Positions 1-64,000 of a stretch of DNA of 64,000 nucleotides are shown piece after piece (position 1 is the first letter of the stretch; the number at the start of each line of letters is the position of its first letter). This stretch comes from Mobula hypostoma (taxonomy: Eukaryota). The stretch is from the NCBI RefSeq assembly GCF_963921235.1, contig NC_086108.1, positions 65,040,001-65,104,000 on the forward strand, written 5' to 3'. The position numbers and the translations under genes were made by a program. The notes beneath the pieces are model-generated. The model saw only the letters and a program-made list of their open reading frames with translations, did no database searches and had not been told where the DNA came from.

Positions 1-377
1 CTGAGCTTCCACACTGACACTTTATTTGCCAGTTAGTTTTTAAGTACATCTCTCTCTCTGTTTTTCAGACAGAAGGAAAAGCCAGATGTGTTAATACATT
101 TGTTCTACTATGCCACGCAGGCCACTTTATTGAGGCCAGACATACAGTACATAGCCAGCTATGATATCAGATGTCAGATTCAACAACATTTGCAGCAAGC
201 TAAAGCCACAGAAATATCACATTTTTTTGTTGGATTGCATAAACTTGAAAATTCAGGTGCCAGGAAAGAACTGTAACATGGGAGGGCATTTAAATTAGCT
301 TCACCATGCAATAGCCAGCTAATGGGTGGACCAACCTACAGCCAGCGGAAGGGTTAGAGTTATATGGGTAATTTGTT

Positions 378-1065
378 CATAGAGTCATAGAAGAGTGCAG
401 CACAGAAAAAGGCTCTTCAGCCCATCTAACCCATGCTGAACCGTTTATTCTGCCTACTTCCATCGACATGCACCAAGGTCATAGCCCTCCAAATCCCTAC
501 CATCTATGTACCTATCCAAACTTCTCTTAAACATTGGCATCAAGCCCACATGCATCACTTGTGCTGGCAGCTCATTCCATACTCTTAGAATCCTCTGAGT
601 GAAGAAGCTTCCCTTCATGTTCCCCTTAAACTTTTCACCCTTCACCCTTACTTCATAACCTCTGGTTGTAGTCCCACCCAACCTCAATGGAAAATGCCTG
701 CTTGCATTTACTTTATCTATACCACTCATAGTTTTGTATCCCCTTATCAAATCTCCTCTCAATCTTCTATGTTCCAAAGAATAAAGTTCTAACCTATTGA
801 ATCTTTCCTTATAACTCACATCCACTAGACCTGGCAACGTCCTTGTAAATTTTCTCTTTCAAACTTATTTACATCTTTCCTGTATATAGGTGACCAAAAC
901 TGCACACAATAGTCTAAATTAGGCCTCATCAATGTCTTTACAACTTCAGCATAGCATCCCATCTCCTGTACTCAATACTTTAATTTATGAAGGCCAATAT
1001 GCCAAAAGCTTTCTTTACAATCCCATCTATCTGTGGCTCCACTTCAATGAATTATAGAGCTATAT
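378..1065 (-). mobile_element. CR1 LINE 3' fragment
   Basis: ORF 454..837 SLEHRRLRGDLIRGYK...SFFTQRILRVWNELP is the CR1 ORF2 C-terminus; catagagtcatag tail at the left end. Confidence 0.9.
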
Positions 1066-2039
1066 TGGTCATTGGGAATTTGTGTAACAAAGGAAAAAAT
1101 GTGTTGGGCTACCAATGAGAAGGAAGTAGCAGCAGTGGAGGTTCAGTAGTGAGGGAGGAAGAGGAAGAATGATCTTGGCATTTAGTTGGTGGTTTGAAAC
1201 AGGAAATGTAAATGGTGTGAGATCATTGGAATTAAAGCTTGTGACAGTGATGATCATGTTAAACTGGTGAGTTCTTTTATGACTTGTCGATCACAACTCT
1301 TTAACATCCTCATTGGTCTACCTTGATTTGCTCTTTCCCATCTTTCCTTTACCAGTATTTCTTAATGGAACTACTTTTTCACAGTTTATAAGTGATGCTG
1401 AGAGGGTGGGGTAGTGTGGCTGGGATGGAGGCTAACTATGCAGTAGGTAATGGATCAACATGACCTATCAGTTGATCTATTGAGATTTTACAAACATTGA
1501 CTGAGAACTGGGCATGGTGTAAAGGCATGATTCAAGATCAGTTGAGAGTAAAGAAACACTGAATAGTGGAGTCTGACTAAGAAACGTTCATCATATTGTT
1601 AAAGTTGTATTCTTTTTGTGGAATATTTTTTGTTCATTCATGTGATATAGAGGCTGTTGGAAATTCTGGTATATTGCTTTTTCCTAATTGCCCCTGAACT
1701 GTGAAGATCGTAAAGAATTGATGTGGACTCAAAATTGGGCCTACAATGGTAAGAATGACAGGCTTCTTTCAATAAGGAGACCTTCAAGCACATTTGTAAA
1801 TCTCTTGGATTTTTACCACAGTACAATGGCTTCATGGTTTCCATTGCTGAGATGAGTATTCAAACATACAGTTGAGATCTACCTAGTAAAATGAATTCAA
1901 ATTTCCCAACTGGCATTTTTGGTATTGATCACGGGTCAGTCTTCAGATTAATGATCCAGATCTTCGGCTACTCTTCAATGATTTAACCTCAACTGTACCC
2001 TTAAGATCTAGTAAGTGTTTTGAGCACCTACATATTGCC

Positions 2040-2655
2040 AAACAAAGCTACTGATAAGTTTGCAGGTGATCCCGCTGTTGCTGGAAAAATTTGAGATGGC
2101 AACAAGGAGGCATACAGGTGTGAGATAGATCAACTAGCTGAGTAGTGTCACAACAATAACCTCGCACTCAAGATGAGCAAGACCATGGATTTGATAGTGG
2201 TCTCTTGCAAATTTCTATCGATATACAGTGGAGAGCATTCTGACTGGTTGCATCACAGTCTGTTATGGAGGCTCCAATGCACAGGATTGCAAGAGGCTAC
2301 AGAGGGCTGTAGACTTAGCCTCCTCCATCAGAGGCACAACCCTCCCCAATGTGGAGGACATCTTCAAGAATCGGTGCCTCAGGAAGGTGGCATCCATCAT
2401 TGATGACGTTTACCATCCAGAACATAACTCTTTTCATTACTATGATCAGAGAGGTGGAGCAGGAGGCAGAAGACCCAGACTCAACCAATCAGGAACAGCT
2501 TCTTCTCCTCTGTTATCAGATTTCTGAATGGTCTAATAACCCATGAATATTGCCTCATGTAATCTATAGTAATTTTTCATCTTTGCACTGTGCTGTTGCC
2601 ACAAAACAACAAACTTCACATTATATGGGACAATGATAATAAACCTGGTTCTGAG
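2040..2655 (+). mobile_element. Rex1/Babar-like LINE 3' fragment (decayed)
   Basis: ESILTGCITVCYGGSNAQDCKRLQRAV...RCLRKVASII RT C-terminal motif, followed by a gataataaacctg 3' end. Confidence 0.8.
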
Positions 2656-2726
2656 TTTACAAAGCTGAATGAATTTCTGCCACTGAGGTTGCTCTTACAT
2701 CCCATTTCTCAGTAAGTAGCCTTGGA

Positions 2727-3366
2727 TGAAGGGTGATTGATAAGTTCATGGCCTAGGTAGAAGGAGCTTATTTTAGAAAACCTTGCATATTTATTTTTCC
2801 TACATTTACACACTTAGGCCAGTGGTTGTGGAGCAGACAGATCCCTTCTTTATAGAAGTCAGTGTCTTGGACCTCCAGAAGTGGTCCACAGCAGGGGTGA
2901 TTGATAAGTTTGTGGCCTGAGGTAGAAGGAGATGAGTTATTAACTTCAAACTTTCTGCATTTTCACTGAAAGAGCTGAACTGCACGTGCATGTAATGAGA
3001 GCTGTGTAATCATCTCCTACCTTTAGGCCACGAACTTATCAATCACCCCTGCTGTGGACCACCTGGAGGTCCAAGACGCTCTCATTACATGCACGTGCAG
3101 TTCATCTCTGAGTGATTATGCAGAAAGTTTGAAGTTTCTCCTTATCTCCTTCTACCTTAGGCCACAAATTTATCAATCACCCCTGCTGTGGACCACTTCC
3201 TGGAGGTCCAAGATGCTGTCTTATACAAAGAAGGGATCCGTATGCTCCACGACCGCTGGACTAAGTGTGTACATGTAGGAGGGGACTATGTTGAAAAATA
3301 AATGTGCTAAGTTTTCTAAAATTGACTCCTTCTACTCTAGGCCACGAACTTATCAATCACCCCTCG
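2727..3366. mobile_element. Mariner-derived fold-back non-autonomous element (copy 1; 5 TIR copies)
   Basis: TIR cgaggggtgattgataagtt(c/t)gtggcctaaggtagaaggag at both ends and internally; right end followed by TA. Retains the mariner transposase C-terminal codons KEGIRMLHDRWTKCVHVGGDYVEK* (about 3229-3301). Confidence 0.88.
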
Positions 3367-4293
3367 TATAGCACTCGCAAAACTATGCCCATCTGTTTAG
3401 GATGAAGTTACATGCCAATCCTTGTCTTTAGCAGCATTATCTCTGAGACATTATGGGCCAAAGATATTGGAGCAATCTCTGAATACCATGTCAGTTATTT
3501 TACTGTTTTGGCTATGTGCTAGATCAGCTTTGCATGTGAAACTTTATCCAAGTTATTTATTAGATTGAATATGCTAGCGAATCCACATATATTTAACTAT
3601 CACTTTGATATTGATTATAAATTGGAGGAGAGTAATCTGTAAATTTGAGAAATGCATGCTTTTTCAATCCATAAATTTAAAATTGAAACTGCTGTTATGC
3701 CATATGAATCTGTGCTATTTTTCACATTGCAAGCAAGTATCAATTATAGCCTTAGTAGTTGCATTTAATTTAGTGGCTAATTATGTATTTTGGTAGCTAT
3801 GGCTAAAAGACCAAAATTTGAAAAATATGTTTGCGAAAATTTCTGGAGGTAATTTGGAGATTTTATTTTCACTTGATTGGGGAGAAATACAAATATAACA
3901 ATGTTTGAGAGAAGCTGTTTTACAGGCGTTTGTAAGATCCATCACAAATGCCTCTGATGCTTCACTCCCCGGTGAGCTCAATACCTTTTTATGCACAATT
4001 TGAAAGAGGAAATATAAACTAAACGTGTTGAATCCCTACAGCATCTGCTGACCATGTGATATGTGCCTCAGACTCCAAAGTCAGAGCATCTTTCAGGAGG
4101 GTTAACCCTCACAAGGCATCAGGTCCCAATCGCCTACCTGTCAGGACACTGATATCATGTGCAAAACAACTGGCTGGAGTGTCAAGGACATCTTCACTTC
4201 TCACTGCAGCAGTCATTGGTTTAAACCCGCTTCAAAGGGCATCAATCATACGTGTGCCCAAGAAGAACAGGGTGATCTGCCTCAATAACCATC

Positions 4294-4818
4294 AGAATTA
4301 GATTTATTGTCACTGATATATATGCTGTGAAATCTGTTGTTTTGCAACAGCAATACAGTGTAATATATAAAAGTCACCATTAATTACAATAAGAATACAT
4401 AGAAATAAATAGTGAGGTAGTAATAACATTTATGGACTTTTCCCAAAATCTGATGGTGGTGGAGATGAAACTTGTCCTAAACATTGAGTGTGCGTCTTCA
4501 GGCTCCTGTGCGTCATCCCTGATGGTAGTAATAATTAGAGGCCATGTCCTGGATGGTGAGGGTCCGACAAGATGGATGGCGCCTTCTGGAGGCATCACAT
4601 TTTGAAGCTGTCATCAGTGGTAGGAAGGCTAGTACCCATGATGGAGCTGGCTGAATCTACATCTTCCTGCAACTTTTTCCAAACCTGTGCATTGGCATCT
4701 CCATACCAAGCAGTGATGCAACCAGTCAGAATACTTTCCACAGTACATCAGTAGAAAATTGCCAAACCCTTTGGTGACAGACCAAAACTCCTCAAACTCT
4801 TAATTGAAATATGGCTGT
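4294..4818 (-). mobile_element. Rex1-like LINE 3' fragment
   Basis: Reverse-strand 3' tail (agatttattgtcactg) plus an RT C-terminal remnant similar to 56495-57100. Confidence 0.75.
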
Positions 4819-5870
4819 TATAGAACATAGAACAGTACAGCACAGAACAGGCGCTTCAACCCACGATGTGCTGACCTCTTAACCTCCTCTAAACTCAATC
4901 TAATCCCACTGTCCTACACAGCCCTCCATTTTTCATTCAATTCACATGCAATCTAAGAATCTCTTAAATCTTCTCAATATATCTGCCTCTACAACCAACC
5001 TGGCAGTTTGTTCCATTGTTCCATGCATCTACAACTCTGCAAAAAAAAAACTACCTTTGATGTCTTCCTATACTTTCTTCCAATTACCTTAAAATTCTAC
5101 CCTTTTCTGTCCTGGGAAATAGTCCTTGGCTGTTCACTCTATCTACATCTCTTATCATTGTGTAAACCTCTGTTGTCACCTCTCATTCTCCTTCACTCCA
5201 GGGAGAATAGCCCTAGCTTGCTTAATCTATCTTCATAAAACATGCACTCTAATTCAGGTAGCATCCTGGTCAATCTCCTCTGCAACCTCTTTAACGCTTC
5301 CACATCCTTCCTACAATCCTTGGGCACCACAGTAGCGTAGTCATCTGTGGGACGCTATTACAGCTCGGAACATTCCAGAGTTTGGAGTTCAATTCCGGCG
5401 CCATCTGTAGAGAGTCTGTACATCCTCTAACATGGAATGCATGGGTTTCCTCCCACATTTCAAGGATGTACCAGGGTAGGTTAATTGGTCATTGTAAATT
5501 GTCCCATGATTAGATTTGAATTAATCAAGTTTGTCGGGGGTTGCTGGAGTGCCATGCCTCGAATGGCAAGAAGGACCTATTCTGCTCTGTATCGCTAACA
5601 AAAAAAAAATGTGGTGACCTGAACACAGTGTTCCAAGTATGGTTTAACCAGGGTTTTATGGAGCTGCATCATTACTTCACGGTTCTTAAACTCAATTCCT
5701 CAACTAATGAAGGCCTACACACCTTACACCTTCTTAGCCACACTGTCAACTTGCATGGTAACTTTGAAGGATCTATGCACATTACTTTGAGATGCCTCTT
5801 TTGCTCCACACCTCCAAGAATCCTGCCAATAACCCCATATTTTTGCCTTCGTTTATCCTTTCAAAATGAT
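4819..5870 (-). mobile_element. CR1 LINE 3' fragment interrupted by a V-SINE
   Basis: tagaacatagaacagtacagcacag CR1 tail; the CR1 sequence resumes at about 5610 after the SINE. Confidence 0.8.
5322..5609 (+). mobile_element. tRNA-derived V-SINE (HE1-like)
   Basis: B-box-like ggagttcaattcc; V-domain gggtttcctcccaca...ggttaattggtcattgtaaattgtccc; LINE-like 3' end ctgtatcgctaa plus an A tail. Confidence 0.8.
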
Positions 5871-5979
5871 AATAATTGTCTTCTGCACTCTGGTTGATCT
5901 TTCATTGATCCAGTTATAGTTATAATTCTATAGAAATGCTGAATATTCCAACAAGAAAATGAATCTTAGGGTTGTATAT

Positions 5980-6270
5980 GGAGTAGAATTAGGCCATTTG
6001 ACCCATTATGTCTGTTCTGTCATTTCATCATGGCTGATTCAATTTCTCTCTCAGCCCCATTCTCCTGCCTTCTCCCTGTACCCCTTCATGCCGTGACTAA
6101 TCGAGAATATACCAACCTCTGCCTTAAATATACATTAAGACTTGGCCTCCACAGATGCCTGTGGCAAAGAATTCCACAGATTTGCCACTCTTTGGCTAAA
6201 GATATTCCTCCTCATCCCCATCCTAAAAAGGGATGTTATTTTCAATCCTTACTCTCTGTGCTCTCCAGAT
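5980..6270 (-). mobile_element. Short CR1 3' end
   Basis: gtagaattaggccatt...tggcaaagaattccacagatt pattern, similar to 7099-7400. Confidence 0.7.
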
Positions 6271-7098
6271 GAGGAACTCAAGGATTCAGTTGCAGGGGCA
6301 GTTCTGTGACCTGGTAACACTCAGATCTACTATGATGAAATGCTTTAAGAGGTTGATCATGGCTAGAATTAACTCCTGCCTGAGCAAGGACCTAGACCTA
6401 CTGCAATTTGCCTCCCGCCACAAGTCCACATCAGATGCAATCTCACTGGCTTTATACTTGAAATTGGACCACCTGGACAACAGCAATACCTCCAACAGGC
6501 TGCTGTTTATCGTCTATAGCTCAGTGTTCAACATTATCGCTCTCTCAGAGCTAATCAGCAAGCTTCAAAACCTGAACCACTATACCTTCCTCTGCAACTG
6601 GATCCTTGGTTCCTTAACTTCTGGACTTTCTCATTGAGAAACCACAGTCAATGCAGATTGGAAATAGCATCTCCTCCTTGCTGACAATCAACACAGGCTC
6701 ACCTCAAGGATGCATGATTAGCCCACTGTTCTGTTCTCTCTACACTCATGATTGTGTGGCTGTCTGGCTCAGTAGCCATCTGTAAAACACGCCGGTGACA
6801 AAACTGTTGTTGGCAAAAATCTTAGATGGTGATGAGGAGGTGTATTGGGTTTGATGGTGTCACAACAGCAACATTGCACTCAACATCAACAAGAGCAAGG
6901 AATTGATTGTGGACTTCTCAAGGGAAAGTTGGGAAAACATGCAACGGTCCTTATTGAGGGTGTCATCGTTGGAAAGGGTGAGCAGCATGAAGTTCCTGAG
7001 TGTCAACGTCTCAGAGGATCTGTCCTGGGCCAACATATTGATGCAATCATGAATAAAGCATACCAGCTGCTGCACTTCATTAGGAGTTTGGAGAGATT

Positions 7099-8385
7099 TA
7101 GAATAAGACTGTAAGACATAGGAGTTGTATTAGGCCATTCATCCCATCGAGTCTGTACTGCATGGCTGATTTATCTTCCCTCTCAAAAGCGTTCTCATGC
7201 CTTCTCCCCATAACCTTTGATGCCCATATTACTCAAGAACCTATCAACCTCTGCATTAAATATATACAAGATCTTGGCCTCCACAGAATTCCAATGAATC
7301 TAACAGATTTAACACCCTCTGGCTATATTCTGAAGCTATGCCCTGTGGTCCTAGGCTCTCTCACTATCCAGCTCTTTCAATGTTCATTAGGTTTCATTGA
7401 GATCCACCCGCAACTCCAGTCTTCTAAACTCTGGTGAGGACATGCCAAGAGCCATCAGATGCTTCTCATACATTAACCTTTCCATTTCCAGGATTATTAT
7501 TGTAAACCTCTTCTAGGCCCTCTGTAATCCCAGCACATTTTTTCTTAAATATGAGACCCAAAACTACTCACAATACTCTAAATAAGGTCTGACCAACCCC
7601 TTATAAGCCTTAATGTTACATCCTTGCTTTAATATTCTAGTCCACTTGAAATGAATGCTAACATTGTGCTAGGGCTCCAAAATCCATTTGCTCCTCCGAT
7701 TTCTGAATTCTGACCTCATTTAGAAAATAGTCTATGCCTTTATGCCCTTTACCAAAATGATGACCATGCATTTCCCCACTCGGTATTCCACCTGCCACTT
7801 CTTTGTCCATTCTCCTAATTTGTATAAGTCCTTCTGTAGACTCCCTGCTTCCTCAACACTACCTGCCTCTCTACTCATCTTTGTGTTATTCACAAGCTTG
7901 GCCACAAAGCCATCAATTCCATCGTCCAGATCATTAACATATTATGTGAAAAGTAGCAGACCTAACACCAACCACTACAGAAAACCAGTAGCAACTGGCA
8001 GCAAACTAGAAAAGACCACCTTTATTCTCTCTCCTTGCTTTGTGCCAGTCAGCCAATCTTTTATCCATGCTCGTATCTTTCCTGTAATACCATGGGCTCC
8101 CAGATTGTTCAGAAGCCTCATGTGTGACACCTTGTCAAAGGTCTTCTTAAAATTCAAGTAAACAACATCCAACATCCTTTACTTCCTCAGAGAATTCCAA
8201 TAGATTTGACAGGCATGATTTTCCATTAACGAAACAATGACTTCGGCCTATTTTGCCATGTGTCTATAGCTGTCCCCTTATCCTTATTAATTACATCTTC
8301 CCAACCACTGAAGTAAGGCAAATTGGTCTAGGATATCCTATCATTTGCCTTGCTCCCTTCTGAAAGAATGGAGTGACATTTGACA
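7099..8385 (-). mobile_element. CR1 LINE fragment (RT region to 3' end)
   Basis: DVVYLNFKKTFDKVSHMRLLNNLGAHGITGKIRAWIKDWL RT motif (ORF 7975..8175); taagacatagg tail. Confidence 0.88.
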
Positions 8386-10449
8386 CATATATCACCTAAG
8401 ACTGACAAATTTCCATAGATGAACTGTGGAGAGTACTCTGACAGGTTCCATCACAGTCTGTATAGAGGTTTCAACGCACAGGTTCAAAAAAAGCTGCAGA
8501 GTTGTAGACTTATCCAGCTCCATCATGGGAACTAGCCTCCCCACCATCAAGGACATGTTCAAAATCCAGTGCCTCAAAAAGGCAGCATCCATCATTAAGG
8601 ACACGCCAGCCAAAACAAGCCCTCTACTATATACTACTATCAGGGAGCAGTTACAGGAGCCTGAAGACACACAATTTAAAAACAGCTTCTTCCTCTCAGT
8701 CGTCAGGTTTCTGAATGGCCTATGAACCCATAAATAATATTTCTTTTTGCACTATTTATTTATTTTTAAAATATTTCTTATTGTAACTTAGAGTAGTTTT
8801 TGTGTATTTCACTGTGCCTCAAAACAGCAGATTTCACAACATTTACGAGTTGATAGTAAACCTGATTCTGATTCTAAAGCTATTGAAATTATCTATGAGA
8901 AAAGGAGAGATTTAATAGTCATATTATCTGACTAAGCTAGTTGAATGTTTAAGAAGCCATGAAACTAATGGATAGGGAAGTATCTACAGACATTTTCCAA
9001 ATGTTCTTCCAAAAAGAATCAGCATAAGTGATTATTAGCAAAAACTGAGAGTCAGTCAAATTTATAGTTATCCTTTACCATGGTTGACAAAAACGGAATG
9101 TATGAAAAAGGGAAGGGACTAGCCAGTCATAAATAGAGGGTTGAAGATCTGAAGTTGTAGGACAAGTCATATGAAGGGGAATAACATATACAAATACAGC
9201 AAATGGTAAATCAGAAAAAAGGGGTTATCATGCCATCAGCAAAAAGGCAAAGCTAAATAATGTAACACATATTTATTGATTATGCTTGTTGTAACTTGAA
9301 TCTATTTGTGATCAAACTTTTCCAATAGGATAGTAATCTTCAATCACAACACTGAAATAGAGGATTTTGACCCAATTAGTAGTGTACCATCAGTACAACT
9401 GCGAGATCTGTCCTGTTCAACCAATCTGCAATGAGGGTCCACAAAAGGGACACCTCTGTATAAGCTTACAGTTTGGTCTAACCTGGATAAAAATAAGAGT
9501 TTTCTGGTGCAGTTGGTGCACTTTAACTGAGTAACTCTGTTGATCTGTTTGTGTCCAGATGGGAAAGACTCGGCAGATTTCTGCTCAGTCTTTCCCACTT
9601 AAATAGTAAATAGACTTGTGACTTTTGTGGATAAACTTCCCAAATCTCTGAAATAATTTTCACTACTGCCTCTGCATAGTGCATATGTTTCTATATTAAC
9701 AATAAAAATTATATTTTTAAAGTGATTAGAATTCCTCTAGTCTCTCATCATCTCTCTCTACATAGCTTTGTTTCTCAGTCATAGTTTTCAGGAAAAATCT
9801 CATTTGGGAATATTCCACCTTTTGAGATTTTAAGGTCAGTGAGTAAGAGTTATTCTTTTGAACAAAGATAATTTCTGCAGTAAACTTGCACTGCATCTGG
9901 CCAAAGAAAACATTTAAATAATCTATCAATTACTTAGCATCAGAACACCTAAAGTAACAAAGCATCTTTTGTACTGTGGGCTTCTAACTGACAATTTTTG
10001 TTTCAATTTATAGCAGGTGTATAAAATATATTACACTCAAGGCATTATTTTATGTAATCATGCTTTCAGACATACCAGACAACACATAGTGGATACTGTC
10101 TGCAGTGAGTTAGAAGATACCTACTTATCCAGACATCAAATCAATATACTAACATTCATGCCTGAGGATTCATTTGCTCAGATCATCTGAAAACTCATGA
10201 ATTATATAATAGTAAAAGTGCAGATCCGATATTTTAAAACTCATTCAGTTATCTTGAGCTCCCCCAGTTGTGTGAAAAAAAGATCTTCACAAAGGTGTTC
10301 ATGATATAGATTTGCTGATTGACTGTGAATTAAATAGTATCAGTAAGGGTAGATCTCCTACAGTGTCCTGTTTACTCCATGTTAGCTTAAAAAGTTCAAC
10401 AGTAATATTAGGATAGACTTTTTTTTTAACTCTAAAACATTCCCAGGCA

Positions 10450-10695
10450 CAGCAAAGAGGAAATGCTGGAGGAACTCCGCAGGTCAAGCAGCATCTATAG
10501 AAAGGAATAAAGAGTCAACATGTCCAGCTGAAACATCTCAGCCCGAAGCATCGACTCTTTATTCCCCTCCATTGGAAAAGCTTGATCATAAATAGATTCA
10601 AGTTACAACAAGCATCTGCTTGATCTGCTGAGTTCCTCCAGCATTTTGTGTGTATTACTCTGGATTTCTAGCACTTGCAGAATCTCTTCTGTTTG
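10450..10695. mobile_element. Decayed Penelope terminal hairpin element
   Basis: Arms aaatgctggaggaactc.gcaggtcaagcag and ctgcttgatctgctgagttcctccagcatttt, a degenerate gcccgaagcatcgac hammerhead remnant and a tail. Confidence 0.7.
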
Positions 10696-10769
10696 TAAAC
10701 ATGAAATGGCCCCACATCTCTCCCCAGAATTTATGTTGTTTTACCCACTTGGCATCCCTTGCCTCACCA

Positions 10770-11225
10770 AAGACTCAACTAAGTTCTACAGATGTACCGT
10801 GGAGAGCATTCTAACTAGTTCTATCGTCATTTGATATGATAAGCCATTGCACAGAATTGGAAAATCTGCAGAGGGTTGTAAATTTGGCCATTTTCATCAC
10901 AGGTACAAATCTTCCCACCATCGCGGATATCTTCAGAAGGCTATGCAATAATGATCCCTAAATTTTATATATATATATATAGCCAGACAGTCATAAATTT
11001 GGAGCAGCAGGCTAAGCACACAGCCTTGAGATGTACCTGTGCTGATGGAGATTGTGGAGGAGATGTTATTGCCAATCTGGACTCACTAGGGTCTGCAAGG
11101 GAGAAAGTGAGGATCCAATTGCACAAGGAGGTATTGAGGCCAAAATCTTGAAACTTATTGATTTGTTTTGGGGGGTGGGTCTGATGGAATGATAGCACCG
11201 AATGCCAAGCTGTAGTTGATAAGGG
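10770..11225. mobile_element. Two short Rex1-like fragments in opposite orientation
   Basis: + strand TKFYRCTVESILT; - strand FGLNTSLCNWILTF. Confidence 0.65.
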
Positions 11226-12058
11226 TTTGAGTTAGGATCCTTGAAGCTTATTCAGAATTTCCTGAGGTGTTGAGCAATTTGAAAGTACCTTGAAGCATAA
11301 CTAAAGTATATATGAGAATATTAGGATTCTTCTCCTCTAGTAACCTGTGTGTGTTGCCCAATATAAAATCCTATCTGTATCACAAATGGATCAAGTGCGC
11401 TCAGTTTTATATCAGCATGCATTGCTGATCATGCATCCAGTGGAGGGCAGGAGAGGACAATTCGGCCCTAAGCTTTGGCCATGTGCAAGATGATGCAGTC
11501 AGAAAATTGAATTTCTCACTCTAGACTTCATTGACTTGCCATCTGTTCCATATCCAATCCCAAGCCATTGCTTTTAGCACAAAATGCCAGGCACGCATCC
11601 AGCCATAGTTTCCAGGTCATCATGGTATTACTAGACAATCTGTCACTGCATTGCTCTCAGGAATCAATACCAAGTGTAATCTTCAGGGGCAGCAGACATT
11701 TGTATTTGAAATAGCACACCCTAGGCTTATACAAAAGCTCGTACTGCCCTTGCTGAGTGAGAAAAATTGCGACAGGTTTACAAAGGCGGCATCCATTATT
11801 TATGTTGACATGGGAATTTATAATGGAACAAATTGATGCAAAATTGTCAAAATATGATGATAGGGCCTGAAGTTTTGTACTTGAGCAAAAGTTTGTGGAT
11901 CACACTTGTGCAGTGTGCATCCACAATTCTTTGGAGTGAATAAAGCAATATCACCCTACTCTCACGAGTTTTTCTACCCAGGAAGTTCTAGGCTGCCTTC
12001 ACAATTACATTAAAGGCAGGGTATTGCTTGCTTGTACAAGTTTAATAATTGTTATAAC

Positions 12059-12114
12059 GTGCCCGACGCCGGCCCCCTAGGCCTGAGTTGACGTAGTAGT
12101 AGTAGTCGTAGTAG
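12059..12114 (+). mobile_element. Very short, CpG-rich retroposon 3' end with (GTA)n tail
   Basis: Flanked by tataac at 12053-12058 and 12115-12120; GC-rich body followed by gtagtagtagtagtcgtagtag. Confidence 0.6.
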
Positions 12115-14169
12115 TATAACAGTTTAAAGGTTCAAATGCAAAGCTGAGTTGATTGTAAAACAACTTTTAGGGAGAATGAAATATTCAAAGGGAGCAGCTG
12201 ACCAGAGAAACAACAGGCATTGCTGAAGTCACGCTTGAAGGATTAATAGACAGGAAGGAACATCTCTTTCATGGAAGTCTGCTGAGTGTTCTGTAGCAAT
12301 GTGAATGAGGCCTTCTCTTCTTCCGTTGCTACCACTCAGTTAAATGGATCATTATTGTAAGAAGTTAAATGAATTTAACTGAGTCAAACCAGCTAAAGGG
12401 TTAAATGTATACCTTCCATTAATGCATTATGCAAAGTGTACATGACAGTTGTTTTTATCTGATTCTACCACTGTCCATGAGAGCAGCAGGATGTTCTACC
12501 TACATCCAGGTCATCTGATGTTATTCCTGCTCTGAACATTTTTACAGTCATTCAGTGCACAGGGTCCTTGCTGTTTAATTCAATTACCTGTCATTTACAC
12601 CAACTGATCAGCACATTCTTAATAAATAAGATTTGGATAGTTGGGCTTTACAGAATGTCATTGTCATGATAATTACTGGCTATATAGAGTACTTAATGTG
12701 GTTTAACATCACAATAATTGTTCATAAAGTTTTGTACTTAATTTTGAAAGTGAAAGCTACATTGCAGCACAAGATAAACAACAATGCAACTTATGCTTAC
12801 ATTCTGAAATAATTTTTGTCAGATGCAAATTAGTCAACGGGCAACTTGTGTGCAGCAAATGCCCTCCAACAGATGCAGATTGCATGGCCAGTTATTCTGT
12901 TTGCTGGTGGTGGTGTTGCCAAGTAGCAGAGAGCAAGAATCCAAGAATATTTCACTGGCTATAGTCAGGACAGCTCCAGACTCATCCAGTTGTACTTGTT
13001 AAGATTGCTGATGGTGTATTTTTATAACTCTGGCCATCCCCTTTATCTCATTATGTTAATGATCAGTTTGTGTTTTGGGAAATCCATCAAGTGCCATGGC
13101 CCAGAAGTTTGGTTTGAGTCTCCAGGAGTCACACTAATTCAGATTTCCAGAGACAATGGGTGATTTAAACTGAAGGCATTGCAAATAGTGTTGAAGAAAT
13201 ATACATATTTCTTTGTCATTGGTTACAGATGCATTAGGAGGGGAAGAGAAATCTTTGTGATTTGTATAAATAGTGGCATACTGTATCGGAATATTTGGGT
13301 CATGTGATTGCAATCAGTAATCATGCTGATTTTCAGGAATCCTGCCAGCCTTAGTTGCACATCTCTGTTAAAGTGTTGTTGAATGTACAGAAAGGGAATG
13401 AGATATGATGCTCACACAAACCATGTCAGAGACCTGTTTCACATATCAATTACACAATTGATAGTTGCAATGTTCCTCGTGGCTGTTTGAAGTGATCTTG
13501 ATATGTTTAAATTGGTGCAGTTATCAGTGCGTAAGTGTCTGCCTGCAAGCTCCCTTCACAGTGTGATAATACTTTTCATTATTGCTTCTTTGATGCAATT
13601 GATCTCAGTCTTGTGCAAGTATAAATGCATTTACCTGAGCATTCTGGTTTTGAGGTAGAAGCAGCTGTATGCCAGTACTCTGAAATGCAACATGAGCTTC
13701 CCTAGCATGTTTCTTGTCCTTTGAAGAAAAGCAGAGATTCAGTTGATTTCCCAGCACCACATCAGGAGTTAGGAGTTGCAAAAAGCTCTTCAAACTTCAG
13801 TTAAAGCAAAGGTGAAATAGATGCGAAGAAGCTTTAATGATGGGTCACTATTTTTCAATTCTCCTGTTGTCGTGTTACATACAGTATTTTATTTAGAGTC
13901 ATAAAAAATGAGCAGGCTGTTCAGCCCCAAAGAACCTATCCAAGCAATCTCTTTTAAAAAAGGGCTATCATTTGGTCCCTTTCAAAAGTAAAACATTATG
14001 GAAACTGAAAATCTGATAAATGGTCACCGACCTGAAACTTTAATTGTTTCTCTCTCCCTGCTGTCAAACCTGAGAAGTATTTGCAATCCTCTTTTGATTC
14101 TATTAGTCTATTCCTGTGTTTCCCAACAACGCCCCTCTGAGGCACAATATACTTTCTGGCATACCCATT

Positions 14170-14372
14170 GCCTCATAGGAAGTCATTCCTTCCTGTGGCC
14201 ATCAAACTTTACAACTCCTCCCTTGGAGGGTCAGACATCCTGAGCCAATAAGCTGGTCCTGGACTTATTTCCTGGCATAATTTACATATTACTATTTAAT
14301 TATTTATGGTGCAACTGTAACAAAAACCAATTTCCCTCGGGATCAATTAAGTATGACTATGACTAAGACTAT
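14170..14372 (+). mobile_element. Rex1-like LINE 3' end (same family as 18555-19447)
   Basis: Near-identical to 19208-19440, including the tatgac tail repeats. Confidence 0.85.
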
Positions 14373-14431
14373 ACTGTAAAAACATGTCTACCATATACTA
14401 ACATGAGAAAAATGATTCTGCTTTAAATTTT

Positions 14432-14679
14432 CAATCACAAACAAGAGAAAATCTGTAGATGTTGGAAATCCAAGCAACAAACACAAAATGCTGGAGGTAC
14501 TCAGCAGGCAGCATCTACGGAAATGAGTACAGTAGATGTTTCAGACCGAGACACTTCGGCAGGACTGAAGAGTCTGGAGAGTCCTGCCGAAGGATTTCGG
14601 CCCGAAACATTAACTATATTCTTTTCCGTAGATGCTGCCTGGCTTGCTGAGTTTTTCCAGCATTTTGTGTGTGTGTTGC
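14432..14679. mobile_element. Mini Penelope hairpin insertion with two inverted hammerhead-like cores
   Basis: TSD ctgctttaaatttt at 14418-14431 and 14680-14693; arms 14474-14566 and 14580-14679; 42-nt tail at 14432-14473. Confidence 0.88.
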
Positions 14680-14749
14680 CTGCTTTAAATTTTTATTTGT
14701 CTTTAAACCTAGCTTACACATTTACCTCTGCTGTACAGCAGCTTCAATA

Positions 14750-16794
14750 TCAATGTGATCCTTGAGCTTGATGGTTTTTAGCAAGAGTTGAAACATCTGA
14801 TTCAAGTTGTGACAATAAAAGCCTTAAGTCCCCACACATAACAATGTCCAAGCATTTTCTGTTTATTGTGAGTATGTGGTTCTCTGCACTGAAGTCTCTT
14901 TCAACAAGGTAGGAGGATGGAAATGCAGTGAGGAGCAGTTTGGATCTTCTCCAAAGAGCAGGAAACTTCGTATGACAGTATAGCCACATACCACAAAAGC
15001 TGACATTTTTGAAAAGCATTTTTGTTTCTTCATCATTCTGAGTTTTGATAATTTCTTCTTGCAAGCTCTCTTCCTGTTCTTCCACCTTGCAAAGAAATGG
15101 GTTAATTACCCAGTCCGGAATTTCCAGATCGTTCAAATCCTTGAATCCATTCTGAAAATCCTTCTTCAGTGACTGTAGATGTGAGCAGTACTCTTGAAAT
15201 CACCATCAGTGAAAGGGAGTACCATACTTTCTATGCAAGGAAACTGTGAGAACATTCTTCTCCTAATATTTTGTTTATATGTTTCCAAATTTCCAATAAA
15301 AGAGGACATGGCATTTTCTGCCTAGATTAAGTTGAAATTCTCACCTTGCAGTTTCATATTTAGAATGTTCATTTTGTCATGCAGATTGGTTAGGTATGCC
15401 ATATCTCCACGTTAGAAATTCAGTCGTTTCCCAAATTCTTGTCCACTTTGAACAAAAATTCAACCACAGTATCAAAAAGATCAAAGAAATATTTTAAGCA
15501 GCAACCTTTTGCTAGCCCACGCAGTTCAGTGTAAGAAGCAAGCATTCATCATTATCTGTCATAACTGGTGAAATTTTCTGCTATTCAGTGGACGAGCTTT
15601 AGTTTTGTAGATAGAAGTTATTACAAGATTCATGCTTGAAAAAAGTCACTGGCTGAGGTTTTTGGCTGCGAGATGTTGACGATGAATTACACAATGGATT
15701 GCAAACAGACTCAGGAGTTATTTTTTCATAAATGCCACTCAACCAGCATGGCAGCCTATCATGTATAGTGCTCCATCTGTTGCACAAGAAATCATGTTCC
15801 TAGTTGGAATACTTTTGCCCTCAATATACATTTTAAGCTTATCGTAGATTGGTTCTCCATTAATATTTGTTTTTATCTTTTTACAAAAGAGAATCTCTTC
15901 ATAAACGTTTAATAAACCACACATATGCCATTAGCAATGACTCGTAATCTTGCACAGTTAACTCATCCAGTTGTATCCCAAATTTTGTTTCTTGTAGATC
16001 TGTGTATAGCTGATACTCAATGTCTTCACTCATTTCGTCAATACAACGAGCTACAGAGTTATTACTCAGAGGAATTGCTTTTAACATACTGGTATCTATT
16101 TTGAGAACAGTGGTGAGCACTTCTGATACAGCAGGCATTATTAATCTTTCACCAATAGTATGAGATTTTCCACATGTTGCTATCATTTTGGAAATGTTAT
16201 AAGAAGCAATGAGACCACTATCAAGGTTATTTTTAACTTTATTGGCAAAGGACATGAGCATGCAATGCTTTTCAAATTCTTCTTTCATCTTCTGGAACCT
16301 TTACAGGTTCTCTTTTACAGAAGTGTTCCTGCAATCTTGATAGTTTTGTGACTTCATTAGGCAGTACAGTATTTGCAAATAAGACACGTGGGGTGTCACT
16401 GATCTGATAGGAACAAAATAAATCCATATTCCAGGTATGTAACATTGTATTGACACACTTTCTGTAGTTTTTGTTTCTTAGCAGGATTAGCATTCAAGGC
16501 TTCACCACCTTCAGACTCATAGAGATCACACCGTACATATTTATCCATCATTAATAGGGCTAAATTAAAATAAAAAATTAAATCAAACTGGGAATGCCTA
16601 TCGAATGTTGATGATAGCAATGAGTTGACATGATTGGTCGGTCAGGTCTCGTGCCTCAAGTTAGAGTACCGCTTACCGCCCCTCCCAGAATCTTGAACAA
16701 CCTCCAACGACTTCTATTTCCTTAATGCCTCCTTAGGACACATACCGTACCCCCCACAGGGGGGGGTGATACTGCCCCCCCTTGGGAACCACTG
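14750..16794 (-). mobile_element. hAT (Buster/Charlie, ZBED8/SCAND3-like) DNA transposon with frameshifted transposase
   Basis: ORF pieces QYNVTYLEYGF (BED region), ASYNIS..HTIGERLIMPA, IPLSNNSVARCI, FGIQLDE, CATDGA and FPSSYLVERDFSA..GDLRL..QGSH*. 5' TIR CAGTGGTTCCCAA ends at 16794, next to gtctattc; I did not see the 3' TIR. Confidence 0.92.
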
Positions 16795-17254
16795 GTCTAT
16801 TCCTTCAATCTTTTCTTGTACTCCTGCATTTCTTGTCCTTAAAGCACTCTGCAGTTTCATTTTGAAGAACACTGCTGAATCTATATCCTTCAATCAGTCT
16901 GGTACTACGTTCCAAGTTCTTCCCAATGTAGCATTGAAAAGTTATCCTCATCTTGCCTCTGGCACAAGCTTTTTCCCCAGCCTTCATCCTTTGGTTCTTC
17001 AGCTTCTTGAAACAACTTTACTTAATTTAGCTGAACTTTTAAATGTATGTAAAATACCTCCTCTTAAACTCTCTTGCTGTTAAGAGAATATCTGCTGCTT
17101 CTCCACTGTATAATGTAACATCCTTGAAAACATTCTGGTCCATCTATAGGTTCCTGAAACTTCAGGGTCCATCTTAAAGTGAGGCACCTAAATTTGATAT
17201 TATGGAAGAAAAAAAAGAGATGTATGAATTAGTAATGTTTATTGGCAACAAAAG

Positions 17255-18450
17255 CGGTGGCTCGGCAGTCAATAGTGGTGCTGCTGCCTTAAACTTCTAT
17301 TAGTTCTGTACTGATCTTCGATGCTGTGTATGAAATTTGCATATTCACCCTCGTCTCTGCGATTTTCCCTGGCACACTTAGGCTACGTCCACAGTAGACC
17401 GGATAAATCCGTAACCGAAGCTTTTTCTCTTCGCTTTGACCCTCTGTCCAGACTGAAGTGGCCTTTTCCTCCCCCGAAAATTGAGCTTTTCTAAAACACT
17501 CTCCAGAGTGTTTAAATCTGAAAATGCCGGTTGGCCATTGTAGTGTGTACGGGGTAACCAGCTAATTTTAAAAACACTGTCATGACGTGCCAGAACAAAT
17601 GGTGGCGGCAGCGAGGCATTTCATTGTTTTCTTGAACACAACCTCCAACACCACAGCAACAATATCTGACAATAGATGTTCAACAGCCTAATGTAACATT
17701 GTAAAGAAATACAAGACAACTCTGATGCAGACATGTTTTATACGTTTAGCAAGGTGCTCTATTAATGTATTGCTTGTGCAAACACTTAATAGATGCAATT
17801 GTCACTTTTGCCCAGTAACTCGTTTTATTGTACATGTTAAATACAGCAAAATAGTACACAAAATCATGACAAAAGTAAAGGCAAACAAATAAGGTAACAG
17901 CAAATTTCACTTTTGCCCAGTAACAAGCCTTATTGCACTTAGTTGTAGCTGTCGTCCATTTCATCAGTGAAGAGACTATGGCTGTAGGAAATGTTTCTGG
18001 AGAAACGCACACCAAGTCTTTCGTTTGGCAATTTCCTTTTAAGTTTTTCTAGTCTATAACTGGACAAATGTGCGCCAAGTATACCGTTTCCTCTTCGCTT
18101 GTTTTCTGTGTGTCCTGCGCATGCCCAGTAGGAGGAGATTTGCCCAAATACCCGTTTTAATGTGGACAGAGGTATTTTCAAAAATGCCTGGTGTGGATGC
18201 CTATCGTTTTTACGCAAAACCGGCATTTTCAAAATCATTTGGTCTAGTGTGGATGTAGCCTGATTTCCTCACACATCCCAAAGTCGGTTGCTGAGTTAAT
18301 TAACCACTGTAAATTGTTCCTCATGTATGTGACTGGTGGGTGGAGTTATGGGCATTTGAAAGAACATGTACCTGGAGGAATGGAATTGATGGGACTGGTC
18401 TGACAGCCAGCATAGTTTGTGTGCTAAATGACCTCATCCTATGTTGTAAG
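17255..18450 (+). mobile_element. Decayed V-SINE interrupted by a Harbinger MITE
   Basis: tttgcatattc...ttttccctgg before 17381 continues as tttcctcacacatcccaaag...ttaattaaccactgtaaattg after 18260. Confidence 0.65.
17381..18260. mobile_element. PIF/Harbinger non-autonomous element (MITE)
   Basis: TIRs ggctacgtccacagtagacc and ggtctagtgtggatgtagcc (18/20 match); 3-bp flanks tta and tga; subterminal tccac/gaaaa repeats; no coding capacity. Confidence 0.85.
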
Positions 18451-18554
18451 GAAATATAATATTCTTAGTATATTAGTAGTTTATCCTTAGTGATTAGTTG
18501 ACCACCTTACTAGAATACAACTTTTACTTCACCACTAAAGCTGATGGCATGAAT

Positions 18555-19447
18555 TATCTTCATCTTCAGAAGTTTTCGGATGACTCTGCCATAGTTGGAT
18601 GCATCAGCAAGGGAGATGAGGCTGAGTACAGGGCTACTGTAGGAAACTTTGTCACATGGTGTGAGCAGAATTATCTGCAGCTTAATGTGAAAAAGACTAA
18701 GGAGCTGGTGGTAGACCTGAGGAGAGCTAAGGTACCGGTGACCCCTGTTTCCATCCAGGGGGTCAGTGTGGACATGATGAAGGATTACAAATACCTGGGG
18801 ATACGAATTGACAATAAACTGGGCTGGTTAAAGAACACTGAGGCTGTCTACAAGAAGGGTCAGAGCCGTCTCTATTTCCTGAGGAGACTGAGGTCCTTTA
18901 ACATCTGTTGGACGATGCTGAGGATGTTCTACGAGTCTGTGGTGGCTAGTGCTATCATGTTTGCTGTTGTGTGCTGGGGTAGCAGGCTGAAGGTAGCAGA
19001 CACCAACAGAATCAACAAACTTATTCTTAAGGCCAGTGATGTTGTGGGGATGGAACTGGACTCTCTCATGGTGGTGTCTGAAAAGGGGATGCTGTCTAAG
19101 TTGCATGCCATCTTGGTCAATGTCTCCCATCCACTACATAATGTACTGGGTGGGCACAGGAGTACATTCAGCCAGAGACTCATTCCACCGAGATGCCGCA
19201 CAGAGCGTCATAGGAAGTCATTCCTGCCTGTGGCCATCAAACTTTACAACTCCTCCCTTGGAGGGTCAGACACCCTGTGCCGATAGGCTGGTCCTGGACT
19301 TATTTCATAATTTATTGGCATAATTTACATATTACTATTTAACTATTTATGGTTCTATGACTATTTATTATTTATGGTGCAACTGCAACGAAAACCAATT
19401 TCCCCCTGAGATCAATAAAGTATGACTATGACTATGACTATGACTAT
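18555..19447 (+). mobile_element. Young 5'-truncated Rex1/Babar LINE
   Basis: Uninterrupted RT C-terminus HLQKFSDDSAIVG...LQLNVKKTKELVVD..YKYLG..QSRLYFLRRL..RKSFLPVAIKLYN; aataaag followed by a (tatgac)4 tail. Confidence 0.92.
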
Positions 19448-19524
19448 GGATGAAACTGACTGGCATTTGGGCTGTTATGTTTCAGTATCTTAATGCAAAG
19501 AAGGAAAAACTGCCTATGTTTAAG

Positions 19525-19690
19525 ACAAGCTTGGATAGATTTTTGCATTGTAGGGGAATTAAAGGTTATGGGGAAAAGGCAGGTAGGTGGAGATGAGTCC
19601 ATGGCCAGATCGGACATGATCTTATTGAATGGCAGAGCAGGCTCGATGGGCCAGATGGTCTACTCCTGCTACTATTTCTTAGGTTCTTAT
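19525..19690 (+). mobile_element. CR1 3' end
   Basis: gaatggcagagcaggctcgatgggccagatggtctactcctgct...ttcttatgtt is a typical CR1 3'UTR. Confidence 0.75.
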
Positions 19691-19969
19691 GTTGTAAATC
19701 CAAATTAAGCAGGAAATGCTAGAAATGTCAAAAGGTCAAGCAGTGTCTGTGAAGCGAAAAAGACAGTATTAATATTTAAGGTTGATTTTTTTTTGTTAGA
19801 TATCCTTGTTGGACAAGAAATAACATAATTCAACAGTAATTGAAAAGCAAAATAAACAGTCCTGAGAATTAATTCACCAATATTTCCAGCATTTTCCACT
19901 TTTATTTACATTGTTATGAATTGTTTTTCATCCCTCTCTTCATTGGAATCCTGTATTATAAATCTCCAA

Positions 19970-20176
19970 CAACAACACATAAAAATTGCTGGTGAACGCA
20001 GCAGGCCAGGCAGCATCTATAGGAAGAGGTACAGTCGACGTTTTGGGCCGAGACCCTTTGTCAGGATTGTCGTTGTGCCTATTCCTATAGATGCTGCCTG
20101 GCCTGCTGCGTTCACCAGCAATTTTTATGTGTGTTGCTTGAAATTCCAGCATCTGCAGATTTCCTCGTGTTTGCAT
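19970..20176. mobile_element. Mini Penelope hairpin insertion
   Basis: TSD ttataaatctccaa at 19956-19969 and 20177-20190; arms about 19973-20025 and 20082-20136; mutated hammerhead on the - strand in the loop; 40-nt tail. Confidence 0.9.
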
Positions 20177-21529
20177 TTATAAATCTCCAAACTGCTTTTT
20201 TGCTCAAATCGTGGTCTTCAACTTTCATTATAGGTTTCACTTTTCAAAATGTAAAGATTATTGACTTTTGTTTAATATTGAATAACATAAGAATTGTGTT
20301 CAATTCACTATGAACTTTTTGTCTTGATGAATTAACTTAGACAGAAATGGCCAGGATTCTACAAGAGTTCCAATAGAAGTAAGTAGTGTAATGTAACTAT
20401 CATCTCATAATAATGGGATAAGTATTGCCAGTTTGCTGGTAACAACCATGGAGTAGGAAGAACTATGTGTTGTATACAAAGAAGAGGGCAAACTATCAAG
20501 AGATCAATCTATTGCAGCAGATGTAGGTACTTTGATCACACAAACAGCAACACACAATGAAGCTGAGATTCAAGAGGGAAGTTCTGATTTTTAGGGTACT
20601 TATTGTTTCATGTTTTCTCTCAGGGGTAGTCATTCATTTATTATTACATAATGTCACCACTGCTATGAATGTTGTGTTTGAGGTAACACTGCAGGATAGC
20701 ATCCCTATCTATTGTAGCAAATAAGATTTAACTGATGTTTTGGTTTGTTCCAAGTTGACCTACATCATTATCAGCAGGAACTACCTCTTGTAGCTTGAGA
20801 GGGAGCCCTGTTCTCAATGGCTGATTCTCCTAGATTACAGAGCATTATTGATTGTCACCTTCTGTGTATTGCCAACAATCCTTTGGCTTACTTTCAAGAA
20901 TTATTACCTGAGAAACATGTAAACAGAGTACGTTATCAGCACAAGCCAAATAACTCACAGATAAAACATTTGAGAAGACGGTTTCTCTCTTCTGATACAC
21001 AGTTTTGAATAATGATAGTCAGTGGATGAATGGACTGAGTAACCTCTTTCACCGCTAATCATTTTGACACAATGCCACATAATATTGCCATTGTTATTTG
21101 TAAAGGAACTAATTAAGAAGCAGTTCAATGGTCACTAAGTTAATATGCTTTAGGAGATCTTTCATTTCAGAAAAGGAGAAATGCTTGAGTGTCTCATTGT
21201 TTCATTCATTCTGAGGTCTCTGCATTAAATAGGCACTTTCATATATTCTTTTGCCCAGATTTATACCTTCTGAAATCTTATTAGTATTACTGTGTTCTTC
21301 ACTGTATGCACTGCTTATGTCAAGTATATTATTCTCTTGGTTGATGAATGTTGTTTTCTCACCAGTGTTTAGATGACAGACTGGAAGACATATTTGCAAG
21401 TGAAATAATTTCATAGAAGTGGCTTGTGATTCTTAATGGCCTGTGATTGTACCTTATTCCTATGTTTGCCATTTTTGTGTTACATTCTTTTCTTAGCTTT
21501 GAAGGATATACTAAATTACACATTCAAAT

Positions 21530-22530
21530 AGTCATAGAGTTGGCCTTCAGCCACTATGTCCATTCTGACACTTTTCACCATCGACACTAACTCTATGTGT
21601 TTGCATTAGGTCCATATCCTTCTAAACCTTGTTTATTTAAGTACTTGTCTAAATGTATCTAAAATGTTGTGATTCTGTCTGTCTCTATCACCTCCACTTG
21701 TGTTGGGTTCCAGATATTAACCACTCTCTGTATAAAAAAAATAGAAACTGTCTCCTCAAATCCCCTTTAAAGTTCTTCCTCTCAAATTAAACCTATCCCT
21801 CTTACTTTCAATGTACAACATGTGAAAAAGTGTCTGATGACCTACCCTATCTGCATGTTTTGAAATTTAATATAACTCTGTCAGGTCACCCTCAGTCTAT
21901 TTTGCTGTCAGGAAAAACAAACCCAACTTATCCAGTCTCTCCCCATTACTGAAGTCTTTCAATTCATGCAACATCCTAGTGAAATTAACAATCTGCTTCA
22001 GGAACTCAATAGGTCAAGCAATATTTGTGGGTAGGAAAAGGGGATTTCAGGTTAAAAACCTGAATCAAGACTTCTCCAGCAGATTGCTGTTGCTCCAGAT
22101 TGCAGCATCTGTAGTGTTTTGTGTCTCCAGCATCCTAAAGAATTTCCTCTGCATTCTTTGCAGCACAACCACACTCTTCCTAGAGTGTAGCAAACAAAAC
22201 TCCACACAGTACTACAATCTAACTACAGAATATCAGAACTCTTATATTCTACGTCCTGCTGTATGAAGACTACCATTTCATATACCTTCTTCACCACCCT
22301 ATGCATCAGCATTGACACTAACCACGGTCTAACCATAGAACACCACAACTCTTATATTCTATGTTGTGATGTATGAAGACTACCATTTCATATACCTCCT
22401 TTACCAACCTATGTATCTGTGCTGCCACGTTTAGGTAAATATGGACTTGAACTCCAAGGTCCCTCATTCATCAACATTCCTTTAAACCCTATCTTTGATT
22501 ATATATATCTTATCTGTTTTTGACTTCCTG
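21530..22530 (-). mobile_element. Old CR1 3' fragment containing a decayed PLE hairpin (about 21990-22130) and a 110-bp tandem duplication
   Basis: atagtcatagag tail and ctcctcaaatcccctttaaa...cctctcaaattaaacctat CR1 pattern. Confidence 0.7.
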
Positions 22531-24353
22531 CATATTGTTCCTGCAATGTCAATTGAAAATGCATAGTTGCCTCAGAAGCCTCATCCCCTCTCTATATTTG
22601 CGAACTATTGTTAAGATTTTTATTGATGCAATTTCTGTAGAGCCAGAGTTTGAGCCACGAATTTGAGAACAAATTGTTTGTACAAATTGCCATCAGTAGA
22701 GAGTGTTTGTTTATTTATGTAGCCATAGATAGAAATACCTCTGAAAGACTGTTTATTGAAAAGTTTTGATGGTCCTTGAGAAGCTGGCATGAGTCATGCC
22801 TTAAGTAACTGCCATCCATGCATTGCCTTGGGTACCTGTCAAAGACAGGAGACTCCAGGATTTTAACCCAGTGGTGATTAAAAAAACAGCAATTATATTT
22901 TCATGTTACTTTACATATAGTTTATGTGAATACTTGCAAGTGATGAAATATTTTATTCCATTGGATGCACTGTATAAATTCAAGGTATTGTTATGTTGGT
23001 GTTCCCATGCACCTGCTGTCATTGGCATTCTGGGAGTTCAAGGTTGCAGGTTTATAAAATTGCAGATGCTGCCAATGAAATATTGGTGAGTTGGTGCTGT
23101 TCATCTTGTGGATGAGGTATGCTATAACTCAATCTACAAGTAGTGGGGCAATGAAATGTTTTGTGGTGGTGAACCAGTGTGCAAGAAGCAGGATTGAGGG
23201 GGAAGTGTAATTGAGACATTTCTCACTACCCTTTCTCCTCTCTGCAATGAAAACATACTTTTCTCTCACTTTTCCATTTCTAGTGAAAAATCCTTAACCT
23301 GAAACATTGAAATCTCTATCCATTAATACAGCTTGGTCACTCACGTTTCGTGCTTTTGACCTGGATCCTGCTGAGTTTCTTGAGTGTCAGATTTGCAGTC
23401 TTCGTGCAGAGAATAGTTCATTACACTCTTAAAGTGATGGAAAACTTTCCATGGTTCTATTGATGAGTGGGAGTTGGGCATCAGTAAAGGTTGTATCTTT
23501 TATGGTTATTTGCAGCCATGCAGAGTGTAAGCTACGCAGAGAGTTTAACCTTCAAGCTTTCTTAACAGCTCCGAGACATAATCATTTAGGCAGGCATCTT
23601 CAAGCTCTGAGAGGAAGACAGCTGAATCCTTTTGAGCATTTGTGGGCCCTCCCTTTCAAATATAGCAGTGCATGCCATGACAATATGAGATTATTGTGTA
23701 CATCACTATTTTGGAAAGTTCTGAAGTAACACTAAGACATGACCTGATTAATGTGATCCCTCACTAAAAGGTATTTAATAGGTTACATTTTACTGTATTA
23801 CAGTTATGTGCACCTGATTGGAGATTTTTCCTGCTGATGAGGATATCAAATTTCACAGTCAGCATTTTGTGATAAATAAATACAATTTCAACTGTACTTA
23901 AAGTAGTCAAAAGGTGCATTTTTTTCATTTTTTAGTTTATGATTTTAAGAAACCTGAGTCTGTGGGGTTGGCTCCAGATTTTCTCATGTTTTGCGTGACC
24001 ATTCCCTTTGGTATTTCATCCAGAATATTATTATATGATATGTTTAGTGAAAGTAAAGATGTTACTAAAATGGTAGTGCTACAATGTATAAAATCTGTTA
24101 TTAATATTAGTCTATCAAATATATGCCCCTTGCCTGACCAGACAAAAATAATACAATATGTTCAGTTGAGGTGTGTGGAGGATCTGATTAAAAAAAAAAG
24201 CTTTTGTTTAATTTTATGAATGCCACAGAATTGTGCCTGGTTTGAGAAAAAGACTTTGTTGTTTAGCTTACTATCACATTTCTTTCACACCGATGCTGCC
24301 TCCATTAACTATAATCATTGCTTACAAATCCTTTTCTTTAGCTGTGGTTTTGA

Positions 24354-24587
<234 letters not shown>

Positions 24588-27192
24588 TGAACATAGAAAG
24601 TGCTGGTCCAAGCATTAGGTCACGCATCTAAATGTATAAAAATGTTAATGTGGATAGCCAGTTGGTTAATCCTTTTTTGTTATAAAGTTACTTTGCATCA
24701 TTTTCATGCATCTGAATGGAAGATATCAAGCTGTACTAATATTCTTTTTCACTATAGCGTAAGGTTTTCTTATTTTCTCCTGCAATCATCTATTTGCTGG
24801 CTTCCAGATAAATCATGCTTTTATTTCAGTCATTAATTGACCATTTTCAATGGTGTTTTCTCCCTTAATAACGTGAAATGTGAAAACTGTTCAGGGTTTT
24901 CTTTGCATCTATTTTCAAAAATAGTCCCATGATAAAGAACTTATTAGCAATGTGCCTTTGTCCATGACTTGGAATGAGCCATATGCTTCAGGCTTGTAAA
25001 ACGGGAGGACGATACAAGAAAGTAAATGGGCAGCTTGGACTCCCACCTTTGTACCTGATACAATTTCCAAGAAAGTCAATAAATACTTATTACCATTAGT
25101 GCTGGGAGTAAGACCCTAGTTCCAGTTTTACTATATTCACATCCAGAGTTTTCTCAATGAAATTTTCACAAGGATTGATGGAGACCTTAAAAGAGAGGTA
25201 AGTTTCAGGGAGCTCACTCATGCTCCTTCTTGACCACTTTCAGACTATTACTATGCATTTCCCCACCCTGACATCCTACAAAGGGCACTGGGACACTGGC
25301 AGAAAGGAAACTCCATGCAAGTCTCAGCTGAATTTTGCATTCAGAAACCTGCAGCTCTACCCATGTGGCAGCTTCAGGCTCTTTTCTCTTGCCATTCATT
25401 CATTCGTCAGTATAGTATACATACTGCTCAGAATATTTAAAAATATTGATCTATAAACTTCCCAGAAACATTATGCCCACAGTATAAGAGAAGTTAGCAG
25501 TCCCATATATTAGAGACACAGAATCACTGGTGATTTTAGACTGAGGTGCATGCTTTTTTCCTTTCAGTTAATAAAACCATCAATATGATAGACTAGAAGG
25601 CATAAGCATAGATGGGATTGTTGAGGCTTGTGACAGTCATGTGTTAAATCATCTCACTATTTCATAAAAAAATCATGCATGCATGATGTAATCATAGATT
25701 GAAACTTGCTATTCTCTTGTGAGTGGCAGTAGGTTTACAATACAAGGGGGAAAATGTCTTCTGAAGTAAGTTGAGACTAAGCATGATGATACATTGCAGA
25801 ATGCTTTCCAGTGAATTCTGACAATGCTGCTGGTAGCATAGTTGAAAATATACTCAAAATATATGTTTCTTTGCCTCCAAAATTGAGACAATGAATGCAT
25901 TTATCTATTTATTTGAAAAATAAATAGTAAGTATGTAATAAGTAGATAATAAAAATGAGGCAATAAGTGTGGTAATCTATTCCTTGCAAACTACATTACT
26001 GCTTCTTCATTTGCATGGATCAAATGTAAGATTAATTGAACCTGCCTGCAATTTGGAAGGAAAAAAATTAGAAGATGTTACTTTCCATATTTTACTTCCT
26101 GTTGAGGACATTTTCAATGTGACGCTTGGTGTCCTAACACCAGAAGTTTCACCTCCTAATTTGTAGGTCAGCCGATGTAATCAATAATGGGAAGCCATTC
26201 TGCATCTTGTCAGTTTATCTCTAACTGAAGGTGGGTAGCAAAGGGTGGCTGCATCCAGCCTTGGCGGGGGCATTTTTAGAGGTAGCAATTGAGATGAGAA
26301 TTCTTCTGACTTTAGTGTGTAGCGACATTATGGAGATCAGTGATTATTCCTCACACTTCCAACAAGTAGTTTCTCTGACAGTGTAAGAAATACCCAAAAC
26401 AAACATTTTGAAGTCTGCTTGCAATATTGCTTAAATTTCCAGAGCAAATCTGACCCCAACATTTGTAATATTTTACCAGCAATTTTCAGTTGAGCTTCAT
26501 TAAATATCAGGGACTTTTAAAAACAATGACAAATCAGGTGAATTCAAACTGTAAGATCACCTTTTTGGCCCATCATTTACCTCCCACTGTTCACACGAAG
26601 CATGAAAGAAATAGCCTGAGCAGTTTTCAACTTTCTAAAAAAAAAGACAACTTGTTTGCCTTTATTGTTATAAATAATTTTAATAATTACATTAGCAAAT
26701 GCCTACCTATATCCTGTATTGAAATGTTGCCTTTGCTGTATACCTTGAGTGACACTTCCACTTCTGTTATTTATGTTCTTTTAACACGCATGCTCATGTT
26801 GCTTCCTCATTCCTCAATTCCTTGCAGTGCAGATAATAGTTGATATTAATCAGAGGCATTTTCTATGACCCTTGGCATTTCTGTTTCCACGATAATACAT
26901 CTTACAAGAAATGAAATTCCATTATTGTTTTGCGATGGAGGATTGTTGCAGGACTGTGATTATCGCCCCACAAAAAGAAAAGGTTGTGCCTTTGTACGCC
27001 TGCTTTTTTAAAATGCAAACCAAAGTCTCTCAAGCTTCAAGTTCATTATCAGGGGGTTAAAAGGAGTACCAGACATAAATTTGGGTGAGTGCTTCTACAG
27101 ACCCTGCTGTCTTTCAATCAGGCTTAAGATGTGTGTTGTTTGCGTGCAACCCACTGCTGCTTCTTGAACGCATGTATCCCTTCCCTTCACAG

Positions 27193-27284
27193 CCTATTCG
27201 ACACCCAGCACCTCCCCTGCAAACCGATTCGTGAGTGTTGGACCACGGGATCCCAGCTTTGTAAATATCCCTCAACAGCCACAG
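27193..27284 (+). CDS. NFIA: NFIA coding exon (exon 10 equivalent)
   Basis: Acceptor tcccttcccttcacAG|CC and donor CAG|GTGGGC; 92 nt. Joins in frame to the previous exon, giving (T)YSTPSTSPANRFVSVGPRDPSFVNIPQQPQ, which matches NFIA just before the terminal SWYLG. Confidence 0.96.
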
Positions 27285-27767
27285 GTGGGCAGCTTTGAAC
27301 CTTTTTGTATCCAGTTTAGCTTTTTGTGGTCTTGTTTCTACATGCAGTGAGCTGCAATCATACTGCATAGTAGGGATCTTTCAGAACTGACCTTATGCTC
27401 AATCTGCAAAGCAGAAGTATTTTCAATAGCCCGCTGTCTGGAAATAAAATCCATGCATTCTCTAATGTTGCTTGGCAAAAAATTAGTATTGTGAGTAATT
27501 ACAATATGGTAAAATGTCGTCGCTTTTTTATTTTAAAAATTCTTTCAGATGAATATTTTCCAAAGTACATCATTTGGCTAGTTTTGAATGTATATTTTTG
27601 TTGTGCTTTAACGTTTAATGTCCCAATAGAGAAAAAATAGCAGAAGTCCCATTTACAATATGGATTACTGGCTACATATTTTAACTCAAGACCTATAGGA
27701 GTTCAATTCACATACTTTAGAAGACCAATGTTAGTTTAGTTAATTATTTGAATCTGTATTTCTCTAA

Positions 27768-28090
27768 GAAGGAAAACTCTGATCTCAAGCCTCCGCTGCC
27801 TTGCAGCTATACCCGCTCATGGGGAAGGCTTTGGAAGTAAACCCCGAGGGAAAAGTTCGGAGCTGGAGTCCCTAAGGCAGTCCTACATTGACTTCAATGC
27901 TGACTGGCAACTTCTGCAACGCTGTTGGTACCAGACTGTACAGGCCTCTTAGGGTCCATCAGTTGTGTGGAGAAGGGGAGCTTGCTACATGGACAACAGC
28001 TTGTTCTCCATCCCGTACTGCCCAGGCTTGTGTATCTAGACAGCTAGGATGAAACATCCATGGTCAATTCTGACTGACAGAGGCCTCAGG
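27768..28090 (+). mobile_element. Non-autonomous retroposon-like insertion, possibly RTE-related
   Basis: Direct repeat tttctctaa at 27759-27767 and 28091-28099; higher GC than the flanks; the gaaggaaaactctga...taaaccccgagg start resembles RTE 5' regions. Confidence 0.5.
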
Positions 28091-28199
28091 TTTCTCTAAT
28101 ACTTCTAAACCTACATTGTATATTCAAATTCATGGGCTTGAGAGAGATTCTATAATGTAATATTAAGAATAAGAATGTTCAGAGCACATCATCACAAAA

Positions 28200-28700
28200 A
28201 CCTAAGATAGAGAAGAAGGAGCAGGCCATTCACCAACACCCCCCTCCCCCGGTGCCTCCTACCTAATCAGTAAATTTGTGAGAACATAGGCCCAATCTGC
28301 ATAATCTCTCTACCAAGGGCAATATTCCCATTCCAGGAATCAATCTGGTGAACCTTGATAATAGTTCCTCATCACAGGTGGATCCTTGCTTCAATAACAT
28401 GGCCAGACATGTACATGGTTTTCCAGGTGCAATCTTACCAAGTGCCTGTATCATTTCAGTGGCATGTTTTCTTATTGTACCACAATGTTCTCACAATTAA
28501 AGCCACTGTTCTGTTTACTTTCATGTTTACTTGTTGCACCTCCGGGTTAACTTCCAGTGATTCATTTACAAGAACATTCAAGTCCTTCTGAAAACCAGTG
28601 ATTTTTAATCACTTATCACAATTTTTCAACATTATTTTCTCCCATTTATTTTGCTTGGCCATATCCCCTTGAAGCCACTCTGCACCCAAATCAAAACCCA
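28200..28700 (-). mobile_element. Old CR1 fragment
   Basis: RFTRLIPGMGILPLVERLCRLGL in ORF 28263..28454. Confidence 0.7.
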
Positions 28701-30064
28701 CTGTGCCATCCAACTCAAACTATATTATTAAAAAAAAGACTTTCAGTCTATTGGGCACATTTTTTTAGTATGGCAGTGAGCAAGGGAGTGTCTTAAGATA
28801 CCCAAATGTGGAAAATGTTTGCATGACAATGTCAAGCAAGCGCCATATGATTCCATTCTCATGACTTTATTAAGAATCATTAATATTTCTTCTTCACAGT
28901 CAGATGGTACAATCTCTAACAAAATGGGGTACTCAGTAAAAAGAACTTTTGCACAAAATCTTAAAAAGGATTATGAATTCAGTCTGCACTGAAATGTTTT
29001 TTTTAATCTGGAAGATTCCTATGTCTGAGGGAACTCAGTGACAGCCTTAAACTACTTACTAATGCTAGAAAGTCTGGATGATTTCCCCTTTCATCCTGTA
29101 TTGGACCAGAGCTGATTCTACAGATAAGCAGTGATTGATGACCAGATTGTCCATGGATTTTTAATACCATCAATTGCCTACTGGAGTGCCCTAGAAAGTG
29201 GAAGTGCTGTGGTTTATAAATTACATTTTAAATGGATAATTGAACCTTGTAATCTTTAAAGAAATGGTTCATGCTGGTAGTATCAATTGTTTCTGACAAA
29301 ACCTTGTTTGATTTCTGTATCTGTAGAGTTATCTTTTAACTAAATATATATTTAAGCAACTCTTAATCATTGTAAGAGTGCAGGGTTTCCTCAATTTATA
29401 AAAAAAAGTACCTTTCATAAGAAGCATTTTGTGTTGTGAAAATTTATAAATCATAAATGCTGGGCTGTAGTTACAGGATTTTGGGTACCATGAATTCCTT
29501 TGCACAGAAGGTGAGATTCCATTTGTTACAGCAAAAAAATAGCTTCCTACGATGAGAACACTGACCTTTAATGATCTTAAGTGTTATCATGAAAATATCA
29601 TGTAAATCAGATGTTCATAAGCCAAAGGAATTCATTAGTAGGAAAAGTTCTATCTGAGCAAAGCTCATTGAGACTGTGGATGCCCTCAGACTATATGCAA
29701 AGATAGTAGTATGACAGGACGGACAATGTATGTCTCTATCAGCACAATAAAATTACGAACTCTGGTCTACAGGGCGGTGGAGGTGACACGGACCTATGCC
29801 AGTTTTTTGAAAGAGTAAAATATGAAAACAATGAACTGCTCCCAAGTTTCTGTAAGAGTCACCTCAGACATCATAAAAACAATTAGAGTTTAGACTAGGG
29901 GACCAATTTGGCTAGGATATCTGAGACAAAAGAAGGGAAATTATTTTAAAAATTGAGTTTAAGGAAAGGGAAAGGAAAGCCGAGCAGCCAAAATATTTTT
30001 ATATAGAATTAAATAGCTTTCAATTGCTGGTTTTCCTGCACTGTTCTATCCACTATGCAAATTA

Positions 30065-30780
30065 GTCATGAAATCATAGAGCAGTACAGCATACAAACAG
30101 GCACCTCAGCCCAGTACAACTATGCTAACCATTATGTTTATCCATACTAACCCCATTTTCCTACATTAATTCCAGGTTCCTTAATGTCTTATTCATTCAC
30201 GTACATTTCCAGATGCCTCTTAAATGTTGTTACTGTTCCGGCCTTCACTTCCTCCTCTGGCAGCTCAATCCAGATACCAGCTACTCTGTGTGTGACAAAT
30301 ATATGCATCAAATCCCCTTTAAAACTCTTTCCTCTCACCTTAAATCTATGCCTTCCAGGATTAGATGCCCACACAGTGGGAATCAAAGACTCCACCTATG
30401 TGACTTACAATTTTATATTCTCTGCCATGTCTCCTGCCACCTGTAACATATTATGACTATGACTCTGTGATTCTGCTGATAACTCAAGCCCTCCAATCCA
30501 GTCAAAATCCTTGTGAACCTTTTCAGCATCCTCTCTTCCTTAATAATATCTTTCCTACAGGGCGGGATCTAAAATGCACTCTAAGAATGGCCTATTCAAT
30601 ATTTTATGTAACTGTTACGTGATGTTCCAACTCTTATACTAAACACCTCAGCTGAGGAAGACAAGTGTGCCACACACCTTCATCACCACCCCGTGTCTAT
30701 CTGTGATCCCATTTTCAGGGAATTGTGACTTCTTACCTAATGTCACAAACTACTCAGGGCCTTGGCATTTACTGTGAAGC
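30065..30780 (-). mobile_element. CR1 3' fragment
   Basis: GRHRFKVRGKSFKGDL..FVTHRVAGIWIELPEEEVKAGTVTTFKRHL. Confidence 0.85.
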
Positions 30781-33739
30781 ATGTTTCTTTAAAAAAACTG
30801 ATCATTGTTTGAATGTATTAGTGTGCTATAGAGGATAATTTGATACTTCCTCTGACATTCTAAAGTATCTAATTAGATCAATGAATTTTCTGGTTAATTT
30901 TAATGACCAATTTTTAAAAACTAACCTTACAGCAAATTACATGGAAGTATGATGTTAAAAATACACTGAATTTTCATTTTTGTTGTGTCGTATTTGTGAC
31001 ATTTTCTTTCTGTCTCTATGTTTGGTAACTGCTCAAGATTATAGCAGTTTGCTCAGTACATATTAAGCAACATCTAAATGGCGTGGGTTTGGATGAGTCA
31101 CTGCAAGAATCCTCTGAACTGCAGGATTCATTCCAGGCACTTCATGTTAAATCAAAATTTCAATTTGTGTTGAGTAATACATCTTCTTACTAAAGCTTTG
31201 TTTAGAATTTATTACGTATATTTTTTTAAAAATGCAATAAATTCCTGTTTAACCAGAGAATGGATCTCTCTGTTTAGCTGTTAACTTGCAGTTATTACCA
31301 CATAAATAAATCAAATGCCAGCAGCAGACACCGAAGAAGTAGGATTCACTAGCCAGTTACAACATTTTCTAAGTTTCCTAATTCTTATATTGATCTTTAT
31401 TGACTTCTATGCTTATATTTAGTGTTTAAAAGTACGTATATTCTAAGTGCTTTCTCATTTTTTTAGTTTACTTCAAATAATGTCAACTATTTATTGAAAA
31501 AGTCCTGTCTGTTGACATAGAGATGCCCTTGACAAGTGATCTAAATTGATACATTATAAAGATGCTGAAACTTTAAGGTACCTGAGAATAAGTAGCAAAT
31601 GTTTTGCAGCTAACCAGGCAAGGCAGAAGCTGGTGGTGCTATTTTATTAACAGTTCCATTTTATATGTAAATGCTAGAGACACTTGTGGTAGTTTATGAT
31701 CAGCCAATGCTGCATTTCTAAACTCAGAATGGACACGTGATCTGACTTCTAGACAGCAGCATGTTCATGCTGACTTACAGGCCTGGAATTACTGTCATAA
31801 TAAGCAATGCCTATCTTAGAGGGTGATTTCACACAAATGTTGATTCAGAGACTAATTTAGTGCCATCAGGTGATGAGCACATCTTGCAATCCCTCTGCCT
31901 TTTCAACCACACTTCCTTTTTACGAGTCTGCCACGCTTGATACTAGCATTTAAATTTTGTTTTAATTATCATTGTGGGTGTATATCTGAGAATTGCACAG
32001 CATCAAAACGAAGTCCCTTTATCAGGTGTGCGATGAGAAATTCTGAATGTGGATTGCATAACAGAAGCCAATTTTTAAACTTGCCTGTTTGGCAAAACGC
32101 AAGTGCATGTTGGAAGGGGTGGAGTTGGTGGTGACTGTTAACTTAAATAGTGGGTTCTTTTCTCATCATTTGTAAGATGGCTTTGGGCATATGAAGTATC
32201 TCAGTAGAGTGGAGTGGGATCTGGATTAAATATACAGTTCCAACTGCAATGATGTTGGCGGCAATTGACACCACTTCTTTCCTGAAACTGCCTTCTTAGG
32301 CCAAGATGGCTGGAGCAGGAGGCTCAGAAAATCTTTTTTGATCACCCCTATGGGTGAGGAAGAACAGAAATGAAATCTGACGCTTTCTCTTTCTTTGGAT
32401 TTATCTCCTATGTGTCCCCCACCCATATACAGCTACGTCCTTACAACGCACTATCTATATTCACTGACTGACAGGCAAAGACTTAAGAGGGAAGCCTTAT
32501 AACATCTATCTGCTAGCAGAGATCAGGTCTTAACTTATCCATTTTGTGTCAAACATTGTATCTTGTACTTTTTGCTTATCTGTCACTATGTTGTGTGCAG
32601 AAACACTCTGCAAGCACTGTCCATGTATTGTCAGTCTTACATGACAACTTGGAAAGGTCTGCAACATGAAGTTTAATGATAAATGCATGTGGGCGGTATT
32701 AATTTACTGTCCTCAATATAGCTCCAGTTGATTATCCGCTGTGAGGATGATGAAATCTACATCACAAAGACCTAGCCAATTGTTTTCTGTTTTTATCAGA
32801 ACCTCGTCCAGTATTAATTAGCCATAAGTTCATTTGGTAACACTGCATCAAGATGTCCTTAATGAGCACCTTTAGTTAGATAGGCATAGTTGAGGAACTG
32901 ATATAATTTTAAGACCTGACTATCCATAGATTAGTGCCAGAGGAGATAGGAGATGTATATGTATTATTACTGTATCTTCCATCCATCTTCTCTGATTATT
33001 TTTTACTGCAGATAGCACAGTATTGGATTAGCTTGCTGTATAGCACATCAGCAGGAAGATCAATTTATTGACTTTGTCATCATAGTAAGTAATAGTCAAA
33101 GAAAAGAAATAGAAGGCAAGACTGCATTGCATCAAAAATAAACGTGCCATCTACTTTTCTGTACCTTATGCATCTTTAAATGTTTACACAGGAAAGAACA
33201 CTTCAGTAATTCAGGTGGTTGTACATTATTAATTAACCCCAGCTCAGAGCTCTGCAGAATTGCATGGTTTTTAGAACTGCACTGTTTGATTTCTTGTAGG
33301 TGATGGAGACATTGACCAACTTTCAGCATTTTCTTTTCCTCTACTGCTTTCCTCAGACGCAATCAGATCACATTTTGGTTCAAATGGCATTATAGTGTTC
33401 AGCCTATCAATAAAATTGATTCATAGTTCACACAATAAGCAATGTGGTTAGACAAAACTGGCACATGTTCTTTCCCCGGTGTTTTGATACGAAATCCATC
33501 CCTAATAACACCTCATGACCTACCGGTGAGTCAAGATGGGCAGTTTCCATTCTGTATGAAGTTTAATTCTGTGCATATTCCACTGCAAGAAAATAACCTT
33601 AATTTAATTCTTCTACCTTTTTAATCTCACCAAGTTCATGTGATTAGTTTCAATAGCTGGGCTCTAAATTATGAAATAGCCTGTTAAGAGTTATATTGTT
33701 TAGGAAGTTAGATTCTAATACCCCTTAACCATTAGGCTC

Positions 33740-34215
33740 ATGAACAAAAGAGGATATCGACATACGTTCTAATTCTGGTGTTCCCGCAACCGGTAGTCTC
33801 ACTTTAAGGACTCTTTATCTTGTTATTCATGCTCTTGTTATTTATTACCATTTATTTATATTTACATTCGCATAGTTTGTTGTTCATTGATCCTGTTTAC
33901 AGTTATTTTTCCACAGATTTGCTACGTATGCCCACAGGAAAAAGAACCTCAGGGTTTTATATGGTGACATGTATGCACCCTGATAATAAATTTTACATAG
34001 AACTTTGAACTTTTCTATTGAAAGGCGTAGCTCCTATTACTCTGGTCATCAACCTACCCATAAAAGGATTTGGGATATGAGAGGAAACAGGAACACTCAG
34101 GTGAAATTCATGCAGTCACAGGGAGAACATACTAACTGCACATGGATGGCACCCAGGGTCAGGTTGCTGATGCTATTAACAAAAATCACCACTGCTGCAG
34201 CACAACTGTGCCACC
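33740..34215. mobile_element. LINE 3' UTR (+) followed by a decayed V-SINE (-)
   Basis: gataataaattttac..gaactttgaacttt tail, then tttgggatatgagaggaaacaggaacac, the reverse of the V-domain. Confidence 0.6.
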
Positions 34216-37200
34216 AATTGTAAGGAGATATGCATCTGTTAGAGTCTATGGTGGAACTCTTCTCTGACTAAATGTGGTATCTTTTCTGCTGAGAAGAGAT
34301 TCTGTCACCCACACAGAAACATACTGTACCTGCATAACTTTTCTTTCCTTTCTTGTTGGCTTCCTAATGTTTAACATAAATTACTAGTTGTTAGTAATGC
34401 CTTTTGAAGCTCTTAATGGCTTTTAGTATGAAGGCCTTTCAAACAGTCAATCCCGTTAATTGTTTGCAACCAGTTCAATTTTACTTGTACGTAGTTTACC
34501 ACTCCACTATTAGTTTACCCTTCACACAGATCCAAATCTGTCTCTGAAGTTTTGTGAATGAGCTGACCATGGAAAATTGAGTACAGCTTCTTGCAATTTG
34601 AGAGTGACTTCTGTATTTGTTATCTGTTTATTTCCCGATCGTCATCTTTAATCTCTTCTTTTATGGATGCCCTATAAGATGTCAACTTTTCACAAAGCTT
34701 AGTACTTTAAGAGTGGTGATCTACCTTGCAGTTTCTACTACAATTCTCTGAAATCTTTGCTTTAGACCAAGAAGTCTCCTACAGTGTTAATGTCAGTTCT
34801 TCTTGCTGCAGCTGCTGCTCCTCTTCCTCTTGTTGGGAGTGAGGAGGACAAACTTGCACTCCAGTTCTGTGGGGTTCTGGGGTGGTTGAGGAGTTCAAGA
34901 TGGGATGTTAGGTGGTGGCCTTTAATGAGCTGGGTGGAAGTGTGGGTTCGTGGATGTTGACATTCATTTTGTTTTTTATCACTGGGATTCTGTAATTCAA
35001 GGTGCTCAGTGCTTTCCCAGAAGTTCTTGTCTATTTTTTTAAACACTCATGAGCTAAGAATTCCGATGAGCTAGTAAGGGCATTACATTCCTCACAATGG
35101 ATTTTGAGTATGTCCTCAAACCACTTTCTCTGTCCTCCCTGAAATCGCAGAGTGAGCTATCCTGTTTAAGAAGTTTGCTTCAGGAATGCTGATGATACGG
35201 GCCATTCACTGGATCTGACTGCATTTGACTGATGTACCAAATGTTTCTCTGCAAGAGATTATTAATATTGATTTGCCTATCCTACGAATGAGTTTGGAGG
35301 ATTTTGCTGGGTCTGTTTGTGGTATCATGCATGTGTTGCGGGTCCTACTGTAGCAATCCCATGTTAGTGAAGGACAAGGATTAACACTGATTAATTGACT
35401 ATGAGCTCCAACTCTTTTGAATATACTTACCCTCAATCAGCCTGGGTCTGTGCTGGAGCAGTATACTGTTTGGAGGAAGTAGCTTTGGCATTCCTCTGCA
35501 TTTATTCCAGACCTCATGAAGTGTAATGGCATCAGGTCAAACATGGGAAATGAAAGTCCTCCCAGTTATCATCTATCATCCTCTCTTGATGCTCCCCCAT
35601 GTTGAACAACTTAGAAGAATTATCTTCATATTGAGGATGCATTCCTTTGTGTTGTCTAGCTCAAACCCACTTGGGACCTGTGTTGACGATAGTGTTGGAG
35701 TACGTTCATATCATATGACAGGTTACCAGTTGGATATTTGTTATGTAAGTAACGTATAGACTAGGGTTTAACTCCAGTATTGCACTGAGAGATCGAGTCA
35801 TCCCATAAATGACCAGCAATGGTCACTTACAGGACTACTTTGTGTACTCCAGGTTCCCTCATTGCACCCTAACAATGAAATCAGTTCTGAGGCCCATGAG
35901 AGATGCTGTCTAGGAATTGCCCAGTCAAATTTCAGGAGAAACTCAAAAATGGACATTATTATGTTTCACTGCAGAAAAAAATCAATTTTCATTGCATAAT
36001 GCTGAAAAAGCAGCAGTTTACGATTGAATTTCTAGCTCACAGTGTTTCACATCGCAGATCACATTTGAAGTTTCCAATATACAATATCTAATATTAGGAG
36101 TAGTAACAAAATATTCCCTCACTTGTGCCCCTAAAATATTAGTGATTCAAGCAACAGCATTATCTTCAGAGGTTTCTCAGTTGTGCTCTCTTAATGAATA
36201 ATAGCTGTTACAGAATTTGGTGCAGCGATGGAGAATTCTGCCTTCCTGCCAAGTTTAATCTTTCAAAAAGTCCTTGTGATCATCTAATGTGGAATTATTA
36301 GAAATAAATGAATACTTATTCAATTACTAAAAATGGCAACACAAGTATCATTATTTTTCTACCTTTAAACAGAATCAGGATGTGTACGTCTTTTATGGAA
36401 ATTTGTTGTTTTCGAGGGTCAGATAGTTTTTAGTCTTTGAGCAGTTCAATAAGTTTTTAACAGCACTTAAACAGTTTTATAAATACTTCATCGTATTTTA
36501 TTCCCAATGAATCATAGGCTGTGATAGCATGACACCTAAAGAGCTGAATTAATTTATTAAACGTCAATTAAAAATCTTAACACCTTTTAGAAAGGCAGAA
36601 ATAATTTACTTGCCCCTATGAATCAAATACCTATGAAACAGATGCCTTCCTTTAAATTTGAAAGTAGCTCTTTAATGTTTTAAACTGTTTCAATTTTCTA
36701 TTATGTCACACAATTGGTAATCTCTCAACATCCATCTACTATAGGCCAGGAGTTTATCATGTGTTAATAACAAGGACAAACCTTGAACAATTATAAAAGT
36801 CAGTCCAGTGCAACTTTGGTGATCACTAAATTCCTCTGGACTCCAGTCTAGTCAACTGAGCTGATGCAATTAGATTCAGAAGGTGTAAGCTGTATACAAA
36901 TGTTAATTTCTCTATTTTTCAAAATGGATTTAGTTGTTGTGAGTAAGCCCTGTTACAGTATAAATTCATTTTGTAGTGTTTAGTTCTACTAACTCTTATA
37001 TGTTTTTTAACTGCAACATATTTGGTGTAATAATTGAAGTTTTTAAATTCATTACTTAAATTGGAAAGCTGTGGCTAACCTGTGGTAACCAGAGTTATAA
37101 CTAGCTCCTGGGGCCATGGTTCTCAGTTTTTGTGCTGATAGTTCTTTAAACACAAGAAAATTACTTTCAGCCATGCTGAAAACAAACTCACTTTTAGATA

Positions 37201-40200
37201 GCAGAGGTTCAGTGAAATCACATGCAAATTCGTTTTCATGGCAAGCAGCTCAAGAGTGTCTTCCTATGGTATGAACTTGAACTTGTTACAAAGCTGTACC
37301 GCTCAGCAAAAGAGGCTGTAGAATTCAGGAAAAAAAGTGCAAGTGTTTAGCATAAGGATTAATTTTGGACCAAAGTGCAATCAGGTTGTCTCTCAGGCAG
37401 TCTAACTCACAGCTCTAATAGACACGGCATCACTGTGGGACAATGGTTAAAGAATGGAACAAAAACAAGTATGTGGAACAAAAATGTTCGCACATTTCTG
37501 AACTTGGATTCAGACAGTACAAATACTATTAGCAATTAAGTAAAGGAAATGGTACAAGCTTAATCTTTTCTGAGGCAAAACCTGGAGCTGAGAATGTTAA
37601 TGTTATGAAAATGTTAATGTTCTATAGAATAGAATCATATTTTAATTTACACTAGTGGCCAATATTGTTAGCTGAATGTGGTAACTGAGTGATCCATATG
37701 GCTGCTGTTATTGTTTATGACAAAAGAAATAAGCAATTAACAAGAGTAAGCTGCCCTTCCTGGATCTAATTGCTCACCTAATGCTGACCATATTTTCTAA
37801 AAACTAAAACTTCTGAATTGCCGTGCCTGTTAATCACAGTTACATGTTTCTTTCTCTTTGTGATTAACAGGAACCGTGCATTTTCCCTGTCATCCTGAAG
37901 CTATGAATGCAATTGTTGTAATCATTTTCCAACAAGACCGTAATCTTTTATTTCAAAAAAATAAAAGAGAAAAGCAGGGGAAAAAGCAGGAAATGAGCTG
38001 TCCTTTGTCAAGAGATTTCCGAAATGTAATGACTGGTGAAATATTTGTGTTGAACTGGCTTGTCGGCAGGGGTCTTTCACTGCTGACACTTGGATTCTTT
38101 AGAATTCGCACCGCAATATCCTCAAAAACCCCTTCTGGTAGATCAGGTAGGCCAGCGGTGCTCTTTGATGGTTTTTCATGAGCAATGGAATGGCATAATG
38201 AGAGGAAGCTATTACTCAAGCATAAAATACTCTTTGAGGTAGCGAAATGGCAGAGTTAACACTGTCTAAGAAGCTTTTTCTTTCCTTTATTTCTCATTAA
38301 TTTTTTTGTCCCTGTGCATGTTCCATGATGGGAGATGTTTTGTCTGCAAACCATTTCTTCAACTTGCAGCACCTGCCTCTGAAAGAAGCAGCTCTTGTGG
38401 CTGCACTTGAATCAACAATAATCAGGGAATCAGTGAATGCACCCCAGTGCGTATGCAGCAAAAATTGAAAAAAACAATCAGTTGATTTGTGAGTAATGTA
38501 GTCTTTAAACTTCATTATTCAAAGGACAATTGGAATAATCAACGGTGTTTGAAGAAGAAGAAAAAATGTCTGGTACAAAATCGAAGGGATCTCTGGTTGC
38601 TACTAGAAAGTAACCATGAGCCAAATTAAATTGCCAAATGGATCCAATTCTTAGCCTTGTAATCTTAATTACAAAGATCTAAAGTATGGGATTATTTGGG
38701 AAGGAATGCCTGTAAAAATATATAGATGACATGTACTGAGGTGCTTTTGTGCAGTTTTTCTACTACTTGTGCTTTGGTTGGGTGTTTAGCCATGAAAATG
38801 TTAGTTTTAGTTGTTTTTGGTTCCTTTGGGAGGAATTAGCTATGTTGCCAATCTCAAAAATATAGTCATAGGAAAACAGTGACAATATTTTCTGTTGGAA
38901 CAAGAAACACAGCACCTTGAAGCAGCTGGACTCTTCAGCATTTCTACATATGCTTCCTTTTCTCATTTTTTTGTTATCCAATTGAGATTGCCTGGAATAC
39001 AACTAAGGTTAGAGGGAACATCCACATAGAATGGCTACCTCCAAACCTTCATGAGATTTATATCTGTAAGTTCCAACTCGCCATGCCCATCTCCTCCTGA
39101 GTCAGGAACACTGTTTGTAAAGATACTTGGACACTAAAGCTAAGTTACATCATGCTAGTACTAAGTTAGGGAGTATCTACTCCAAAGACTGCTAACAGTA
39201 AGGTTCACTATTGTCCTGAATTTCATGGTCTCTGAGAATATCAGTGCACTGTTGGTGTAGATGCATTGTTTCTTTAGCTGCTAGTTCATGTGCTTTTCTG
39301 CAGAAATGTACTGAAGTACTGTAATGAGATAAAGTAACTTAGTGTAGAAAGACAAACCCAGTGTGTCTAGCTGCAAGTGGCACTGTATGAGGACGTCTCT
39401 CCCATGCTGAGGTGGAACTGGCCTATAGGCAAGTGTAATTTCTGAAAGGGAGCTAAATGATGATTCATGAAACTGCTTTTATTTGAAGATTTCTTGTACC
39501 TATCAGAAATTATAACAGAGCTGTGTGGCTCTTGACAGCTGGGTAGATCATCAGTTCCGTGTTCTATCATTTCCATCTCCATCCTAGAATTTAAAAGGTG
39601 TTATGCAAGAAGTTCCTCATCACAGTTCCTGTTCTGCAGTACTATAGCTTGGTTTCCCAAACAGGAGGGTAGTAATTCTGAGAAATTCTGTGCCATTTTT
39701 ACATTGTACCCTTGCAACATTTTCCATTGCCGGGTTCTGTCACCATACCTGAAAGCAGGTGGACATTCACTCTTTCTGTTAGGGCTGTTCCTTACCTTTA
39801 TGCACAATTGTCAGTGTCAAGCACAAGGGAGCTATGCATTCATAATTTACATGAGTTTGTAGATAGAATGCATTGACCATCCATCTGCCTGGATGTGGAT
39901 TGTAGGTCTCAACAGTATTGTCCACTCGATGAATTCTGCTCAGAGTATCAATTTAAGTTCTTGTAAACATCATCCATTTTTAACGTGGCTTGAAGTAGTT
40001 GTTTTTACCTTGTCCATTCACCCTATTCTGTCTCTTGATGGTCAGATTAGTGTTTGGATTTATAAATTGTATCATATAACCTTCCCTATCTGTCAGAGTT
40101 GAGAAAATTATATAAATCGGCCTGATAATTAGAGAAATTTACAGTTAAATGGGATTAGTGTTCAGCTTGCTGACGATCATGGTAATGAAACAAGGCGTGA

Positions 40201-40559
40201 TTGATTGATAAGTGGTTGCCATGCAGACTGTGATGTTCGGACTAAGCAGAATGGGCAGTTTCAACCATTGATAAAGTAAACTATGATACAAAATCAACAA
40301 CTATACTCTAGCACTCCATTTTTTATTTTTCGTTCTATATTATGACACAACCAGAAGAATTATACTGAATATAATGGAATGGGTGACTGATTGGTAACTT
40401 TGCAAAAAGGTGTATAAATTATTACTTTTTTATGAACACGTGGCTATAAAGTGGAATAAGGGTTGCTTAAACTGGCAAAAGTTAAACTTGTTTTGATCAG
40501 AAATTGTTCTTTCGATACAATGGTAAGAGATTTTTGAAGACAATCTTAGGTTGTCGACA

Positions 40560-41100
40560 CTCGTCAGCTGAACTGTACAGCTGCCAATAGCGAAGGGAGT
40601 AAAATCACTAGAAGCCAGAAGTAGAGGAGCACAGAGTGATAACGAGGGATGGTTGGAGAGAGATCACCAGAGACAGAGAGTGATAACAGAGGAGATTAAA
40701 AGTAAAAATGAGAAAGGATTCCTGTTGCAATATGTAGGTCAGTGAATTGCAGGGACATATAAAGCAAATAGTCTGACCTGCAACATAGGCATTGATGTTT
40801 TGAGTGAACTTGAATTAATAGAGGCAGAAGATGTGAGACAGGCAGAGAAAATGTGAGAATAGTCAAACCTAAAAGTAATAAAGCATGGGCAAGGATCTTG
40901 GAAGCTAGAATTCTGACAATGAAAGCAAGCCAATTTATTGTGGAGTACTTATGTGATTTGAAGCTAATTCTGGAGTCAAATAAAGCATCAGCATCAAGAA
41001 CAGTTCAGGGAGGGGGAGAGGAAGACGGGAGGGGGTGGAGAAAAAGAATGTATTTGTGTAAGAGACCAGAATTTATTGAGGAATCCAAAATAGTGGCTTA
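40560..41100 (-). mobile_element. Ancient L2-like LINE remnant
   Basis: CFITFRFDYSH in ORF 40739..40933 resembles the L2 RT C-terminal AFITSRLDYCN motif; heavily decayed. Confidence 0.45.
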
Positions 41101-41677
41101 CCAATAACAATAAGAAATTTCTGCTTGTCCACCATTGCTTTCAACTAGTCAGATAGTTGAGAGTCACCATAGAATAGACATCTGTTGGCTTGCGACATCC
41201 TAGCCTTAAAATTTATCTGCACTCAAGTGGTAAATAAAAAATGTCTGTTTATTCTGAGTCCAATTAACAGCAAAATCGGCAAAAGAGGCCACTCAGCACC
41301 TAGATCCAGTTACTCTGCTCAGTTAGGTCATGATGGGATTATGTATTCCATTTACCTCTCTTAGATCCAGAATCCTTTTCACCTTGGAAAAAAAAATTCC
41401 AAGTCCCAGTTTTGAAAGTTAGTTCACCTTAAGAGCAAGTGGAAGTTCCATTTCTAGTATCATATGTATGAAAAAATATTCTTTGATATCACATCTGATT
41501 GGCCAAGCTCGAATCTGAAGATTATCCCACCCTCCATTATGTGTTTCCCCAATAAGTTAATAGATTCCTTTTAAAAACGCAAACACGAGGAATTCTGCAG
41601 ATGCTGGAAATTCAAGCAACACACATCAAAGTTGCTGGTGAACGCAGCAGGCCAGGCAGCATCTCTAGGAAGAGGTA

Positions 41678-41714
41678 CAGTCGACGTTTTGGGCCGAGAC
41701 CCTTCATCAGGACT
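41678..41714 (-). ncRNA. Minimal hammerhead ribozyme with one core mutation (GAAA to AAAA)
   Basis: - strand reads AGTC CTGATGA A GGG TCTCGG CCC AAAA CG TC GACT. Confidence 0.7.
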
Positions 41715-41842
41715 AACTGAAAGAAGAGCTAGTAAGAGATTTGAAAGTGGGAGGGGGAGATCCAAAATGATAGGAGAAGACAGGAGGGGGAGGGATGGAG
41801 CCAAGAGCTGGACAGGTGATTGGCAAAAGGGATATGAGAGGA

Positions 41843-41995
41843 ACACTCACAACACGCTGGAGGAACTCAGCAGGTCGGGCAGCATCCGTGGAAAAGCTCG
41901 GTCGACATTTCCACGGATGCTGCCCAACCTGCTGAGTTCCTCCAGCGTGTTGTGAGTGTTGCTTTGACCCCAACATCTGCAGATTATTTTGTGTT
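41843..41995. mobile_element. 153-bp mini Penelope hairpin nested inside the PLE
   Basis: Perfect 15-bp TSD agggatatgagagga at 41828-41842 and 41996-42010; arms 41842-41894 and 41908-41960; 35-nt tail. Confidence 0.92.
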
Positions 41996-44499
41996 AGGGA
42001 TATGAGAGGATCATGGGACAGGAGGCCCAGGGAGAAAGAAAAGCGGGGGGTCCCAGAGGATGGGCAAGGGGTATAGTGAGAGGGACAGAGGGAGAAAAAG
42101 GAGAGAGAGAAAAAGAATGTGTGTATATAAATAAATAACGGATGGGGTACAAGGGGGAGGTGGGGCATTAACGGAAGTTTGAAAAGTGAATGTTCATGCC
42201 ATCAGATTGGAGGCTACCCAGACGGAATATAAGGTGTTGTTCCTCCAACCTGAGTGTTGCTTCATCTTTACAGTAGAGGAGGCTGTGGATAGACATATCA
42301 GAATGGGAATGGGATGTGGAATTAAAATGTGTGGCCACTGGGAGATCCTGCTTTCTCTGGCGGACAGAGCATAAGTGTTCAGCGAAACGATCTCCCAGTC
42401 TGCGTCGGGTCTCGCCAATATATAGAAGGCCACATCGGGAGCACCGGATGCAGTATATCACCCCAGCCGACTCACAGTTGAAGTGTCGCCTCACCTGGAA
42501 GGACTGTCTGGGACCCTGAATGGTGGTAAGGGAGGAAGTGTAAGGGCATGTGTAGCACTTGTTCCGCTTACAAGGATAGGTGCCAGGAGGGAGATCAGTG
42601 GGGAGGGATGGGGGGACGAATGGACAAGGGAGTCGTGTAGGGAGCGATCCCTGCGGAAAGCAGAGAGGGAGGGGGGAGGGAAAGACGTGCTTAGTGGTGG
42701 GATCCCGTTGGAGGTGGCAGAAGTTACGGAGAATAACATGTTGGACCTGGAGGCTGCTGGGGTGGTAGGTGAGGACCAGGGGAACCCTATTCCTAATGGG
42801 CTAGCGGGAGGATGGAGTGAGAGCAGATGTGCGTGAAATGGGGGAGATGCGTTTGAGAGCAGAGTTGATGGTGGAGGAAGGGAAGCCCCTTTCTTTAAAA
42901 AAGGAGGACATCTCCCTCGTCCTGGAATGAAAAGTCTCATCCTGAGAGCAGATGTGGCGGAGACGGAGGAATTGCGAGAAGGGGTTGGCATTTTTGCAAG
43001 AGACAGGGTGAGAAGAGGAATAGTCCAGATAGCTGTGAAAGTTAGTAGGCTTAGAGTAGACATCAGTAGATAAGCTGTCTCCAGAGATAGAGACAGGAAG
43101 ATCTAGAAGGAGGAGGGAGGTGTCGGAAATGGACCAGGTAAACTTGAGGGCAGGGTGAAAGTTGGAGGCAAAGTTAATGAAGTCAACGAGCTCAGCATGC
43201 AGAGCCAATGCAGTTGTCGATGTAGCGAAGGAAAAGTGGGGGACAGATACCAGAATAGTTCTGGAACATAGATTGTTCCACAAAGCCAACAAAAAGGCAG
43301 GCATAACTAGGACCCATACGGGTGCCCATAGCTACACCTTTAGTTTGGAGGAAGTGGGAGGAGCCAAAGGAGAAATTATTAAGAGTAAGGACTAATTCCG
43401 CTAGACGGAGCAGAGTGGTGGTAGAGGGGAACTGGTTAGGTCTGGTTAGAAGTTTCTTTCTGTCTACCTTATCCTCTATACTGAAGTAAATACAGACCTA
43501 ATCTATACTATCTACTATCTTAATTTACTTATTGTCATAGTGATGTACATACACTGTACACCTTCCAAGAGCAATTTAAACTCTCTGTGCTATGGTGCCC
43601 AAATCATTTAGCTGTAGTGTATCATCCCTCCCTTTGTGCCCATGATGCCATGATGGTAGATTAATTACCAGCAGCACCTTGCTGAGTGTGGCTAGCTGTG
43701 GTACTAAGTTTGTATATGGAGCTAATCCATTTTTCACCACTCAACCATTATCAGATGTACCTAGTTTCAAGCCAACCTAATTGTATTATCCAGACTGAGG
43801 GAAGAATTATTACTTCTATAAGATGACAGATATACATACATCATGTGGCTAAATGAAATCATGGCACTAATTATATTTGTAGAAATGTTCCATTACTCCA
43901 AAGTCATAGATTTCAACCACGTGCCTAACAAGGAGCAATGTTAAGTGACACAGAAGGATTTGGTAACAGCCAATAATATTGATCAAGTAGTAGATGAAGA
44001 TGTAAATAAGGCAAAGAATGTTTTTATTCATTTGACTATGCATAATTGTGAGGCAGAACAGCTTAGGGTTTTAGTTTAGAAATTTGTAGCACTGCATTTA
44101 GTTCAGAATTTTCTCAAAGCAATTGTAAACCATAAATAAACTATGAAAATACTATTTTGGAATGTTTTTATTTTCTAAGATGTGCCCAGATGCTCTTCTG
44201 TCTGAAGGTTTATTTTCTCTAAGGCTGGTTGCGGCTGCTTCTTTGCAGATAATGAAGATATTTCTTGACATAAATAGATTACCTGGCTTTATTTCAACAG
44301 TTTTGTCTTTGCATTACTCATAATTCCAGAATGTGTAAATATATGTGATGCACTTTTAAAGGTACAAGTAGTCTTATACGTTAGTTTTAATTCCTACAAT
44401 CTGTGATTTATTCCGTTGGTTTCTAATGGTTGTAAATCAACAACAGCAATCAGATGACACCTTGGCTTTAATTTTACCTTTAATTATACAAAGTAGCGT

Positions 44500-45130
44500 G
44501 AATGTGAGTGTTGAGAAATGGGGAAGTGCACTATTACATAGTGTCCTTTGCATGATTCATTGGAAGTAAGTATACAGACACTGCAGAAGGTGAAAAAGGC
44601 AAATGGTGTGCAGGAGGATTTGGATAAGCGAGTGCAATTGTAATTGCAGCAATTAATATTATGTTTAGAAAAATTACAATATTCCGAGAGGACAGGGCAG
44701 GCCAGATACAGATTTATTTATCTATCACCTGTATATCGAAGCATACAGTGAGGTGCATTGTTTGCATAAACAACTAACACAACAAAGGATGTGTTGGGTG
44801 CAGCCTGCAAGTGTCACCACCAAAATGATGTGCCCATAACATGAACAGGGAAGGCTGCTTCCATTGGTGTGGAAGTCCAGAATCAAGGATTGGAACCTAA
44901 GGATACTGGGTATGCAATGTAAAACTGAGATAAGAAGAGAGTTCCTCACTCCATGAATTCTGCACCACCAATCTTTAAATATATTCAAAAATTGGTGGAA
45001 ATGGTCTTAATAGCTTTAAAGAGATTTGGGGAGAACACAGGGACACACTAATTTCAATGAGCAGCCATGATTATATTGCATGACAGGATTAACTCAAAGG
45101 CTGAATTTCCTACTCCAACTCTTTTCTGTG
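44500..45130 (+). mobile_element. Decayed CR1 fragments with an inserted LINE 3' end (-, about 44705-44845)
   Basis: gtgaaaaaggcaaatggt, aaaactgagataagaagagagttcctcact and ctcaaaggctgaatttcctactcc CR1 motifs. Confidence 0.55.
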
Positions 45131-46429
45131 TTTCTGTGAAGCTGTCCATTATTAATTTGTTATTTTCTAATCATGATTCCAATTAACTAAGCCTACTAGA
45201 TCCCCAGTTTGACTGATTAGCCTATGAACAGCCCATCTCTGTGCATGGGCTAACCTCCGTTCTTTAACACTGATAGTGCTTTTTATTTCTGCCTGTTTAT
45301 GTAGAGGTAGCCAATTTGCTACTGTGTGATTAAAAGGATGCCAGCCAAGATATTCTTTAATTAATGTGGCCAAGATCCGTGGGGAAGCATGAGAGTGACA
45401 TCAAACACCTGAGGAGAATAGATTTAAAACAATAATAAGGTAATAAAAAATGCATTTAAGGATGGGTGATAACTGCTAGTCTTGACAACAGTGCCTTAAT
45501 TCCTTGGATAAATACAAAGTCCAGTGCATAAACTATTTTCACAAGATACCAACAGTAAATACTAAATTATATGGCAAGCTTTTCTTGCAGCAATCATAAT
45601 TTTGTATTATTTAATCATTGTAATGCACAATGATTTTATTCATAGTGCAATAAAGTGTACATTTTGCGTGTATTAAAAATGAACATTTAGTAATAGCGGA
45701 TAATTGCTTAATTTATTTGTATATCACATTTCAAAACTGGTGTTGATTTTTATTTTACAAGGGTATTGAGGACTACAAAGCAAAGCAGATAGATGATGAA
45801 ATATTGATCAGCCATGATCTAGTTGACTGGCAGAACACTTCAAGGCCCTGAATACTTGCTTTTGTTAATTCCTGCTGCGTACTTCAATGGAAGGTGTAGT
45901 TTAGACATCAGTTGTATTTTCTAAAATATTTAGAATTTGCATGCAAATGTTGATATAAAATAATAATGACCTGGCTAGATACACGAACACAAAATACTTG
46001 AAAGTAACCTGTATTTATTTAAAACATGCAAATGAATTCTCCACCCACCTCTGGGTTTTCTCTGGACCCCAGAAGGATACTCTGAAATAGATCCATTGTT
46101 CACTGAACTACTTTTATTCTCAATAGGTGTCTGAGGTGTCAGACTGGCACTTGCAAATTTCTTTAAGAAAAGTGCCTGAACAATGTCATTTTTAATTCAT
46201 CCCTTCTGCATATGTAGAGGAAGTTATATCTCATAGTATTAAAGGGTGGGGGTATATTTGTTCTAACCAAAAGATACCAGTATAGCATAGATTTTCACTT
46301 CTGCAGACAGAATTTAACTCAGAAGTATGAAGTGATATATATTATGGGAAGTTACACCAGTGTAGGGCATAGATAGTGAATGTGTTGAACAGAGAGAGAC
46401 TGAATGGTATGAGTAAGTGTTTGCCTGAA

Positions 46430-47870
46430 AGTGGCAACACAGTTAAACAGCTTATTGATTGGTACTGAGGGTCTGATAGTGTTGAATGCTGAACGTGGAC
46501 AATAACATAAGCCATTGCTATTTCGAAGGCCAAGTGGAGAGCCAATGATATTACATCTGCTGGAGGCCTATTGCAAATTGCAGTGGGTCCAGGTCCTTTG
46601 CTTAGGCAGGAGTTGATTCTGGGAAGACCAATTTCTGAAAGCACTTCACAATAGATGTGAGTGCAACTCAGTGATATAGTTAAGGCAGCTCACCCTGCTG
46701 TCCTTGAGCACTGGTATGATTTGTCTTGCTTTTGAAGCAGGTGGGAACCTTCAACTGCAATAGTGAGAGATTGAAGGTGTCCTTGAACACTCCTGCTAGT
46801 TAGTTGGCACTCAATTTCAGTGTCCTACTGGGTACACCATCAGGGCCTGACACCTTGCGAGGGTTCACTTTCCTGAAAGATGTTCTGACATTGACCTCTG
46901 AGACAGAAATCATAGGTTCACCAGATGCTGCAGAGATTTGCACAGGTGTAGTTTTATTCTCCCTTTCAAAATGTGCTTAAATGCATTGAGCTCATCTGGA
47001 GTGAAGCATCACAGCCATTCATGATGTTAGGTTTTGCCTTGTAATGGCCTGCAAACCCTGCCAGAACTGAAGTGTATCCGATTCTGCCTCTGACTTCAAT
47101 TGGAGGTGTTTTTGCTCTTAAAATATCCTTCTATTGGATGTACCTGGACTTCTTGTATAGTTCTCCATCACTGGTCTTGAATGGCACAGATCTACGAGGG
47201 GTGATTGATAAGTTTGTGGCCTAAGGTAGAAGGAGATGAGTTATACAGCTCTCGTTACATGCATATGCAGCTCAACTCTTTGAGTGATTGTGCAGAAAGT
47301 TTGAAGTTAATAACTCATCGGTTAATAACTCATCAGGGGTGATTGATAAGTTCGTGGCCTAAGGTAGAAAGAGTTGAGTTATTAACCAAACTTTCTGCAT
47401 AATCGCTCAAAGAGTTGAACTGCATGTGCATGTAACGAGAGCTATATAACTCATCTCCTTCTACCTTAGGTCACGAACTTATCAATCACCCCTGCTGTGG
47501 AGGCTTTCTGGAGGTTCAAGATCCGTATGCTCCACGACCGCTGGACTAAGTGTGTAAATGTAGGAGGGGACTATGTTGAAAAATAAATGTGCTAGGTTTT
47601 CTAAAATTGACTCTTTCTACCTTAGGCCATGAACTTATCAATCACCCCTCGTATTCCTCAGCCAAGTATGAAATTTCTGGTTCATCCATGGCTTTTGGTT
47701 GGGTATTTGTGGTATGTCCTCAAAGGCACACACTCATCCGCACAGGTTTTGATGAAGTTGGTGACAACTGTGGTGTATTCATTCAGGTTCAAATATGTAT
47801 CCCTGAGTATTGTCCAGTCCACCAACTCAGATTAGTTTTGTAAGTGCTCCTCCACTTCCTTTGACCATAC
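46430..47870 (-). mobile_element. Rex1-like LINE fragment interrupted by a mariner fold-back element
   Basis: Colinear with 58300-59290 (for example gatttgcacaggtgtagttttattctccctt); RINSCLSK motif. Confidence 0.82.
47195..47651. mobile_element. Mariner-derived fold-back element (copy 2; 4 TIR copies)
   Basis: TA|cgaggggtgattgataag ... cttatcaatcacccctcg|TA; contains the IRMLHDRWTKCVNVGGDYVEK* codons. Confidence 0.92.
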
Positions 47871-47889
47871 CTCGAAGAAAGCTTTTGCC

Positions 47890-48180
47890 ATGTGGCTTCA
47901 TCAGTTGTAACGCTGAGAAAAAAAGTTGGGACATCATATTAGAGTTTTACAAAAGATTAATTAGACTGCACTGGAGCATTGTATACAGTTCTGGTCACTA
48001 GGAAAAATGAAATGATGTGATTATGCAATAGAGGATACAGAAAAAATCCACAAGAATTTTGGCTGGACTGGAGGGATTGAATTCTAAGGGGATTGGATGG
48101 CCTGGGACTACTTCCTCTGGAGTTAAGGAGACTGAGAAGTGCTGTTACTATTACTATTAGGGGCATAGATAGGGTAGTAG
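47890..48180 (+). mobile_element. Decayed CR1 fragment
   Basis: KSWDIILEFYKRLIRLH.. CR1 C-terminal motif. Confidence 0.65.
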
Positions 48181-48209
48181 TAGTTATACTCTCCCCCCTC
48201 CCCCCAGTT

Positions 48210-48912
48210 CAAATTCAAGTTCAATTGTAGTTTTCATTCAACCATACATGAATATAGCCAAACGAATCAGCATTCTTCTGGGGCTAAAGTGTGAAACACA
48301 TTACCAACAGCACACAGAACACCACACATAGCACAAATAGCAAATATGGTTACGATTTCAGAAAAAGACACAGTCACAAAGAGAAAGAAAATAATAATAT
48401 AGCCCAAGTTCCTGTGTGGCATGATTAGATTGATGCTAAGTTTTCCTGGCCCAGCTTGTTCTTTCTTTGAGCAAACACTGGAGGGCAGCACCATCTTAGT
48501 ATCTCCTCCCCTGGGCGACTGCAATAAATGACACCACAGCCTAGGCCTAGGCCTCACTACAACTGAGGCAATGCAGCTCCTCGGCGATTAGTCTCACCAA
48601 AGAACCAGTGGACCAGACTTGCAGTGTATTTTGCCAATGTCAAAGAGGGTCTTGCGATCACAATAAAAACATCCAAGACAGTCACTCACACTGCACACCT
48701 CAAAAGATGCACAAGTTCAGGTGACAACACAACAATGCAGTAAATCCAGCTCCATCACTTTCGAGCAACTTGCTGATGGGGTAGTCCTGCAGTATTGGGT
48801 TTTCTTACTATTCAGTAATGACTTGAGATCATAAAAAAAATGTACAAGACAAACAAATACACTTTTGATTGGACCTGGAGTGGCTGCTGCTTCCAAGCAT
48901 GCTGCCATCTTA
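48210..48912 (-). mobile_element. Probable non-autonomous LINE derivative
   Basis: - strand begins aagatggcagc (LINE 5' motif) and ends in a ttgaacttgaattt tail; no ORF. Confidence 0.45.
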
Positions 48913-49229
48913 GCAGAAGCCAGGAAACATATATGGAGGGGGATAAACAGTTGACATTTCAGTTTGCATAAAACATCAACTTGCCTGACTTGCTGAGTTT
49001 CTCCAGCATTTTGTGTGTTGCTCAAGATTTTCCGCAGCTTCCGAACCTGTTGCATTCGTTAAGGGGACATTATTTTGACATAGTTCTTGGAAGAAGTTAT
49101 CAGCTGGGGAGGACAGAGGAGCGTAGAAGAAATGAGAGCTCATGGATTTACTAGTTTTGCATAGAAGAGGATTTGCTATCTAGTAGGATAAAGAGCTCAT
49201 TTGTATGTTGGCATCCTACGAGGGAGGGA

Positions 49230-51620
49230 CTTCTACCTTTAGGGATCAGTGTTGGAACTGCAACTGTTCACAATATGTATTGACCATTGAGAGGAAGGAG
49301 CTGAATATACAAAGTAGGTACGGGTGTGCAGTGGGGAAAATGCAGACAGTTTACAGAGGGATCGATTAACTTATTGGGCAAAATATTGGCAGATGGAGTA
49401 TGATGTGAGAAAATGTGGAGCAAGAATGACAAAGTACATTGTTGTTTAAATGGAGAAGAATTGATGAATGCTGAAGCATCAAGGCATTTTCGAGCCCAAG
49501 TACATGGAACACAGAGAGCTATAGGAAGTAATTAGAAAGGTTAATAAAATGCTGTGTTTTTATTTCAAGGTGATTATAGCACAAAAGCAGGGAAATTGTG
49601 TGCTACAGCATACAAGGCACTAGAGTACGGGGAGGAGTTTTGGTTTCCTTATTTTTGGAAAGATGCATTAACGTTAAAGGCAATTCAGAGAGGGATCTCT
49701 AGGATGATCCAGGGTATGAAGGAAGCATCTTATTAGGAAAAATTGAGCAGATAGGGCCTGAAATCATTGTTGTTTAGAGAAATGAGAGATGACCTTACTG
49801 AAACATATGAGATTCGTTGGGTGTTTTACAGTGTTAAGATGAAGTAAATATTTCCCTAGGATACAGGACCACAGATCATAATCAGAATAAAGGGGAGTCC
49901 ATGGAGAATGAGATGAGGAAGAATTTCTTCTCTGAGAGTCTTTGAAATTTCTTACTTCAGAAATCCGAAGAGGCTAAATCCATGAATGTAATCGAAGCTA
50001 AGATAGATATTAAAATAAATAAAATAATCACATTATGGGGAAAGAGCAGGGCAATGAGGAAAATTGGATAAGCTATGATCTTCCTGAATGGCAACGTAAG
50101 CTATTGTTGTTTTCAGTTAGGGTACGGTGGTACACAACCATGTCTGATCTTGTATTTCATCACTGTTCTCTTGCCCTGTCTCAATACTCCTTGATTCCTC
50201 TAATATGCAGGTTTATCTGTCTCAGACTTGAAAGCAATCAATGACTGAGTGCCCACAGGCCTCTGGGTAGATTACTCGGAAGATTTACCACCCTTGAATA
50301 ATTTTTTTTCTCATTCCAATCCTTTGTTGCATTGTCTCTGTAGCAAGCATATCCTTTTTAAGTAAGAGGATCAAAATTATGCAAACTACTTCAAGTGTGG
50401 TCTCACCAAGGCCGATATAATTGAAGTGAGATATATTTACTTTTATACTTAAATGACCTTGCAGCAAAGGCCAACATACCATTTGTCTGCCTAGCTGCCT
50501 GCTGCAACTGCCTATCAGCTTTCAGTGACTTGTTTACAAGGACATAAGGTGCCTTAGCAGATCAACATTACTCAGTCTTTTACAGCTTAAGACACACTCA
50601 GTTTTAAGTGTATTTTGTATATTGAAGTAGATAACCTCACAGTTTTTTTCCATATTGTACTACATCTGTTATGTTGTTGCCCCTTATCCAGCTTGCCAAT
50701 ATCTGCTTGAGGGCTCTTTGCATCTTCATCACCACTCATATTCCCATAAAGTACAATGTCTTCAGCAGAATTTAAAATGTTACATTGGTCCCCTCAGCCA
50801 ATTTGTTGATGCAAACTATAAATGGTTTGAGCACGAGTACCGATCCCGGTGGTACCCACCACTCAGAGCCTGCCAACCTGAGAAGAACATAGTTTCCTAT
50901 TCTTTGTTTTCATTCTATTTAAAAAATTAACAGTACTTTCTAGGACTTTGCTGTCGATTCCACATGCTTTAACTTTGTTCAACACCTTCCTCTTTGATAT
51001 TTAATCTAAAGCCTTCTGAAAATCTATGTTTATTTTATTCTTGTTTAGAGATAACAGCGCGGGATAGGCCCTTCTGGCCCTATCAAGGTGCACCACCCAG
51101 CAGCCCACTGATTTAACCCTAGCCTAATCACAGGATGGTTTACAATGACCTATTAACCTACTAACCAGTATGACTTTGGACTGTGGAGGAAACCCACGCA
51201 TACACAGGAAGGAACATACCAACTTGATTAGAGAGGACGCCAGAACTGAACTCCAAACTCCGATAATAGCTGTAATAGCATCAAGCTAACCACTGCACTA
51301 TGCGTGTCGTATCCACTGGCTCCCCTCTGAGATATATCCTCAAGGAATTCCACAGGATGCCTCAAACGTGATTCTTTTTGTAATCCATATTGGCATATTC
51401 TACCCAATTGTTTTTTTTATAAATTGTAAGGCTAATAGAGCAATATTGCTTGTTTTCTCTTGCTATCCTTTCTTAATTAGCAGGGTCACATTTGCCAATG
51501 CCCAGCAAGTAAAGAGAAACACTAGAACTGGCACTCTCTTCAAAACTTGCAAGAGCTTCAGAACCTTTCTTCTTTTCCAGATGCTTTTTTAATTCTTCCC
51601 AAGTAGGTCTCGGTCAACTT
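49230..51620. mobile_element. Two old CR1 fragments tail-to-tail (+ about 49230-50095; - about 50130-51620), the second interrupted by a SINE
   Basis: QFWFPY-like EFWFPYFWKDALTLKAIQRGISRMI (+); LKKDMLATETMQQR (-). Confidence 0.7.
51027..51305 (-). mobile_element. V-SINE
   Basis: Reverse of 63045-63333: tttagagataacagc tail, ttacaatgacctattaacctactaacc...tttggactgtggaggaaacc V-domain, gaactgaactccaaactc B-box region. Confidence 0.8.
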
Positions 51621-52282
51621 AAGTAATCTTGCATAGAAGATCCTGATGGTGGAGCAGGACCACAAGCTCTTGCAAGAACAACTGGAATAACAAAGACAAC
51701 TTAATTATCCTGTTTGTCCATCTTCTCAGCCACATACCTCCTCCATTGCCAGTTAACACTAGACCCAAATGAACAAAGCAGATCCCCGCCAAGACCACTG
51801 GGATGGTAGAGGAACTCCATCACAGCGAGCCCTTACGGTCACCATGGTCCATAGTAGTCTGCAACTGAATGCAGCCATGGCGCCTGTGGTGCCTGTCCAT
51901 CCACACATAACTGAGTAGAAGCAGGGAGCAAAATAAACTGACCCAGGAAGGATTCAAGAGGGGGATCTATGCTTTCTTCAAAATGGGAAATTTTGGGAAT
52001 TCATTGCAGTTGTTGGCAATGCTTCACGTCTTAAAGAATATTTTTCCACCACTTTGTCCCTACTTTGTTGTAAAATAACTCAAATTCACATATCCACTTG
52101 GAGTTGGGTAGGAAGATAGTCCAGGCCTAAAGTCTTCACCTTGGTTCAGTTCCTTGATCTGTAAACATTTAAGAACATCAAAAAATTATTTTTATTTCTC
52201 ATTCTACTTGAACAGAAACAATGAGTTGCCCACTACACTGCCCAGCAACAAAGAAATATTAAAACATATCCAGGAGTAGATC

Positions 52283-52953
52283 AAACATGAGAATATCTGC
52301 AGATGCTGGAAATCCAAAGCAACACACACAAAATACTGGAGGTCTCAGCAGGCCAGGTAGCATCTGTGAACAAGAGTGAACTGCCGATTTTTTGGGTCGA
52401 GACTCTTCATCTGGAAAGGAAGGGGAGAAGTCAGCATAAGATTGTGGGGGATGTGGTGAAGGAAGTACATGGCAGCAGGTGAAACTGGGGGTGGGGTGAA
52501 GTGTAGAGCTGGGAAGTTGATTGGTGGAAGAGATAAAGGACTGGAGAAGGGAGAATCTGATATAAAGGGACCAAGACCATGGAAGAAAGGGAAGTGGGAG
52601 GAGTACCAAAGGGAGGTGTTGGACAGGTAAGGAGATAAGATGAGAGAAGGAAACAGGAATGGGGAATAGTGAAGGATAAGGGTTGGGGGAGGGGGTGGTC
52701 AATTACCAGAAGTTTGAGAAATCGATGTTCATGTCATCAGGTTGTAGGCTACTCAGACAGAATATAAGGGTTGCTCCTTCAATCTGAGTGTGGCCTTATC
52801 ATGGCAATAGAAGAGGCCATGGACTGACAGGTCAGAATGGGAATGGGAAGTAGACTTGAAATGGGTGGCCACCGGGAAATCTCGCTTTTAGTGGCGGACA
52901 GAACAAAGGTGTTTGATAAAGCGGTCTCCTAATTTACGTCAGGTTTCACCAAT
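52283..52953 (-). mobile_element. Older Penelope 3' fragment (GIY-YIG C-half plus terminus with degenerate hammerhead)
   Basis: Colinear with 41577-42420; - strand ccagatgaagagtctcgacccaaaaaatcggc. Confidence 0.85.
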
Positions 52954-54050
52954 ACTTTTACAGTATATACCCCTGCACTATGGCTTAGAGCATCATCTGA
53001 GAAAAGGGGAAAATCAGCAGTAGCTGCTTAATTTTCCTTTCATTTGTTTAAATGAAAAGATACTGGATGTGTCATTTGTGTTCCCATTTGTCAGATTGTT
53101 TTCAGTTTTCTGAACCTCACTCTCATGCCCCGGATAAATTCTATGTCCTAGTTTTGCTGAAAACATTTTGCCCAACGTGATGAACAATTCCAGGGACTTG
53201 AATTGATTGTAATTGAGACCCAAGCATATCGGCACCATAGTTACTCACTTGGATGTTTCAATAATTTAAAATTTCATTTATGAGTTTATTTGAGAGCCAG
53301 AACTTCTGCACTCTATTAGTATTCAGTCTTTTCACTTCTAAACATTTGGGTTTAAACTGATGAGAGTTTGAACAGACCTCTAGAACTTTGACTGATGAAC
53401 AATATAAACTGTTGTTTTATTCAGCATAGCAATACAAGATCAGTATTCACGATTAAAACAGTGTTTTATCAACATATTCTATGTGTCTGCTTTGCATTAC
53501 ATGAGCTGAATACCTTTGAAATGACACACACACGTGCAGGCAGTTATTAAAAGTTTAGTCAGCACTTTTGGCGAGGATGAGATTACATTGCTTTCTGAAT
53601 AGCTGTAGAAGAACTAAATCTGCATCTTAAACTACAAAATTTCCACTCACGTTTCACCTTGAATACTGAGGAAGGGCAGCCAGAAGATTTTTAAGATGGG
53701 ATTCCTGAAAGATCCTTTGCTGTAATGTGATGGTGTAATATAGTACAATTTGAAAAGGAAGCTAAGATTGTTAAAGGAGTATTCCTGATTTGAAAGATGC
53801 TATTAGTGAATTGCTTCCAAAAGAACAATTTTCTGAAGTGCATACATAATTGTTTTCCATGGAGACAATTTGGAACCATGATAAATATAACCTTATTTTC
53901 ATTTACTTTTTAGTCAAAACCACACAGATACTTTAACTTTGTTACTGCATATAAATCATATAATATTCACATATATATTTTCTCATGCTGATGGAATGTA
54001 TGCTATTCTTTAAAAGGTTTGACAAGAGTCCAGTACCATCAGTATGCTTA

Positions 54051-55953
54051 AAATAATCTGCAGATGCTGTTGCCAAAGGAACACTCACAATGCACTGGAG
54101 GAACTCAGCAGGTCAGTCAGCATCAGTTGAAAAGTTTCGTCGACGTTTCGGGCCGAAACCCTTTGTCAGGACTGAAGGAAGAACTTTGGGGAGGGTTTGA
54201 AGAATGCTGGTAGCTGAAAAAAACAGTAATTTGAAAGACAAAGGGTTGGGGGAGGGGATGCAGGGAGGTGATTGGCAGGAGAACAATGCGCAGTAGTAGA
54301 AGGAGGCGGAACTATGAGGGTAGTGATGTGAAATAGGGATAGAGGAAGGGAGGGGGAGGGAAATACTGGAAGTTGGAGAATTCTATGTTCATACCAAGGG
54401 GCTGGAGACTACCTAGACGGTATATGAGGTGTTGCTCCTCCAACCTGAGTTTAGCATCATGGCAGTAGAGGAGGCCATGTATGGACATATCTGAATGGGA
54501 ATGGGAAGCAGAGTTGAAGTGGGTGGCTACCGGGAGATCCTGTCTGTTGTGGCAGACGGATTGGAGGTGCTCAACGAAGTGGTCCCCCAATCTGCGTCGG
54601 GTTTCACCGATGTAGAGGAGGCCGCACCGGGAGCACCGGATGCAATAGATGACCCCAACAGTTTCGCAAGTGAAGTGTTGCCTCACCTGGAAGGACTGTT
54701 TGGGGCCCTGAATGGTGGCAAGAGAGGAGGTGTAGGGACAGGTGTAGCGCTAATGCTTACAGGGATAAGTGCCGGGTGGGAGATCAATGGGGATGGACGT
54801 GCGGATAAGTGAGTCGCGGAGGGATCGATCCCTGCGGAAAGCGGAGAGGGGTGGAGAGGGAAAGATGTGCTTAGTGGTGGGATCCTGTTGAAGGTGGCGG
54901 AAGTTGCGGAGGATAATGTGCTGGATCCGGAGGCTGGTGGGGTGGTAGGTGAGGACAAGGGGAACTCTGTCCTTGTTGTGCTGGCGGGAAGATGGGGTGA
55001 GGGCCGAAGTGCGGGAAATGGAGGAGATGCGGGTGAGGGCATCATTGATCACCGTAGAAGGGAAACCATGATCCTTAAAGAAAGAGAACATTTGAGATGT
55101 CCTGGAACGGAAAGCCTCACCCTGAGAGTAGATGCGGCGGAGACGGAGGAACTGGGAATAGGGAATGGCATTTTTGCATGTGGCGGTATAGTCAAGGTAG
55201 TTATGAGAGTCAGTGGGCTTGTAGAAGATGTCAGTGGACAGTCTGTCTCCAGAGATGGAGACCGAGACATCGAGAAAGGGGAGAGAGGGTCAGAGATAGA
55301 CCAAGTGAATTTGAGGGCTAGGTGGAAGTTTGAAGTAAAGTCGATGAAATTGACGAGCTCAGCATGGGCGCAGGAAGCAGCACCAATGTAGTTGTCAATG
55401 TATCGAAGGAAAAGTTGGGGAGCAGTACCAGAATAGGTTTGGAGCACAGACTGTTCCACACAACCAACGAAGAGGCAGGCGTAGCTGGGTCCCATGCGAG
55501 TTCCCATAGCTACACCCTTATTCTGAAGAAAGTGGGAAGGGCCAAAAGAGAAGTTATTAAGTGTGAGAACCAGTTCCGCCTACCGGAGGAGGGTAGTGGT
55601 GGTGGGGAACTGGTGAGGTCTATTATCCAGGAGGTAGCAGAGGGCTTTGAGGCCTTCTTGATGGGGAATGGAGGTGTATAAGGATTGGACATCTATAGTA
55701 AAAATGTAGCGGTATAAGGATTCCGCCTCCTTCAACTACTGCGCATTGTTCTCCTGCCAATCACCTCCCTGCTTCCCCTCTCCCACCCCTTTGTCTTTCA
55801 AGTTACTGTTTTTTTTCAACTACCAGCATTCTTCAAGCCCTCCCCAAAGTTCTTCCTTCAGTCCTGATGAAGGGTTTCAGCCCGAAACGTCGACTAATCT
55901 TTTCAACTGATGCTGACTGAGCTGCTGAGGTCCTCCAGCGCATTGTGAGTGTT
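54051..55953 (-). mobile_element. Neptune-type Penelope element with about 234-bp inverted terminal repeats and a 15-bp TSD
   Basis: TSD ccatcagt(a/g)tgctta at 54036-54050 and 55954-55968; arms 54078-54311 and 55721-55955; RT MGTRMGPSYACLFVG..FLRYIDNYIG; GIY-YIG ORF 54312..54686. Confidence 0.95.
55860..55895 (+). ncRNA. Minimal type I hammerhead ribozyme with intact core
   Basis: AGTC (stem I) CTGATGA A GGG-TTTCAG-CCC (stem II) GAAA CG TC^ GACT (stem I'). Palindromic ACGT replaces stem III; predicted cleavage after C55891. Confidence 0.8.
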
Positions 55954-56197
55954 CCATCAGTGTGCTTATTTGTATTCTTTTTAAGAGTAGACAGCTAATG
56001 TTATTATAATATTTTATGAATCCTTGGTATCCCTGATTTCAATTACCTATGTACTAAACCTTACAGGTGCTTTTTGCATCTATATCGGGTCCAAAATCTT
56101 TATTAGGGTAGTGTGAGATTCATTTAGTCCTCTTTACCCTGTGTAACTTCTATGTTTATTTTCTTTGTTCATGCCGACTTGTTCTTCTGTTCAAAAT

Positions 56198-56315
56198 ATA
56201 AGAGACTGCAAATGCTGGAACCTGCAGATGGAGGGTTTTGACCTGTAAACATCGACTGCCTATTTCCCTCCATAGACGCTGCCGGGTTTGCTAAGTTCCT
56301 CAAGCTTCCCGAGTG
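56198..56315. mobile_element. Decayed PLE terminal remnant
   Basis: aagagactgcaaatgctggaa tail plus a degenerate core gagggttttgacctgtaaacatcgac. Confidence 0.55.
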
Positions 56316-56494
56316 TTCTTCTTTTCCCTTGTTTGGCTTTATCCTGTAATGTTTTCAACAAATATTATGAACTTCAACCTGGTTAAAAGTTTCTGTACTT
56401 CATCAATTTAATGTACTTCCACTCGACAAAAGGGTCGAAAGAGTTTCAATTTAATCCCTTGTTCAAAAGACATTGCCTCATCAGTATGCACTGA

Positions 56495-59400
56495 ATTAGA
56501 ATCAGGTTTAATATCATTGGCATATGTTGCGAAATTTGTTGTTTTGCAGCAGCAAAATACAATAATTAATAAAACCTATAAATTACAGTAAGAAGTATAT
56601 ACAGAAAATGAATTGAATAAGTAAATAGTGCAAAAAGAAATCAAGAAAAAATCATGAGTGAGTGCTCATGGGCACATTTTCCATCCAGAAATCTGATAGT
56701 GGAGGAGAAGAAGCTGTTCTTGAAACATTGAATGTGTGTCTTCAGGCTCCTGTACCTCCTCCTTGATGGTATCAATGAAAAGAGGACATGTCCTCGGTGA
56801 TGGAGGCTCGTAATAATGGATACTGCCTTTTTTGAGGCATCGCCTTTTGAAAATGTCCTGGATGCGGGGGAGGCTAGTGGCCATGATGGAGCTAGCTGAA
56901 TTTACAGTTTTCTGCAGCTTTTTCCAATCCTGTTCTGATCTTCTCAAACTCCTAATGAGATAGACACTGTCATCCCTTCTTTGTAATTGCATCAATGTGT
57001 TGGGCCCAGGATAGATCTTCAGAGATGTTGATCTCCAGGAACTTGGAACTGCTCACCTTTTTCACACCATATCCCTCAATGAGGAATGGTGTGTGTGACA
57101 GTTTCACCATCTGAAATTAGAAACATAGAAAACCTACAACACAATACAGACCCTTCGGCCCACAAAGTTGTGCCGAACATGTCCCTACCTTAGAAATTAC
57201 CAGGCTTACCTATAGCCCTCTATTTTTCTAAGCTCCATGACCTATCCAAAAGTCTCTTAAAAGATCCTATAATATCCGCCTCCACCACCGTTGTTGGCAG
57301 CCCATTCCACGCACTCACCACTCTCTGCGTAAAAAAACTTACCCCTGACATCTCCTCTGTGCCTACTCCCAAGCACCTTAAACCTGTGTCCTCTTGTGGC
57401 AACCATTTCAGCCCTGGGAAAAACCCTCTGACTATCCACACAATCAATGCCTCTCATCATCTTACACACCTCTATCATGTCACCTCTCATCCTTCATCGC
57501 TGCAAGGAGAAAAAGCCAAGTTCACTCAACCTATTCCCATAAGGCATGCTCCCCAGTCCAGGTAACCTCCTTGTAAATCTCCTCTGCACCCTTTCTATGG
57601 TTTCCACATCCTTCATGTGGTGAGGCGACCAGAACTGAGCACAGTACTCCAAGTGGGGTCTGACCAGGATCCTATATAGCTGCAACATTACCTCTCAGCT
57701 CCTAAAGTCAATTCCACGATTGATGAAGGCCAATACACCATATGCCTTCTTAACCACAGAGTCAACCTGCGCAGCTTCTTTGAGCGTCCTATGGACTCGG
57801 ACCCCAAGATCCCTCTGATCCACCACACTGGCAAGAGTCTTACCATTCTGCTGTCATATTTGACCTACCAAAATGAACCACTTCACACATATCTGGGTTG
57901 AACTCCATCTGCCACTTCTCAGCCCAGTTTTACATCCTATCAATGTCCTGCTGTAACCTCTGACAGCCCTCCACACTATCCACAACACCTGCAACCTTTG
58001 TGTCATCAGCAAATTTACTAACTCATCCCTCCACTTCCTCATCCAGGTCATTTATAAAAATCACAAAGAGTAAGGGTCCCAGAACAATTTAGATGGCCTT
58101 TGAACTGTGCCTAACAACAGTCAAGTGTGTGGAGAAGAGTAGAGTAGTGGGCTAAGTATGCATCCTCAAGGTGCACCAGTGTTGATTATCAGTGAGGAGG
58201 AGGTGTTATTTCTAATCTATGCTGACTCTGGTCTCCCGATGAGGAAGTCAAGGATCCTGTTGCAGAGGGATGTATAAGGGCCCAGGTTTTGGAGTTTGTT
58301 GATTAGAGTTAAGGGTATGATTCTGTTAAGTGCTGAGGTGTAGTCAAGAAACAGCAGACTGATATAGGTGTTACTGTTGTCCAGGTGATCCCAGTCTAAG
58401 TGGAGTGCCATAGAGATTGCATTCCGCTGTAGGCCTATTGTGGCAAAAGACAAATTGAAGCAAGTCCAAGTCCTTACTGAGGCAGGAATTGATTCTGGTC
58501 ATGACCAGTCTCTCAGAGCACTTCATCACAGTAGATGTGAGTACAACTGGGCGATAGTCGTTGGGGCATCTCACCCTGCTCTTCTTGGACTAGTGTGAGC
58601 AGGTGGGAATCTCTGACTGCAGCAGTGAGAGATTGAAGAGGTGCTTAAACACTCCCAGTGGTTGGTTGGCACAGGTTTTTGGTGCCCTGCCAGGTACACC
58701 ATCAGAGGCTGACAATTTGCGAGGGTTCACCCTTTAGAAAGATGTTCTGAGACAAAGATCACAGGGTCACCAGATATTGCAGAGATTTGCACAGGTGTAG
58801 TTTTATTCTCCCTTTTAAAGAGTGTGTAAAGAGAGTTGAGCTCATCTGGAAGTGAAGCATCACAGCCATTCATGATGTTAGGTTTTGCTTTGTAGGAAGT
58901 AATGGCCTCCAAACTCTGCCAGAGCTGACGTGCATTCGATTCTGTCTCTAACTTCAGTTGGAATCATTTTTTGCTCTTAAAGTAGCCTTCCGTGGGTCGT
59001 ACCTGGACCTCTTATATAGTTCTGGATCAGTGGTCTTGAATCACTAGTCTGGATCTGTGGTACCACAGATCTGGTCCTCTGCAGACATTGTATCTCCTGG
59101 TTATCCATGGCTTTTGGTTTGGGTATGTCCAGTGCGGTCTCAAAGGCATACACTTAATCCACACAGTTCTTGATGAAGTTGGTGATAACTGTGGCATATG
59201 CGTTCAGGCTCATAGATGAATCCCTGAATATTGTGTAGTCCACCAATTCAAAGCACTCCTGTAAGTGCTCCTCTGCCTCCCTTGATCATACCTTTCTTGG
59301 TTCTCACCACTGGAGTCCCTGCCTGTACACTGGGAGTAGAAGTACAGCTGGGTGAGTGGACTTTCCAAAGTGTGGGCGTGGCATAGCACAGTAAACATTT

Positions 59401-60070
59401 CTGAAGGTGCTATAACAATGATCAAGTGAGTTAGCTCCTCTCATCTGACAGGTGATATATTGGTGGTAGTTGTTCAGAGACTTCTTCAAGATGGTCTGAT
59501 TGAAATCCCCTGCAATGATAGGGAAGGCATGTGGGTGTGCTGTTTCTTGTCTGTTGATCATGATGCTCAGCTCTTCCCATGCCTTTCTTGCATTGGCCCG
59601 AGGTGGAATGTACACAGCTACCAGTACAATGGCAGAAAACTCTCTCAGCAGATAAAATGAGTGACATTTGAATGCTGTATGTTCCAGGTCTGGTGAGCAG
59701 AATTTAGACAGAATTGCCACATCTGTGCAGCATGATGAGTTAATCATAAAGATTACTCCACTTCTTCTACCTTTAAAAGATTGAGCTATCCTATCTTTTC
59801 AGAGAATGGTGAAGCTATCAAGCTGCAGCACTGCATCTGAAATGGCAGTAGTGAGCCATGTTTCCATGAAGCTAAGTACACAACAGTCCCTGATGCCCCT
59901 CTGGTACTGTAGTCTTGTTCTGAGGTCTTCAATTTTATTTCTGAGAGACTGTACATTTGCCAGTAGGATAGTTGGGACTAGGGGTCTAAAGCCTCTACAT
60001 TTCAATCATACCTGCAGACTGGTTCAGCTTCCGCGCTTACGTTTTCTTAAAAGGAAACTGCACTTATGAT
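56495..60070 (-). mobile_element. Near full-length decayed Rex1/Babar LINE (APE endonuclease + RT), interrupted by a CR1
   Basis: PTILLANVQSLRNKIEDL..CCVLSFMETWL; VAVYIPP..IIAGDFNQ..LDHCYS..PHFGKSTH (APE); [25 protein letters not shown]; 3' tail near 56495. Confidence 0.92.
57118..58086 (-). mobile_element. Relatively young CR1 3' fragment
   Basis: LQLYRILVRPHLEYCAQFWSPH..ERVQRRFTR; RGDMIEV..TRGHRFKV; FFTQRVVSAWNGLP; tagaaacatagaaa tail. Confidence 0.93.
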
Positions 60071-60334
60071 TGAGTCTGCAGTCCGGGGTTGGCTGATTTT
60101 GAATATCGATAGTTATTTTTTAACATCTTGAGGAGATGATTTGACTCTGATTCTAATTCTGAAAAGGAATATCTCTGATAGGATAAGTTAAACATTGCAG
60201 TTAGAATCTCATTATGCTTCTTTGTCTTTGTACTGTGTTGTAAATAGCAGGGCCAAATTCTAGCAATGTAAAAAGAAAAAATAATACCAATTGCTGAAAG
60301 ATAGAAATGGCCAGGCATGGTACAGGCAGAAAGT

Positions 60335-60680
60335 AATTGGTAAATAAGTTTATTATTGTCATATGTACAGTGGTACAGTGAAAAACTTTACTTGCCATGC
60401 ATAAGGATAATTTCATTCACATCACATTAAATTAGAACAAGGGAAAATAATGAACAAATGCAGAATGGGGTGTAACAGTTACAGAAAAAGTGCAGTATAA
60501 TGCACGATAAGGTGCAAGGCCAAAGATCTGGTTACCCGGAGTAGAGTATTTTGATACTGAATCCAGAAAACTGCAATATGTCAGATGGAAAAGAGGTGTT
60601 CTTCAAGCTTACATTGCGTGTCATTACAGTGGTGTAAGAGACTATAAATTGATCAGAGTGAAAGTGAGATAGGGAATTTA
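60335..60680 (-). mobile_element. LINE 3' end plus an ancient PLE endonuclease remnant
   Basis: tttattattgtcatatgtacag tail; gatggaaaagaggtgttcttcaagctt resembles the reverse of the EEQHLIFRLG coding region. Confidence 0.5.
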
Positions 60681-61818
60681 ATCTTTCATCCCCATTTCAG
60701 TTGATTTTTATGCATCTTCTGTAAGATCTTGACATCCTAAACAAAGGAGTTTGAAGTAAAAACTTTTCTTCAGCTTAGGCTTGAAAGTGCGTTATAAATG
60801 TTCACGCCAATGTCTTCTGAAATTCAGGCTAATCTGAATTTTATTTTTATGTTTCAATACTTGCCTTATCAGTTTAAAATATATGTATTTCTGTTGAACC
60901 TGAGTCACTCTTCATACCCCTAAGAATTAAATTTTACCTGCCTCATGTGTCTTGGTCTTTCTGAAAGTTTTAATCTCCTATGAACAAATATTGCAATTAT
61001 AGCTTTATATCTAATCTCCAATCAATAATATTTGTCAGAAAGATTCAACATAATGCATTTACATCGAATTCAAATCTAAGCAACTCAGGAACATAAGGAA
61101 GTTTGTCCCTCCAGTCTGAAAAAAATATGTACATTCAGTCCCTCAGCTATATTTCTAACTATGCTGCCATTCTGCCTTTAACCATATAGGATTTAATTTT
61201 GCGAACAATTCTAATTTACTGGACGTACATCGAATTTAAAAAAATAATCAACACACACACACCCCTACCTTACTCTCTCCCATCACTTTATCAACAAGTT
61301 CAAATTCATTGTCGATTAATTATTATTTCCCATTTCGGACATTATTTATTCACACAATTGGATTTATCTCTCTTGTTTTTTTTCTTATTTTAAATAAACA
61401 AACTTTCTGTCTTCTGTCACCACTCACTCCCTTGCTTCTCACTTATCTGGTTCATGTAATTCTGAGCATTGCCAACCTTTAGATGTACCTTCTCTTTACC
61501 AATTTTTATCCATTTTATGTTCTTATACAACAACCTCATCCTTTACTACCACATTGGTACCATTTTTGTACAGAAGATAGCTGCAAAGTACCCATTTAGT
61601 ACTTCAATCGGTTTGCCTACACAAAATTTCCTTCCTTGTCCTGTCATATCTTTACCATCTATATATTTTAAAATGGTTTTTAATTATCCATTTATGTTTG
61701 CTACTTATCTATCTCTATATGTATGGTTTCTTTATTTTCCCTTTTTCCTCGTAAGATCTCATCTAATTTCTATATTCATCTTGCTTCTTTTACTCCTTAT
61801 TTTAATTTAATCTAAGTA

Positions 61819-62407
61819 TGAGGGGTGATTGATAAGTTTGTGGCCTAAGGTAGAAGGAGTCAATTTTAGAAAACCTAGCACATTTATTTTTCAACATAGT
61901 CCCCTCCTACATTTACACACTTAGTCCAGCGGTCGTGGAGCATACGGATCTTAGACCTCCAGAAAGTGTCCACAGCAGGGTGATTGATAAGTTCGTGGCC
62001 TAAGGTAGAAGGAGATGACTTATACGGCTCTCGTTACATGCAGTTCAACGCTTTGAGTGATTGTGCAGAAAGTTTGAAGTTAATAACTCATCGCCTACCT
62101 TAGGCCACGAACTTATCAATCACCCTTGATGAGTTATTAACTTCAAACTTTCTGCATAGTCACTCAAAGAGTTGAACTGCATGTGCATGTAACAAGAGCT
62201 GTATAACTCATCGCCTTCTACCTTAGGCCATGAACTTATCAATCACCCTGCTGTGGACACTTTCTGGAGGTCTAAGATCCGTATGCTCCACAACCGCTGG
62301 ACTGTGTGTATAAATGTAGGAGGGGACTATGTTGAAAAATAAATGTGCTAGGTTTTCTAAAATTGACTCCTTCTACCTTAGGCCATGAACTTATCAATCA
62401 CCCCTCG
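61819..62407. mobile_element. Mariner-derived fold-back element (copy 3; 5 TIR copies, near-perfect 589-bp palindrome)
   Basis: TA at 61817-61818 and 62408-62409; both ends are the transposase-3'-end module in inverted orientation. Confidence 0.93.
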
Positions 62408-63044
62408 TATTTAGTTCGTCCAGCAGATTTGAGTTTTGAATACCTTTGCTTTCCCCCTTGAGTTTTCTCCATCCATTCATCTATGTTTTGCCATTTTAAA
62501 GGGTTTTCATTGATTAATTGCTGTATTGCCTTTCTGTTTTGATGTCAATCCTTCTGGGCAAGATCACTTTTTAACTCATTGATATTAGTCTTCCATGTGC
62601 TTGGAGCTGACCTTGGGATAGACCACAGTTGACCTCATTGTGTACAGTTTGGCCTGATCTCAAATATCACCATTCTGACTGTGCTCAACAAGGCAGCATG
62701 TTCAGATCGAGTTACCTAGTGATGTCTCATGGGGTTAGTGCTCTCCTGAAAGAAAAAAATGGACAATACGATTACCACCATAACTTTTGGATCTCTCTGT
62801 ATCTCTTCCACTATTGTGTGGCCTGGTCATGCAGTCCTTTATCCTGTGTTTGTATTGATCATCCCACAGCACTATATGGTTATGCTGTGAGCATTCTTTG
62901 CTAAACACATTTTGTTGCCTTTAAAGGCACTCACCTCCACTTTCACTCACCTTTACTTTCAGTAAATAAATGTGGCCCATTAGTTTCTCCCTCTTCTGTC
63001 TTTTATACAAAATTGCTCTATCTGAACAGCAAATATGCTGCAGT

Positions 63045-63333
63045 GGGCGCCACAGTACTGTAGCGTTTAGCGTGTCACTATTACAGCTCAGGGTGTTAGA
63101 GTTTTGGAGTTCATTTCCGGCGTCCTCTGTGAGGGGTTTGTATGCTCTCCCCGTAACCGCATGAGTTATCTCTGGGTACTCCGGTTTCCTCCCACATTCC
63201 AAAGATGTACCAGTTAGTAGGTTAGTTGATCGTTGTAAATTGTCCTGTGATTATTTAAATAGGTGGGTTGCTGGGCAATGTGGCTCATTTGGCCAAAAGG
63301 ACCTGTTCTGCACTGTATCTCTAAATAAAAATT
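63045..63333 (+). mobile_element. tRNA-derived V-SINE (HE1-like)
   Basis: B-box-like ggagttcatttcc; V-domain gggtactccggtttcctcccacattccaaagatgtac..gtaaattgtcc; ctgtatctctaaataaaa tail. Confidence 0.85.
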
Positions 63334-63821
63334 AAATTCAAACAGTCTGTTATTTTAGTTCGTAGGAATTGTAGCTGGAAACTCTTTGTAGTTTGTAAAT
63401 CTTCTATAATTCAGAAATCACTTATAAAACAGAAATCCTCTGGGTTAAATGTGTGTTAAGAACTATTTGTCTAAACTTAAATATGTATCATTAAAGATCA
63501 AATAAACTGTGTTTAAACTACTTCATTAGCTGGAAGTATCTCCTCCTTGGTACTAAGTGGGGGACCCACCACTCAAGCAGTGGGTATAGACAACTAGATC
63601 TGGCCACAGAGACTGGACTAGACAAGGAGGTAAGCTAATTCTTGAAGAGTAGGTGGATACAGTATAACCTCCCTGTACTGAGGTACTTATATCAGACAGG
63701 GCTCTTTATAATTTAGGGCTTTGCTGACAGTGAAGCTTATACCGCCAAAGGGTAGAGGAACTAATGGCACAAGCAGAAGAACATATGTATGATATAAATG
63801 CTATTATGTAAATAAAATTGA

Positions 63822-64000
63822 TCAGAATCAGATTTAATGTCACTGGCATATGTTGTGAGACTTGTTGACTTTGCAGCAGTAGTACAATGCAATACGGTGA
63901 ATTACATTAAGTATATATATGTATACAGCATATGAAAGATAAGAAAAAAGTAGTGAGGTAGTGTTCATGGGGTTGACGTCCATTCAGAAATCGGATGGCA
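63822..64000 (-). mobile_element. Rex1-like LINE 3' end (runs off the window)
   Basis: tcagaatcagatttaatgtcactggcatatgttgtga, similar to 56497-56700. Confidence 0.75.

Follow-up and report, generated by a model that had tools for sequence, protein, structure and literature searches.

The window (the whole stretch of DNA analysed, 64 kb) contains ten loci with the 3' terminus of Penelope-like retroelements (PLEs), seven of which are short. Four loci, here called insertions 1 to 4, occupy positions 14432-14679, 19970-20176, 41843-41995 and 54051-55953 (248, 207, 153 and 1903 bp), which confirms the boundaries of the original prediction. All four show the hallmark of EN+ PLEs, an inverted 5'-truncated copy with a one-sided tail, and each lies between the two copies of a target-site duplication (TSD). 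The features are as follows:

10455..10700, no strand: older hairpin of the same PLE terminus, tail at right
14418..14431, plus: left TSD of insertion 1, 14 bp, exact match to the right copy (14680-14693)
14432..14679, no strand: insertion 1, two PLE 3' termini forming a hairpin, tail 14432-14473
19956..19969, plus: left TSD of insertion 2, 14 bp, exact match to the right copy (20177-20190)
19970..20176, no strand: insertion 2, tailless arm 19970-20070 (minus) with mutated hammerhead
21987..22127, no strand: very old hairpin, tailless arm long, tailed arm short
41565..43453, minus: host PLE of insertion 3, 5'-truncated RT-CX4CxxC-GIY-YIG copy, tailed
41828..41842, plus: left TSD of insertion 3, 15 bp, exact match to the right copy (41996-42010)
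41843..41995, no strand: insertion 3, hairpin inside the host PLE's 3' UTR, tail 41961-41995 (35 nt)
48915..49045, no strand: probable decayed hairpin of the same PLE terminus
52281..52960, minus: 5'-truncated PLE copy with end of EN, 3' terminus and tail, without inverted terminus
54036..54050, plus: left TSD of insertion 4, 15 bp, one mismatch to the right copy (55954-55968)
54051..55712, minus: insertion 4, tailed arm with tail (54051-54079), 3' terminus and broken RT-GIY-YIG ORF
55713..55720, plus: insertion 4, junction filler, within an 11-nt copy of 55676-55686
55721..55953, plus: insertion 4, tailless arm in inverted orientation, about 233 nt
56193..56313, no strand: old insertion, 29-nt tail-only piece and inverted hammerhead-to-landmark arm

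Anatomy of the insertions

The TSDs of insertions 1 to 4 have the predicted lengths and far exceed chance. Exact repeats longer than 8 nt occurred in none of 600 random boundary pairs, and repeats of at least 15 nt with one mismatch in one of 300; under a local-alignment null, the scores of insertions 1-3 were reached 0 times in 3000 and that of insertion 4 once in 3000. The TSD of insertion 3 is purine-rich, and the insertion targets are not uniformly AT-rich. For insertion 3, an empty-site check gave a positive result: paralogous host copies in the own-species run skip 168 nt (153 + 15), and a loose end at 41842 carries on as the sequence beyond the right TSD copy, which confirms the 15 bp duplication. 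The host PLE itself has contiguous empty sites in all three relatives compared; insertion 3, lying in a host that these relatives lack, is therefore young.

The inverted copy of the 3' terminus was predicted to start at a single landmark, and in all four insertions a GTGTT motif indeed lies no more than about 3 nt from the end of the tailless arm. Tails of 42, 40 and 35 nt were likewise recovered, whereas that of insertion 4 is 29 nt rather than 27 nt, the difference being a CC (2 nt) that tail and TSD share. Tail lengths vary chiefly at the outer end, which lies 21, 18, 13 and 7 nt past a conserved CTRCAG.

Insertion 1 has its element sense on the minus strand, and its arms are 86% identical. 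The arms of insertion 2 are 97% identical, the tailed arm being the shorter (about 20072-20136) and continuing into the tail at 20137-20176. The arms of insertion 3 are 96% identical; its junction is most simply explained by a 4-nt GAAA/TTTC microhomology, but an alternative reading has each arm stopping at a palindromic GTCGAC, with a small deletion afterwards. Insertion 4 has arms 94% identical, and the 5' truncation of its tailed arm falls within the RT domain. Its filler is an observed 11-nt local copy, a templated insertion with a chance probability of 0.005. Arm similarity was 0.93-0.98 within an insertion compared with 0.71-0.87 across the four; insertion 2 matched the host PLE at 41.6 kb at 92-95%, and insertion 3 matched insertion 4 at 83-87%.

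The architecture proposed as common to these insertions does hold for the four, but it does not extend to every locus. Two of the ten loci, the host PLE and the 52 kb copy, have a tail but neither an inverted terminus nor a significant TSD. The inverted layout is thus not universal, since the host PLE is non-inverted and lacks a clean long TSD, its junction permitting an imperfect repeat of at most about 10 bp. No TSD was detected at the 10 kb, 49 kb, 52 kb and host PLE loci (p 0.45-0.92). Possible decayed duplications were found at the 22 kb hairpin (14-18 bp, p ~0.06) and the 56 kb insertion (13 bp with one mismatch, 56180-56192 / 56314-56326). The regular 14-15 bp length describes the four clean copies, which were picked by eye among the ten loci in the window; the two older copies may have duplications of about 13 and 14-18 bp, and the verified non-inverted insertion shows none of this kind.

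Element identity and hammerhead motifs

RT, the CX4CxxC linker and GIY-YIG with an internal CxxC all lie on the tailed strand. The translation of insertion 4 matched RVT_1 with an E-value of 3.3e-5 and GIY-YIG with 0.015, both matches falling short of the Pfam cut-off, and that of the host PLE matched GIY-YIG with an E-value of 2.6e-5, a match that passes the cut-off. RT and GIY-YIG, the latter C-terminal, thus occur in one ORF, as in EN+ PLEs, the ORFs being broken and 5'-truncated. In both translations the VIY and YIG motifs enclose a CxxC, with two histidines after it, in line with the CCHH motif of EN+ PLEs, in which two cysteines lie between GIY and YIG (PMC8557442). The linker that joins RT to EN, intact in the host PLE and decayed in insertion 4, matches the CX2-5CxxC linker of Neptune and Nematis, which is missing from Penelope/Poseidon (PMC8557442). 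Because a vertebrate survey gives only Neptune and Poseidon for vertebrates, and the host is taken from the style of the repeat sequence to be one, Neptune is favoured over Nematis, and on linker motif and survey together Neptune is the preferred placement; the Neptune-type assignment of the original prediction is thus supported by linker, RT and GIY-YIG. Neither a full-length PLE copy nor a direct pLTR pair (partial tandem) was found in the 64-kb window, and no solved structure of a relative was found.

MITEs, which are non-autonomous DNA transposons, have inverted repeats that reach either end of the element, and their parent bears a transposase. A MITE reading was ruled out, as one end of these hairpins carries an unpaired tail and their long relatives code for RT and GIY-YIG. 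Non-LTR retrozymes, defined by head-to-tail tandem units with a hammerhead each, were also rejected, all termini being single or head-to-head. Pattern scans for further copies returned 0 stretches in viral contigs, metagenome contigs and prokaryotic genomes.

The terminus appears to carry the minimal hammerhead expected of PLEs, the same motif as the minimal type I hammerhead published for Neptune-type PLE termini. The description of all four insertions as hammerhead-bearing was not borne out: the only intact minimal core among them, recognised by its sequence, is in the insertion 4 arm at 55864 (plus). In insertion 1 the core is mutated in both arms, in insertion 2 the one core is mutated, and insertion 3 has neither a CUGAnGA core nor stem II. 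An Rfam search did not match a hammerhead; its mir-1791 match for insertion 3 (43.3 bits, below the gathering score of 75) is accounted for by the hairpin shape.

In most short copies both arms stop within about 30 nt of the hammerhead. Hammerhead cleavage was rejected as the source of arm ends, since the arms of insertions 1, 2 and 4 continue through the core, consistent with the dispensable cleavage of Anolis Poseidon (PMC11167929). All four runs showed a peak of loose ends at 41714, immediately 5' of the core; it was set aside as confounded with subfamily divergence (agreement 0.37-0.39).

Arm extents and the integration mechanism

Comparison of arm extents revealed that the tailless arm extends further 5' in insertion 2 (profile positions 7-108, tailed arm 44-139) and in the 22 kb copy (9-99, tailed arm 82-127), and that it is also the longer in the 56 kb copy, where the tailed piece stops short of the landmark. 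In insertion 4, by contrast, the tailless arm is far shorter than the tailed one, and in insertion 1 the arms are about equal. A one-way fold-back, in which one cDNA (or antisense RNA) folds on microhomology and copies itself as far as the landmark, cannot yield both asymmetries: under it, arms of one type should in every case contain those of the other, and the longer arm is the tailless one in insertion 2 as well as in the copies at 22 kb and 56 kb, and the tailed one in insertion 4. We therefore consider it unlikely, even though it agrees with the near symmetry of the arms seen in insertion 1 and in the copy at 10 kb, the high arm identity within insertions and the microhomology at the insertion 3 junction, and self-priming is put forward in PMC3846280. 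The longer tailless arms favour two separately primed cDNAs with end repair over fold-back; subsequent loss of sequence from the middle of a hairpin is another way in which a tailless arm could come to look longer.

The short hairpins had been proposed to be either ultra-truncated products of integration or a self-propagating non-autonomous retroposon, and the former fits, the latter finding no support in the window. In the latter, a transcribed hairpin would be recopied and the same loop regenerated at new sites, with the sense arm of the first cDNA annealing to the second, a route that seems mechanistically possible. Seven of the ten loci are short, and non-autonomous PLE derivatives are known (PMC9977147; 10.64898/2026.07.22.740005). 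However, the recurring loop junctions expected at different loci were absent among the seven short copies in the window, which have seven different junctions and derive from several subfamilies; long relatives in the window exist for insertion 2 (the host PLE) and insertion 3 (insertion 4), and no strand-change joint appeared among the best 15 of 3354 joints in four runs, in which some joints were uncounted. Self-propagation, annealing route included, is accordingly regarded as improbable. Its strongest form, in which some 120-250 bp hairpins are faithfully self-copying, twin-primed non-autonomous retroposons whose two cDNAs anneal along the whole arm at a fixed 14-15 nt stagger, is given equally little credence. 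Long inverted repeats are prone to deletion, and hairpins inserted long like insertion 4 and then shortened at the palindrome centre would account for junction microhomology and for either asymmetry. This later shrinkage is very unlikely, as insertion 3 is already 153 bp though young, and in Chlamydomonas 5' truncation leaves de novo PLE insertions at a median of 128 bp (PMC9977147).

In our preferred reading, to which we assign a probability of roughly 0.7 as a whole, the elements are 5'-truncated Neptune-type PLEs of at least four subfamilies, inserted independently and very abundant (summed run depths being taken only in this sense and not as copy numbers), and there is a hint that the two ends of each cut, staggered by about 14-15 bases, are primed separately. 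The RT-GIY-YIG protein would cut both target strands with a stagger of about 14-15 nt, a value we infer from the TSDs. From one 3' end a cDNA would start at an outer position, loosely defined, within the U-rich end of the tail; the other 3' end would prime a second cDNA about 29-42 nt upstream, at an inner site that is sharp. The two cDNAs would terminate independently, frequently near the hammerhead, and end repair would unite their free ends via microhomology or short templated filler, so that the arms stand head to head, with a tail on one side and a TSD. Where the second cDNA is not kept, the free end would be trimmed and joined, leaving a copy that is not inverted and lacks a clean long TSD; this link between TSD and inversion compares four inverted with two non-inverted copies, one of the latter checked by empty site. 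The clustering of arm ends at the hammerhead is not by itself explained by two freely truncating cDNAs.

Of this scheme, the analysis itself shows the anatomy, TSDs, empty sites, arm extents and filler. The two start sites and the cleavage and extension of both strands are taken by analogy from in vitro work on Poseidon of Anolis carolinensis (Frangieh et al. 2024, PMC11167929), in which two internal RT start sites flank the tail, cutting and extension occur on both strands, hammerhead cleavage is dispensable and a dimer is predicted. The idea of a second priming event at a fixed inner position as the origin of the tail thus has a published counterpart, in an element of a different clade from the Neptune-type elements here. 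The two separate cDNAs, the stagger and the repair route are inferences of ours. Searches for terms in the main text of PMC11167929 gave no hit for TSD, twin priming or stagger; that text also leaves TSD length and the joining of inverted copies untreated, and calls the steps following first-strand synthesis not yet validated. No RNA structure is claimed at the start sites, as none of five single folds outperformed shuffled sequences (z -1.14 to 1.09); in an alignment fold the tail could pair with an upstream 8-9 nt segment, with two-sided change in only 1 of 11 pairs.

Relation to known systems

The insertions are of value as a natural record of how PLEs integrate. If genome-wide counts upheld a TSD peak at 14-15 bp linked to inverted copies, with arms that truncate independently, the cut stagger would become measurable, and this would speak for separate priming of two cDNAs and against self-priming. 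A self-copying hairpin, if real, would be a MITE-shaped element moving through RNA. PLE hairpins of this kind may pass for MITEs or microRNA precursors, and annotation should record them as the ends of PLEs.

LINE-1 twin priming, attributed to Ostertag and Kazazian (2001), reportedly also involves both target ends priming cDNA, with junction microhomology and a retained TSD. It is said to invert an internal stretch and to leave the 3' end unduplicated, whereas both arms in the window copy the same 3' terminus.

The inverted-plus-tail layout has already been described for PLEs, and the insertions are mostly extra examples of it. An inverted pLTR with tail and TSD is termed the typical PLE structure, and the same 5'-truncated body, adjacent inverted terminus, TSD and one-sided tail of 30-40 nt are reported for EN+ PLEs (Craig et al. 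2021, PMC8557442; Arkhipova et al. 2013, PMC3846280). Most window copies differ from canonical EN+ PLEs in being only 120-250 bp and in having no direct pLTR pair. The tight TSD length of 14-15 bp may be the undocumented aspect, compared with the 'variable length' of Craig et al. (PMC8557442) and with 8-10 bp in the Adineta passages of PMC3846280, which also describes an Adineta partial-tandem copy without TSD joined by microhomology. Non-LTR retrozymes (10.64898/2026.07.22.740005; see also PMC7229834) are likewise short, non-coding and derived from PLE termini, but they are head-to-tail tandem repeats with at least two hammerheads, whereas the window copies are single head-to-head hairpins with tail and TSD. 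Hammerhead pairs 100-700 bp apart on opposite strands were already noted in Schistosoma in the paper on the minimal type I hammerhead.

Four inverted insertions and their relatives in the window

Nine termini from the window were combined into a profile, and a search of the window with it for Penelope-like element (PLE) copies gave 17 matches at 10 loci: seven short copies (10.5, 14.4, 20.0, 22.0, 41.8, 48.9, and 56.2 kb, that at 48.9 kb being only probable), one long inverted copy, and two tailed copies without an inverted terminus.

14432-14679, insertion 1, short; target site duplication (TSD) 14 bp
19970-20176, insertion 2, short; TSD 14 bp
41843-41995, insertion 3, short, nested in the host 3' UTR; TSD 15 bp
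54051-55953, insertion 4, long inverted copy; TSD 15 bp with one mismatch
41565-43453 (-), host, a 5'-truncated tailed copy without inverted terminus
52281-52960, tailed copy without inverted terminus
10455-10700, older short copy; no TSD detectable
21987-22127, older short copy; possible decayed TSD of 14–18 bp
48915-49045, older short copy, probable; no TSD detectable
56193-56313, older short copy; possible TSD of 13 bp, one mismatch

The boundaries and TSD lengths of insertions 1–4 agreed with the original prediction, and the repeats of insertions 1–3 were exact. Among random boundary pairs, exact repeats over 8 nt occurred in 0/600 and repeats of at least 15 nt with one mismatch in 1/300; a local-alignment null reached the level of insertions 1–3 in 0/3000 trials and that of insertion 4 in 1/3000. 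In each insertion, a single terminus was present twice in opposite orientation (86, 97, 96, and 94% identity for insertions 1–4), and one of the arms carried a one-sided unpaired tail. The predicted tail lengths of 42, 40, and 35 nt held for insertions 1–3, while that of insertion 4 measured 29 nt instead of 27. The inner end was sharp and the outer end loose, because the tailless arm ended within about 3 nt of the predicted common landmark, a GTGTT motif, in all four insertions, whereas the outer end lay 21, 18, 13, and 7 nt past a conserved CTRCAG. The description of all four as hammerhead-bearing did not hold: the core was absent from insertion 3 and mutated in insertions 1 and 2, leaving the arm at 55864 (insertion 4) as the only intact one.

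The four insertions represented several subfamilies, with identities of 0.71–0.87 between insertions versus 0.93–0.98 between the arms of one; insertion 2 was 0.92–0.95 identical to the host. The host, a related copy, scored above the GIY-YIG cut-off. Domain and motif marks were those of Neptune/Nematis-type elements (defined in PMC8557442), in line with the Neptune-type family of the original prediction, and by these sequence marks the elements are classed as such. The sequence style of this repeat would fit a cartilaginous fish as the host organism.

In the literature, the typical Penelope structure comprises an inverted pLTR, a 31-bp tail, and 8–10 bp TSDs, and a partial-tandem copy without TSD is joined by microhomology (PMC3846280); PMC8557442 gives the same layout and terms PLE TSDs variable. 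Minimal hammerheads occur in fish Neptune elements, and Schistosoma hammerhead pairs lie on opposite strands 100–700 bp apart (PMC4209133). De novo PLE insertions have a median of 128 bp (PMC9977147), and retrozymes form tandem derivatives (10.64898/2026.07.22.740005), unlike the window copies, which are not tandem; PMC8969392 and PMC5753468 provide general background. The four insertions are real, and their layout belongs to the already known Penelope architecture. The additions are small: a tight TSD length in four copies (14–15 bp versus 8–10 bp in PMC3846280), its absence from one verified non-inverted copy, and arm asymmetries favouring two separately primed cDNAs. No 14–15 bp TSD peak or twin-priming account for Neptune elements was found in a literature search that covered the main texts of mostly open-access papers.

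Empty sites

Public contigs from 4 of 23 sequencing runs (one of the same species, three of relatives) were compared with 41300-43700. In the own-species run, paralogous host copies skipped 168 nt (153 + 15). Three of the listed joints, with 3 contigs apiece, had this length, near variants skipped 167 nt (16 contigs) and 172 nt (8 contigs), and a loose end at 41842 ran on into sequence beyond the right repeat of insertion 3. The 15 bp repeat is therefore a true duplication, confirmed by paralogous copies without the insertion. For the host itself, one contig in each of the three relatives joined ~41564 directly to ~43454, and thus this non-inverted copy is a recent insertion without a 14–15 bp duplication; its junction is compatible with no more than an imperfect repeat, ~10 bp at the longest. 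For the host 5' filler (43446-43453), an 8-nt match at 43432 may have served as template; alternatively, the filler may belong to a short, imperfect TSD.

Origin of the inverted arm

In PMC11167929, a purified Poseidon protein cleaves the two strands of the target and extends each of them, reverse transcription begins at two internal sites, the tail being the sequence between them, and hammerhead cleavage is dispensable. In the window elements, a cut staggered by about 14–15 nt would let each 3' end prime a separate cDNA, with one start at the outer site and the other at the landmark. The second priming at a fixed inner site in the original prediction is matched by the two Poseidon start sites; in our elements, we infer it.

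The arm asymmetries favour two separately primed cDNAs. The tailless arm had the greater 5' reach in insertion 2 (profile positions 7-108, against 44-139 for the tailed arm), in the copy at 22 kb (9-99, against 82-127), and, if the simpler of the two readings of its junction is taken, in insertion 3; the tailed piece of the 56 kb copy was 29 nt and never reached the landmark. The arms of insertion 1 were about equal and the tailed arm of insertion 4 was much longer. Fold-back in a single direction cannot give both patterns, although later deletions at the hairpin centre could. The self-propagating hairpin offered originally is unlikely: the seven short copies have seven junctions, none shared (a low-power test), and none of the best 15 of 3354 joints in the four runs, reaching joints with 3 contigs and with some joints uncounted, changed strand. 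A dominant recurring hairpin within the host's subfamily is therefore unlikely.

The junctions of insertion 3 (4-nt microhomology) and insertion 4 (filler an 11-nt copy of sequence 36 nt away, chance 0.005) look like end repair, presumably polymerase-theta-type joining. Both arms end near the hammerhead in most short copies, which two independently ending cDNAs alone do not explain; stalling at hammerhead stems, or cDNA-cDNA annealing via its self-complementary segments, may be the cause. A large loose-end peak at 41714, just 5' of the hammerhead core, was present in all four runs. Several tailless arms in the window stop at this point too; the peak may mark a favoured stop or reflect no more than subfamily divergence.

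Minor features and other repeats

All tails (e.g. 20137-20176, 41961-41995) keep a splice-acceptor-like CAGCATCTGCAG-like segment; its pairing with an upstream AGATGCTG is conceivable, and folding gave it no significant support. The insertion 3 hairpin (41867-41936) matched Rfam mir-1791 under the gathering score (E 9e-06); a derivation of that microRNA family from an old PLE hairpin is conceivable. To the left of insertions 1 and 2, at a distance of a few hundred bases, lies a repeat pair of about 200–240 nt (14170-14372 and 19205-19441; 80% identical). A second, unrelated family of nested palindromic repeats (2726-3370, 47194-47655, 61812-62414) has arms of up to 231 nt that are 94% complementary, with copies 83–95% alike; it resembles a mariner-type MITE. 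Many dispersed fragments, 70–80% alike, at 2200-8900, 46500-47900, 51000-51300, and 56500-63300 are probably old LINE pieces.
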